This document shows positions 1-64,000 of a stretch of 64,000 nucleotides of DNA, piece by piece (the first letter of the stretch is position 1; each line of letters starts with the position of its first letter). This stretch comes from Squalus acanthias. Lineage: Eukaryota. The stretch is taken from NCBI GenBank assembly GCA_030390025.1, contig CM059431.1, positions 143,656,001-143,720,000 of the forward strand. Direction: 5' to 3'. The translations under genes and the position numbers were made by a program. The notes beneath the pieces were generated by a model. It ran no database searches and was not told the origin of the DNA. It saw only the letters and a list, made by a program, of their open reading frames with translations.

Positions 1-544
1 GCAGTTATCCGATATCGATCCCATATCGCCAGTTTCCCACTATTGGACACAGTTAAAATGAATACCATTGTGTTCGTGTCGGAAACAGCGCCCCGAATTC
101 TCAGTTAAATACAGCCTGGAGGTAGAGAGGTCGCAGAATGATCAGTTATTCATCGATGTGGATAAGAGAATGCACATTGTGTCCTTTGGAATGAGATGCC
201 TCTAATTTATCAGTTGGTAGTTCCAATGTCTGTTTGTGTCTTTTGGACTGGCTGCCAACACGTTGCGTCAATCAGATCCAAGAGGTGTGCACGACAATAG
301 AAAAGACGGTAAGCCGGACGGTTCAGAAGACGCTGAACCAGCTGGAGAAGGACTGCGAGCTGATCATCCGCATCACCAGGTGCCAGCTCGAGGAGAGCAG
401 GTGAGGCTTTAGTGGGAGTTGTGTTCAGGACAGGTGCAGTAAGCCTGGGCAAACAAGGCTGGGAATTAACAACATTGTCAGAAATGGTAACAGAAAAAAG
501 TATTATAACTGAAGAGGGCATCGGGACAAAGAGACTGGGATCGA

Positions 545-830
545 TATTCCTTTCTCAGCTCCTCTAATTCCGGGTTCTTGCACATCTCCGATTTTAATCG
601 CTCCACGATTGGCGGCCCTGCCTTCAACTGCCGAGGCTCTAAGGTTTAGAATTCCCTCTCTAAGCCTCGCCACCGCTTTAATTCTCTTTCCTCCTTCAAG
701 AGGTTCGTTAAAGACTTTTCATGTTCACTATTATCTCCTTATGTGGCTCGGTGTCAAATTATGTTTGATGCGCCATGGGACGTTTAACTACATTATAAGC
801 ACAATATAAATATAAGCTGTTGTTATTATA
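545..830 (+). mobile_element. L2-like LINE 3' end fragment
   Basis: Matches the L2-type 3' end also seen at 3480-4110 and 62400-62960 (ctccaccattggcggccgtgccttcagctgcc ... tatataaatgcaagttgttg type tail). Confidence 0.6.
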
Positions 831-974
831 TCATGAAAATATAGATAGGAAAATTTGACTTATTTTCTTCAGCAGCTGTTATACTTCAAGATGATCCTAT
901 CCAAGATTTCAAGTTAATGGGGTAGTTGACAAAGATTATTGTGAACTGTTCATAGTAGTTGGCTCAGACACTAG

Positions 975-3196
975 GGTCCCGAATTTAAATAAAGGAAACT
1001 ACGATGTTATGAGGCGTGAGTTGGCTAGGATGGATTGGGTAGCGTTACTTAAAGGGTTGACGGTGGATAGGCAATGGCAAACATTTAATGATCGCATGGA
1101 TGAACTACAGAATTTGTTCATCCCTGTTTGGCATAAGAATAAAACAAAAACGGTGACGCAACCATGGCTAACAAGGGAAATTAGGGATAGCATAAGATCC
1201 AAGGAGAGGACAGATAAATTGGCCAGAAAATGCAGCAAACCTGAGGATTGGGAGCAGTTTAGGATTCAGCAAAGGCTGCCAAAGGGATTAATTAAGAGGG
1301 GGGAAATAGAGTATGAGAGTAAGCTTGCTGGGAAAATAAAAACTGATTGCAAAAGCTTCAATAGATATGTGAAAATAAAAGGATTGGTGAAGTCAAGCGT
1401 AGGTCCCTTGCAGTCAGAATCAGGGGGACTTATAATGGGGAACAAAGAAATGTCTGACCAATTAAATACATACTTTGGTTATGTCTTCAAAAGAGGGGCA
1501 GAAATAACCTCCCAGAGATGTCGGGGAACATAGGGTTTAATGAGAGGGAAGAACTGAATTAAATCAGTATTTGTAGGGAAATGGTGTTAGGGAAATTGAC
1601 ATTATTGAAGGCCGGTAAATCACCAGGGCCTGATAATCTACATCCGAGGGTACTTAAGGAAGTGGCCCATGAAATAGTTGATGCATTGCTGGTCATCTTC
1701 CAAAATTCTATAATCTCTGGAAAAGTTCCCATGGATTGGAGATGAGCTAATGTAACACCACTATTTTAAAAGGGTGGGAGAGAAAAAACGGGGAATTATA
1801 GACCGGTAAGCCTGACATCGGTAGTGGGGAAAATGCTAGAGTCCATTATAAAAAATGTAATAGCAGAGCACTTGGAAAACAGTGACAAGATCGGACAAAG
1901 TCAACATGGATTTACAAAAGGTAAATCATGCTTGACTAATCTACTGGAATTTTTTGAGGATGTAACTGGTAGAATAGATAAGGGAGAACCATTGGATGTG
2001 GTGTATTTGGACTTTCAGAAGGCTTTCGATAAGGTCCCGCATAAGAGATTAGCGTGCAAAGTTAAAGCACATGGGATTGGGGGCAAAGGTACTGACTTGG
2101 ATAGAGAACTGGTCGGCAGACAGGATGCAAAGTGTAGGAATAAACGGGTATTTTCCGTGTGGCAGGCAGTGTCTAGTGGGGTACCGCAGGGATCGGTGCT
2201 TGGACCACAGTTATTCACAATATATATTAATGATCTAGACGAGGGAACTTGATCTCCAAGTTTGCAGACGACACAATGCTGGGTTGCCGTGTGTGTTGTG
2301 AGGAGGATGCAGAGAAACTCCTGTTTGATTTGGACTAGTTGAGTGATTAGGCAGATGCATGACAGATGCAGTATAATGCGGATAAATGCGAGGTTATCCA
2401 CTTTGAAGGCAAAAACAGGAAGGCAGATTATTATCTGAACGGCAATAGATTGGGAAAAGGGGAAGTGCAAGGAGACCTGGGAGTCCTTGTGCACCAGTAG
2501 TTGAAGGTAAGCATGCAGGTGCAGCAGGCAGTTAGGAAGGCGAATGGTATGTTGGCCTTCATAGCGAGAGGATTCGAGTACAGGAGCAAGGATGTCTTGC
2601 TGCAGTTGTACAGGGCCTTGGTGAGACCACACCTTCAGTATTGTGTGCAGTTTTGGTCGGCTTATCTGAGGAAGGATGCTCTGCCAGGGAGGGAGTGCAG
2701 CGAAGGTTCACCAGACTGATAACTGGGATGGCAGGAATGACGTCTGAAGAGAGATTGGGACGATGGGGCTTGTATTCGCTAGAGTTTTGAAGAATGAGAG
2801 GGGATCTTATTGAAACTTATAAAATTCTAACAGGACTAGACAGACTAGATGCAGGAAGGATGTTCCCGATGGCGGGGGAGCCCAGAAACAGGGGTCACAG
2901 TCTAAGGATAAGGGGTAAGCCATTTAGGACTGAGATGAGGAGGAATTTCTTCACCCAGAGAGTGGTGAACCTGTGGAGTTCTATACAACAGAAGGCAGTT
3001 GAGGCCAATTCATTAAATATATTCAAGATGGAGTTAGATATATTTCTTAAGGCTAAAGGGATCAAGAGATATGTGGAGAAATCAGGGACTGGGTACTGAA
3101 TTTGGATGATCAGCCATGATCTCATTAAATGGTGGTGCAGCCTCGAGGGGCCGAATGGCCTACTCCTTCTCCTATCTTCTATGTTTCTATGTTTCT
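975..3196 (+). mobile_element. CR1 LINE, 5'-truncated ORF2 (RT) with frameshifts and 3' tail
   Basis: ORFs 1009-1533, 1824-2252 ([35 protein letters not shown]), 2501-3099; ends in (ttctatgt)n tail. Confidence 0.93.
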
Positions 3197-3479
3197 ATAC
3201 CAAGCAGGAAAGGTAGAATCGGGGAGTTAGGAGCAAGAACACAAATCGAATGACCCGTTTTATCCGAAGTGAACTGATATCCTGGAATAATTTTCCATGG
3301 AAGAGAATTGAAGCGAGCAGCACAGGGAACCTTGAGTCAGGATTGAAGGATATGTGTGTGGATGCACAAAGAGTTCGAAGCACAGTTGAAGTTGGAAGCT
3401 ATAATAATTATGGAGAATAGAATGTTGCTGTAGTGGGAACATATCTTAGATTTAGACTGGCCTTGGAACTTAATATCCG

Positions 3480-4110
3480 AGGTTTCGTCCTTGCCTCTGC
3501 CCATCTGCTGCTGAAACCCTCATCCTGCTATTGTTACCTCCAGAGTGGACTCGCCTATTCCAGTGCTCTCCTGGCCGCTCTTCTTTCACCATCCATAATC
3601 TTGAGCTCATAGTAAACTCTGCGGCCCCTATCTTAACTTGCACCAAGTCCCGTGCACCCATCTCCCCTGTGAGCGCTGACCTATATTGCCCCCTTGTTCA
3701 GCAACACTTCGATTTTAAATTTATCATCCTCCTGTTGAAATCTCTCCATGGCCTCGCTAATCCTTATTCGATAGCTTTCTAAAGCCCTACAGCCGTCTGT
3801 GGATTCTGCGTTCTTCCAACTCTGCCCTCTTCTGCATCCCCCACTTCCGTCGACCCACCATTGGTAGCTGTGCCTTCAGCTACCTCGGCCCTAAGCTCTG
3901 GAAATACTTCCCTAAACCTCTCTACTTTTCCAAATCTCTCTTCCTATAATACAATCCTTAAAACCTATCTCTTTCATCAAGGTTTTGAACAGTCATCCTA
4001 ATGTATCCTTCTTCGGCTCCGTGTCAATTTTATCTGATTACGTTCCTGTGAAGCACCTCAGGACGTTGTACTAATTTAAAGGCGCTATATAAATGCAAGT
4101 TGTTGCTGCT
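3480..4110 (+). mobile_element. L2-like LINE 3' fragment
   Basis: Decayed L2 C-terminal coding (FKFIILLLKSLHGLA) and aggcgctatataaatgcaagttgttg tail. Confidence 0.7.
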
Positions 4111-4119
4111 TTCATGAGA

Positions 4120-5170
4120 CAAAGGAGCAGCAAAAGGTTGTGGAGTGGCAGTGTTAGTGAATTATTCTGTTACAGCGCTAGGAAACAATGGCATCACAGA
4201 CGTTGCAATGAGAAAGAATTCACTTGGACAGGGTTAAGGATAAGCAAGGGCCAAAGTACAATTCTCGATGGACATAACAGAACGTTTAGCGTATGTGATA
4301 GAAGGGGAGAACTGCAGCCAGTTAAAAGTATAATGTAAGAACAAGAGCTTAAACATATTGGGAGGTTTTATATATCCTAAGTTAAACAGGAATAAACTGA
4401 ATATGCGTGGTCAAAGTGGAGAACACATATTAGAATGGATCCGGGACTGCTTGTCAGATCAGTATGTTTCAATTCAACAAGGAAAGAAACATCGCTTGCT
4501 TTAGTTCTGGAGATTTATGTCGGGTACATAACTGCATTGAGAGTAGGAGAGAAACTTGGAAATAGTGACAACCCATATTGGGAGATGGGGCGCCTCAGAA
4601 TGTTGGCCATTTTAACTTTGGGCAATAATGTAAAACGGACGATATCGCTTGGACCGCTCGTGATAAATCTCACGAAATTTTCCTTTCAATTAAAGTCATT
4701 CCGGAGAGATGTCAAACCGGCTGCCGATTCATTATCACATGTTTTACACCATGGCACACAGCCACAATTATCCCAGGGCAAAGAAAATCGAACGGGCCTA
4801 TAATGGGCGGATAAATGGACATCACCCATTGAACACTATCGCCCAGAGTTAAAATTACCCACAATGGGAAACTTCAAATGAAGGCATCTGATGACGTTTA
4901 GTGCTAATAATGTTAAATATAATCACGTGGAATGTAAAAATTTAATGGCGTTTTCAAACTTGAGAAAGAATGGTTTAAAATGGGGTATTAAGGTGACAAG
5001 AGGTAGCATAACAGCAAATAGTAAGGGCTTTTATAAATACACAAAATTAATCAATTAATTAGAGAAGGTAGGACCGATCAGGAATACAGTATGCGGTGGT
5101 GGGTGATGGTGTAAAATGGACGATATAGAATTATCTGCCCAATATACACCATGAAGTCAATCGAAGGGAA
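4120..5170. repeat. Duplicated ~1.05-kb block, copy A (paralogous to 34060-35130)
   Basis: Colinear match, e.g. ggagtggcagtgttagtgaat, ttacagcgctaggaaacaatg, aaaccggctgccgattca, cccagagttaaaattacccacaatg present in both. Confidence 0.85.
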
Positions 5171-5194
5171 AATCCTGAGATTACTACCTTTGCG

Positions 5195-6430
5195 CTCCTA
5201 TTTGTTAATTTACCTCCCTATATTCTGCTTTTAGGACCTCCTCCCGTTTTTTACCTATATCGTTGATGCCTATGTGCACCACGACAACTGGCTGTTCGCC
5301 CTCCACCTCCAAAATATTCTGTAGCCGCTCCGAGACTTCCTTGACCCTTGCACCAGGGAGGCAACACACCATCCTGGAGTTTCGTTTGCAGCCGTAGAAA
5401 CGCCTATCTATTCCCCTTACAATTGAGTCCCCTATCACTATAGCTCTTCCACACCTTTTCCTCCCAGCCTGTGCAGCAGAGCCACCCATGGTGCCAGGAA
5501 GTTGGCTGCTGCTGCCTTCCCCTGATAAGTCATCCCCCCAACAGTATTCAAAGTGGTATATCTGTTTGAGAGGGGGATGGCCACAGGGGACACCTGCACT
5601 ACCTGCCTGCACCTCTTACTCTGCCTGCTGGTCACCCATTCACTTCCTGCCTGTACACCCTTTGCCTGCGGTGTGACCAACTCGCTAAACGTGCTATCCA
5701 CGACGTTCTCAGCGTCGCGAATGCTCCAATATGCATCCATCCGCAGCTCCTGCGCCGCAATGCAGCCTATCAGTAGCTGCAGCTGGATACACTTCCCACA
5801 CTCATGGTTGTCAGGGACACAGGAAGCGTCCCTGATTTCCCACATATAGCAGGAGGAGCATATCACGGGGCAGAGCTCTCCTGCCATGACTTACCCTTAA
5901 TTAATTCATTAAAATTAAATTAAATGACTCCCACCAATTTCACTTCAATTAAATGATATACTCAAGGGCACTTTCCCGACACTGGCCTCTATAAAAAGCC
6001 CACGAAAGTGAGTTTAACAACTTACTGTGCTGCTGCTCTCTCCGCTCCCGACACTGACCTCTGCAATAAAGCCCGCGAAAGTGAGTTTAACTATTCACAG
6101 TGCTGCTGCTCTCTCCGCTCCCGACACTGGCCCCTGTAAAAAAGCGCGCGAAATAAACTTAAAACTTAACAAAAACACTCACCTGCAAATCCCCAATGAG
6201 CGCTCTCCCTCTAGTAATGGGCTATGAACTACTCAGCAGAAATACACTTAAAACTCAACAAAAAACTTAACAGAAAATACCCACCAACTACTCACCAATT
6301 CGCTCCCCTCTGACCACCTCACTTCTGAATTCTGACGTCACTCCTGTGCTAAGTTCCTCTCGCTGACCCTTTGCCTCTCACAGGTCCGCCGCTCAGATCC
6401 GGTCCCAGCCCTCCTCTCCGCGCTCCTTTT
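5195..6430 (-). mobile_element. CR1 LINE 5' part: 5'UTR and ORF1 (zinc finger plus SGNH esterase)
   Basis: ORF 5438-5887 (CSSC..CGKC) and 5205-5612 (RAIVIGDS, VVVHIGIND), frameshifted; homologous to 30720-31660. Confidence 0.88.
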
Positions 6431-7119
6431 ATCAATGAATAAAAATAGGTTGATGGGATGTTGAGATAAGGCGGGTAAAGTGATTGGAATTTTTTCTCGG
6501 GTGCAGTGTAAACGCGGTCACGGACTGGTTTGGAAAAATGATCTGTTCCCCTGTTATCAATTCTACAACATTTTGATGACCAGTTTGGAATTTAAGTAAA
6601 CATCTGTGAACAAAGATGTTTAATGTCCCATTGACGAGTCACGTTCCTACTGTCTCCATCGTTCGACACTGATCAGGAGAAAGGGCCCCGTTCTATTGTT
6701 CCAGGAGACAATGGCGGGCGGAGTCTGATGGGGAGACCAGCGCCTGCAACATTCACACCGAGATTACAGAATTACAGAAAACCACCATTGTAACAATTTG
6801 TTTCAACATTAAAAGAAAATGTAACTATTAATTAAACTGGGGCGAATCATTCCAGTACCTGCGGTGTGATGCAATTAACGCTGACGCCCACGTGTTCTAC
6901 TCCACTGCTGAAGCTCAATCATGACTGTTCTCTTTGGATCTTGAGCGGGAAATGCGCTGTTTTAGCGGGAATCGATTATGTTCATCGGGGAAAGCAGCAC
7001 ACATCAGAGACACGGCACAAAGTGGGATAAATATTCTCTGATGCCTTTGAATTTTCACAAAAGCAAACCATACTATTTGAACTCTAGTTAGGACCGGAAT
7101 CTTTGTTTTATTTTTTCAT

Positions 7120-8820
7120 TTATTTGCAAATAAATGTCCAAGGAGTTTTCATCACCTGCTTCAGCTCTTCCCTGAATTTAGTTTGTGTAGCTGCATAAAT
7201 ACACGTGTTTGTACAGGAGCTCAAACACATGAGCATATATCCGGTTTCAGCGGCAATATAGGCAGGGGCTGCATAATCGCCTCTGTAATGCACGGTGCTT
7301 GTCAGTCTGGTAGTTAAATAAGTAACGGTAGTTGTCAGCCACAACAGTATAAAACTGGCCGATACACTGAAAAGTAAAACGATGGATTTCCTTCGGTTCT
7401 CTATCTCTGGATCGCTCTGATTCTCACTGCTGTGACCCCGGAGTCCCCTGCGGGCTCTACTGGCCACTAAAATACGTCTGGCTGTCAAACAATTAAACAG
7501 TAATATCAAAACATAACTAAGCCAAGAAAAACAAATGCTACGTAACCAGGAAAACGCCACACCAACAGGCGATGAAGAAAACTCCACTCTGGGTCGGCAA
7601 CCCCAGTGAACATTGTTAATTATTCGCTCAGGTTCAAATGCAAACCAAAAGAGGAGGCTCTGTAAACAGATCAGGACAGAGACCGTTGTTATAACCGCGG
7701 CCGCAGTTCTCACTGTGCAATTCTTTATTTTAAACTTCTCACAACATATAGCTACAAATCGGTCAAATGTGAACGAGACTGTAAACCACACCGACAAATA
7801 GAGGGCGACACATTGCAGCTATATAATGATCTTACAAACGACAGTGTAGGACAGGAATGTATGTGGAAAGTGATAACGTAAAATGCGATTCACTAATATA
7901 TTGATGATCATGACCAGGAGATCTGCTGTTGCCATGTCCACCATGTAGACAGAGATACATTTGGAAAGGTCGCAGTTTCCTCTGGAGAGAATCACGATTG
8001 TCAGTAGGTTCGCTGTGAGAAATAGGGAGAAGAGGTCAGTAACAGGGTCACTCAGTTAAATCTCACAGCATATTGTGGGGAAATGTTCAGATGTGTCCCT
8101 ACTTAGGGTTATGCACACGGATTGTTAGCATGAATATAGGCGAGGGTTAATGTATTTTGTTTAACATAAATTATTCATTGGACATTCAATATAGAGGGAC
8201 TGAAAATCCATCATCCTTCCAGCATACTTCACTCAGTCTTTGTCAAATATTAAATATTATTTCACGGCAATTAATGGAAAGATATAATTCAAATGAAACA
8301 TTCAGCTGAGACAGAAACGTTCAATCCATGTCCAAATTCCGCCGAGGGGAGTGGAGCATCTTCTTGAGTGGAAATTATTTCTCAAAGTCCCCTGTTGGGT
8401 GGAGGTGACTGCAGTCTGAGGAATTATCACATTAATATAGACAAGGAATAACGGCACAAATGAAGTGAATGTTATAGACACTGAGCAACACGTTCTTTAT
8501 TGATCTATGCACGGTTGGAGAGGCCGGGGAATTAGCCTCGCCCTCCCTCAGTATAGGGAGGAAGGTTGAGCGTCCGGTACAATGGATCTGCCCACCAGAA
8601 CAGCGCCCGCGCGGTCTGGAAGGATTCTCGCTAATATTCAGCGACTGATCCCGGTGGATGAATGAATTTGCAATAAGGACATTCTCAGAAGATGTTGCAT
8701 TAACACTCAGATACTCCACAGCTGTTAGGGAGCAGGATACATTGACTTACCGGGAACGGCAAAGGCACCGAGAAAATGATAGTAAATGTCCCTTATCTGT
8801 AGAATTGCTGGCCGTGCCAT
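7120..8820 (-). pseudogene. gpr139-like: Two-exon class A GPCR, GPR139/GPR142-like, copy 1; in-frame nonsense codon in TM3
   Basis: Exon 1 8820-8751 (MARPAILQIRDIYYHFLGAFAVP, G|gtaagt); intron 8750-8013; exon 2 from 8012 (cag|CG) ANLLTIVILSRGNCDLSKCISVYMV..ADLL; TAG at 7821-7819; then ORF 7120-7797 with FDRFVAIC, NTCIY, FREEL. Confidence 0.85.
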
Positions 8821-8899
8821 TGTTTTGTAGATTTGTGTGAAGATTGAGCGGCTTTACGGTTCCGACTAGAGGCAATCGGAGATCCGTAAATGCTCCCCC

Positions 8900-9085
8900 T
8901 TTATAGGACCGCCGCTGCCCCTGTGAGAAAATCATGTTACACAATAATTGGCGTTTGTTACAGTCACTTAACAAACAAGGGGCGATTTTCCCCTTCAGTG
9001 CGTCCCGGCCGCCACTGGGGAAATTGTACAATTTAGTCCATGAAACTCCGTCCATTAAAAACAATGAACGGAAAGTAATCCCAGA
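8900..9085 (-). promoter_or_regulatory. Putative promoter of GPCR copy 1 (TATA, CCAAT, conserved upstream block)
   Basis: TATAAA at 8905-8900 (80 bp from ATG), CCAAT at 8951-8947; same spacing and flanking sequence at 48719-48905. Confidence 0.65.
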
Positions 9086-9244
9086 GGGAATGTGCTCTGC
9101 GAATCTCTGGTGAAAACTGATGGCAACATCCCTCCAGGACTCTGCATTAGCTTCTTGAAGTCACATGTTAATTTGGTGAAATCGTCACTCATCCATTGTA
9201 CAACGATTTGCTTTGTACTGTGATGATGAATGATGATGAATCGG

Positions 9245-9795
9245 CTCTAACATGACTGACGATGATTCTAATCTTAAATTACTGATGGTGACACGGTGGC
9301 ATAGTGGTTTGCACTGTTGCCTCACAGAGCCAGGTACCCGGGTTCGAATCCGGCCCCGGGTGACTGTCTGTGTGGAGTTTGCACATTCTCCCCATGTCTG
9401 CGTGGGTTTCCTCCGGGTGCTCCGGTTTCCTCCCACAGTCCAAAGATGTGTGGGTTTGGTTGATTTGGCTATGATAAATTCACCCTTAGTGTTAGGGGGG
9501 ATTAAATACGTGGGGTTACGGTGATAGGGTGGGATATGTGTCAGTGCAGGCTCGATGGGCTGAAATGGCCTCTATCTGCACTGTGGGGATTCTGTGATCC
9601 TGTGATTCTGTGACGCTACTCTAACATTACTGGTGGTGACCCTTCTCTATCATTACTGCTGCTGACATTCATGTTGTTGATCCTAGATAACCTTACAGGT
9701 GATGACCCAACGCTAACACTACTGCCATGAATCTAGGCTACCATTGCTGGTAGTGATCCTACTGTAACATTACTGGGGGTGAACCTAATCTAACC
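9245..9795. repeat. Degenerate 26-bp satellite (ctactctaacattactggtggtgacc), interrupted by a SINE
   Basis: Units such as gacgctactctaacattactggtggtgaccc at 9612-9642; same family as 49050-55180. Confidence 0.75.
9287..9613 (+). mobile_element. tRNA-derived V-SINE (HE1-like)
   Basis: A box tggcatagtgg, B box gttcgaatc, V-domain gtgtggagtttgcacattctccccatgtctgcgtgggtttcctccggg, CR1-like tail with tgtgattc repeats. Confidence 0.9.
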
Positions 9796-9796
9796 T

Positions 9797-12700
9797 GCGC
9801 ACGTGTTCCACCTCTGAATTCCTTCCTTCAGGGGAACGGAAGTTCCGGTTTCCCGTGCATTCCTGAAACCGGAACTTCAGGTGGACTTACAGGTGAGTAC
9901 ACAGCGCGTACTCACCCGACAAGAGCCGAATTTCTGGCCCAAATTTTTTTCCGTTGCTAAAAATAAACTTAACTTTCTTTAAAGTATTTTTAAATGATAA
10001 ATCAGTGAAACATCTTTTAAAAACTTTTTTCAACTCTTATCCTGGTAAAAGCAGGCCTTACGCCTGCTCATAGAGTCATAGAGTTATACAGCACATAAAG
10101 AAGCCCTTCGGCCCATCGTGTCTGCGCCGGCCATCAAGCCGTATCTATTCTAATCCCATTTTCCAGCACTTGGTCCGTAGCCTTGTATGGTATGACGTTT
10201 CAAGTGCTTATCTAAATGCTTCTTGTGTGTTGCGAGGGTTCCTCCCCCTACCACACTTTCAGTCAGAGAGTTCCAGATTCCAACCACCCTCTGGGTGAAA
10301 ACGATTTTCCTCAAATTCCCTCTAAACCTCCTGCCCCTTATCTTGAAACTATGCTACCTGGTTATTGGCCCCTCTACTAAGGGGAAAAGTTCCTTTCTAT
10401 CTACGATGTCTATTCCCCTCATAATTTTGTACACCTCAATCAGGTCCCCCCTCAGCCTTCTCTGCTCTAGGGAAAACATCACTAGCCTGTCCAGTCTCTC
10501 TTCATAGCTGAAACGCTCCAGCCCAGCTATCATCCTGCGGAATCTCCTCTGCACCCTCTCCAATTCAATCACATCCTTCTATAGTGTGGTGACCAGAACT
10601 GCACACAGTATTCCAGCTGTGGAATAACTAGTGTTTTGTACAGCTTCATCATAACCTCCCTGCTCTTATATTCTATGCCTCGGCTAATGAAGGCAATATC
10701 CCATAGGCCTTTCTGACCACCTTATCTACCTGTCCTGCTGCCTTCAGGAATCTATATACATGCACACCAAGGTCACTCTGATCCTTTGTCCTTCCTAGAG
10801 TCCTACCATTCATTGTGTAATCCCTTGCCTTGTTAGTCATCCTAAAATGCATCACCTCACACTTTTCAGGGTTAGACTCCATTTGCCACAGATCTGCCCA
10901 TCTGACCAACCCGCCTATATCGTCCTGTAGCCTGAGGCTTCCCTCCTCGTTATTTACCACTCCACCAATTCTCGTGTCATCTGCGAACTTACTGATCATA
11001 CCTCCTACATTCAAATCTAATCATTAATGTACACTACAAGCAGCAATGTCCCCAGCACCGATCCCTGCGGTATAACACTGGACACAGGCTGCCAGTAACA
11101 AAAACAACCTTCGACCATCACTCTCTGCTTCCTGCCACTAAACCAATTTTGGATCCAATGTGGCAAATTGCCCTGGAACCCATGGGCTCTTAACTTCTTG
11201 ACCAGTCTCCCATGCGGGACTATGTCAGAAGCCTTACTGAAGTCCATGAAGATTACATCAACTGCACTACCCTCATTCGCACACCTAGTCAGCTCCTGGA
11301 AAAATTTAATCAAATTGTTTCGACAGGTTCTCCCCCTGACAAAGCCATGCTGACTATCCTTGAGTAATCCTTTCCTCTCCAAGTGGAGACTTATTCTGTC
11401 CCTCAGAATTTTTCCCAATAATTTCCCTACCACTGATGTTATGCTGACTGGCCTGTAATTCCCTCGTTTATCCCTACTACCCTTCTTGAATAATGGTACT
11501 ACGTTAGATGTTCTCAAGTCCTCTGGCACCTCCCCTGTGGCCAGAGAGTTCCTGAACATTTGTGTCCGAGGCCCTTTACTCTCATCCCTTGCCTCACACA
11601 GCAGCCTGGGATACATCTCGTCTGGGCCTGGGGATTTAACCACTTTTAAATCCGCTAACACCGCGAGTACCTACTCCCTCTCAATGCTAATTTGTTCAAG
11701 TATATCACAATCCCTCTGCCTGATTTCTATGCCTACATCATCCTTCTCCATATTGAACATAGATGCAAAATTTTCATTTAAAACCTCACCTACATCTTCC
11801 GGCTCTACACAGAGATTGCCACTTTGGTCCCTAATTGGCCCTACTCTTTCCATGGATATCCTCTTGCCCTTAATATACTTATAAAACAACTTGGGATTTT
11901 CCTTTATTTTGCCCGCCAGTGGTTTTTCATGCCACCTCTTCGCTCTCCTAATTTCTTTTTTAAGTACCCCTTGCACTTTCTATACTCCTCTAGGGCTTCT
12001 ACTGTTTTTAGTCCTTTGTACCTGCCAAAAGCCTCCCTTTTTTTCCTAATCCATTGTTGTATATCCCTTGACCACCAGGGTTCCCTGGACTTGTTGGTCC
12101 CACCCTTGACCTTTACGGGAACATGTTGGCGCTGTACTCTCTCTATTTCCTTTCTGAATGCCTCCCACTGCTCTGATGAGGATTTTACTACAAGTAACTG
12201 ATCCCTGTCCAATTTGGCCAGATCCTGCCTTATCATGTTAAAATCGGCCTTCTCCCAATTTAGAACCTTTATTTCCGTATCATCTTTGTCCCTTTCCATG
12301 ACTACCTTAAATCTCACCGAATTATGGTCACTGTCACCTAAACTCTCCTACTGACACTTCTGCCACTTGCCCGGCTACATTCCCTAGAATTAGGTCCAGT
12401 ACCGCCCCCTTTCTTGTAGGACTTTCTACATGCTGGCTCAAAAATCTCTCCTGGCTGCACTTTAATAATTCTGCACCCTCCACGCCTTTCAAACTCTGAC
12501 TATCCCAGTTAATATTGGGGAAGTTGAAATCCCCTACTATTATTACCCAATTATTTCTACACTTCTCTGAGATTTGCCTACATATCTGATCCTCTGTCTC
12601 CCCCTGACTGTTTGGGGGTCGATAGTTCACTCCCAGCAAAGTGCTTGCCACATTTTTGTTTGTAAGTTCTACCCATATGGCCTCATTAGAGGAACCTGCT

Positions 12701-13397
12701 AAGATATCATCTCTCCTTACTGCAGTAATTGCCTCCATGATCAAAATTGTGACAACCCCTCCTCTTTTACAAACCCCTCTGTCTCGCCTGAAGATACTAT
12801 ACCCCGGAATATTGATCTGCCAGTCCTGCCCATCCTTCAACCTTGTCTCTGTGATAGCAACAATATCAAACTTCCATGTGTTAATCAACACATTCAATTC
12901 ATCTGCCTTACTCGCAAGACTCCATGTATTAAAATAAATGCCATCCAGCCTTGCCATACTCCCTTGTGCCGTTACATATTTGCTCTGCCTTCCAGACTGA
13001 CTTGTTTTTTCCTCTATATTTGGCTGTGCATCACCACCTACTATAGCTCCACTCCGTATCCCATCCCCCTGCCAAGTTAGTTTAACACCCCTGCCCCCAA
13101 CAGCACTAGCAACCCTCCCCACAAGGTTGTTGGTCCCATTCTGGTACAGGTGCTTTTACCAGGCGAAAGAATTGTAAAGGTTTTCTGGGGTAGGAAGATC
13201 ACAAACACGTGGAACTATCCGCCCGCAGAGGCCCTTCTCCAGGGCAGGCGGAGGATCTGTCAAGAGCATTCTTGTCAGATCGGAAATGCCGCTTTTCAGC
13301 GCATGCGCTGTGCATGCATGAAACAGGCATTTCCGATGTCCCTATGGGTGGGTACACAGCCTGTACACACCCGTAGGGATCGTAATATCTGCGCCAC
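9797..13397. mobile_element. Fragments of diverged MITE-family elements (9797-10068, 13150-13397) split by a CR1
   Basis: Family hairpins (gagtacacagcgcgtactc, gaatttctggccc); the palindrome ctggtaaaagcaggc..gcctgcttttaccag is cut by the CR1 insertion. Confidence 0.55.
10069..13149 (-). mobile_element. CR1 LINE ORF2 (APE endonuclease and RT), frameshifted
   Basis: ORFs 12334-13122 (IVAITET, IVGDFN), 11017-11661 (NYRPVS, IPQGSVLG), 10673-11014 (KFADD); 3' tail at 10069. Confidence 0.93.
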
Positions 13398-13569
13398 TAA
13401 AATTATTCAGTTAGTTAAAGCAGAAGTGACAGATAAGCAACGTGTTAAGTTAAACGGTGTAAGAAAGACAGCATCAGGTCAAACGGTCAGGTTAGGATCT
13501 CTGTCCCAAATAAGAGTTTAATATCTGAACGTATGGTTATAAGAAAGAAAGTTTGCGAATTGGAGGTTC

Positions 13570-14787
13570 AAATGTGTCAAATTGATCCGAGTTTGCTGAT
13601 GATACAAAGCTAGGTGGGAAAGTAAGTTGTGAGCAGGATGCAAAGATGATGCAATGTGATATAGACAGGTTAAGTGAATGGGAAAGCACGTGGCAGATGG
13701 AATATAATATGGACAAATCTGAGGTTATTCAATTTGTTAGGAAAAATAGAAAAACAGAATTTTTTAAATGGTGAAAAATCGGGCCATGTTGGGATTCAGA
13801 GGGAACTGCGTGCCCTTGTACACTGCAAGTTAGCCTGCAGGTGCAGCAAGCAATTAGGAAAGCAAATGGGATGTTAGCCTTTATTAAAAAAGGATTGGAA
13901 TATAAGAGTAAATAAGTCTTAATGCAAGTATATGAGTCATAGAAACATAGAAACATAGAATCTAGGAGCAGGAGTAGGCCATTCGGCCCGTCGAGCCTGC
14001 AACACCATTCAATACGATCATGGCTGATCATCCAAATCCAGTACCCTGTCCCTGCTTTAATCCCTACAGTACACATATCCCACCCGACCCCCGTAACCCC
14101 ACGTATTTAATTCCCCCTAACATATCCCATCCTATCCCCATAACCCCACATATTTAATCCCCCCCTAACACTAAGGGTCAATTTATCATAGCCAAATCAA
14201 CCTAACCCGCACATTTTTGGAGTGACCAGTCCTGACATACTGTGTAAAGTTTTAGTCTCCTTATCTAAGAAAGGATATACTTGCCAAGAGGGAGTGCAAC
14301 GAATGTCCAACAGACTGATTGCTTGGTAAGAGGGGATTGTCCTATGAGGAGAGATTGTGCAGACTAGGCCTATATTCCCTATAATTTAGAAGAATTGAGG
14401 TGATTTAATTGAAACATTTAAAACTCTTACAGCGCTTGATAGGGTAGATGATGGGAGGAGGTTTCCTCTGGCTGGGGAGTATAAAACCAGGGACAGAGTC
14501 TCAGAATAACGGGTCGTTCATTTCGGATTGAGATGAGTAGAAATTTCTTCACTCAGACGGCGGTGCTTCTTTGGAATTCTCTACCCCAGAGGGCTGTGGA
14601 GGCTCAGTCGTTGAGTATATTCAAGACAGAGGTCGATAAATATTTGGGAAGGAAGGGAATTTAAGAGATATGTGGACAGTGCGGGAAAGTGGAGTTGAGG
14701 TAACAGATCAGCTCTGATCTTATTGAACGCCGGAGCCGGCTCTTAGGGACGAATGGCCTGTTCCTGCTCCTACTTCTTATGTTCTTA
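13570..14787 (+). mobile_element. CR1 LINE 3' fragment containing an antisense SINE/CR1-tail insert (~13937-14222)
   Basis: tttgctgatgatacaaag (FADDTK) through 3' tail ttcttatgttctt; insert starts catagaaacatagaaacatagaa and ends in the HE1-like 3' segment. Confidence 0.8.
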
Positions 14788-14875
14788 AATACAGCTTAGA
14801 GGGTACGACATGTTGGCCATTACTGGGACATGCTTTATTCTGGTCATGATCGGGAGTTAAAAATTCCAGGTTGTA

Positions 14876-16510
14876 AGAACATAAGAATATAAGAAATAGG
14901 AGCAGGAGTAGGCCATTGGGCCCCTCGAGCCTGCTCTGCCATTCAATAAGATCATGGCTTATCTGAACTAGACCTCAACTCCACTTTCCTGCCCGCTCCC
15001 CATAACCGTTGACTCCCCTATAGTTCAAAAATCTGTCTATCTCCAACTTAAATATATTCAATGACACAGCCTCCACAGCACTCTGGGGTAGAGAATTACA
15101 AAGATTCAAGACCTTCCAAGGGAATACATTTCTCCACGTCTCCGTTTAAAATGGGCAAGCCCTTATTATGAAACTAGGCCGCCTAGTTCTAGATTCCCCC
15201 ATGAGGGGAAACATCCTCTCTGTATCTAAACTGTCAAGTCCCCTCAGAATCTTACATGTTTCAATAAGACCACCTCTCATTCTTCTGAACTCCAATGAGT
15301 ATCGGCCAAACCTGCTCAACATTTCTTCATAAGACACCCCCCTCATCTCAGGAATCAATCTAGTTAACCTTCTATGAACTGCCTCCAATGCAAGTATATC
15401 CCTCCTTCAATAAGGAGACCAAAAGCGTTCGCAGTACCCCAGGTGTGGTCTCACCAACGCCCTGTACAGCTGTAGCAAGACTTACCTACTTTTATACACC
15501 ATCCCCTTGCAATAAAGGCCAACATTCCATTCCAATGAATTGTTGTAACTGCATGCTAACTTTTTGTGTTTCATGTACAAAAACCCCCAGATCCCTCTTT
15601 ACCGCAGCATTTTGTAGTCTCTCTCCCTTTTAATAATAATTGTTTTTTTTATTTTTCCTACCAAAGTGGATAACCTCACATTTTCTCACATTATACTCCT
15701 TCTGCCAAATGTTTGCCCACTCACTTAACCGATCTGTATCCCCTTGCAGATTCTTTGTGTCCTCCACACAGCTTGCTTTCCCAGCTATCTTAGTATCATC
15801 AGCAAATGTGGCTGCATTACACTCGGTCCCTTCATCCAAGTCATTAATATAGATTGTAAATAGTTGAGGCCCCAGCACTGATCCCTGTGGCACCCTACTA
15901 GTTACAGTTTGCCAACCTAAAAATTCCCCATTTTTCCCGACTTTTCTGTTGCCTGTTAGTTAGCCAATCCTCTAACTATGGTAATATATTACCCCCAACT
16001 CCGTGAGCTCTTAACTTGGGCAGTAACCTTTTATGTGGCACCTTATCGAATGCCTTCTGGAAATCCAAATACTACACATCTGCTGGTTCCCCTTTAACCA
16101 CACTGCTCGTTACATCCTCAAAGAACTCTAGCAAATTTGTCAAACATGATTTCGCTTTCATAAAACACTGCTGAATCTGTTTGATTGTATTATGATTTTC
16201 AAAATGTCCTGCTGCTAATATCTTAATAATGGACTCCAGCATATTCCCACTGACAGATGATAGTCTAACTGGTCTATAGTTTCCTGCTTTCTGTCTCCCT
16301 CCTTTCCTGAATACTGGCTTTTCATTTGCGGTTTTCCAATACGTTGGGACCTCTCCAGAGTCCAGGGAATTTTGGTGGATTACAAACAATGCATCCACTA
16401 TCTCTGCAGCCAAATATTTTAAGACCCTAGGATGCTGGGCATCAGGTACAGGAGACTTGTTCATCGTTAGTCCCATTAGTTTGCCTAGTACTTTTTCTCC
16501 AGTTATAGTG
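14876..16510 (-). mobile_element. CR1 LINE RT and 3' end
   Basis: ORFs 16072-16476, 15630-15893 ([14 protein letters not shown]), 15146-15388; taagaacataagaa tail. Confidence 0.9.
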
Positions 16511-17292
16511 TTCTGTAGAACGGATCGGGAAACTGTAAGAGGAGGAGTGACAGCCTCAATGATTAAAGGTATATTACAGCATTAGTGAGAGAGGATATAG
16601 TTAAGGTAAAGTAATCCGCTGGGATTCTGTGTTGGGAATTTAGGAATAAGCAAGTACTTAAAACTTTAACGGGAGTTGTCTACAGGCTTCCCGATAGCAG
16701 CAATAAAGATACTGCATGTGTAACTTCAGAGATTAGAGCGGATTGCAGCAAAAGCAGGGTTGTTATAATTGGAGACATTAATTTTCAGCTAATATGGGAA
16801 GAGCAGAGTAGCTCAAGTCGGAAAAGTAGTGAATATATTGATTACATTGAAGATAGTTTTCTGGAACAATATGTTGAAGAACCAACAAGATTTAATACAT
16901 TTAGTAATGAACAATGATCCAGTCTTAGTTAATAATATAACAGTAAGAGAACTATCATCTAACAGTAAGCATAATATGATCGAATGCAATGCTCGGTTTT
17001 GAAGGAGAAATGCAACACAATTTTAAGAATCTCCATTTTGGTAACATGAACGGGAAGAAACAGAGACTGACGACAGCAATTTGGTTAAAATTGTTATCGA
17101 GTAAGACTACAGATGAAAAGTGGGAGGTGTTCAGAAAATAATTTAGCTTAATACAAGACCAGTGTATTCCCCTAAAGGGCAAGAGCTTTACATACCAATT
17201 AAAACGGAAATGGTCGACATAGAGTTGAGAGATAAATAAAATTATAGGAAATAGAGTGAAACCTTGCAAAGAATAGTGTAGATCCAGAGGGG

Positions 17293-18740
17293 GAGGTGCC
17301 TGATGATTGGAAAGTGGCAAAAGTGATACCATTGTTCAAGAAAGGATGTAAGGACAATCCTAGTAACTACAGGACTGTCAGTTTAACTTCATCGGTGGGC
17401 AAAGTTTTAGAACTAATAATCAAGGAAAAAATTAACGGGCACTTGGAGAGGTTTAAGCTAATTAAGAGAGCAAACACGAATGTGTAAAAGGCAGATCGTG
17501 TTTCACTAATCTAAGTGAATTTTTTGATGAATTAACAGAGAGGATTGATGAAGGGCATGCAATGGATGTTGTCTAAATGGATTTTCGGAAGGCGTTTGAC
17601 AAAGTACCAAATAGAAGGCTGGTTCACAAAATTGAGGCTCGTGGAATAGATGGGTCAGTAGCAGCTTGGATAAGGAATTGTCTTAATGACATAAAACAGC
17701 GAGTTGTGGTAAATGGCTGTTTTTAGGAATGGAGAATGTTAGACAGTGGTGTTCCCCAAGGGTCAGTGCTGGAGCCACTGTTTTTTTTATATAATATAAA
17801 TGACCTAGATATTGGAATTCAGAGTAGAATTTCTAAATTTGTCGATGACACCAAATTTGGGCGTGTGGCAAACAGTGAGGATGATACCAATTGACTGCAA
17901 CAGGACAGAGAAAGGCTAGCAGAATGGGCAGACAAGTGGCAGATGGAATGTAATACAGAGAAGTGTGAGGTGATGCATTTTGGCAAAAGGAACAGGGAGA
18001 GGCAATATACACTTAATGGCACAGTTTTAAAGAGAGTGCAGGGAGAGAGGTACCGGGGAGTTAATGTGCATATGTCCCTGAAGGTGGAGAGACATATTGA
18101 GAGAGTGGTTAGGAAAGCATATGGGATCTTGGGCTTCATAAATAGAGGTATTGAGTTCAAAAGAAGACTAGTTATGCTGAACATTTATGAAGTGCTGGTT
18201 AGGCCACAACTCGAGTATTGCGTGCAGTTCTGGTCACCACACTTTCGGAAGGACGTGAAGGCACTTGAGAGGGTGCAGAGGAGATTTACCAGAATAGTTC
18301 CTGGGATGGGGTTCTTAGCTACAAGGACAGGTTGGAGAAGCTGGATTTGTTTTCATTGGAGCAAAGGCGTTTGCGGGGTGATTTGATAGATTTGTACAAG
18401 GTTATGACGGGTTTGGATAGGCTGGACGGGGAAAGGCTTTTCCCACTAGTTGATGGAAAAAGGACGAGGGGACAAAGAATTAAGTTTTTGTGCAAGAGAT
18501 ACAGGAGGGATGTGAGGAAAAACTTTTTTACGCAGCGAGTGGCGATGACCTGGAACTCGCTGCCGACGGAAGTGGTGGAAGCGGAGAAACTCATTGTTTT
18601 CAAGAGGAGACTGGATAGGCACTTGAGGGAAACAAACCTGCAGGGATCTGGGTGTGGAGCTGTGGAATGGGACTGACTGGATTGCTATACAGAGAGCCGG
18701 CACGGACTCGATCGGCCGCCTTCTGTGCCATTATGATTCT
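17293..18740 (+). mobile_element. CR1 LINE RT and 3' end (nested)
   Basis: ORFs 17296-17487, 17943-18386, 18332-18676 (RKNFFTQRV). Confidence 0.88.
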
Positions 18741-19254
18741 ACAACAACAAAGGAAGATAAAAAATGATAGTAAGAGCTGCAAAAGGGAGTACAAAAATAA
18801 ACTTGTGCGGGTTATCAAGATTAACACGAAACGTTTTTACAATTATATTAGAAGAAAAATACATAGTCAAGAGTAATGAGTTCCATTTAGAATTGTATCT
18901 GGGTAATATTGCGAATGCAAATAAGAAATAAGCAGATTGTTGAATTATTAATGTGTGACTGTCTTCACAGTAGGGGAAGCGGATAATGTGCCTAACATTA
19001 CAGCGAAACTAATAGTGAATCAAGGACTGGAACTCACTAAAGTTAACATAAGCAAGAAAACAATATTAGAAAAAATAATGGCTCTAAAGTCTAAGAAGTC
19101 CTCAGGATCTGAAGCTTCCCAGCCAGAGCTTTAAAGGAATAGGTGAGTAAATTGCAGTTGTGTTGGCCATAATCTTCCAAAGCAATCGCGATTCAGTAAT
19201 TATCACTTTAGGTTGGAAAATTATAACTGTAACTCTAGTATTTGAAAAGTTATG

Positions 19255-21135
19255 AGAAATGGAATTGGGGATAATATACTTGCATGTATTGAGAATTGGT
19301 TAACAGACAGAAAAAAAAGAGTAGGGATAAACGGGTCTTTTTCAGGATGGCAGGCTGTGACAAGTGGGGTACCGCAGGGATGTATATCGATGATTTGGAT
19401 GAGGGGACTAAATGTAACATTTCCAAATTTGCTGATGATACAAAGCTAGGTGGCAGTGTCAGTTGTGAAGAGGATGTGAAGAGACTTCAAGAGGATCTCC
19501 AACGGCTCAATGAGTGGGCGAGAACATGGCAGATGGAATATAATGTGGATAAATGTGAAATTATCCACTTTGGTAGAAAAAACAGAAAGGCAGAGTATTT
19601 CCTAAATGGTGAAAGATTGGGGAATGCAGATGCTTAAAGGAACCTGGGTGTCCTTGTACATGAGTCACTGAAAGTGAAGGTGCAGGTGCAGCAAGCCATC
19701 AGGAAGGCAAATGGTACGCTGGCCTTCATTACAAGAGGATGTGAGAACAGGAGTAAAGAAGTCTTACTCCAATTATACAGGCCTTGGTGAGACCACAACT
19801 GGAGTACTGTGTACAATTTTGATCTCCTTACCTTAAGGAAGGATATACTTGCCTTAGAGGGAGTGCAACGAAGGTTCACGAGATTTATTCCTGGGATGGT
19901 GGGACTGTTGTATGAGAAGTGATTGAGTAAATTAGGCCTTTATTCTCTTGAATTCAGAAGAATGAGAGGGGTTCTCATTGAAGCAAGCAAAATTATTACA
20001 GGGCTTGATCGGGTGGATGCTGGGAGAATGTTGCCCTTGACTGGGGCGTCTAGATCCAGGGCCTACCGCCTCAGGATAAAGGGTAGGCCATTCAGGACTG
20101 AGATGAGAAGACATTTCCTTACACAGAGGGTGGTGAATCTTTGGAATTCGCTACCCCAGAGCGCTGTGGAGGCTCAGTCATTGGTTATATTCAAAACAGA
20201 AGTCGATAGATTTCTGACTAGTAAGGGCATCAAGGGATATGGCGATAGGGCCGGTGAATGGAGTGAGGCAGATGATCAGCCATGATCTCATTGAATGGCG
20301 GAGCAGGCTCGAAGGACCGAATGGCCTACTCCTGTTCCTATTTCTTACGTTATTGGCCCAGAAATTAGACTTCGATGGTTGCCGCGGGGGTAAGGATCGT
20401 GCGCGATCTTACCTACTGTGCCTGCCTTTATGGTTCGGGCCCACACGAACTTCGGTTCCTGGGCCTCTCCCTAGTGCCGGCGCGCAGTGTGTGCGTGTCC
20501 CAGAGGCGCAGTTAGTTCGATGCGACCTCTGGGATCACGTGGGCCAGTTAGAGCCAATGGCAGCACACCATCTTTCATTCATAGTTTTGACAGGAGAACT
20601 GTCAAAACTATGAATACAACAAGCGCCCAAAAGAACAGCTAAACCTCAATTAAATTTAAAAAAAACCATCACATTAATAAAATAACTATAGTTAAATAAA
20701 TTAACCACTTTAAACAAAAATTTAAATTTTTGAAAGAATTTAAATTCTTTTTAAAAGTGATAAAAATAAAGTTACCTTTCTTTAAAGTCTCTAAAAAAGA
20801 TAAACCTGTTGAAAAAATTTAAAATAATACTTAATTAACTACTTACCTTGTTAAAAGGGAGTCTTACGCCTCCTTTATTCATGTGTAAAATCCTCCACAC
20901 TTACCCTCGCGTTCAAACCTGAAAAAAAACCTATGTGTGCTGCGTGCGCACAGCCTGTAGTGCGCACGCGGTTCACTTAGGAACCGCCCCCTTCGCAATA
21001 TCGGAAGTGCCGGTTTCCCGCGCATGCGCAGTGCATCCAGGAAACCGGCACTTCGGGACCGAATACGGGTGAGTACACAGTGCGTACTCTCCCGTATTCG
21101 GCCGAATTTCTGGGCCAATATGTTCTTATGTTCTT
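19255..21135 (+). mobile_element. CR1 LINE 3' part (nested) with a MITE in its tail
   Basis: ORFs 19296-19637 (KFADDTK), 19923-20285; ttcttatg tail split by the 20355-21116 MITE. Confidence 0.88.
20355..21116. mobile_element. ~760-bp MITE, PIF/Harbinger-like
   Basis: TIR ggcccagaaatt...aatttctgggcc; AT-rich core; subterminal hairpins; family shared with 22788, 43445, 57005. Confidence 0.85.
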
Positions 21136-22324
21136 AAGAACCCAGGAAATCATGGATCTTTTAGTTAACTTTTGTTATAGGGAAGTTATTGGAATCTATA
21201 ATTAACGACAGAGTGAATGAGCACTTAGACAATATTGAGCTGACTAGAGAGAGCAAACATGGATTTCTAAATAGTAGGTCAGGTATAACGAACCTGATTG
21301 ATTTTTTTGAGGAAGTAACTAAAGTGGTTGAGAGGCTAATGTAGTTTATAAGGAATTCCAGAAGGCATTCGAGAAGGTTCCGCCAAAGACACTGTTCGCT
21401 CAAATTAATGTTCATGGAATTGAAGGTAAATTATTGTCCTGGTTAGGATAGTGGTTCAGCGGCAGAAGGGAGTAGGAATAATGAGTATGCACTCGAATTG
21501 CAAGGAAGTGACTAGTGGTGATCCACAAGGATGTGTGCTGGGCCTTCAACTATTAACTTTATTTATTAATGACTTATATAACAATATCAAGACCCACATA
21601 TGCAAGTTTGTCGATAAAACAAAGATGGGTGGCACAGTAAGTAATGTAGTCGGAGCATAAAATTACGAAGAATTATTGATAGATTGAGGGAGGAGCTAAA
21701 CTGTTGCAGATGGATTTCAATAAACCTAAGTATGTGAGTATACATTTTGGACCTAAACAGGATAGATCTGAATATTTGTAAAATATAGGAACAGAGGAGG
21801 TCCTAAGAGATTTCGGGGTCCATGTGCACAGATTACTAGAATGTAATAGTCATATACAAAATAATCAAAACGCTAATGGAATGCCAGCATTTGCAACTAG
21901 AGGGCTATAATATAAATGGTAAGATGTTTTGTTACAGCTATACAAAGCCCTCGTTAGACCACATCTGAAGAACAGCGCAGGGAACCGCACGTTAGAAAGG
22001 CTATATTGACTGATGAAGGATTGCAGCGCAGATTCACCAGAATGTTACTGCGGCTCCAAGGGTTAGATTATAAAGAGAGATTACATAAACTAGGCTGCTT
22101 TTCCATGAAGGTTGAAGTAACTTGAGGTTTTTAGGATTTTGGAAGTGATTGACAGGGTAGAGAGTAAAATTTTCCACTGTTGGGCGATTCTAGAATAGGG
22201 GACATAAACTTTCAATCAGAGCTGGACATATTAAGAGAGAAGTTTGGAAATAATTCTTCAATAAAGGTTAGCGGAAGTGTGGAACTCTCTCCCACAAAAT
22301 GCAGTACATGCTGGCGCAATTAAT

Positions 22325-23891
22325 GGCGCAGAATTTGTGGTAGGGATGACAGCCAAGTGGCAGGATTTGCCGTCAATCCGCCTTTGCAACTGACCGCAAA
22401 TTCGTGAATTGGCGCATGAACAGGCGTATGTGTAAATCCTGAAGTTGTGGTCTGTCATTCACTGCTCCGACACAGCTTGCGCTGTACACCCACCCCCACT
22501 CCACTCCCCACGGCTACTCCCCCCTCTCCACCCCGCCATAGCCAGCAGTCAGTGTAATCACTCAAATCAGAGAAACTGACTAAATCTTCGGCTGGACCGG
22601 AGTAATTACTCTGTTGAAGTCCCCACTAAAATTTAGACCCAAATGGATTAGATGCAACTGGGGTTTTTGACACCGTATTGACTGCTAAACAAAGGTTACG
22701 GGCCTGAAAAACTAATTTTAATTTTGGCAGGGTGAAATTTATCCACTTTAATAAAAAATATATTTTTAAAGAATATTTTGAAACAATGGCCCAGAAATTG
22801 CAGTGTGAGGGTTCGTGCGAGGGTAAGCCCTTCCCGCGATGTCTCACTGCGCGTTGGCTTTTTCAGTCCCAGCTCGCTGGAACTTCATGTTCCAGCCATC
22901 AGCTGCGAGTGCATCGTGATCCCACAGTGCGAAGTTAGTTCGAGCGTACTGTGGGATCACGTGACTGAGTTACAGCCAATGGCAGCACACCAAGCTCTCA
23001 TTCATAGAATTCACAGCGGCCATTGAACTGCTGTGAAAACTAGGAATACAACAAGCCCCCAAAAGAAGAGCTAAACCTCCATTAAATTAAAAAAAAAACC
23101 CATCACATAATTAAAATAAGTGTAATTAAATAAATTAACCTTTTTAAACAAAAAAATAAATTTTTGAAAAAATTTTAAATCTTTTAAAATGTTATAAAAA
23201 TAAACTTACCTGTCTTTAAAGTCGCTACTAAAGATTTACCTGTAAAAAAAAATTCTAAATACTACTTAATTGTGTACTTACCTGGTTAAAAGAGTCTCCT
23301 GCGCTTCCTTTTTTCTTTTCCAGATTCTTCAATACTTACCTGCGTGCGCAAGCGATGAAGTGCACTGCGTGCGCGCAGCCTGTAGCGCGCACGCGGTGCA
23401 CTGAGGACCCGCCCCCTTTTCGAAAGATCAATTGCCGGTTTTCAGTGCATGCGCAGTGCATGCTGAAAACCGGCAATTGAAGTCTGGCTGCGTGAGTGTA
23501 CACTGTGCGTACTCTCGCGCAGCCGGATCAATTTCTGGGCCAACATGTTTTACAGTTTTTACATCTTCATTTCAGATTTTCCTTTTCCCAATGTGAAAAA
23601 CCCCAATCTTTGTTTTACTCTCTCTAACATGATTAAAATTTAGAATTTTAAGAGCTTACTCACTTCCGTGTTCGCTGTCTGTGAGAATTCTGCGTTTGGA
23701 TTGGCTGCTTAGACAGCCTGTTGACCTCAAAGCGGCTTGCATAAGGGATCCCCGCTATTCTTAACTGATTTGAATTAAATGTTGGAAAAACCGAACTTCT
23801 CCACCTAGAGATCGCAAGATCGTTGTGCGAAGCTTAATCCCGGGCCAGCGGTGAATGCCTTCACTTCGCCACTGATTGAAAATACTGGGCC
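22325..23891. mobile_element. Older TIR element with AAT target-site duplication, hosting a younger MITE
   Basis: aat|ggcgcagaattt ... aaaatactgggcc|aat; flanking CR1 sequence rejoins when it is removed. Confidence 0.7.
22788..23541. mobile_element. ~755-bp MITE (same family)
   Basis: TIR ggcccagaaattg...caatttctgggcc. Confidence 0.85.
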
Positions 23892-24059
23892 AATAATTTT
23901 CAACCTGAGATCGATATGTTTTTGATAGCCAAGGGTATCCAAGTATATCGAGCGGAAGCGGGTAGATATGGTTAGGGTACCGATCAGCCATGCTGTAATT
24001 GAATGGTGGAGAAGGCTGAAGGGGCTGAATGGTCTACTCCTGTTGCTATGGTTCGATGT

Positions 24060-24445
24060 TAAACAGCCACACCCTCCATCACTGGCGCACCATCTCCGCA
24101 GTGTGTACTAACTCCAGGAAGAACTGCAGCAACTCGCCAAGGCTTCTTGCACAGCACCTCCCAAACTCGTGGTCTTTACTGCCCAGTAGATGGACAGCAG
24201 ACAGCACGGGAACACTCTCACGTCCAGGTTCCCCTTCAAGAACACAACATGCTGACTTGGACATATATCATCGTTCCTTCACCATTACTGGATCAAAATC
24301 ATGGGAATGCGTACTTAACAACACTGAGAGAGCACCTTCACCAGGGGTTCAAGAAGATAGCTCACCGCACCTTCTCAAGGGCAACTATGGATGGGCAATA
24401 ATTGCTGGCCTTCCCAGCGACGGCCACATCTGAAGCATTAATTTT
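24060..24445 (+). mobile_element. 3' end of a second LINE family
   Basis: LHHWRT..AVCT..CSNSPRLL coding remnant and gggcaataattgctggcc 3' motif. Confidence 0.55.
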
Positions 24446-24954
24446 AAAATCGTTGCAAATCTTGCTATTTATACCCATGTCATTTCATTGCAATCGATGA
24501 GGTAGAAGTTCATTGTTTTATATTAGCAAGTCGTAGATTTGGCATTTGAGCTGATCCTTGCATTGTCCAGATCCTTGTGGAAGTGTTTCTTTCCCCAGAA
24601 AATAGAGGACCTCTTGAACAGACTACTCTCTCCTGCGGTGGACGCCGATTCTCTGATTTCCCTCAAGAGAAACCTGGAACTGTTTCTGTCTGGGGTGGAG
24701 ATCCCGGCTTACAAAAGGTGCGTACTGCCGGGAATCCAGGACCAGAGGGTTCACCTGGACTAGTTGGAGAAGAATTTCCCGGAATTTTGTCCCCAAATTG
24801 GCCTGAGTTCTCTATATGGGTTTTCGTCTCTCGCAAGAACTCACATGGTTTTGAATAGGGTGGAGAGTGAACAACATTCAGACCTGGGCTGATAAACGCT
24901 GCCTTGATGACAAGGGCATGAAATCCCACCTCATCTCTTGAATTCAGGTCTTTA

Positions 24955-25803
24955 TTTCATGTTTGTTCCAAGGCTGTAATGAGATCTGGAGCCGAATGGA
25001 CCTGGTGGATTCCAAACTGAGCATTGGTGAGTTGGTTATTGGTGCGTAAGTATCGCTTGATCGCAATGTCGACGACACCTTCCATCATTTTGCTAATGAT
25101 TGAGTGTAGACTGATGGGGCGGTGATTGGCCGGATTGGATTTGTCCTGCTTTTTGTGGACAGGGCATACCTGGACAATTTTCCACTTTGTCGGGTATATG
25201 CTGGTGTAGCTGTACTGAAACAGATTGCTGGAGGCGTGGCTAGTTCTGGGCCACAAGTCTTCAGAACTACAGCCTGGTTGTTGTCGGTGCTCATAGACTT
25301 TAATTTATCCAGTTCGCTGAATCCTTGCTTGATATCACGAGGAGTGAATCTAATTTGCTGAAAGCTGTCATTTGTAATGCTGGGAACCTCAGGAGGAGGC
25401 CGAGATGGATCATCCGCACGGCATTTCTGTCTGAAGTTGGTTGCAAACCTTTCAGTCTTGTCTTTTGCACTCACGTGCTGGGCTCTGCCACCATTAAGAA
25501 TGGGGATGTTCATGGAGCCTCCTACTCCGATTAGTTGTTTAATTGTCCACCACCATTCATGACTGGATGTGGCAGGACTGCAGAGCTTTTATCTGAAGCA
25601 TTGGTTGTGGGGTCGCTTAGCTCATTCTGCAGCATGTTGCACCGCTATTTAGCATGAATGTAGTCCTGTGCTTTAACTTCACCAGGTTGAAATCACATTT
25701 TCAGGTACGTCTGGTGCTGCTCCTGGCCTGCTCTTCTGCACTCTTCATTGAACCAGGGATGTTCCCCTGGCTTGATGGTAATGGCAGAGTGATTGATATG
25801 CCG
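24955..25803 (-). mobile_element. LINE RT fragment (same family as 40283-42680)
   Basis: ORFs 24957-25256 (WKIVQVCPVHKKQDKSNPANHRPISL) and 25085-25513. Confidence 0.85.
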
Positions 25804-26121
25804 ATAGGATCGCAGAGGGACCCTGGTTACAAATGATTCGAGGATGAACCGTACTGTGGACAGTAATTTATCTTTATGCAGCACAAACAAGACCTTATAC
25901 ATTACAGTATTCGAGCAGCAGTTTACAGTGGACACTTGCGACTTATATTACACCGTATCCTATGGGTAGAAGCGCAACCGTGATGAAGCTGCACCCTGTC
26001 TCTCTGGTCTCTCTTCTCTTTTTGTCTCCCAGGTTTCTCTTGGAATATTCCTGAAATCTTCTAAGATTTGTGGCTGTTAAGATTCCCTTGATATACCCTT
26101 ACTGTTATTCAAATCCTTTTT

Positions 26122-26306
26122 GGCTAGAAATTCGTCTCGGGCAGTGACGAAAAAAAGGCGGTATCGGATCGGCCGCCCGTTATACGCAGCGCCCGATATT
26201 CAGATCCTTTGACAGCTATAGAACTGAATATCAGGCGCTGCGTATAACTGGCGGCCGATCCGATACCGCCCGTTTCTCGCCACCATCCGAGACGAATTTC
26301 TAGGCC
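26122..26306. mobile_element. ~185-bp fully palindromic MITE
   Basis: ctagaaattcgtctcgg..ggcggtatcggatcggccgcc.gttatacgcagcgcc.gatattcag mirrored by ctgaatatc.ggcgctgcgtataac.ggcggccgatccgataccgcc..ccgagacgaatttctag. Confidence 0.85.
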
Positions 26307-26575
26307 ATGGAGTTTTACTGAACCAATCTTTGGCTGACATCCAAACCCACAAATCCAATCACAGAAATGCCACGTTCGCAGCAACTTGGCTTACGCAGGT
26401 TCTAATATTACGACACACATCATCTGTTTTTGACCATCAAGAATCATATTTGGGGTAGTTATGGCAACACAACGGAACATGCCTCCAGGGGGAAGAGATA
26501 TGGCGTCCTTGCTGTTTCTGTGAAAGGTTTATGTTTTAATTTCACCGCAGACATCATAACATCCCATAAAAATGC

Positions 26576-29500
26576 TCATAAAAAGAGTATGAGCAGCTAG
26601 GGGTCAAATAAAAAAAAACAGAAACTCAAGGGTATTAATCTCTGGATTATTACCTGAGCCACGAGCGAATTTGGATAGGACAAATAAAATTAGAGAGTTA
26701 AATGAGTGGCTCAAAGATAGGTGTGGGAGAAATGGGTTTTGCTTCCTGGGACACTGACACCAGTACTGGGGCAGGAGGGAGATGTTCCGTTGGGACGGGC
26801 TTCACTTGGCCAGTGCTGGGACTAGAGTCCTGGCGGATCATATAACTAGGGCTGTAGAGAGGGCTTTAAACTAACTAGTGGTGGGGGAGGTTCCTAGAGA
26901 GCAAATAATAAACATGACAACAGAGAAGGTCATAGACTTAGGTAGCAGTGGGGAAATTTAAAACCAGAGTGTGTCAGGAAGGGGCAGAAGGTATGGAGTA
27001 AAAGGTAAGGTAATAAAAAGGGCAAAAGCAGGAACTAAGTGTCACAAAACATATTTGAAAGTTCTCTATCTGAATGCACGTAGCATTCGTAACAAAATAG
27101 ACGAGTTAATGGCACAAATAACTACATATGGGTATGATCTTGTGGCCATTACAGAAACATGGCTGCAGGGTGACAATGCCTGGGAATTAAACATACCAGG
27201 TTATTTAACGATCAGGAAGGACAGGCAGGAAGGAAGGGGAGGTGGGGTGGCTATGTTAATAAGGGAAGGAATCACTGTAATACAGATAAATGATATTGGG
27301 TCAAAAGATCAGGATAATGAAACAGTTTGGGTGGAGATAAGGAATAAAAAGGGGAAAAAACACTAGTGGGCATAGTCTATAGGCCTCCGAACAGTTGCAA
27401 CTCTGTTGGACGGAGTATCAATCAGGAAATAGTTGAGGCTTGTAATAAGGGAACATCTTTAATTATGGGGGATTTTAACTATCATATTAATTGGACAAAT
27501 CAAATTGGGCAGGGCTGCCTTGAGGATGAGTTCATTGAGTGTATTAGGGATGGGTTTCTTGAGCAGTATGTAACTGAACAGACCAGGGGGCAAGCAACCT
27601 TAGATCTGGTCCTGTGTAACGAGACAGGATTAATTAAAAATGTCCTAGTAAAGGATCCCCTTGGAATGAGTGACCATAACATGGTTTAATTCCATATTCA
27701 ATTAGAGGGTGAGAAGGTTGGATCTCAAACAAGCGTGCTAAGCTTGAATAAAGGAGACTATGAAGGTATGCGAGCAGAATTGAGTAGAGTGGATTGGGAA
27801 AATAGATTAAAGGGTAAGACGATACAAGATCAGTGGTGTACATTTAAGGAGTTATTTTACTACTTCCAAAAAATATATATTCCACTGAGAAGAAAAGGGT
27901 GTAAAAGAAACGACAGTCATCCATGGCTCAGTAAAGAAATTAAGGATAGTATTCGACTAAAAACAAGGATTAAAAGGTAGCCAAATCTAGTGGGAGGATA
28001 GAGGATTGGGAAAACTTTAAAAGACAGCAAAAAATAACAAAAAGATTGATTAAGAAAGGGAAGATAGATTATGAAAGTAAATTAGCAAAAAATATAAGAA
28101 CAGATAGTAAGAGTTTTTATAGTTATATAAAAAGTAAAAGGGTGGCTAAAGTAAATGTTGGTCCCATAGAGGATGAGACCGGGAAATTAATGGTGGGAAA
28201 TATGGAGATGGCAAATACACTGAATTAATATTTTGTATCAGTCTTTACAGTAGAGGACACTAAGAATATCCCAACACTGGACCAACAGGGGGCTAAAGGG
28301 GGGGGGGGGGAGGAGCTAAACACGATCAAAATCACTAAGGAAGTGGTACTCGGTAAAATAATGGGACTCAAGGCGGATAAATTACCTGGACCTGATGGCT
28401 TACATCCTAGGGTCTTGAGAGAAGTGGCGGTAGGGATTGTGGATGCATTGGTAATAATTTTCCAAAACTCCCTGGACTCAGCAAAGATCCCGGCAGACTG
28501 GAAAACTGCTAATGTAACACCCTTATTTAAAAAGGGCAGTAGACAGAAGGCTGGAAACTGTAGACCAGTTAGCCTAACATCTGTGGTAGGTAAAATTTTG
28601 GAGTCCATTATTAAGGAGACAATAACGGGACATTTGGATAATCATAATTAAATAGGACAAAGTCAGCATGGTTTTCTGAAGGGGAAGTCATGTTTGACAA
28701 ATTTGCTGGAGTTCTTTGAGGAAGTAACATACAGGGTGGATAAAGGGGAACCAGTGGATGTGGTGTATTTCGACTTCCAAAAGGCATTTGACAAGGTGCC
28801 ACACAAAAGATTATTGCTTAAGATAAAAAATCATGGGATTGGGGGTAATATTCTGGCATGGATAGAGGATTGGCTATCTAACAGATGGCAGAGAGTTGGG
28901 ATAAATGGTTCATTCTCAGACTGGCAATCGGTAACTAGTGGTGTTCCACAGGGGTCAGTGCTGGGTCCCCAACTCTTTACAATCTATATTAATGATTTGG
29001 AGGAGGGGACCGAGTGTAACATATCAAAGTTTTCAGATGATACTAAGATGGGAGGGAAAGTAGTGAATGAGGAGGACATAAAAAATCTGCAAGGGGACAT
29101 AGACAGGCTAAGTAAGTGGGCAGAGATTTGGCAGATGGAATACAATACTGGAAAGTGTGAGGTTATGCACTTTGTCAGGAAAAATAGTAGAGCAAGTTAT
29201 TATCTTAATGGCAAGAAACTGGAAAGTACTGAAGTACAAAGGGATCTGGGGGTCCTGGTGCACGAAACTCAAAAGGTTAGTATGCAGGTGCAGCAAGTGA
29301 TTAATAAGGCCAATGGAATGTTGGCTTTCATTGCTAGGGGGATAGAATATAAAAATAGGGAGGTATTGCTTCAGTTGTACAAGGTATTGGTGAGACCGCA
29401 CCTGGAATACTGCATACAGTTTTGGTGTCCGTACTTAAGAAAAAACATACTTGCTCTCGAGTCAGTACAAAGAAGGTTCACTCGTTTAATCCCGGGGATG

Positions 29501-30100
29501 AGGGGGTGGACATATGAGGAGAGGTTGGGTAGATTGGGACTCTACTCATTGGTGTTCAGAAGAATGAGAGGCGATCTTATTGAAACATATAAGATTGTGA
29601 AGGGGTTGGATCGGGTGGATGCGGGGAGGATGTTTCCGATGATGGGTGAAACTAGAACAAGGGGGCATAGTCTTAGAATACGGGGCTGCTCTTTAAAAAC
29701 TGAGATGAGGAGGAACTACTTCACTCAGAGGGTGGTAGGCCCATGGAATATGCTGCCCCAAAAAGCTGTAGAAGCTACATCATTACATAAATTTAAAAAG
29801 AAATAGACAGTTTCCTAGAAGTAAAGGGAATTAAGTGTTACGGGGAGCGGGCAGGAATTTGGACATGAGTCTAGGTTCGGATCGGTCATGGCCCTATGGG
29901 TAGCATAGCGTGCTCAGGGGCCGTGTAGCCTGATCCTGCTCCTATTTTGTGTGTCCAATTCTGTTAGGTTCAGGAGATGGTTCTGTTATAGTAGATTGGC
30001 GGTTAGGATCAGATCAGCCATGATCTTATTGAATGGAGGAGCGGGCTCGAGGGGCCGATTGGCCTACTCCTGCTCCTATTTCTTATGTTCTTATGTTCTT
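26576..30100 (+). mobile_element. CR1 LINE, end of ORF1 plus ORF2; least decayed CR1 copy
   Basis: Endonuclease ORFs 26971-27689 (YLNARSI, ITETWL, MGDFN, SDH), RT ORF 28694-29806 (370 aa), (ttcttatg)n tail. Confidence 0.95.
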
Positions 30101-30429
30101 ATATCCCAACACATTGGCAGCTAAACCTTTACCTTGCTTCCCAGGCTAGCTGCTCTCTATGTCTCATCCTTACTGTGGCTAATATCCATCTTTCACCCAC
30201 AGCCTCCCTATTCGGCTATAGCAATCCTCTTTCTCACCCAGGCTGTCAGGTTACAGCTAAATCACAGAGTTTTAATTATAAGCAAAAGGATTACATATCA
30301 TATATAATTCAGGTTACCATTGCATAAAATTGATGATAACAGATGTCTACATTTAATTCTTACACACGATTATAAAATCATCACAGATGATTTGGACTGG
30401 AGGAAGTTATACACTGGTGTATAACTTAT

Positions 30430-33400
30430 GCAGCAGCAGCGGCTGCAGTGTGGACCTGGGAGGAGCGGCGAGGCGGCAGCGGTGGTATAAAGTAAGCCCG
30501 AGCCACAGGTAGGCCCCACAGCCGCAGCAGCAGCGGCGGCAGTGCGGACCTGGGAGGAACGGCGAGGCGTCAGCGGCGGCACCAACTCAGCACCGGCAGA
30601 ATTTTCATAGAGTGATGTCAGAATTCAAAAGTGAGAATCTGGTAAGTATTTATACTTGGCTTTCTCAAAGCTTTTAAGTTTATTCCAGCTAGGTTAGTAA
30701 ATAGTCTGTTAATTAGACGTATGGCAGGGCAGCTCACACCCGTGGAATGACCATCCTGTGCCATGTGGGAAGTCCTGGATACCTCCCGTGGTCTGGACGA
30801 CCACATGTGCGTGAAGTGTCGCCAGCTACAGCAGCTCGAGCACCGGGTTACGGAGCATGAGCAGCGGCTGCAGTCACTGTTGTGCATCCGCGAGGCTGAG
30901 AGCTACGTGAGAGAGGTGGTCACCCCGCAGCTTAAGAGTGTGCAGGCAGAGAAGGAATGGTTGACTGTCAGACAGAAGAGGAGGACCAGGTAGGTAGTGC
31001 AGGAGTCCCCTGAGCCCATCTTGCTCAACAACCAGTATTCGGAGCTGGTACTGGTGAGGGCTATGGTTTCTCTGGGGAGTGCAGCCAGAGCCAAGTCCAC
31101 AGCACCAAGAAAGGCTCAGCTGCACGGGAGGAGGGGGGCGAGGAGGAGAGGGAGAGCAATAGTGATAGGGGATTCAATAGATAGGGGAGCAAACAGCCGT
31201 TTCTGCGGCCACAGACGCGATCCAAGGATGGTATGTTGCCTCCCTGGTTCCAGGGTCAAGGATGTCACTTAACGGCTGCAGGGCATTCTGAGGGGGGAGG
31301 GTGAACAGCCAGAGGTCGTGCTCCATTACGCTACCAACGACATAGGTAGGAAGAGGGTTGAGATTCTGCAGGCAAAGTTTAGGGAGCTGGATAGAGGTTA
31401 AAAAGCAGGACCTCAAATGTATTAATCTCCGGATTACTACCAGTGCCACGTGCTAGTAAGTACAGAAAGAGGAATATAGAGCAGATGAATGCGTGGCTGG
31501 AGAGATGGTGTAGGAGGGAGTGCTTTAGATTCCTGAGGAATTGGAACAGTTTCTGGGGGAGGTGGGGTCTCTACAAGCCAGAAGGGCTGCAGCTCAACGG
31601 GAACGGGACCAATATCCTCGCGGTAGGGTTTGCTAGTGCTGCTGGGGAGGGCTTAATCTAGCTTGGCAGGGGGATGGGAACATAAGAATAGAATCGGGAG
31701 GGAAGAAAAACTGGAATCGGAAAACAAAAACGTAGAAAGCAAATTGGAAGGACAGAGGAATCAAGGACTAGACAGTAGTCAACAAGGAGGTTTGCCTGTA
31801 CTAAATGGTATATACTTCAATGCAAGGAGTATAGCGAACAAGGCAGATGAGCTGAGGGCACAGGTAGATAATTGGGACTATGGTATTATAGCTATTACAG
31901 AGACGTGGCTGAAAGAGGGACAGGTATGGCAGCTCAACATTCCTGGTTACAGGATTTTCAGACTGGATAGAGGGGGAGGTAAATAGGGATGGGCAGTAGC
32001 GCTATTGATTAAATAAACTATTACAGCTGTGAGAAGGGATGATATGTTGGCGGGATCATCAAACGAGGCCATATGGGTCGAATTGAAAAACAAAAAATGG
32101 GCCATCATACAGCTGGGAGTGTACTACAGACCCCCAAACAATGAGAGGGAGATAGGAGAACAAATATGTAGACACATTTCTGAGAAGTGCAAAAACTATA
32201 GGGCTGTAATAGTAGGGGATTTCAACTACCCCAGTATTAACTGGGATAAAATTAGTGAGAAGGGTATAGAGGTTGTGGAATTCCTAAAATGCTTCCAGGA
32301 GAACTTGTTTAGCCAGTATGTAGCAAGCCCAACAAGGGAGGGGACGTGTCTGGACTTAGTTTTAGGGAATAAAGCTGGACAGTTAGAAGGTGTATCAATG
32401 CATTTTGGTGCTAGTGACCATATGTCAGTTAGATTTAAGGTAGTTATGGAAAAGGACAAGTATAGACCAGCAATAAAAATTCCCAATTGGGGAAAAGCAA
32501 ATTTTGCTAAGCTCAGAGAGGATTTAGCCATAGTGGACTGGAAACAGCTACATGAAGGTGAATCAGTGTCGGAGCAGTGGGAGGCATTCAAGGAGGAGAT
32601 CCGGAGGGTTCAGACCAAACATGTGCCCTTAAAGAAAAAAAGTGGGGCTAACAAATCTAGAGCCCCCCTGGATGTCTAGGGACATACAGGGTAGGATAAA
32701 GAAAAAAAGGGAGGCGTATGACAAATACCGAGTGCTAAATACTCCAGAATCTTTAGAGTATAGAAAGTGCAGGGTACAATTAAAAACGATATTAGGAAAG
32801 CAAAGATAGAGCATGCAAAATTCTTGGCAAGTAAAATCAAGGGAAACCAAAAGATGTTTTATAAATATATTAACATTAAGAGGATAACTAAAGAAAGGTT
32901 AGGGCCTATTAGAGATAATTAGGGTAATCTGTGTGTGGAGGTGGAAGACGTCGGTAGAGTTCTTAATGAATACTTTGCGCCTGTTTTCACAAAGGAGAGG
33001 GGCGAAGCAGAGATTGCTATTAGGGGGGAGGAGTGCGAAATAATAGATGAAATAAACATATTGAGAGAGGAAGTATTAAGGGGTTTTGCAGCTTTAAAAA
33101 TGGATAAATCCACAGGCCCGGATGAAATGTATCCCAGGCTGTTAAGCGAATCAAAAGAGGAAATAGCAGAGGCGCTGACCATCATTTTCCAATCCTCTCT
33201 GGCTTCAGGTGTGATGCCGGAGGACTGCTAATGTGGTACCTTTGCTTAAAAAGGGAGAAAGGGATATCCCGAGTAATTACAGGCCAGTCAGCCTAATCTC
33301 GGTGGTGGGAAAATTATTGGAAGAAATTCTGAAGGGAAGGATAAATCTTCATTTAGAAAGACACGGATTAATCAAGGATAGTCAGCACGGATTTGTTAAG

Positions 33401-34055
33401 GGAAGGTCGTGTCTGACAAATTTGATTGAAATTTTTGAGGAAGTGACAAGGAGGGTAGATGAGGGTAGTGCGTTTGGTATAGTGTATATGGATTTTGCAA
33501 GGCTTTTGATAAGGTTCCACATGGCAGACTGGTCACGAAGTTAAAAGCCCATGGGATCCAGGGGGAAATGTCAAGTTGGATTCAAAACTGTCTCGGAGGC
33601 AGGAAGCAGAGGATAATGGTTGATGTTTTTATTGTGACTGGAAGGCAGTTTCTAGTGGGGTTCCACAGGGCTCAGTACTAGGTCCCTTGCTTTTTGTAGT
33701 ATATATCAATGATCTAGACTTGAATATAGGGGTATGATTAAGAAGCTTGCAGATGAAACTAAAATCGACTATGTGGTTGATACCGAAGAAGGAAGCTGTA
33801 GACTGCAGGAAGATAACAATAAATTGGTCAGGTGGGCTGAACAGTGGCAAATGGAATTCAATCCGGTGAAGTGTGAGGTTATGCATTTGGGGAGGGCTAA
33901 CAAGGAAAGGGAATACACATTAAATGGTAGGACACTGAGTAATGTAGTGAAACAAAGGGAACTTGGAGTGCATGTCCACAGATCCCTGAAGGTAGCAGGC
34001 CAGGTAGATAAGGTGGTTAAGAATTCAAACGGTATGATTGCCTTTATTCGCAGTG
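30430..34055 (+). mobile_element. CR1 LINE with GC-rich 5'UTR, ORF1 and ORF2; 3'-truncated and decayed
   Basis: Duplicated GC-rich motif 30430-30585; ORF1 pieces 30763-31661 (CVKC, RAIVIGDS); ORF2 pieces 31663-34099. Confidence 0.92.
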
Positions 34056-34059
34056 TCAT

Positions 34060-35130
34060 AGAAAAGGAGCAGTACAAGGTGTTGGAGTGGCAGTGTTAGT
34101 GAATCATGAAATTACAGCGCTAGGAAACAATGACATCACAGACGTTGCAATGAGACAGAATTCACAAGGAGAGGGTTAAGGATTAGGTAAAGCCAAAGTA
34201 CAATTCTCGATGTACATAACCGAACGGTAAGCGTATATGATAGAAGGGGGGAATTGCAGCCAGTTCAAAGGATAATGTAAGAACAAAAGCTTAATAATAT
34301 TGGGAGATTGTATCTATCCCAAGGTAAACAGGGATAAACTGAATATGCGTGGTCAAAGTGGAGAACACATTTTAGAATGGATACGGGACTGCTTGTCAGT
34401 TCAGCATGTTTCAATTCAACAAGAAAATAAACATCGCTTGGTTTCATTCTGTAAATTTGAGTGTAGTAAATAACTGCATTGAGAGTAGGCGAGCAACTTG
34501 GAAATAGTGACCACCACATGTTGGAGAAAGGGGCGCATCAGAATGTTGGCCATTTTAACTTTGGGTAATAATGTAAAACGGATGATATCGGTTGGACCAC
34601 TCGTGATAAACCTCACGGAATTTTCCTTTCAATTAAAGTCATTCGGGAGAGATGTAAAACCGGCTGCCGATTCACTATCACTCGTTTTTCACTACGAAAT
34701 TCCGCCAGAATTACTCCCAGGGCAAGGAAATTCGAACGGGTCTATAATGGGCGGCTAAATGGACATCACCCATTGACCACTATCGCCCAGAGTTAAAATT
34801 ACCCACAATGTGAAACTTCAAATGAAGGCGTCTGATGAAGTTTGGGGCTATTAATGTTAAATATAATCAAGTGGAATGTAAAAAGTTTAATGGCGTTTTC
34901 AAACGGGAGAGTGGAAGGTTTAAAACAGGGTATTGAGCTGACAACAGGTAGCATAACAGCAAATAGTGAGGGCTTTTTTAAATATACAAAATTAAACAAT
35001 TAGTTAGACAGGGTAGGACCGATCAGGAATAATGTATGCGGTGGTGGGTAATTATGACATTGTGTGATGGTATAAAATGGACGATATAGAATTATCCGCC
35101 CAATATACACGATGAAGTCAATCGAATGGA
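34060..35130. repeat. Duplicated ~1.05-kb block, copy B (paralogous to 4120-5170)
   Basis: Colinear similarity with 4120-5170 over its length. Confidence 0.85.
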
Positions 35131-35540
35131 AAATTGGGCGTGGCATAAAATGGCGACCAATTCAATAACGTCCATTTTGCACCCGCGCCCAAAGTTAAAA
35201 TTACCCCCATGGAGTCTAATTGAGATGAATGTATGGTAATGATAGCTGATCTCATATATTAAGAAATGATCCAGCTTCGGATCACTGTTGTTGATTTCTG
35301 GTGTCCTGCGTTGCTGAGTTTCCATTATTACACTGATTTGCTGGACGTGTGGAAGCTGTTTTCCACCAGTTACTGAAGATAATGATTCTGATTCCATTTC
35401 AGTGAGCAGGCATCTCAGAACAGGAAAGCCTGGATCAAGCGCATGTTCTTCAGCTCCTTGACATACCTGGCACCACTCTCACTGCTGACAAGTTTCATCA
35501 TTTTCAACACATCAAGAGAAAGCCTCGCCGATATAATGGG

Positions 35541-35691
35541 TTTTATTTGAAATCACAAGCTTTCGGAGCGACCGCTCCTTCGTCAGGTGACGAAAGCTTG
35601 TGATTTCAAATAAAACTGCTGGACTATAACCTGGTGTTGTGCGACTTCTCACTTTTGTCCACCCCAGTCCAACACCGGCATCTCCGCATCA
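35541..35691. mobile_element. 151-bp Penelope terminal-repeat insert with inverted structure
   Basis: 12-bp TSD cgatataatggg (35529-35540, 35692-35703); 26-bp perfect inverted repeat 35540-35565/35591-35616; resembles PLE end at 39807-39900. Confidence 0.85.
35553..35590 (-). ncRNA. Minimal hammerhead ribozyme motif, intact core
   Basis: Minus strand TCAC CTGACGA A GGAGC GGTC GCTCC GAAA GC TT GTGA: stem I TCAC/GTGA, stem II GGAGC/GCTCC, palindromic stem III AGCT. Confidence 0.8.
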
Positions 35692-35819
35692 CGATATAAT
35701 GGGAGAGGACTTGGCCCACATTTCGCTGATCTGTGCGGTATGACTCTCTTTTTATATCCTGAGTCTAACCATTGAATATCTGCAAGTGTTAGGCGTCTAT
35801 ATGTTTGATTGGACTGCAT

Positions 35820-36580
35820 AGATGGATCACTATTACATATCTCGGTCTGTACCTGCCCCGTGAGTCTTTGAGGAGAAAATACAGTGGGAGCTTAACTGTG
35901 TATCAAACCCGTATTCTCACCCAAACAGTGTATAAAGAGCTTTACTCTGTATCTAACCCGTGCTATACCTTCCCAGGGAGGTTTTGATGGGACATTGTAT
36001 CGAAAGCTTCAAACTGTATCTAACCTGTGCTGTACATACCCAGGGAGTGTTTAATGGGACAGTATAGATGGAGCTTTACTCTGTATCTGACGCATGTTTT
36101 ATCTAACCCATACTGTACTTTACCTCATGTTAGTTGATGTGAATGTCTGATTGGGTATTGTACAGGACGTTTTATTCTGTATCTGACGCATGCTGCACCT
36201 TCCCTGTGAGTGTTTGATGGGAACAGTGTAGGGAGAGCTTTACTCCGTATATGACCTATGCTGTACCTACCCTGGGCGTGTTTTATGGGACAGTATAGAT
36301 GGAGCTTTACTCTGTATCTGACGCATGCTTTATCTAACCCTTACTGTTTATATCCTGACGGCAGTTGATGTGTGCGTTTCATGGGATATTGTAGAGGGAG
36401 TTCTGCTCTGTATCTGACCAGTGCCGTACCTGCCCTGGAAATATTAAATGGGACATTGTAGAGGGAGCTCTGGTTTGTATCTAACCCGTGCTGTACCTGC
36501 CCTGTGTTGGTGGGACAGTGTAGAGGGAGGTTTACTGTGTGTCAAACTCCTACTGTACCTAGCCTGATGGTAATTGATGG
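35820..36580. repeat. Degenerate ~67-bp tandem repeat
   Basis: Unit like ctgtatctaacccgtgctgtacctgccctgggagtgtttgatgggacagtgtagagggagctttact; ctgtatct at 35947, 36014, 36081. Confidence 0.85.
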
Positions 36581-37199
36581 TAGGTGTAGCTGATCTTAGT
36601 CTTGCTTAGGCACATAAGATTCTAGCATTTTCTCTGGGCATAGAATGAGGTGTTGGTAGAGAAGAATTTTATATATTTCTTAGAAATAATGAGGTTGTTC
36701 CACTTCTCCGGTCATTTTCAATCTTGCAAATTAAGGTTGGAAATCAGATTTGCTTTGATGTCCACTTCACATGCTCATTTTTAGCTATGTTGAGCTCAGA
36801 TGTTCGGCCTTTGACTTACTTCTAGATTTCTCAAGAACTGAAAGTGCTTGTCATGTAATAGGGTCCAGCGCTTTATTTTATCAAGAGAAGCTCAATCTGA
36901 CCTGCAATGGACCGTGGTAACACGTTACCATAAACGTGATTTACAAAGATTGCAATGGGAGAGTTTTACTCCACCTTTATTACAGACCTGCTCAATGTGA
37001 CACTTTGCTCCTCTTCTCTTCTGGCTACTGGTGTGTATCTACAACCTGGAACTGGTTAACCGGAGACAGTTACGCTCTGGCGCTGATTATGCTGATCGGA
37101 TTCATGTTCGTTTCGCTGTTCCTTTCAAAATGCTACTCCAGGTAAATGTTACTCTGACAGCGGAAGATGCAGTGGAACAAAAACAAAGGGAAAGTGACG

Positions 37200-37560
37200 T
37201 AAAGGGATAATACTAGGGAGACTGAAAGAGTCAGATACAGGGAGAGAGAGCAGAAATAGATGAAGGAAGCTAGATAGTATCAGAAAGAGAGACAGACATC
37301 CTCAAATAGACAGCGAGACCTAAGAGAAAAACACAGAGACAAGGAGAGACAGAAACAGAGAGAGGGGGCTTAAAGCGAAATACAGGCGAAGCAGTGGGAC
37401 AGAGATATAAAGAAGCAGAGAGAGAGAAGAAAGGCAGGTACAGAAAAAGAGAGCGAGGAGTCCAAGAGAACGGCAGGAAAAAAAAGAAAGGCAGAAAGAA
37501 AGAGAGCGAACGAGATTTTGAGACAAGAGAGATACAGCGAGAGAGAGAGAGAGAGTTTGA
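37200..37560. repeat. GA-rich low-complexity tract
   Basis: Purine-rich, ending in (ga)n at ~37538-37555. Confidence 0.8.
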
Positions 37561-37778
37561 AGGAGACTATTATCAGTGGAGGGGTAGGTATTTAACCATG
37601 GAGGAAGATTTCTGCAGGTGCAGTTTGCCAGATGTAAAATAATGCTAAATTGTGACTGAGGAGACGAGGAAACTGCTCATCCACACATGGTATCCTGGGC
37701 TGTGCTGATTTTCTTCCTGCATTTTTCAGCACCAAAACTACCCTATCGATGAAGGAGAAAAAGAAACTAGAAGCAAAC

Positions 37779-39902
37779 CGTCATACAGAACAGAATGGAC
37801 TATTGCAAAGAAGCATACCGACAACTGGGCAACCAGGAAGACTACAGACAGTTACCCGCAGATCCGACCAAAGAACACACCCGTCAACTCAATAGTCTGA
37901 TCAAGACCTTCGATCCAGACCTTCAAAGCCTCCTACGCGCTCTCATCCCACGTACTCCCCGCGTAGAAGACTTTTACTGCCTCCCAAAGATACACAAAGC
38001 CAACACACCCGGACGTCCTATCGTATCAGGCAACGGAACCCTGTGTGAGAACCTCTCTGGGTACGTCGAGGGCATCCTGAAAGCCATCGTACAGGGAACC
38101 CCCAGCTTCTGTCGCGATACTACAGACATCTTGCAGAAACTCAGCACCCATGGAAAAGTTGAACCAGGAACACTCCTCGCCACGATGGATGTATCGGCAC
38201 TCTACACCAATATCCCCCACGATGACGGCATCACTGTGACAGCCTCAGTACTCAACACCAACAACAGCCAATCTCCAGACGCCATCCTACAACTCATCCA
38301 CTTCATCCTTGACCACAATGTCTTCACCTTCGACAACCAGTTTTTTACCCAAACACACGGAACAGCCATGGGGACCAAATTCGCACCCCAATACGCCAAC
38401 ATCTTCATGCACAAGTTCGAGCAAGACTTCTTCGCTGCACAGGACCTCCAACCAACGCTGTACACCAGATACATCGATGACATCTTCTTCCTTTGGACCC
38501 ACGGCGAAGGATCACTGAAAGGACTACACAATAACATCAACAGGTTCCATCCCACCATCAAACTCACCATGGACTACTCCTCAGAATCGGTTTCATTCTT
38601 GGACATACGAATCTCCATCAAAGACGGACACCTCAGCACTTCACTCTACCGCAAGCCCGCGGACAACCTCACGATGCTCCACTTCTCCAGCTTCCACCCT
38701 AACCACGTTAAAGAGGTCATCCTCTATGGACAAGCCCTGCGAATACAGAGGATCTGCTAAGACGAGGAGGAACGCAATGGACACCTACGGACACTGAAAG
38801 ACGCCCTCGTGAGAATGGGATATGACGCTCGACTCATCGATCGACAGTTCCGACGGGCCACAGCGAAAAACCGCATAGACCTCCTCAGAAGTCGAACACG
38901 GGACACAACCAACAGAGTACCCTACGTCGTCCAGTACTTCCCCGGAGCGGAGAAACTACGCCATGTTCTTCGCAGCCTTCAACATGTCATCGATGACGAC
39001 GAACACCTTGCTAAGGCCATCCCCACGCCTCCACTACTCGCCTTCAAGCAGCCACCTAACCTCAAAAATACCATCGTTCGCAGCAAATTACCCAGCTGTC
39101 AGGAGAACAGCGAACACAACACCACACAACCCTGCCACGGCAACCTCTGCAAGACATGCCAGATAATCAACACAGATACCATCATCACACGTGAGAACAC
39201 TACCCACCAGGTACATGGTACATACTCATGTGACTCGGCCAACGTTGTCTACCTGATACGTTGTAGGAAAGGATGCCCCAGAGCATGGTATATCGGCGAG
39301 ACCATACAGACACTGAGACAACGTATGAACTGATACTGCACAACAATCGCCAGGCAGGATTGTTACCTCCCAGTCGGGGAACACTTCAGCAGTCAAGGAC
39401 ATTCACCCTCGGATCTGCGAGTTATCGTTCTCCAAGGCGGCCTTCGAGACACACGACAACGCAAAATCATCGAGCAGAAACTGATAGCCAAGTTCCGCAC
39501 CCATGACGACGGCCTCAATAGAGATCTCGGGTTCATGTCACGCTACAGACGGTGACTCGACATCGTTGTCTGTCTTTCCAATTTAAAAAAAAAACACAAA
39601 ATAAAGAAAACCAAAAAAAAAGGTTAAAAGCTCAACTGCAGATGGCAGGATTTGACACGTTGGACCCCCTGTGAGCCACCTCATTGTCTTGGCTGTGCTC
39701 TGGTGTGTCTTTGATGTAATGCCTCCCTGAAAGATTGTATCTCTGCAGACAAATTGCTTTCTGTGTTTATATACTGTGTAATACTGTAGATTCCCTCATT
39801 GTACCTTTACCTGACAAAGGGGCAACAGCTCCGAAAGCTCGTAATTTTAAATAAATCGGTTGGACTATTACCTGGTTTTGTGCGACTTCTCATTTATGTG
39901 CA
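37779..39902 (+). mobile_element. Penelope-like retroelement (RT plus GIY-YIG), 5'-truncated, in-frame stops
   Basis: ORF 37795-38760 (GRPIVS, DVSALYTNI, GTAMG, RYIDD), ORF 38809-39333 (VVYLIRC..WYIGET); terminal repeat with hammerhead motif. Confidence 0.93.
39807..39844 (+). ncRNA. Minimal hammerhead ribozyme motif (core G-to-A variant)
   Basis: TTAC CTGACAA A GGGGC AACA GCTCC GAAA GC TC GTAA; stem I TTAC/GTAA. Confidence 0.68.
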
Positions 39903-40282
39903 ATGTGTTGTGGTTGAGAAAAAGATGAATTTTCCATGTCTTCCTGTCCTCTCTCTAATTCTAAAACTCTACCTATTTTCTTCTCTGAATCTACATTTGC
40001 ATTACATTTGCCTTTTAGTGGCCCCGTATTTACCTTCTGTACTTGCATATCTGTTTCTCGACAATTACTTTCACCAGACATTCCAGTTTTTGATGCAATT
40101 CATTCTTGAATTTCCTTTATTAACACGGGAACACTCCTTTCTTTGTTTCATGCACAGCTCTATGAGATGTACCTCTATCAGTGTGTCTCTGAACAGGAAC
40201 TGAGCTAAAACTGACCAGCAGTAGGACTTTGGAAAGTGAGACATTAATATGATACGATTTCTAACTCGGGGCTGCCATGAGC

Positions 40283-42680
40283 GCACGGTGGTACAGTGTT
40301 TATGTTACTGGGCTAGTAATGCAGAGGCCTGTGATAATGATCTGGAGACGAGAGTTCAAATCCCACCATGGTAGCTGAGGGATTTAAAATCAGTTAATCA
40401 AATAAAAGTCTGGATTAAAAAGCTAGTATCAGTAATAGTGACCGTGAAACTATCGGATTGTTGTAAAAAAAATCTGATTCAATAATGTCCTTGAGGGAAT
40501 GAAATCTGCCGTCCTTACCTGGTTTGGCCTATATATGACTCCAGCTCACAGCAATGTGCTTGACTTTTAAGTGCCCTCTGAAATGGACTAGCAAGTCACT
40601 CAGTTGCAACAAACCGCTATGAATAAGAATAAATCCGGACGGGCCACTCGGCTTCACACCGTCTACGGACACAACAACAGCACAGCCAGCCCAGTCGACC
40701 CTGCAAAGTCCTCCTCAGGAACATCTGGGGATTTGTGCCAACATTGGGAGAAGCTGTTTCACAGACTAGTCAGGCAACAGCCTGACAAAGTCATACTAAC
40801 AGAATCATAACTTTCAGCCAATGTCCCAGACTCCTCCATCACCATCCCTGGGTCTGTCCTGTTCCACCGGCAGGACAGACCCAACAGAGGTGGCGAGACA
40901 ATCGGGAAGGAGTGGCCCTGGGTGTCCTCAACATTGACTCCGGACCCCATGAAGTCTCATGGGCAAGTTAAACAGCCTGCTGATTAACATCTACCGCCCT
41001 CACTCAGCTGATCAATCAGTACTCCTCCATGTTGAACACCACTTGGCAGAAGCACTGAGAGTAGCAAAGGCACAGAATGTACACTAGGTGGCGGTATCCA
41101 TTGTCCATCACCAAGAGCGGCTCGGTAGCACCACTACTGACCGAGCTGGCCGAGTCCTGAAGGATATAGCTTCCAGACTGGGCCTGCGGCAAATAGTGAG
41201 CGAAGCATGGAAAACCCTTCATGACCTCGTCCTGACCAATCTACCAGTCGCATATGCATCTGTCCGTGGTAGCAGTGACCACCACACAGTCATTATGGAG
41301 ACGAAGTCCCGTTTTCACACTGAGGACACCCTCCATCATGTTGTGTGCCACTACCATCGTGCTAAATGGGAAATTCGGAACAGATCTAGCAACTCAAAAC
41401 TGGGCATCCATGAGGCGCTGTGGGCAATTAGCTGCAGCAGAATTGTATTCCATCACAATCTGTAACCTCATGCCCAGCATTTCCCTCATTGTACCATTAT
41501 CATCAAGCCAGGGGACCAACCCTCATTCAATAAGTTGTGCAAAAGAGCCTGCCGGAGAACCACCATGCGTACCGAAAAATCAGTTGCCAAACTTGGGAAG
41601 ATTCAACACAGGACACTGGAAGCAGCCTGCTATAGACAGAGCTAAGCGATCCCAAAATCAACGGATCAGATCAAAACTCTTCAGTCCTGCCACCTCCTGT
41701 CGTGAATGGTGGTGTAAAAATAAGCAACTAACGGGAGGAGGGGGTTCCATGAATATCCCCATATTCAATGATGGCGGAGCCCAGAACGTGAGGCTAAAAG
41801 ACAAGGCTTGCACAAATCTTCAGCCAGAAGTGCCGAGTAGATGTTCAATTTTGGCGTCCTCCTGAGGTCGCCACCATCAGAGAAGCTAGTCTTCTTCCTA
41901 TTCGATTCCATCACTTGATACCAAGAAACGGCTGAGCGCTCTGGATACAACAAAAGCTATGGTCCCCGACAAAATTCCGGCTATCGTGCTGAAGACTTGT
42001 GCTCCAGAACTAGCCACGCCTCTGGCCAAGCTGTTCCGGTACAGCTTCAACACTGGTATCTATCCAACAATATGAAAAGCTGCCCAGGTATGTCCTGTCC
42101 ACAAAAAGCAGGACAAATCCAACCTGGCCAATTACCGCCCGTTCAGTCTACACGCAATCATCAGCAAAGTGATGGAAGGTGTCAAGTCGTCAAGTGGCAC
42201 TTACTCACCAATAACCTGCTCACCGATGCTCAGTTTGTGTTCCGCCAGATCCACTGGGCTCCAGACCTCATTACAGCCTTGGTCCAAACATGAACAAAAG
42301 AGCTGAAATCAGAGGAGAGGTGAGAGTGACTGCCCTTGAAATCAAGACAGCATTTGACCGGTTTGGCTTCAAGCAGCCCTAGTAAAACTGAAGCCAATGG
42401 GAATCAGGGGAAAAATCTCAACTGGCTGGAATCATACCTAGCACAAAGGAAGATGTTTGTGGGGGTTGGAGATGAATCATCACAGCCCCAGGACAACGTT
42501 GAAGACTTGTGCTGATAAGCGGCAAGTAACTTTCGCGCCACACAAGTGCCAGGCAATCGCTATCTCCAACAAGAGAGATTTTAATCACCGCCCCTTGACA
42601 TTCAACGACATTATCATCACTGAATACCCCAGCATCAATATCCTGGGGTTCTCCATTGACCAGAAACTTAACTATGATGC
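40283..42680 (+). mobile_element. LINE (APE plus RT, decayed) with tRNA-like 5' head
   Basis: A/B-box-like tggtacagtg (40289) and gttcaaatc (40354); endonuclease remnants (VILTES, DLVLTN, SDH) and RT remnants at 41950-42450. Confidence 0.75.
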
Positions 42681-43305
42681 TCTGCTCATTATAATAGATT
42701 GATCTCTGCAGCCCAACGTCCCCCCTCCCATCAACCTCTTCATTATAAATGGACCAAACTACCTAGATGCATCTGTTTGAGGGGACAGGCCAGCATGGCC
42801 TGCTTATTACAGCAACGTTCATTTATATACCGCATTTAAATTAATAAAACGCCCCAAGGCGCTTCCAATGAGCGTAATCAGACACAAAAGGGCTAAGGAC
42901 CCAAAGAAGGAGACAGGTGGGCAGGTGACCAAAAGCGTGATCAGAGGTAGGTTTTAAGGAGAGTCTTAAAGGAGAGGAGAAATGCAGAGTTTCAGGGAGG
43001 CAATTTCGGTTTTTAGAACGTATACAACTAAAGGCACGGCTGCCAATGTTGGGGCGAAGAATGTGGAGGATACACAGGAGGAAATTTTTGCTCATCCTTG
43101 AATGTAGTGCAGACAAGCTATTTGACAACACAGAGACAGTGGAGGAGTTAAGAGAGTTGGTGGTGAGGTAGAGTTGTGTGTCTTCAGCATACACGTGGAA
43201 TCTGGAACAATAGCAAAATACTGCGGCTGCTGGAAAACTGAAATAACAACAGAAAGCGCTGGAAATACTCAGCAGGCCAGGCAACATCCGTGGAGAGAGA
43301 AACAG

Positions 43306-43342
43306 AGTTAACATTTCAGGTCGAAGACCCTTCGTCAGAACT
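43306..43342 (-). ncRNA. Minimal hammerhead ribozyme motif
   Basis: Minus strand AGTT CTGACGA A GGGTC TTC GACCT GAAA TG TT AACT; stem III palindrome ACGT altered to ATGT. Confidence 0.72.
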
Positions 43343-43444
43343 GAGAAAAAAGCAGGAAATGAAACAGATGAAAAAGCATGATTGGAGGCTGGGGGAGGGA
43401 ATAAATGAACAAAAGGGAAGGTAAGTGAGAAGTAAAGAGACAAT

Positions 43445-44208
43445 GGCACGAAAATTAGACCTAATACGCGAGAGTACGCACTGTGTACTCTCGCATTTTA
43501 GGTCTCCAATTGCCGGTTTCCTGCATGCACTGCGCATGCGCGGGAAACCGTCACTTCGTGAATTCAAAAGGGGGCGGTTCCTAAGTGAACCGCGTGCGCG
43601 CTACAGGCTGCGCGCACGCAGTGCACTTAGTTATTTTTTCAGTTTTGAACGCGCAGGTAAGTGTTGAAGATTTTACACATAAAGAAAGCAGGCGTAGGAC
43701 CCCCTTTTAACAAGGTAAGTAGTTCATTACGTGTTTTTAAAAAAAAATTTCAACAGGTTTATCTTTTTTAGCGACTTTAAAGAAAGGTAAGTTTATTTTT
43801 ATAACTTTTAAAAAGATTTTAAATTTTTTCAAAAATTAAATTTTTTGTTTAAAGTTGTTAATTTATTTAACTATACTTATTTTATTAATGTGATGGTTTT
43901 TTCTTTAATTTAATTGAGGTTTAGCTGTTCTTTTGGGGGTTTGTAATATTCATAGCTTTGACAGCTCTTGCCGTCAAAACGATGAATGAAAGATGGTGTG
44001 CTGCCATTGGCTCTAACTGAATCACGTGATCCCAGAGCTCGCACGAACTAATTGCGTCTCTGGGTCACGCAAGCACTGCACAGTTGCATGTGGCAGAGGG
44101 CTTGAATCTAAAGTTCATGTGGGTCCGGAGGAAAAAGGTAGGCGCGGAGTGAGATATCGCGGGGAAGTCTTACCCCCGCGGGAACGCTCACTGTTTAATT
44201 TCTGGGCC
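43445..44208. mobile_element. ~765-bp MITE (same family, opposite orientation to 20355)
   Basis: aat|ggcacgaaaatt...aatttctgggcc|att; empty site recognisable in the sister PLE at ~49805 (agagacattgagag). Confidence 0.85.
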
Positions 44209-45299
44209 ATTAAGAGATATTCGAGGTGAGACGAGATGGTAATAGGACAGGATAAGAAACAATAGATGGATCAAGATGAAGTGTGAAATGCGCTGGCAGA
44301 ATGAAAGACAGCTGCAATGTGGGAGATGGAAATAAAAGGAAAAGGCACAAACCAAAAGTGTGGATTAAAAATATATAAATATGGTAGGGGCAGAGGTTAT
44401 GATTTGAAATTGTTGAACTCGATATTGAGTCCGGAAGGTTGTAAAGTGTCTAATCGGAAGATGAGGTGCTGTTCCTCGAGCTTACGCTGAGCTTCCATGG
44501 AACAATGCAAGAGGCCGAGGACGGTGAGGTCTGAGTGGGCATGGAGCGGTGAATTAAAATGACAGGCGACCGGAAGCTCGGGGTCACCCTTACGGACTGA
44601 ACGGAGGTGTTCCGCAAAGCGGTGGAATCTGATGTTGTGTTTCCGGCTGATGTCGCCAAGGAGCAGCATGTAGATGCGAAATAGAAGGATCAATGAGTAT
44701 ACCTTTGGGGTTCGAGGTAACGGTCCGAGAGCGCGAGGACAAGCCATTGCAGGCTATTCTCTGGCTCAGACTGCATCGGTAAGAGTGGAACCAGACGAGG
44801 GCAGTTCCACACAGCTGGAAAATGGAGGAGAGGCGTGGAGAAGATTAGTGTGGTTAGCCGAGTCAAAGACGGAAAGAATGAAGAGGAATAATGCAACATG
44901 GTCACAGACACTGGGGATATAATTTGTGACTTCGTAAAGGGCCGTTTCAGGTGCTGTGCAAAGGAAGAAACTTGATTGGATAGATTGAAGCAGGGGACTT
45001 GCGGGATAGATGGACACAAATTTGGGAGGCGACAATAATTTCAAGTATTTAGAAAGGAATATGATGATGGAATGGGGCGGTAGCTTGCAAAAGTCAGAGG
45101 AGTCCAGGGTGGATTTGTCAGGAGTGACTAATGGCGGCAGATGTGAAAGCGAGGGGGACAGTACCAGAGCAGAGGGAACCGTTCACAATATCAGATAACC
45201 TGGGGCGAGGAAGAGAAACTGGATGGTCAGCAGTTTAGTGTGAATGGGGTTCAAGCAGCAGGAGGTGGTGTTCGTGGACAACATGAGCTTACACGATGG

Positions 45300-45800
45300 G
45301 TAATAGTGGAATTAACGGCAATACAGTAAGTGTTTAATTTAATTACAGGACAGGTAAAATTAGGGGAATGCAACAACTCTTTAATTAAAATAGAAGAAAG
45401 GAGACTTAAGGGGAATACAACAATTGCTTACTTATTAGTAGAATAACGGGTACTATAGGGAAGCACAGTAAATGTTTAATTAAAAATAGAGAACAAGGTC
45501 ATTTTGAGGAATGCAGCAATAATTTAATTAAAATAAAGTAAAGGTAACTTTACAGGAACACAGTAACTATTAAATTAGAAATAGAGAAGATGGGAATTTA
45601 GGGGAACACAGTAACTGTGTAATTAGAAACTGGGGCCCGTGGAACGTACCAGCAATGTATGTCCAAGTAGGTGACAGGGAAGACAGCAACTGTTGAATAA
45701 CAAAATTACGTCACGGGAATGTCCGGAAAACACAGCGACTGTACTGAGTAATAGAGAAATTAAGGGAACACGGACACTGTTGAATTAGGAACAGGGGGCA
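45300..45800. repeat. Degenerate AT-rich tandem repeat (~45-bp units)
   Basis: Recurring aggg(g)aacacagtaact..ttaattaaaatagag. Confidence 0.6.
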
Positions 45801-46853
45801 GGAGAATCCCAACCATATGGGACTGAATTTGACACGGTAATGTAATGGTTAACCTGTTCATTCTTTGCTCTCTATTTTACATGTTGATATTAGATGATGA
45901 GGTTGATTACACATCGCCTTCTCACGATTGTAACTGGGTGCAGATGCATCGCTGACTGATAGTATTAAAACCCCTGCCTGCTGCCTGACTCGTGACTTAA
46001 ATACTGTTGGCCGTCTGAATCCAGTTAAATGAGAATGTGCCTATTACACAGAACAGCCCGCAATTCAACACCACTTCATTCTGAAGCTGGATGCCAACCG
46101 GACTGGCAGAGCACGGGCTCCACGGGAAATGAAACCATGAGGGGTTTGGCATTTTGAACCAATGCAATATAACATTAGCAGATTCAGGACAGTCTGACTG
46201 ACCCTTACTTCATAAAAACCCCCTCTATTGGCGTTAGAGTATTTAAGGCCATCACAAAATAACATCCTAACAGCATCATATTTCTATCTCGACCTATTCT
46301 ATGGCGCAGATCTCTACCTATTATTTTTACACATGTTCGCACTCTCTGGAGCCACATTAACCATTTCATGTCGTGGTGATGTCAGCGTAACTGACCATGT
46401 CATGGACCCGTGCTCCGGGGCATTTCATCATACATATCACATGCTGGTTGCTTCACCTACAATACGTCACTTCTCCACACACATCATCCAGTACAAGATC
46501 CATCAAACGATCGGCGATCTGGAGTTGCTTCTTTAGAATCTCCCCTTGAATGGTCACAATTTTTCGTGTAGTGAGTGACCAAGCTATCAAATACATTCTT
46601 CTCATTGTTCAGTACAAGCAAGTTCACAACAATCTCCGAGAGAAAGTTATCAATTAACTATCTTAAGTAAATTTTCCTGAATTTCACTAGATTGTGCATT
46701 GACAACAGACTAGTATATTTTGGCGAGTGGTGCCCAGGGGATTTAAGTTAAAAAGATAGAAGCAGACGGATTCCATTAGCTGAGATATCAAAAACTAACG
46801 ACCATAGATAAAAGAAATGTCAGAGATATTTAAGTGAGGTTTGCTTTAATTTT

Positions 46854-48640
46854 TCATTTTTTAACTAAATTCAGAATGAATGTCCAAGGAGATTTCACCA
46901 CGTTCTTTAGCTCTTCCCTGAATTTAGTTTGTGTAGCTGTATAAATACATGTGTTTGTACAGGAACTCAAATACATGAGCATATATCCGGTTTCAGTGGC
47001 AATGTATGCAAGGGATATATAATCGCCTCGATACTGCGCCGTGTTTGTCAGTTTGGTAGTTAAAAAGCTGTCAGCCACAACACAATAAGACTGGCCGATA
47101 CACTGAACAGTAAAATGATGGATTTCCTTCGTTTCTCCATCTCGGGATCGCTCTGATTCTCACTGCTGTGACCCAGGAGTGCCCTGCGTGCTCTACTGGA
47201 CACCAAAATGCGCCGGACTGTCAAACAATTAAACAGAAATATCAATGCAAAAGGAAGCCATGGAAGTAAAATACTTTTTATCCAGCAGTATGCTACACCT
47301 GCAAGCGAAATAAAAAAGGTCACACTGTAGCGGCAACCCCACAGAACATTGTTACTTATTCGCTCAGTTTCATATGCAAACCAAAAGGGGATGTTCTCTA
47401 AACAGATCAGGACAGAGACCGTTGTTATAACCGCGGCCGCAGTTCTCACAGTGCAATACTTTGTTTTAAAGTTCTGACAACATATAGCTACAAATCGATC
47501 AAATGTGATGGAGACGGTAAACCACACCGACATATCCAGGGTAGCAGGATTCATACACAGAATTAACTTACAAACGGCAGTGTAGTTCAGGAATGAATGT
47601 GGAAAGTGATAACTGAAAGTTTGATACGCTATTACATGAAAGACAATGAACAGTAGATCTGCTGTTGCCATGGCCACCATGTAGACAGAAATACATTTGG
47701 AAAGTCCGCAGTTTCCTCTGGAGAGAATCACGATTGTCAGTAGGTTCGCTGTGAGAAAGAGGGAGAAGAGGTCAGTAACGGGGACACTCGGATAAATCTA
47801 ACAGCACATTGTGGGGATATGTTCTGAAGTGTCCCTACATAGGGTCATCGACACTGATTATTTCTTTATAAAATAGCGGATCGTTGGACAATTTGTTTAA
47901 AAGAGATAAAACATAGAACCCTGGCGATAGAGGGGCTGAATGTCGGCTATTTCCAGCAGTCAGACATCGTCACGTATTAAATATAATTTACAAACAATGA
48001 CTGGAAAGATATGAATTCAAATAATACATTCAGCTGAGACACAAACATCTGATGTAGGTCGAAACTCTGCGCTTTTTCTATTTCTAATGGCCCCGAGGGA
48101 GCTGCTCGGTAACAGAGCGGGAGCTGGAGGAGCCGCGAAGGTTCTTTACAGCCGAGGGGAGGGGAGCAGCTTCCTGAGCGGCAATTATTGCTCCAAATAT
48201 CATTCACAATCCTCTGATGGGTGGAGGTGGCTGCAGTACAAGGAATTATCAAATTAATCTAGACAGGGTACAACGGTACAGATGAAAGGATTACCATGGA
48301 CACTGAGCAACACATTCTTTCATGATCTATGTACTATTGGAGGGGCCGGAGAATCAGCCTCGCCCTCCCTCAGTACAGGGAGGAAGATTGAGCTCTGGTC
48401 TACCGACCACAACAGCGCCTCAGTGGCCGCGCGGACTGATACGATTCCCGCTGATATTCAGCAACTGAACCCGTTGAATAAATGACTCAGCAATGAGGAC
48501 ATGCTCGGAATTTGTTACATTAACACTGAGATAGTCAACAGCTATTAGGTAACAGGATGTATTGACTTACCGGGAACCGCAAAGGCTGCGAGAATAGGAT
48601 AGTAAATGTTGTTTAGCTGTACCATTGTTGGCAGTTCCAT
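46854..48640 (-). pseudogene. gpr139-like: Two-exon class A GPCR, GPR139/GPR142-like, copy 2; 10-bp frameshift deletion after TM6
   Basis: Exon 1 48640-48571 (MELPTMVQLNNIYYPILAAFAVP, G|gtaagt); intron 48570-47749; exon 2 from 47748; ORF 47060-47731 ends LWLTAF*, TM7 and C-tail continue in ORF 46854-47078; 10 nt shorter than copy 1 at ~47066. Confidence 0.85.
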
Positions 48641-48718
48641 TTTTGGAAGAATCTGCGAATTCTGTGCAGCATAACGGCACCGACTGGAGTTTAACTGAGA
48701 TCCAGAAATTCATCCATC

Positions 48719-48905
48719 TTTATAGAACAATCGCTGCCCCGGTGAGAAAATCAGGTTACCCTATAATTGGCGTTAGTTACAGTAACTTAACAAACAACAG
48801 GGGATTTTCCCCTTCGGGGCGCCCGGGCCGCCACTGGGGAAATTGAACAGCTCAGTCCATGAAATTCCGTCCATTAAAATCAATGAACGGAAAGTAATCC
48901 CAGAA
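48719..48905 (-). promoter_or_regulatory. Putative promoter of GPCR copy 2 (TATA, CCAAT, conserved upstream block)
   Basis: TATAAA 48724-48719, CCAAT 48770-48766, homologous to 8900-9085. Confidence 0.65.
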
Positions 48906-49614
48906 GTAATGTGCCCTACGCATGTCCCATAAACCCTCAAGGGAACAGTCCTCCCGGACACTGCGTTAGGATCTTGGAGTCTCACATTAATTCGATGAAA
49001 CCTACACTCATACATTGCTTAATTTAAATTTGTTATGTATTGAAATGATAACCACTAAGGACTCGGCTGTAACGTTACCGGCGAAGATCCTACACTAACA
49101 TTAAGAGTAATGACGATATTCTAACATGCATGGTAGTGAATCAAATCTAATGTTACTGGTGGTGACTCACTCTAACATTATTGGTAGTTAAGCTACTCTA
49201 ACCTATCATTAATAAAGTGGTGACTGTACACTAACATTAATGGTTTTGAATCTATTCACACATTAGTGGTGGATACCCGACTCTAACATTACTGCTGGTG
49301 ACCGTACTCTAACATTACTTTTGGTGATATTACTCCGACATTACTGGTAATGACCCAACTCTAACATTATTCGTGTTGCACCTAATATAACTTTACTAGT
49401 GTTGACTCTACACTAACAGTACTGGTGTTTACTCTACTCTTACATTACTGGTGGTGTTCCTGCTCTGACATTACTGCTGGTGACTCTACTCTAACATTAC
49501 TGCTGGGGATCCTACTCTAACGTTACTGGTGGGGACGCTAATCTAACATTATTGGTGATGAATCAACTGTAACGTTACTGGTTGTGAACATGCCCTAACA
49601 TTATTCATTGTGAC

Positions 49615-52600
49615 GAAATAACAACAGAAAACGCTGGAAAAACTCAGCAGGCCAGACAACATCCGTGGAGAGAGAAAGAGAGTTAACGTTTCAGGTCGAA
49701 ACCCTTCGTCGGAACTGAAAGAGCAATAAATAAACAGATAAAAATGCAAGGGGGAGGCTGGGGGGAGGAATAAAAGAACAAAAGGGATGGTCTTTAGTAA
49801 GTAGAGACATTGAGAGATGCTCAAGGCAAGACGAGATGGTAATGGGACAGGTTGAGAAACAAAAGGTAAGGTGTGAAATGCTGGCAGAATCAGAGACAGC
49901 TGCCGTGGGGGGAGAGAGAGAAAAAAAAGGAAAAAGGCACGGACCAAAAGAGTGGATAAAATGTATACATATGTGGTAGGGGCCGGGGTTATGATCTGAC
50001 ATTGTTGAACTCGATATTGAGTCCGGAATGCTGTAAAGTGCCTAAACGGAAGATGAGGTGCTGTTCCTGGAGCTTACGCTGCGCTTCCGTGGTACAATGT
50101 AAGAGGCCGAGGATGGTCAGGTCTGAGTGAGCGTGGAGGGGTGAATTAAAATGACAAGCGACCAGAAGCTCGGGGTCACCCTTACGGACTGAACGGAGGT
50201 GTTCCACAAAGCGGTCACCCAATCTGCGTTTGGTCTCCCCAATGTAGAGGAGACCACATCGTGAGCAGCGAATACAGTATACTAGATTGCAAGAAGTACA
50301 AGTAAATCGCTGTTTCACCTGGAAGGGGTGTTTGGGGCCCTGGAGAGTGGGAAGGGGGGATGTATAAGGGCAGGTGTTGCATCTCCTGCGCTTGCACGGG
50401 AAGGTGCCGGGTGAAGTGGAAGGGGTGCTGGGGGTGATAGAGGAGTGGACTAGGGTGTCGCGGAGGGAGCGGTCCCAACGGAATGCTGGAAGGGGAGGTG
50501 AGGGGAAGATACGTTTGGTGGTGGGATCACGTTGGACGTGGCGGAAATGGCGGAGGATGATCCGTTGAATGTGGAGGCTGGTGGGGTGAAAGGTGAGGAC
50601 AAGGGGAACTCTATCGTGGTTCCGGGAGTGAGGGGCCGGGGTGAGGGCAGAAGTTCGGGAGATGGAACGGACACAGTCGAGGGCCGTGTCGACCACGGTA
50701 GAGGGGAATCCTCGGTTGAGGAAAAAGGAAGACATGTCGGAAGCACTGGTATGGAAGGTGGCATCGTCGGAGCAGATGCGGCGGAGATGGAGAAACTGGG
50801 AGAAGGGAATAGAGTCCTTACTGGAGGCGGGGTGGGAGGAAGTGTAGTCCAGGTAGCTGTGGGAGTCAGTGGGCTTGTAGTGAATGTTGGTCAATAACCT
50901 ATCCCCAGAGATGGAGACGGAGAAGTCGAGGAAGGGGAGGGAAGAATCGGAGATGGAAAATGTGAAGGTGAGGGAAGGGTGGAAATTGGAGGCAAAGTGA
51001 ATGAAATTGTCTAGTTCGGGGCGGGAGCAGGAAACGGCACTGATACAGTCGTCAATGTACCGGAAAAAGAGGTGAGGGAGGGGACCCGAGTAGGACTGGA
51101 ACAAAGAGTGTTCCACATATCCCACGAAAAGGCAGGCATAGCTAGGACCCATGCGGGTACCCATAGCAACACCTTTGATTTGGAGGAAATGAGTGGAGTC
51201 AAAGGAGAAGTTGTTCAAGGTGAGAACAAGTTCAGCCAGGCAGAGGAGGGTGGCGGTGGATGGGGACTGGTTGGGCCTCTGTTCAAGGAAGAAGCGGAGC
51301 GCCCTCAGGCCATCCTGGTGGGGGATGGAGGTTTAGAGGGATTGTACGTCCATGGTGAAATGGAGGCGGTTGGGGCCAGGAAACTGGAAACTGTTAAAGT
51401 GGCGGAGGGCGTCAGAGGAATCGCGGATGTAGGTGGGAAGGGACTGGACAAGGGGAGAAAAAGTAGAATCGAGATAGGAAGAGATAAGTTCCGTGGGGCA
51501 AGAGCAGGCTGAAACGATGGGTCTAACAGGGCAGTCCTGTTTGTGGATCTTGGGAAGGAGGTAGAAGCGGGCTGTGCGGGGTTGGGGAACTATGAGGTTG
51601 GCGGCCGTGGGGGGAAGATCTCCAGAGGAGATGAGGTCAGTGACAGTCTTGGACACGGTGGCTTGATGTTCTGTAGTGGGGTCATGGTCCAGGTGGAGGT
51701 AGGAGGAGGTGTCGGAGAGTTGGCGTTCAACTTCCGCTAGGTAGAGGTCGGTTCGCCAAACAACAACAGCACCACCCTTGTCAGCAGGTTTAATGACAAT
51801 GTCGGGGTTGGATCTGAGAGAATGGAGTGCTGCAAGTTCAGAGGGAGGGAGGTTGGAGTGAGTGAGGGGAGCAGAGAAATTGAGCTGGCCGGTGTCACGG
51901 CGGCAGTTAGCAATGAAAAGATCTAGAGAGGGTAAGAGGCCAGAGGGAGGGGTCCAGGTGGAACGAGAATTCTGAAGGCGGGAGAAAGGGTCAGCCATGC
52001 GGGGGGAAGACTCCTGGCCAGAGAAGTGGGCATGGAGACGGAGGCGGCGGAAAAAGAGCTCAGCATCGTGCCGAGCTCGAAATTCATTGAGATGGGGGCG
52101 TAAGGGGATGAAGCTCAGGCCTTTGCTGAGGACTGATCGTTCGGAGTCAGAGAGGGGAAGGTCAGAGGGGATAGTGAAAACGCGGCAGGGGGTGAGATTG
52201 GGAGAAGGGGGGTCAGAGGAAAGTGAAGGGGAAGAAGGTTCCGGAGGGGCTTTAGTGTCCAAGTGTTGTTGAAGCTTGCGATCCTTGACATCGGAAAGGA
52301 AGATGAAAAGTTTTTTGTTGAAGCGTCAGATGAGTCTAAGGATGAAATGGAACTGTGGACCCGGACAGCTTTGAGATAGAGTGCGTCGGTGCTGCTGAAG
52401 AGAGATGTCAAGAGTGTTCATGTGGCGCCGCATGGCGTTGAGCATGGATCTCAAGATGCGGCGAGAGCAGTAGTTCGAGGAACGCTGAATATCTTGGAGA
52501 TATATGTAATCCTGGGTTGATCCGAAACACGAAGGGTGGAAGTTTAGTTGGAATCCACGTGGGATAAGTCGGAACCGGAGACAGTTGCTGAGGAAAGTAA

Positions 52601-52627
52601 TGTGGCTGTGAAACCGAGTCTTGGCAG
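49615..52627 (-). mobile_element. Penelope-like retroelement, ~3.0 kb, long ORF with at least two in-frame stops
   Basis: 12-bp TSD attcattgtgac (49603-49614, 52628-52639); ORFs 51333-52262 and 49989-51218 in one frame (PADKG, GVAMG, RYIDD, VYCIRC..LYIGET). Confidence 0.95.
49681..49716 (-). ncRNA. Minimal hammerhead ribozyme motif (core T-to-C variant)
   Basis: Minus strand AGTT CCGACGA A GGGT TTCG ACCT GAAA CG TT AACT; stem III palindrome ACGT. Confidence 0.68.
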
Positions 52628-55224
52628 ATTCATTGTGACCCTATTCTAACATTACTGGTGCTGATTCTACTATAACATTATTGATGGTGACCCTAGTCTA
52701 GCATTATTGGTGGTGACTCTACTCTAACATAACTGGTGGTGACTGTACTCTAACATTACTGGTGGTAACCCTATTCTAACATTACTGGTGTAGACACTTT
52801 GCTAAACGTAATGGTGGCGACTATACACTAACATTACTGTTGATGAACCTACTCTAAAATTGCTGGAGATGACACTATTCTATCATTACTGGTCGTGATC
52901 CTACTCGGACATTACTGGGGATGACGCAATTCTAACATTATTCGTGGTGTACCAAATATAACATTATAGCTAATGACTCTACTCTAACATTACTGCTGGT
53001 GACTCAACTCTAACATTTCTGATGTTGTCTCTTCTCTAATATTACCGGTGGTGATCCTGATCTGACATTACTGCTGGTGACACTATTCCAACATTGCTGG
53101 TGTTGTCTCCTCTCTATTATTACTGGTGGTGTTCCTGCTCTTTCATTACTGCTGCTGACACCAATCTAACATTACTGCTGGTGATCCTACTCTAACATTG
53201 CTGGTGGTGAACAACTCTGACATTACTGGTGTTGACCACATTCTAGCATTACTGGTGGTGAACCTACTCTAACATTATTGGTGGTGACTCTAGTCTAACA
53301 TTACTGGTGCTGACCCTACTCTAACATTACTGGTGGTGATTCTACTCTAACATTACTGGTGGTGAATCTACTCTAACATTACGGGTGGTAACCCTACTCT
53401 ACCAATACTGGTTGCGAACGTAATCTAACCTGATTGGTGGTGACTCTACTGTAACATACCTGGTGGTGACGCTTCTCTAACATTACTGGTGGTGACTCTA
53501 CTGCAACATACCTGGTGGTGACGCTTCTCTGACATTACTGGTGGTGACTCTACTCTATGGTGATGACCCTACTCTAACATGAATAAAGTGGTGACTGTAC
53601 ATTTACATTACTGGTGTTGATCCTCTTCTGAAATTACTAGTGGCGACTCCACTCTAACATTACTATTGATGAAACTACACTAAAATTGATGGTGGTGACT
53701 CTACTATAATATTACTAGTGTTGTCTCTTCTCTAATATTACTGGTGGCGATCCTGCTCTGACATTACTGCTCAGAATACTATTCTAACTTTGCTGCTGGT
53801 GATCCTACTCTAACATTGCTGGTGGTGACGCTACTCTAATGTTACTGCTGGTGATTCTAATCTAGCATTACTGGAGGTGACGCTACTCTAACATTACTGG
53901 TGGTGACGCTACTCTAACATTACTGGTGGTGACTCTACTCTAACATTACTGGAGGTGACGCTACTCTAACCTTACTGGTGGTGATCCTACTCTAACCTTA
54001 CTGGTGGTGTCGCTACTCTAACCTTACTGGTGGTGACGCTACTCTAACATTACTGGTGGTGACTGTACTCTAGCATTACTGGTGGTGACCCTACTCTAAC
54101 ATTACTGTTTTTGACCCTACTCTAACATTACTGTTGGTGACTCTACTCTAACCTTACTTGTGGTGACCCTACACTAACATTACTGGTGGTGACACTACAC
54201 CAACATTACTGTTTTTGACTCTACTCTAACATTACTGGTGGTGACCCTAGTCTAACATTGCTGGTGGTGACCCTACTCTAACATTACTGGTGGTGACTCT
54301 ACTCTAACATTACTGGTGGTGACTTTACTCTAACATTACTGGCGGTGACCCTACTCCAACATTACTGGTGGTAACACTACAATAACATTACTTGTGGTGA
54401 CCCGAGTCTAACATTACTGGTGGTGACCCTACTCTAACATTACTGGTGGTGACCCTAATCTAACATTACTGGTGGTGACCCTACTCCAACATTACTGGTG
54501 GTGACCCTACTCTAATATTACTGGTGGTGACCCTACTGTAACATTACTGGTGGTGACCCTACTCTAACATTAGTGGTGCTGACCCGACTCTAACGTGAGT
54601 GGTGTTGCCTCTATTCTAACGTTACTATTGGCGACTCTACTCTAACATTACTGCTGATGACCCTGCAGTAAAATTGCTGATGTTGACCCAACATTACTGG
54701 TGGTGATCCTATTCTGACATTACTGGTGATGAACCTACTCCAACATTACTGGTCGTGTTTTTATTCTAACGTTACTGGTGGTGACTCTACTCTAACATTG
54801 CTGGTGGTGATCCTACTCTGACATTACTGGTGATGAACCTACTCTAACATTACTGGTGGTGAATTTACTCTAACATTACTGGTGGTGACCCCGCTCTTAC
54901 ATTAGTGATGATGAATCTACTGTAATTTTGCTGCTATTGACCCTACTGAAGCGCTAATGGTACCAGCGCTACATTAACGTTAATCTTGATGATCCTACTC
55001 TAACATTACTGGTGCTGATCCTTCGCTAACATTACTGGTGGTGAACATACTATAATATTACTCTTGGTGAGCTTACTCTAACATCATTGGTGCTGCACCT
55101 TATCTAATGTACTTGTGTCAACCGTAATTTAGCATTACTGGTGACGCTCCTCTCTAGCATTAATGGTGATGTCCATACACTAAAATTCTGGTATAGATCC
55201 GATTCCAACATTCCTTTGTGAAAA

Positions 55225-55570
55225 GGGCTGACTCCCAGGTTTCTGTACAAGGGCCAGACATTTTCACCATATGTATTAATGACTTCGATGAAATAATAGA
55301 CCGCCATGTATCCAAGTTTGAAAATGACACTAAGTTCGGTTGAAGCATAAGTTGTGCCAATAAGATCGAGAAGTTAAAAAGAGACATAGAAAGATTAAAT
55401 GAGTTAGCAAAACTATATCAAATGGTGTTAAATGTCGGCAAGTGTGAAACATCCACAATAAACCAAGAAAGATAACTCGGAGTATTTTCTAAAGGCTATT
55501 AAGCTAGAAACTGTAGTGGAGCATGAGATTCAGAATTTCAAGTTCTTAAATCATTGATAACAAGTACATC
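55225..55570 (+). mobile_element. Old CR1 RT fragment
   Basis: Decayed FTICINDF..SKFENDTK. Confidence 0.65.
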
Positions 55571-55579
55571 GGATCAAAA

Positions 55580-56985
55580 GAAATAGGAGCAGGAGTAGGC
55601 TATTTGGCCCTTCAAGCATGCCCCGCCATTCAATAAGATCATGGCTGATTTTGTACCTCATGTCCACTTACATGAACTATCCCTATATCCCTTGATTCCC
55701 TTAATATTCAAAAAATCTATCGATCACTGTCTTGAATATACTCAACGACTGAGCCTCCACAACCCTCTTGGGTAGAGAATTCCAGAGATTCATAGCCTCT
55801 GAGTGAAGAAATTTCTCCTCATCTCAGTCCTAAATGGCCGATCCCTTATTCTGCGACGGTGACCCATGGTTCGAGACTCCCCAGCCAGGGGAAACATCCT
55901 CCCTGCATCTACACTGTCAAGTCCTGTAAGGATTATATATGTTTCAATGTGCTCACCTCTCATTCTTCTAAACTCTAGAGAATATAGGTCTAGTGTACTC
56001 AATCTGTTCTCATACGACAATCCCCTCAACCCAGGAACCAGTCTGGTGAACCTTCCTTGCACTCCCTCTATGGCAAATATATCCTTCCTCATGTAAGGAG
56101 ACCAAAACTGTAAACAATACTCCAGGTGTGGTCTCACCAGGGCCCAATATATTTGTAGTAAGACGTCTTTACTCTTATACTCAAATCCTTTTTTAATATC
56201 ATTTGCTGTCCTAATTGCTTGCTGAACCTGCATGTTAACTTTAATGATTCGTCTACAAAGACACCCAGCTCCCTCTGAACACCAACATTTCCCAATCTCT
56301 CACCATTTAAAAAATACTCTGCTTTTCTATTTTTGCTACCAAAGTGGATAACATCACATTTTTCCACATTTTCTTCGATTTGCCATGACCTTGCCCATTC
56401 ACCTACACTGTCTATATCCCCTTGAAGCCTCCTTGCATCCTCCTCAAAACTTACATTCCCACCCAACTTTGTATCATCAGCAAACTTGGATATGTTACAT
56501 TTAGTCCCCTCATCCACATCATTGAAGTAGATTGTGAATAGCTGAGGCCCAAACACTGATCCTTGCGGTACCCCACTAGTTACAGCCCACCAACACGAAA
56601 ATGACCCGTTTATTCTTACTCTCTGTTTTCTGGCCGTTAACCAATCCTCAATCCATGCTAGTATATTACCCCCCGTCCCAAGAGCCCTAATTTTGTTGAA
56701 AAATCTCTTGTGCAGCACGTTATCGAATGCCTTCTGAAAATTCACATAAACCACATCCACTGGTTACCAAAAAGCTAATCTGTTAGTTACAAACTCAAAA
56801 AATTCTAACAGGTTTGTCAAACACGATTTCCCTTTCAAAAATCCTAATTGACTCTGCCCAATCCTATTGTTATTTTCTAAGTGCCCTGTTACCACGCCCT
56901 CAAAAGTAGATTCTAGCATTTTCCCTACTACTGATGTCGGGCTAACTGCTCTGTAGTTCCCCGTTTTCTCTCTCCCTCCTTACTA
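55580..56985 (-). mobile_element. CR1 LINE RT and 3' end
   Basis: ORFs 56134-56760 (GVPQGSV, KFADDTK) and 55790-56233. Confidence 0.9.
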
Positions 56986-57004
56986 GGCATAAACAAAAGA
57001 CAAT

Positions 57005-57747
57005 GTCCCAAAAATTAGTGCATCTACGCGAGAGTACGCACTGTGTACTCTCGTGTATTCTGTCTCCAATTGCCGGTTTTCTGCATGCACTGCGCATGCG
57101 CTGAAAACTGGCACTTGGTGATTTCAAAAGGGGGCGGTTCCTAAGTGAACCGCATGCGCGCTACATGCTGCGCGCACGCAGTGCACTTAGTGCTTTGAAC
57201 GCGCAGGTAAGCATGGAAGATTTTGCACATAAGGAAAGGAGGCGTAAGACCCTCTTTTAACAAGGTAAGTAGTTAATTCAGTATTATTTTGAATTTTTTT
57301 CAACAGGTATATCATTTTTAGAGACTTTAAAGAAAGGTAAGTTTATTTTTATAACTTTTTAAAAGATTTTAAATTTTTTCAAAAATTTAATTTTTTGTTT
57401 AAAGTGGTTATTTTATTTAACTATACTTATTTTATTAATGTGATGGGTTTTTAAAAAAAATAATTGAGGTTTAGCTGTTCTTTTGGGGTGGTATAGATTC
57501 ATAGCTTTCACAGCACTTGAGGAGAAAACTATGAATGAAAGATGGTGTACTGCCATTGGCTCTAACTGAATCACGTGATCCCACAGCTCGCGTGAATTAA
57601 CTGCGCCTGTGGGATACGCAAGCACTGCCCAGCTGCTGTCTAGAAAATCAAGTTCGTGCGAGCTCGGAATGAAAAAGCCGGCCCGCAGTGAGATAACGCG
57701 GGGAAGCCTTACCCCCGCACGAAGGCTCCCTGTTTAATTTCTGGGCC
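57005..57747. mobile_element. ~745-bp MITE (same family)
   Basis: aat|gtcccaaaaatt...aatttctgggcc|att; internal sequence matches 43445-44208. Confidence 0.85.
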
Positions 57748-57749
57748 AT

Positions 57750-59620
57750 TGGAAAAAGCAAATTTAATATTGACCTATTTCTTCAGGGTGCTGGAATGCG
57801 ACGGAGGTGACGCTTCAGTTGTTCGGAGCCTCGATCATTCCCAGTACTTCATTCAGATTTGGGCAGCCCTTCCCAGGAAGGATATACTGGCGTTGCAGAG
57901 GGTCCCGCACAGATTCAACAGAATGACACCGGAGCTTAGCGGGTTACATTATGAGGACACCTCGCGGATACCAGGTTCTTATTACATTGAGTATAGAAGA
58001 GTTATTGGTAATCTGATCTCGGTGTTAAAATCTAAAAGGGATTTGATAAGACAGATGTCCGGAGAAACTATTTCCTCTGGCGGCCGAATCAAATAAAGCG
58101 GGAAATAATCTTAAAATGAGATCTAGGTCATTCTGCAGCGATGTCGTGCAGCACTTTTTCACACAAAGGATAGCTAGGAATCTGGAACTCAGTCCCTAAA
58201 AAGACAGTGGAAGCTGGGACACTTGGAGCTTTCAAGACTGAGAAAGAACCAGGCTGCCTTGCAAAGTTTGGAAATATATTAATCTGTTTGATTGAGACGG
58301 CAGGAAATATCATCGTGAGTTGCTCGTGCATTGTGCGGCTGCATGAAAATGGGAATTGAGAAAAAGCATTGCCGGGACAGGGATTTGAAACCCGGACATC
58401 TGACTAAAAGTCTAATGTTCTACCGACTGAGCTGCCGAGTATTTGCTTTGCGGGGTTCACAAAGCGACCTTCCCTGGCTGATATGGATGATACACCCTGC
58501 ACATTTTGCAATTCCTGCTGTCGTAGCGCCGCCTATCCGCAGCATTTCACTCACACACTGCCTCCCACAGTATTAGCTTCACAAACACTCTCCCTCCCTC
58601 CTCCCACACTCTCATTAACAGCCGCGTCTGATCTGACAAGCGCTGCTTCCCAGAGATCTGTAGTGGGGCCTCAAATTAATTTTATTAATGACTTGGATGA
58701 AGCAATACTAAGCTGCCTAATTAAGTTTGAAGATGATACTCAGTTCGGAAGGAGGGTAATTCTTTGTAACGAGAGCGGGAAGTTTCTGAGGGACTGAGAC
58801 AGATTAAGTTAGTTGGGAAAACTATATTAACAGGAGCTTGGTTTCGGAAAATGTGAAGTCCATCACTTTGGAACCAAAAATTATAAATCGGAGAATTTTC
58901 TAAAAGGTTCAAAGCCAGCAAAGGGGAGCAGAGTTTGGAAGTCTGAGTTCTTAATCATTAAAAGCAAATGGACATATACAAGAAACAATGAAAACAGCTA
59001 ATGGAATGTCTTACTTTTTCTCAAGGGTGCAGGAATACAATGATTGTTATGTTTCAGTTGAATAGAACCTTGCAAAGTCCCATCGGGAGTACTGCATTCA
59101 CTTTCAAGCACCACATCTCATGAAGGATATATTGGCTTTGGAGGGGTTGCAGTACAGATTCACCAGAATGATACCGAAATCAAAAAAAGCTTCAATAATC
59201 TTAAAATTTGATCGAGGCCATTATGGAGCGAACTCATGAAGCATATTTTCACACAAATGGTAGTTGGAAATCTGGAACTCAGTCCTCAAAAAGACTAGAA
59301 TCTTGGGACACTTGGAGCTTTCAAGACGGAGAAAGATCAGGCTTTCCTGCAAAATTTCGAAAACTGTTTTGTGGAGACAGCAGGAAATATCGTGAATTTC
59401 TCGTGTTTCATGTGTCCAATTTCACTTTTCTCAAGAGCGCTTGGGTCCAAAGGGGAGGAAGTTATGCTTCCGATGTATAGAACATTGAATAGTCCCATCG
59501 TGAGTACTGTGTTCAGTTTTGGCCATCGGAATAAGTGACTGGGCAAAACTAGGGCAATTGGACTTCAATGAGAGCTAGTGTGAAGTCATCCACTTTGGAA
59601 TGAAGAAAGATCTGGCGTCA
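57750..59620 (+). mobile_element. Cluster of old CR1 fragments
   Basis: ORFs 57749-58096 (RKDILALQRV..RFNRM) and 58483-58797 (FINDLD..KFEDDT). Confidence 0.65.
58370..58440 (-). pseudogene. Degenerate tRNA-Lys(UUU)
   Basis: Minus strand ..AGCTCAGTCGGTAGAACATTAGACTTTTAGTCAGATGTCCGGGTTTCAAATCCCTGTCCCGGCA then TTTTT; resembles vertebrate tRNA-Lys3 with broken acceptor, D and anticodon stems. Confidence 0.75.
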
Positions 59621-59969
59621 GAAGCTCTGTCACAGAACAAGTCTCAAAGGGGTGACCTCAGGGAGATAAGAGGTCGAATATCCGCGAGGCTCACTCGACC
59701 GTCCGCGATTGCTTTGACGGATGGCCCACAGAAATCTTGGGTGTAAATGCCATGAACATTTATGGCGGGCGACCAGGAAAACCTCCTGAAAATTCACCCC
59801 GAAGTGTTCGTATTATGATCTGAGGGCAGGGCAGTGGCAAAACTTCACATAGTCAGTACAACATTGTGGTGATGCGAGTGGATTAGTGCCTAACTTACAC
59901 ACCTTCCACCTCCTTTTGAATATCGATGCCATCCTATTTAATATCGCCAATATTAATTGTTAATGGAAA

Positions 59970-60190
59970 GAAAGATTTGCATTTATATAGCGCCTGTCAC
60001 GACCATCGGACGAACCAAAGCACTTTACAGCCAATGAAGAAAGTTTTGAAATTTAGTCTCTGTTGTAATGTAGGAAAGGCAGCAGCCAATTTGCGCCCAA
60101 CAAGATCTCACAAAGAGCAATGTGATAATGACCAGATAATCTGTTTTCAGTGACGTTGAATGAGGGATAAATATTGCCCATGAGACAATA
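59970..60190 (-). mobile_element. Deu-SINE (SacSINE1/AmnSINE1-like) 3' fragment
   Basis: ttgcatttatatagcgcc..cactttacagccaatgaag..gcagccaatttgcgc..gaccagataatctgtttt..gagggataaatattg. Confidence 0.7.
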
Positions 60191-60249
60191 TTGATTGTTC
60201 GTCATGTAAGTCGGAGATCTCACTCTGTGAAGGTGAACAGGGTCAGTAT

Positions 60250-60815
60250 TGTGTCACTGGAAAAGAGAAGATTGAGAGGAGATATGTTCCCTCTTTTTAG
60301 GGTCCTAATGGGACTAGATAAAGTTGACCATGACAAACCAGTTCACCTTGTGCAAGGCAGTAGAGCCAGAGGATATGACCTGCACTTGAAGGGGTTAAAT
60401 TCAAAACTAATCTGCGTAATCAATATTTCAGTGCGCGCGTGGTCAATCTATGCAACAGGCTCTCGAGGGAGACGGAGGGAGTAATTAGTATTGATAAATT
60501 GAATAAAGTTAGATAAATTTCTTTATAAACTCACATTTTGGGATAGAGTATATGGGTAATTTGAGACATTACATGTGGGTTGTGCAGCATGCTTGGGAGA
60601 AACAGATAATATTTTGAACCTATGATACCCAAAGCTCTCCACCACTGAGGGTTGTCCTCACCTCATGTCTGGGTCTGTTGTAGACTAATTGATAAAGATC
60701 GATTGCAATTATCAGTCAACAAATCCATTATCGCTGTATCGTGTGACTCCCAGGATGGTAGAAGGCGAACTAGATGGCCCTAAATATTTAGTCGGCTAAT
60801 AATTCCTATGTTCGT
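60250..60815 (+). mobile_element. Old CR1 3' fragment
   Basis: SLEKRRLRGDM..GLDKVD..RARG remnant and 3'UTR. Confidence 0.65.
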
Positions 60816-61804
60816 AAAGTAACCACCTTGATCACCTACACTGCAACCGGGATACTAACATGATGTTGAGGTATTGTATGTAAATTACAGGCAGAGTAGG
60901 GACATTTTTACCTTCTCTCTGATGCATGTGCTCCTTGACTAGTCACCCGTAATTACTAGCGTTTATCAGAAAGAATCAAATTCATGGGCTCACAATTCAA
61001 ATGCTCCATATTTTTCACTTTTAAGTCGACGTTTGAATAAAAATAAGCATCCTGTTCAACGCTAACCTCCCGAGTACTTCCTTGACATCGATATATCATT
61101 ATTTTCAGAAAACAGTGAGCGGCCTTGATTAGATTCATACCCTGATGAGTTTGAACAATGGTGGGTGGGAACATCCCTCAGCCTTGTCACATTCAGCAGT
61201 GAAATATTAATGACTCAACACCCTCGCCAGTTGACTTGACCTTGCCAACAAGTCAAAAATGTCAAGTTAAGAACAATTGGGGCATAATTACTCAATGGAA
61301 ACAACCCATCAATCAACAGAAATGGGCTTTATTTTTTCCGCATTACATTTTTAAAGCATGTGGACAGAAAAAAACCTGAGATAAAAATTTATGAAATTAT
61401 ATTTCCTTTCCCTTACATGTTAGCATCATCGTGCACGTGGTAGGTAAGTTTCCTCTGATTGCTATTCCTAATAAAATCATGAAAGCCTGCTTTTAAAACG
61501 CTTTGATACGTATTGCTTGAATCAGTGAATTTAGAAATTCCTCCCTCCCTGTTTATAATGTCAGTAACGACCAGCAGAAATCCATATACTGCATTATATT
61601 CTAAAGCATTAATGTGACTTGAGAATAGTTGTAATGTATATCTAACAATTTTTAAATTGCTCTTAATGCAACGTTACTACAATTACAGAATCGCATTCAA
61701 CTAGAATGGCAAGTTATAGCAGTGTGGAGCGCAGCACCATCAGGAGAGGACAGCCCGACTACTTTCCGGATCTTCACACAGTTTGATGACTGTACTGCCC
61801 AAGG

Positions 61805-62215
61805 CTTTCTCCAGAATAGAGAAGGCCGAGGCGTGACCTGATAGGAGTCTTTAAGATTATGAAAGGTTCGACAGAGTAGATGGAGAGAAAATGTTTTCAC
61901 TTGTCGGAGAGTCCATAACCAGGAGCCATCAAAATAAGATAGTCACGAATAAATCCAATAGGGAATTCAGGAGCAACTTATTTACCCAGAGTTTGGTTAG
62001 AATGTGGAACTTGCTATAATATTGAGTATTTGAGGCAATTAGTATGCATGCATTTTAGGGGAAGCTGTATAAGCACAAGAGACAGAAAGAATAAAAGGAT
62101 ATGCAGGTAGTCTTAAATGAAGAGGGGTTGGAAGAGGCTCGTCTGGAGCATAAATGCCGACACCGGCCAGTTAGGCCGAGTGGGTTCTTTCTGTGCTATA
62201 AACACTATATAACTC
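61805..62215 (+). mobile_element. Old CR1 3' fragment
   Basis: gagaaggccgaggcgtgacctgatagg..tttacccagag..agaatgtggaac. Confidence 0.65.
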
Positions 62216-62399
62216 CATAGCAAAATACTGCAGGTACTATATAACTCCATGTCACTAAATCAGGTGGACAGCGAACTGATCAATGAACACAGTCCGCTGC
62301 TCAGTCTCTCGGACTCCCATGTGTTGCTCAGCTTCAAATTCTCCCTGGAAACAAATTGAAATGTTGTCTGAGGCTCAGCATTGAAGTATTAACGTATCT

Positions 62400-62960
62400 T
62401 TTCAATGCTCTCCTGGCCAATATCCCATCTTGCAATCTCCGTGAACTTGAGTTCATCCAATAACTCTGTTATCCGTAACCTAACTCCCGCCAAGTCCCGT
62501 TCGCTCATCACCCCTGTGCTCGCTCACCTATATTGGCTCCCGGTCAGGCAACACATCGACTTAAAAATTCTCAACTTTTTTTTCAAATGCCTCCATGGCC
62601 TCGCCCTTCCCTATCTCAGTTACCTCCGCTCGTCCTACAACTCTCCGAGACCTCTGCACTCTGCCAATTCCGGCCTCTTGCGCTTCCCTGATTCCAGTCG
62701 CTCCACCATTGGCATTCGTGCCTTCAGCTGCCGAGGTCCTCAGCTCTCGAATTCCCTCCCTAAACCTCTCCGCTCTCTAACTCTCTCTTTCCCTCTTTAA
62801 AACACTCCTTAAAACCTGCCTATTCGATCAAGCTTTTGATCACCTGTCCTATTATCTCATTATGTGTCTTGGTGTTAAATTCTTGTCTGATGACGATCCT
62901 GTGGATGTCTTGGACGTTTTATTACATTAAAGTCGATGCTTAAATGCAATTTGATATTGT
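62400..62960 (+). mobile_element. L2-like LINE 3' fragment
   Basis: ORF 62405-62800 (ITPVLAHLYWLPV, FKCLHGLA, RAFS). Confidence 0.8.
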
Positions 62961-63416
62961 TGTTGTGTGTGTGTATCCACAGATGCTGAATGTTTGTAGC
63001 ATTTTCTGGTTCTCCTTCACAATTAAAGCAACATAAATGTATTTATTTATTTATTTTCTTCCTATTGCGACTCATAAGGTTTGAAATTATTTAGAAACCC
63101 ATTATAAATAAAAGGCAAATAATCTACTGAATTAATTTTCCTATACTGCCAAGAAGACAATGCACGCCATCTTTAAACGGTGATATTTTATTTTAATATA
63201 GTTTATCATGTTATATTTCAAAACTAAAACGTTGGTTATACAAGGAAAAACTAATAGTTTATTTCAAATACCTATCGACCTATAAATCAGACTGTGGAAA
63301 TCCGAAAACGCACAATCCATTCAGGGTATTGTGTCAATTTGGTAGCAATGATGCACTTGGTAAATGTGTAAAAGGTAATGGAGTAATAAGACTAAATACT
63401 TAAGGAATTGATTCAC

Positions 63417-64000
63417 CTGTAACAGTTATTCGCATCACTAATGACGTTACACAGGCTGATATGACAAGAGAAGATGTATCTGATTTAATAGATGTTGAGA
63501 TTGATATTGTACTGACCAGAGAAGATGTATCTGATTTAATAGATGTTGAGATTGTTATTGTACTGACCAGAGAAGATGTATCTGATTTAGTAGATGATAA
63601 AAGTGCTATTGTACTGACCAGTGAATATGTAACTGATTTAATAGATGGTGAAGGTGCTATTTTACTCACCAGAGAAGATGTATCATTTTGTAGATGGTGA
63701 GAGTGTTATTTCACAGATCAGAGAAGATGTTTCTGAATTAGTAGATGGTGAAGGTGCTATTGTACTGACCAGAGAACATGTATCTGATTTAGTAAATGAT
63801 GAAGGTGCTATTGTACTGATCAGAGAAGATGTTTCTGCTTTAGTAGATGGTGCGGCTGTTATTGTACTGATCAGAGAAGATGTATCTGATTTAGAAAGTG
63901 ATGCAGGTGCTTTTGTACTGACCAGAGAAGATGTTGCTGCATTAGTATATGGCGAAGTTGTTATTGTAATGACCAGAGAATATGTTTCTGATTTAGTAGA
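63417..64000 (-). CDS. Mucin-like Ser/Thr-rich exon of 51-bp (17-codon) repeats, running off the window; 2-bp deletion in one unit
   Basis: 11 units with period 51 except one of 49; minus frame SSLVSTIAPSPSTKSDT-like; candidate phase-1 donor ACAG|gtgaat at 63417. Confidence 0.5.

What the first reader, a model, noticed from the sequence alone, without database searches (positions are those of the whole stretch)
7120..48640. Paralogous GPR139-like receptors conserved inside, divergent on the ligand-facing side: candidate receptor repertoire
Seen: cytoplasm-facing segments are nearly identical (ANLLTIVILSRGNC, TVRTAAAVITTVSVLICL, GHSSENQSDPE, ETGYMLM.LSSCTNTCIY.ATQTKFREELK). The N-terminus, outer TM2 (VMIINILVNRILRY vs FIVFHVIAYQTFSY), TM3 and ECL2/TM5 (RPRVEFSSSPVGVAFSWLRSICFSW vs RYSVTFFISLAGVAYCWIKSILLPW) differ strongly. 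Known: mammalian GPR139 and GPR142 are single-copy sensors of aromatic amino acids. Inference: tandem copies, very short N-termini, pocket diversification and pseudogenes fit a birth-and-death sensory or immune receptor repertoire of unknown function in cartilaginous fish.
Basis: partly seen in the sequence, partly recalled or inferred. Interest (0 to 1): 0.8.

Follow-up and report, generated by a model that had tools for sequence, protein, structure and literature searches.

The report
Sharks' hidden thousand-gene receptor family
The window holds two broken copies of a shark cell-surface receptor family that has at least 1,769 copies in this genome, about half of those sampled intact, with fast-changing ligand pockets; it is likely an undescribed chemical-sensing repertoire in animals thought to have few smell receptors.

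Summary
Observation confirmed, but both window genes are pseudogenes (copy A: TAG in TM3; copy B: 10-nt deletion in TM6). They belong to a huge two-exon class A GPCR family: two independent exact motifs give 1,769 and 1,803 genome matches (controls 0 and 3); overlap suggests about 2,500-2,900 loci; 49 of 93 motif-picked loci have an intact main exon. The same genome has about 70 V2R-type genes. Relatives occur across sharks, rays and chimaera, auto-named 'probable GPR139', but true GPR139 and GPR142 are separate single genes. The family is a sister lineage with a salamander relative and lacks GPR139's Trp/Phe-binding residues except W6.48. Variation is concentrated on the outer half (1.92 vs 0.76 bits). 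One large clade shows strong positive selection at pocket sites (omega about 7 on 13% of sites; tree-free pocket omega 2.4); the window's own clade only weakly. Part of the 'conserved inside' pattern looks like gene conversion. Tissue is unproven: the run richest in family contigs also holds a spliced V2R transcript, a weak olfactory hint. Ten literature searches found no description.

The parts
7120..8012 (-). Gene A exon 2 (N1.50 to C-terminus); pseudogene
   Evidence: PF00001; translation and splice sites
7819..7821 (-). In-frame TAG in TM3 of gene A (Tyr codon in intact paralogue L002)
8013..8750 (-). Gene A intron, 738 nt, GTAAGT..TCACAG, phase 1; same position as in true GPR139 and GPR142
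8751..8820 (-). Gene A exon 1 (23 codons: very short N-terminus plus start of TM1)
8900..8905 (-). TATA box upstream of gene A; TATAAA in 29 of 30 clade promoters
9610..9794 (.). 26-bp repeat array upstream of gene A, part of the duplicated cassette
46854..47748 (-). Gene B exon 2; pseudogene
   Evidence: PF00001
47060..47067 (-). 10-nt deletion (between 47067 and 47066) in TM6 of gene B and resulting stop at 47060-47062
   Evidence: alignment
47749..48570 (-). Gene B intron, 822 nt, GT..AG
48571..48640 (-). Gene B exon 1
48719..48724 (-). TATA box upstream of gene B
49060..55192 (.). 26-bp repeat array upstream of gene B (about 18 + 99 copies), interrupted by a reverse-transcriptase element at about 49,990-52,640

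Best explanation
The two window genes are dead members of a class A GPCR family of at least 1,769 loci in this shark genome that likely works as a chemical-sensing receptor repertoire, most likely in olfactory or other chemosensory cells. Shown: a two-exon gene, sister to GPR139/GPR142, has been copied as a promoter-plus-gene cassette into clusters on many chromosomes; about half the copies are broken; the G-protein face is nearly fixed and the pocket-lining positions of TM2, 3, 5, 6, 7 and ECL2 are hypervariable and, in the largest tested clade, positively selected. Inferred: all members drive one shared G protein (Gq or Go, as GPR139 couples to Gq and Gi), while each recognises a different water-borne ligand, probably with sparse one-or-few-per-cell expression; gene conversion helps keep the inner segments alike.
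For: Size: 1,769 exact matches to FDRFVAICC, control 0; 1,803 to CTNT[CF]IY, control 3; list overlap 61 of 100/93 gives about 2,500-2,900 loci. Intact exon 2 in 49 of 93 motif-picked loci, 53%, CI 42-63%. V2R-type class C genes: 102 PF00003 matches, about 70 clustered on C5. Entropy outer 1.92 vs inner 0.76 bits over 89 members <90% identical, p 2e-24; 17 positions aligned to GPR139 ligand contacts 2.44 bits. Own GY94 site models: B46 clade (25 sequences) omega 7 on 13% of sites, M8 vs M8a LRT 461, 29 of 32 selected sites outer; window clade (63) omega 1.75 on 14%, LRT 34, 15 of 17 outer. Tree-free pocket omega 2.42 (1.61-3.59) vs inner 0.43 in B46. Short N-terminus. Transcription hint: run X1 lays 167 exon-concentrated family contigs against 32, 7 and 32 in three other runs, X7 has a joint to the exon-2 acceptor; X1 also holds a contig that exactly skips a 106-nt V2R intron and X2 a 917-nt V2R exon contig, X3 none, X7 short pieces. 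No 'receptor 139' gene among bamboo-shark spleen/liver/kidney cell-type markers (PMC11372145 supplement search).
Against: No tissue label exists for any run; RNA status is guessed, the runs are of other organisms at mostly 80-95% identity, n=4, and contig depth cannot rank genes; testis, brain/olfactory bulb or rectal gland could also carry V2R transcripts (PMC11979771 passages report V2Rs outside the nose). X3 and X7 hold family contigs with no or few V2R pieces, so expression is not confined to V2R-rich samples. The window's own clade has pocket omega 0.93 (0.69-1.28) and clade C3 0.64, i.e. relaxed rather than positive in the tree-free test; C3 M8 vs M8a is marginal (LRT 4.7). Omega about 7 is stronger than usual for odorant receptors and typical of host-pathogen genes (own knowledge). 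No O/E-type promoter site in 0 of 30 promoters. PMC11979771 found no GPCR among its 50 top olfactory-sample genes.
Confidence: 0.5

Rival explanations
1. An innate-immune or barrier sensor repertoire, working like mammalian MRGPRs or formyl-peptide receptors on granulocytes, mast-like cells or nociceptors and detecting microbial or parasite peptides.
For: Very strong positive selection in one clade (omega about 7); peptide-receptor ancestry and fold hits to peptide receptors; family contigs in runs without V2R; earlier unchecked notes place NLR/CARD arrays 11-14 Mb further along the same chromosome.
Against: No member among bamboo-shark immune-organ cell-type markers although other 'probable G-protein coupled receptor' names occur in that sheet; this is weak because sparse expression and 3' counting of near-identical genes hide such families, and epigonal/Leydig organs were not sampled.
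Confidence: 0.25
2. A non-nasal recognition repertoire: gamete, gonadal or skin/gut receptors for conspecific or dietary cues.
For: V2R co-occurrence in X1/X2 is also what testis would give (own knowledge); GPR139/142 are nutrient sensors of brain and pancreas (PMC5430874 abstract for GPR139; GPR142 recalled).
Against: No direct evidence; the size of the repertoire is best paralleled by olfactory families.
Confidence: 0.12
3. A mostly neutral expansion: a duplication-prone cassette (26-bp satellite, retroelements) multiplies a gene whose outer half is simply relaxed.
For: About 47% broken; near-identical neighbours; satellite upstream of clade genes (earlier finding e1-7939187); outer omega <=1 in two of three clades; silent sites also vary by region.
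Against: Inner omega 0.34-0.43 in all three clades (purifying selection); pocket omega 2.4 with CI above 1 in B46, against 0.77 at neighbouring non-pocket outer TM sites; family retained and diversified in sharks, rays and chimaera.
Confidence: 0.1
4. The count is an assembly artefact (uncollapsed haplotypes).
For: Many copies are on unplaced contigs (18 of 38); 10-20% of densely sampled genes have a >=99% twin (29 to 23, 30 to 27, 19 to 17, 28 to 24 clusters).
Against: 171 distinct intact sequences give 122 clusters at 95% and 89 at 90%; other species' proteins give 2,025 clusters at 90% identity. Haplotypes could at most about halve the count.
Confidence: 0.03

Closest known systems
GPR139 and GPR142 (human GPR139 cryo-EM 7VUG; this genome's own copies at C18:26.7 Mb and C24:7.87 Mb)
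   Same: Only PDB sequence hit (E 1.8e-7); same phase-1 intron just before N1.50; sister group in the tree; D2.50, DR3.50, W6.48, N7.49, Y7.53 kept.
   Different: 22-24% identity; single-copy and 88% identical to human versus thousands of copies; F3.33, H5.43, R6.51, N7.38 (mutagenesis in PMC5430874 abstract, PMC8807744 part 1) not kept; family has C3.25 and an ECL2 Cys that GPR139/142 lack, and lacks P6.50.
NCBI/UniRef automatic models 'probable G-protein coupled receptor 139' of sharks, rays and Callorhinchus; salamander XP_069092602.1; coelacanth XP_005988539.1; Branchiostoma 'GPR139'
   Same: Same family (120 of 120 listed homologues are sharks or rays; chimaera XP_007902368.1 nested inside); salamander gene is its sister (99.7/100).
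   Different: These are name transfers, not a described family; the salamander gene forms one 90% cluster of 5 records from three species, i.e. conserved and low-copy; the coelacanth-type paralogue is single-copy in this shark too (C17, 62%).
Vertebrate chemoreceptor repertoires (OR, TAAR, V1R/ORA, V2R/OlfC, T2R)
   Same: Tandem clusters, birth-and-death, about half pseudogenes, short N-terminus, conserved G-protein face and variable pocket.
   Different: Not homologous beyond class A (Pfam gives only 7tm_1 above cut-off); independent origin from a peptide-receptor-like lineage; one coding intron and TATA promoter; 10-40 times the shark V2R count.
MRGPR and FPR expansions of mammals (recalled)
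   Same: Lineage-specific class A expansions with short N-termini and strong positive selection.
   Different: Different ancestry; tens rather than thousands of genes; MAS1-related receptors are reported missing from cartilaginous fishes (PMC8455134 passage).

Membership tests
Class A (rhodopsin-like) GPCR | PF00001 match, seven helices, D2.50, D/ERY, W6.48, NxxxY, TM3-ECL2 disulphide | tested here: met
   AlphaFold model of exon-2 protein pLDDT 69, helical bundle, hits class A receptors
GPR139 / GPR142 orthologues | Orthology: grouping with GPR139 or GPR142 | tested here: not met
   GPR139+GPR142 form their own clade 100/100 with L031, L032; family lies outside
GPR139 / GPR142 orthologues | Trp/Phe-binding residues F3.33, H5.43, W6.48, R6.51, N7.38 | tested here: not met
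   only W6.48 kept (92%); the others are among the most variable columns
GPR139-related superfamily | Nearest named relatives, shared intron position | tested here: met
Known olfactory families (OR, TAAR, V1R, V2R) | Sequence homology to one of the four families | tested here: not met
   Pfam gives 7tm_1 only above cut-off; PDB gives GPR139 only; profile search beyond the family gives GPR139-like and unnamed invertebrate receptors
Chemoreceptor repertoire (functional class) | Large clustered family with many pseudogenes | tested here: met
Chemoreceptor repertoire (functional class) | Diversification concentrated at ligand pocket | tested here: met
   positive selection robust in one of three clades
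Chemoreceptor repertoire (functional class) | Sparse expression in sensory neurons | tested here: inconclusive
   unlabelled contig runs only; V2R co-occurrence in X1, X2
Chemoreceptor repertoire (functional class) | Activation by environmental chemicals | not testable with these tools
   needs heterologous assays
Immune GPCR repertoire (MRGPR/FPR-like) | Leukocyte expression | tested here: inconclusive
   no marker hit in PMC11372145 supplements; PMC10529500 supplement held no marker table

The most novel reading that the evidence does not exclude
Sharks and rays smell with a previously unrecognised, independently evolved olfactory receptor family of the order of a thousand intact genes, derived from a GPR139-related ancestor, which would overturn the view that they have one of the smallest vertebrate odorant-receptor repertoires and few GPCRs.
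Probability: 0.4. Interest if true: 0.95.

Novelty: new variant of a known kind. Interest (0 to 1): 0.83.

Why it matters
Papers read here state that sharks have a small olfactory repertoire resting on about 30 V2Rs (PMC11979771 passages) and a 'relative paucity' of GPCRs (PMC8455134 passage). One family in this genome has roughly 750-1,300 distinct intact-looking genes, the scale of a mammalian odorant-receptor repertoire, hidden under a misleading automatic name. Whatever tissue uses it, it is an independent origin of a mega-repertoire from a peptide/amino-acid-receptor lineage. If olfactory, it answers why sharks smell well with so few known receptors, and one in situ experiment or one look at an existing tissue panel tests it.

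Tried and rejected
A single pattern joining both motifs was not accepted; overlap was estimated from the listed first places only, which covers C1-C7 and may not represent C26, C28-C31 and unplaced contigs. No RNA holder was listed as such: no evidence either way. The A/B rows were read out of frame and are discarded (redone). The first site-model run had null models at the grid edge and is superseded; the B46 and C3 nulls still sit at the top scale value, so those LRTs are approximate. Support labels printed were shifted by re-rooting; supports are quoted (raw tree). PHI-like recombination test on silent sites was not significant in any clade (p 0.57-0.82), so gene conversion is suggested, not shown. 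O/E promoter site: 0 of 30; homeodomain-type hexamer 27 of 30 upstream vs 5 and 11 of 30 in intron windows, but these are inherited copies, not independent. ESM Atlas only returned the family's own clusters and FMRFamide-type receptors. Fold search was uninformative beyond class A. Catshark tissue-expression supplement unreadable; whale-shark supplements 1-12 of 24 searched, no hit; PMC13188829 supplements no hit; one search opened an unrelated paper by a wrongly recalled DOI; two searches were too loose to be useful. L296 gave no open frame in the script and was dropped from the last tree.
Full report
Observation. The window holds two minus-strand, two-exon class A GPCR genes 40 kb apart. Both genes are broken: A by a TAG at 7819-7821 in TM3, B by a 10-nt deletion in TM6. 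They differ at 21 of 143 inner-half and 56 of 119 outer-half residues. The rest of the window is retroelements and a 26-bp satellite.

Size of the family. A protein search of the own genome returned 150 of 150 scored places at E<1e-94 out of 4,293 first-look candidates (candidates are not copy numbers). An exact degenerate pattern for FDRFVAICC matches 1,769 places, control 0; an independent TM7 pattern 1,803, control 3. In the part of the genome listed by both, 61 places are shared among 100 and 93, which scales to about 2,500 (union) to 2,700-2,950 loci; this rests on C1-C7 only. Clusters lie on C1, C3, C5, C6, C7, C12, C18, C21, C26, C28, C29, C30 and many unplaced contigs. Of 93 loci picked by motif rather than score (60 hand-picked from the first 100 listed, 33 from two codon-variant patterns), 49 have an intact exon 2 by an automatic rule, 53% (42-63%), 7 of 13 on unplaced contigs; exon 1 was paired only in part (found in most window-clade genes; 2.4 and 9.4 kb upstream in two others). 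That gives about 930 intact exons among motif-bearing loci and up to about 1,500 overall; removing the 10-20% with a >=99% twin leaves roughly 750-1,300. For scale, PF00003 has 102 matches here, about 70 in V2R-like clusters on C5.

What it is. The only solved-structure hit is human GPR139, and public shark and ray proteins of this family (2,025 clusters at 90% identity among 3,028 candidates; all 120 listed are elasmobranch) mostly carry the automatic name 'probable GPR139'. But the true GPR139 (C18; 88% identical to the human protein) and GPR142 (C24) are separate genes, each found once by the motif search, each beside a divergent class C gene as expected from GPRC5B/GPRC5C synteny (recalled). 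A profile search of 1.8 billion representatives found, beyond the family, proteins from salamanders, coelacanth, a teleost and amphioxus (20 of 150 looked up). In the final tree (38 sequences, 276 columns) GPR139+GPR142 are one clade (100/100); the chondrichthyan family (98/98), which includes a Callorhinchus protein, is sister to a conserved salamander gene (99.7/100), then to a coelacanth-type gene that is single-copy in this shark too, then a C9 singleton and amphioxus genes (88/96). All shark lineages share the phase-1 intron before N1.50. The family keeps C3.25 and an ECL2 cysteine that GPR139/142 lack, and has lost P6.50. So this is an old sister lineage that stayed low-copy in bony vertebrates as far as these searches show and exploded in cartilaginous fishes; chimaera copy number was not measured.

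Inside versus outside. Over 89 members under 90% identity, entropy is 1.92 bits in the outer half and 0.76 in the inner half (p 2e-24); the most variable helix positions are 2.64-2.65, 3.29, 3.32, 5.39, 5.42-43, 6.51, 6.54, 6.58, 7.35, 7.39, the faces that line the pocket. The GPR139 contacts F109, H187, R244, N271 (PMC5430874 abstract; PMC8807744 first third of text) map on hypervariable columns; only W241 is kept. My own GY94 grid models (fixed relative branch lengths, NEB, not codeml) give omega 7 on 13% of sites in the B46 clade (25 of 33 sequences after de-duplication; LRT 461; 29 of 32 sites outer), omega 1.75 on 14% in the window's clade (63 of 77; LRT 34; 15 of 17 outer) and a marginal signal in clade C3 (15; LRT 4.7). 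A tree-free test on 33 pocket positions fixed beforehand (generic class A list, recalled) gives omega 2.42 (1.61-3.59) in B46, 0.93 (0.69-1.28) in the window clade and 0.64 in C3; inner omega is 0.34-0.43 throughout. Against a purely protein-level reading: in 29 matched genes four-fold sites differ at 0.090 in inner segments, 0.157 in outer segments and the intron at 0.153, suggesting conversion of the inner segments; a PHI-like test was not significant.

Expression. No holder is on record as RNA. Four guessed-RNA contig sets from other organisms laid on an intact paralogue show exon-concentrated cover; X1 has 167 contigs, X3 32, X5 7, X7 32, and X7 has a joint ending at the exon-2 acceptor. 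As a test I laid X1, X2, X3, X7 on a V2R: X1 has a 1,201-nt contig that skips exactly the 106-nt GT..AG intron, X2 a 917-nt exon contig, X7 short pieces, X3 none. The two best family holders are thus RNA from V2R-expressing tissue; most catshark V2Rs are olfactory-specific but some are not (PMC11979771 passages). This is a weak hint with n=4. No family gene appears among bamboo-shark spleen, liver and kidney cell markers (PMC11372145 supplement search, file cut after the shark sheet), also weak.

Mechanism. Best reading (0.5): a chemosensory repertoire in which a fixed cytoplasmic face couples every member to one G protein while pockets diversify; rivals are an immune sensor array (0.25), gonadal/skin/gut recognition (0.12), neutral expansion (0.10), artefact (0.03). 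Size, architecture, ancestry and selection are shown; tissue, ligand and G protein are inferred.

Literature. Searches for GPR139 with shark+expansion, 'receptor 139' with elasmobranch (13) or shark (78), GPR139 with cartilaginous fish (14), looser sets and topic searches found no description of the family; the library lacks most subscription papers, so a description may exist, and unread supplements (PMC11979771 entirely; PMC8455134 files 13-24; bioRxiv supplements) may hold the decisive expression table. PMC8455134 (passages) speaks of a relative paucity of GPCRs in cartilaginous fishes and PMC11979771 (passages) of a small olfactory repertoire, with 0 mentions of GPR139. PMC12294341 (passages) was irrelevant.

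Verdict. The two window genes are ordinary pseudogenes, but they expose an apparently undescribed, mammalian-OR-sized GPCR repertoire of cartilaginous fishes. New variant of a known kind; interest 0.83.

Noticed in passing
window 49060-55192: 26-bp satellite upstream of gene B expanded to about 117 copies and split by a reverse-transcriptase element with a GIY-YIG-like C-terminus (Penelope-type, label recalled); the same repeat lies 700-800 nt upstream of other clade genes (21 loci hit).
   Followed up: partly
L293 (G000:C17:37.41 Mb) and L294 (G000:C9:120.53 Mb): Two further single-copy, intact-looking GPR139-related genes; L293 is orthologous to unnamed coelacanth and teleost receptors, so jawed vertebrates had at least five GPR139-related lineages, three of them unnamed.
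   Followed up: partly
P0344 cluster (Pleurodeles, Ambystoma, Lissotriton): A highly conserved salamander receptor is the bony-vertebrate sister of the expanded family; a tractable single gene for finding the ancestral ligand and tissue.
   Followed up: partly
G000:C5:2.4-10.7 Mb (L254-L282): About 70 V2R-type genes, roughly twice the 32 reported for catshark.
   Followed up: no
window 63462-64000: 51-bp tandem repeat (10.6 copies) with long open frames on both strands; may be a coding repeat or a minisatellite.
   Followed up: no
window 37771-39330: Second reverse-transcriptase/GIY-YIG-type element, plus many CR1/L2-like fragments throughout the window (labels recalled).
   Followed up: no
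G000:C1:98.88-99.68 Mb (L128-L151): Homogeneous head-to-tail array of about 24 same-strand family genes about 30 kb apart, a recent local burst.
   Followed up: partly
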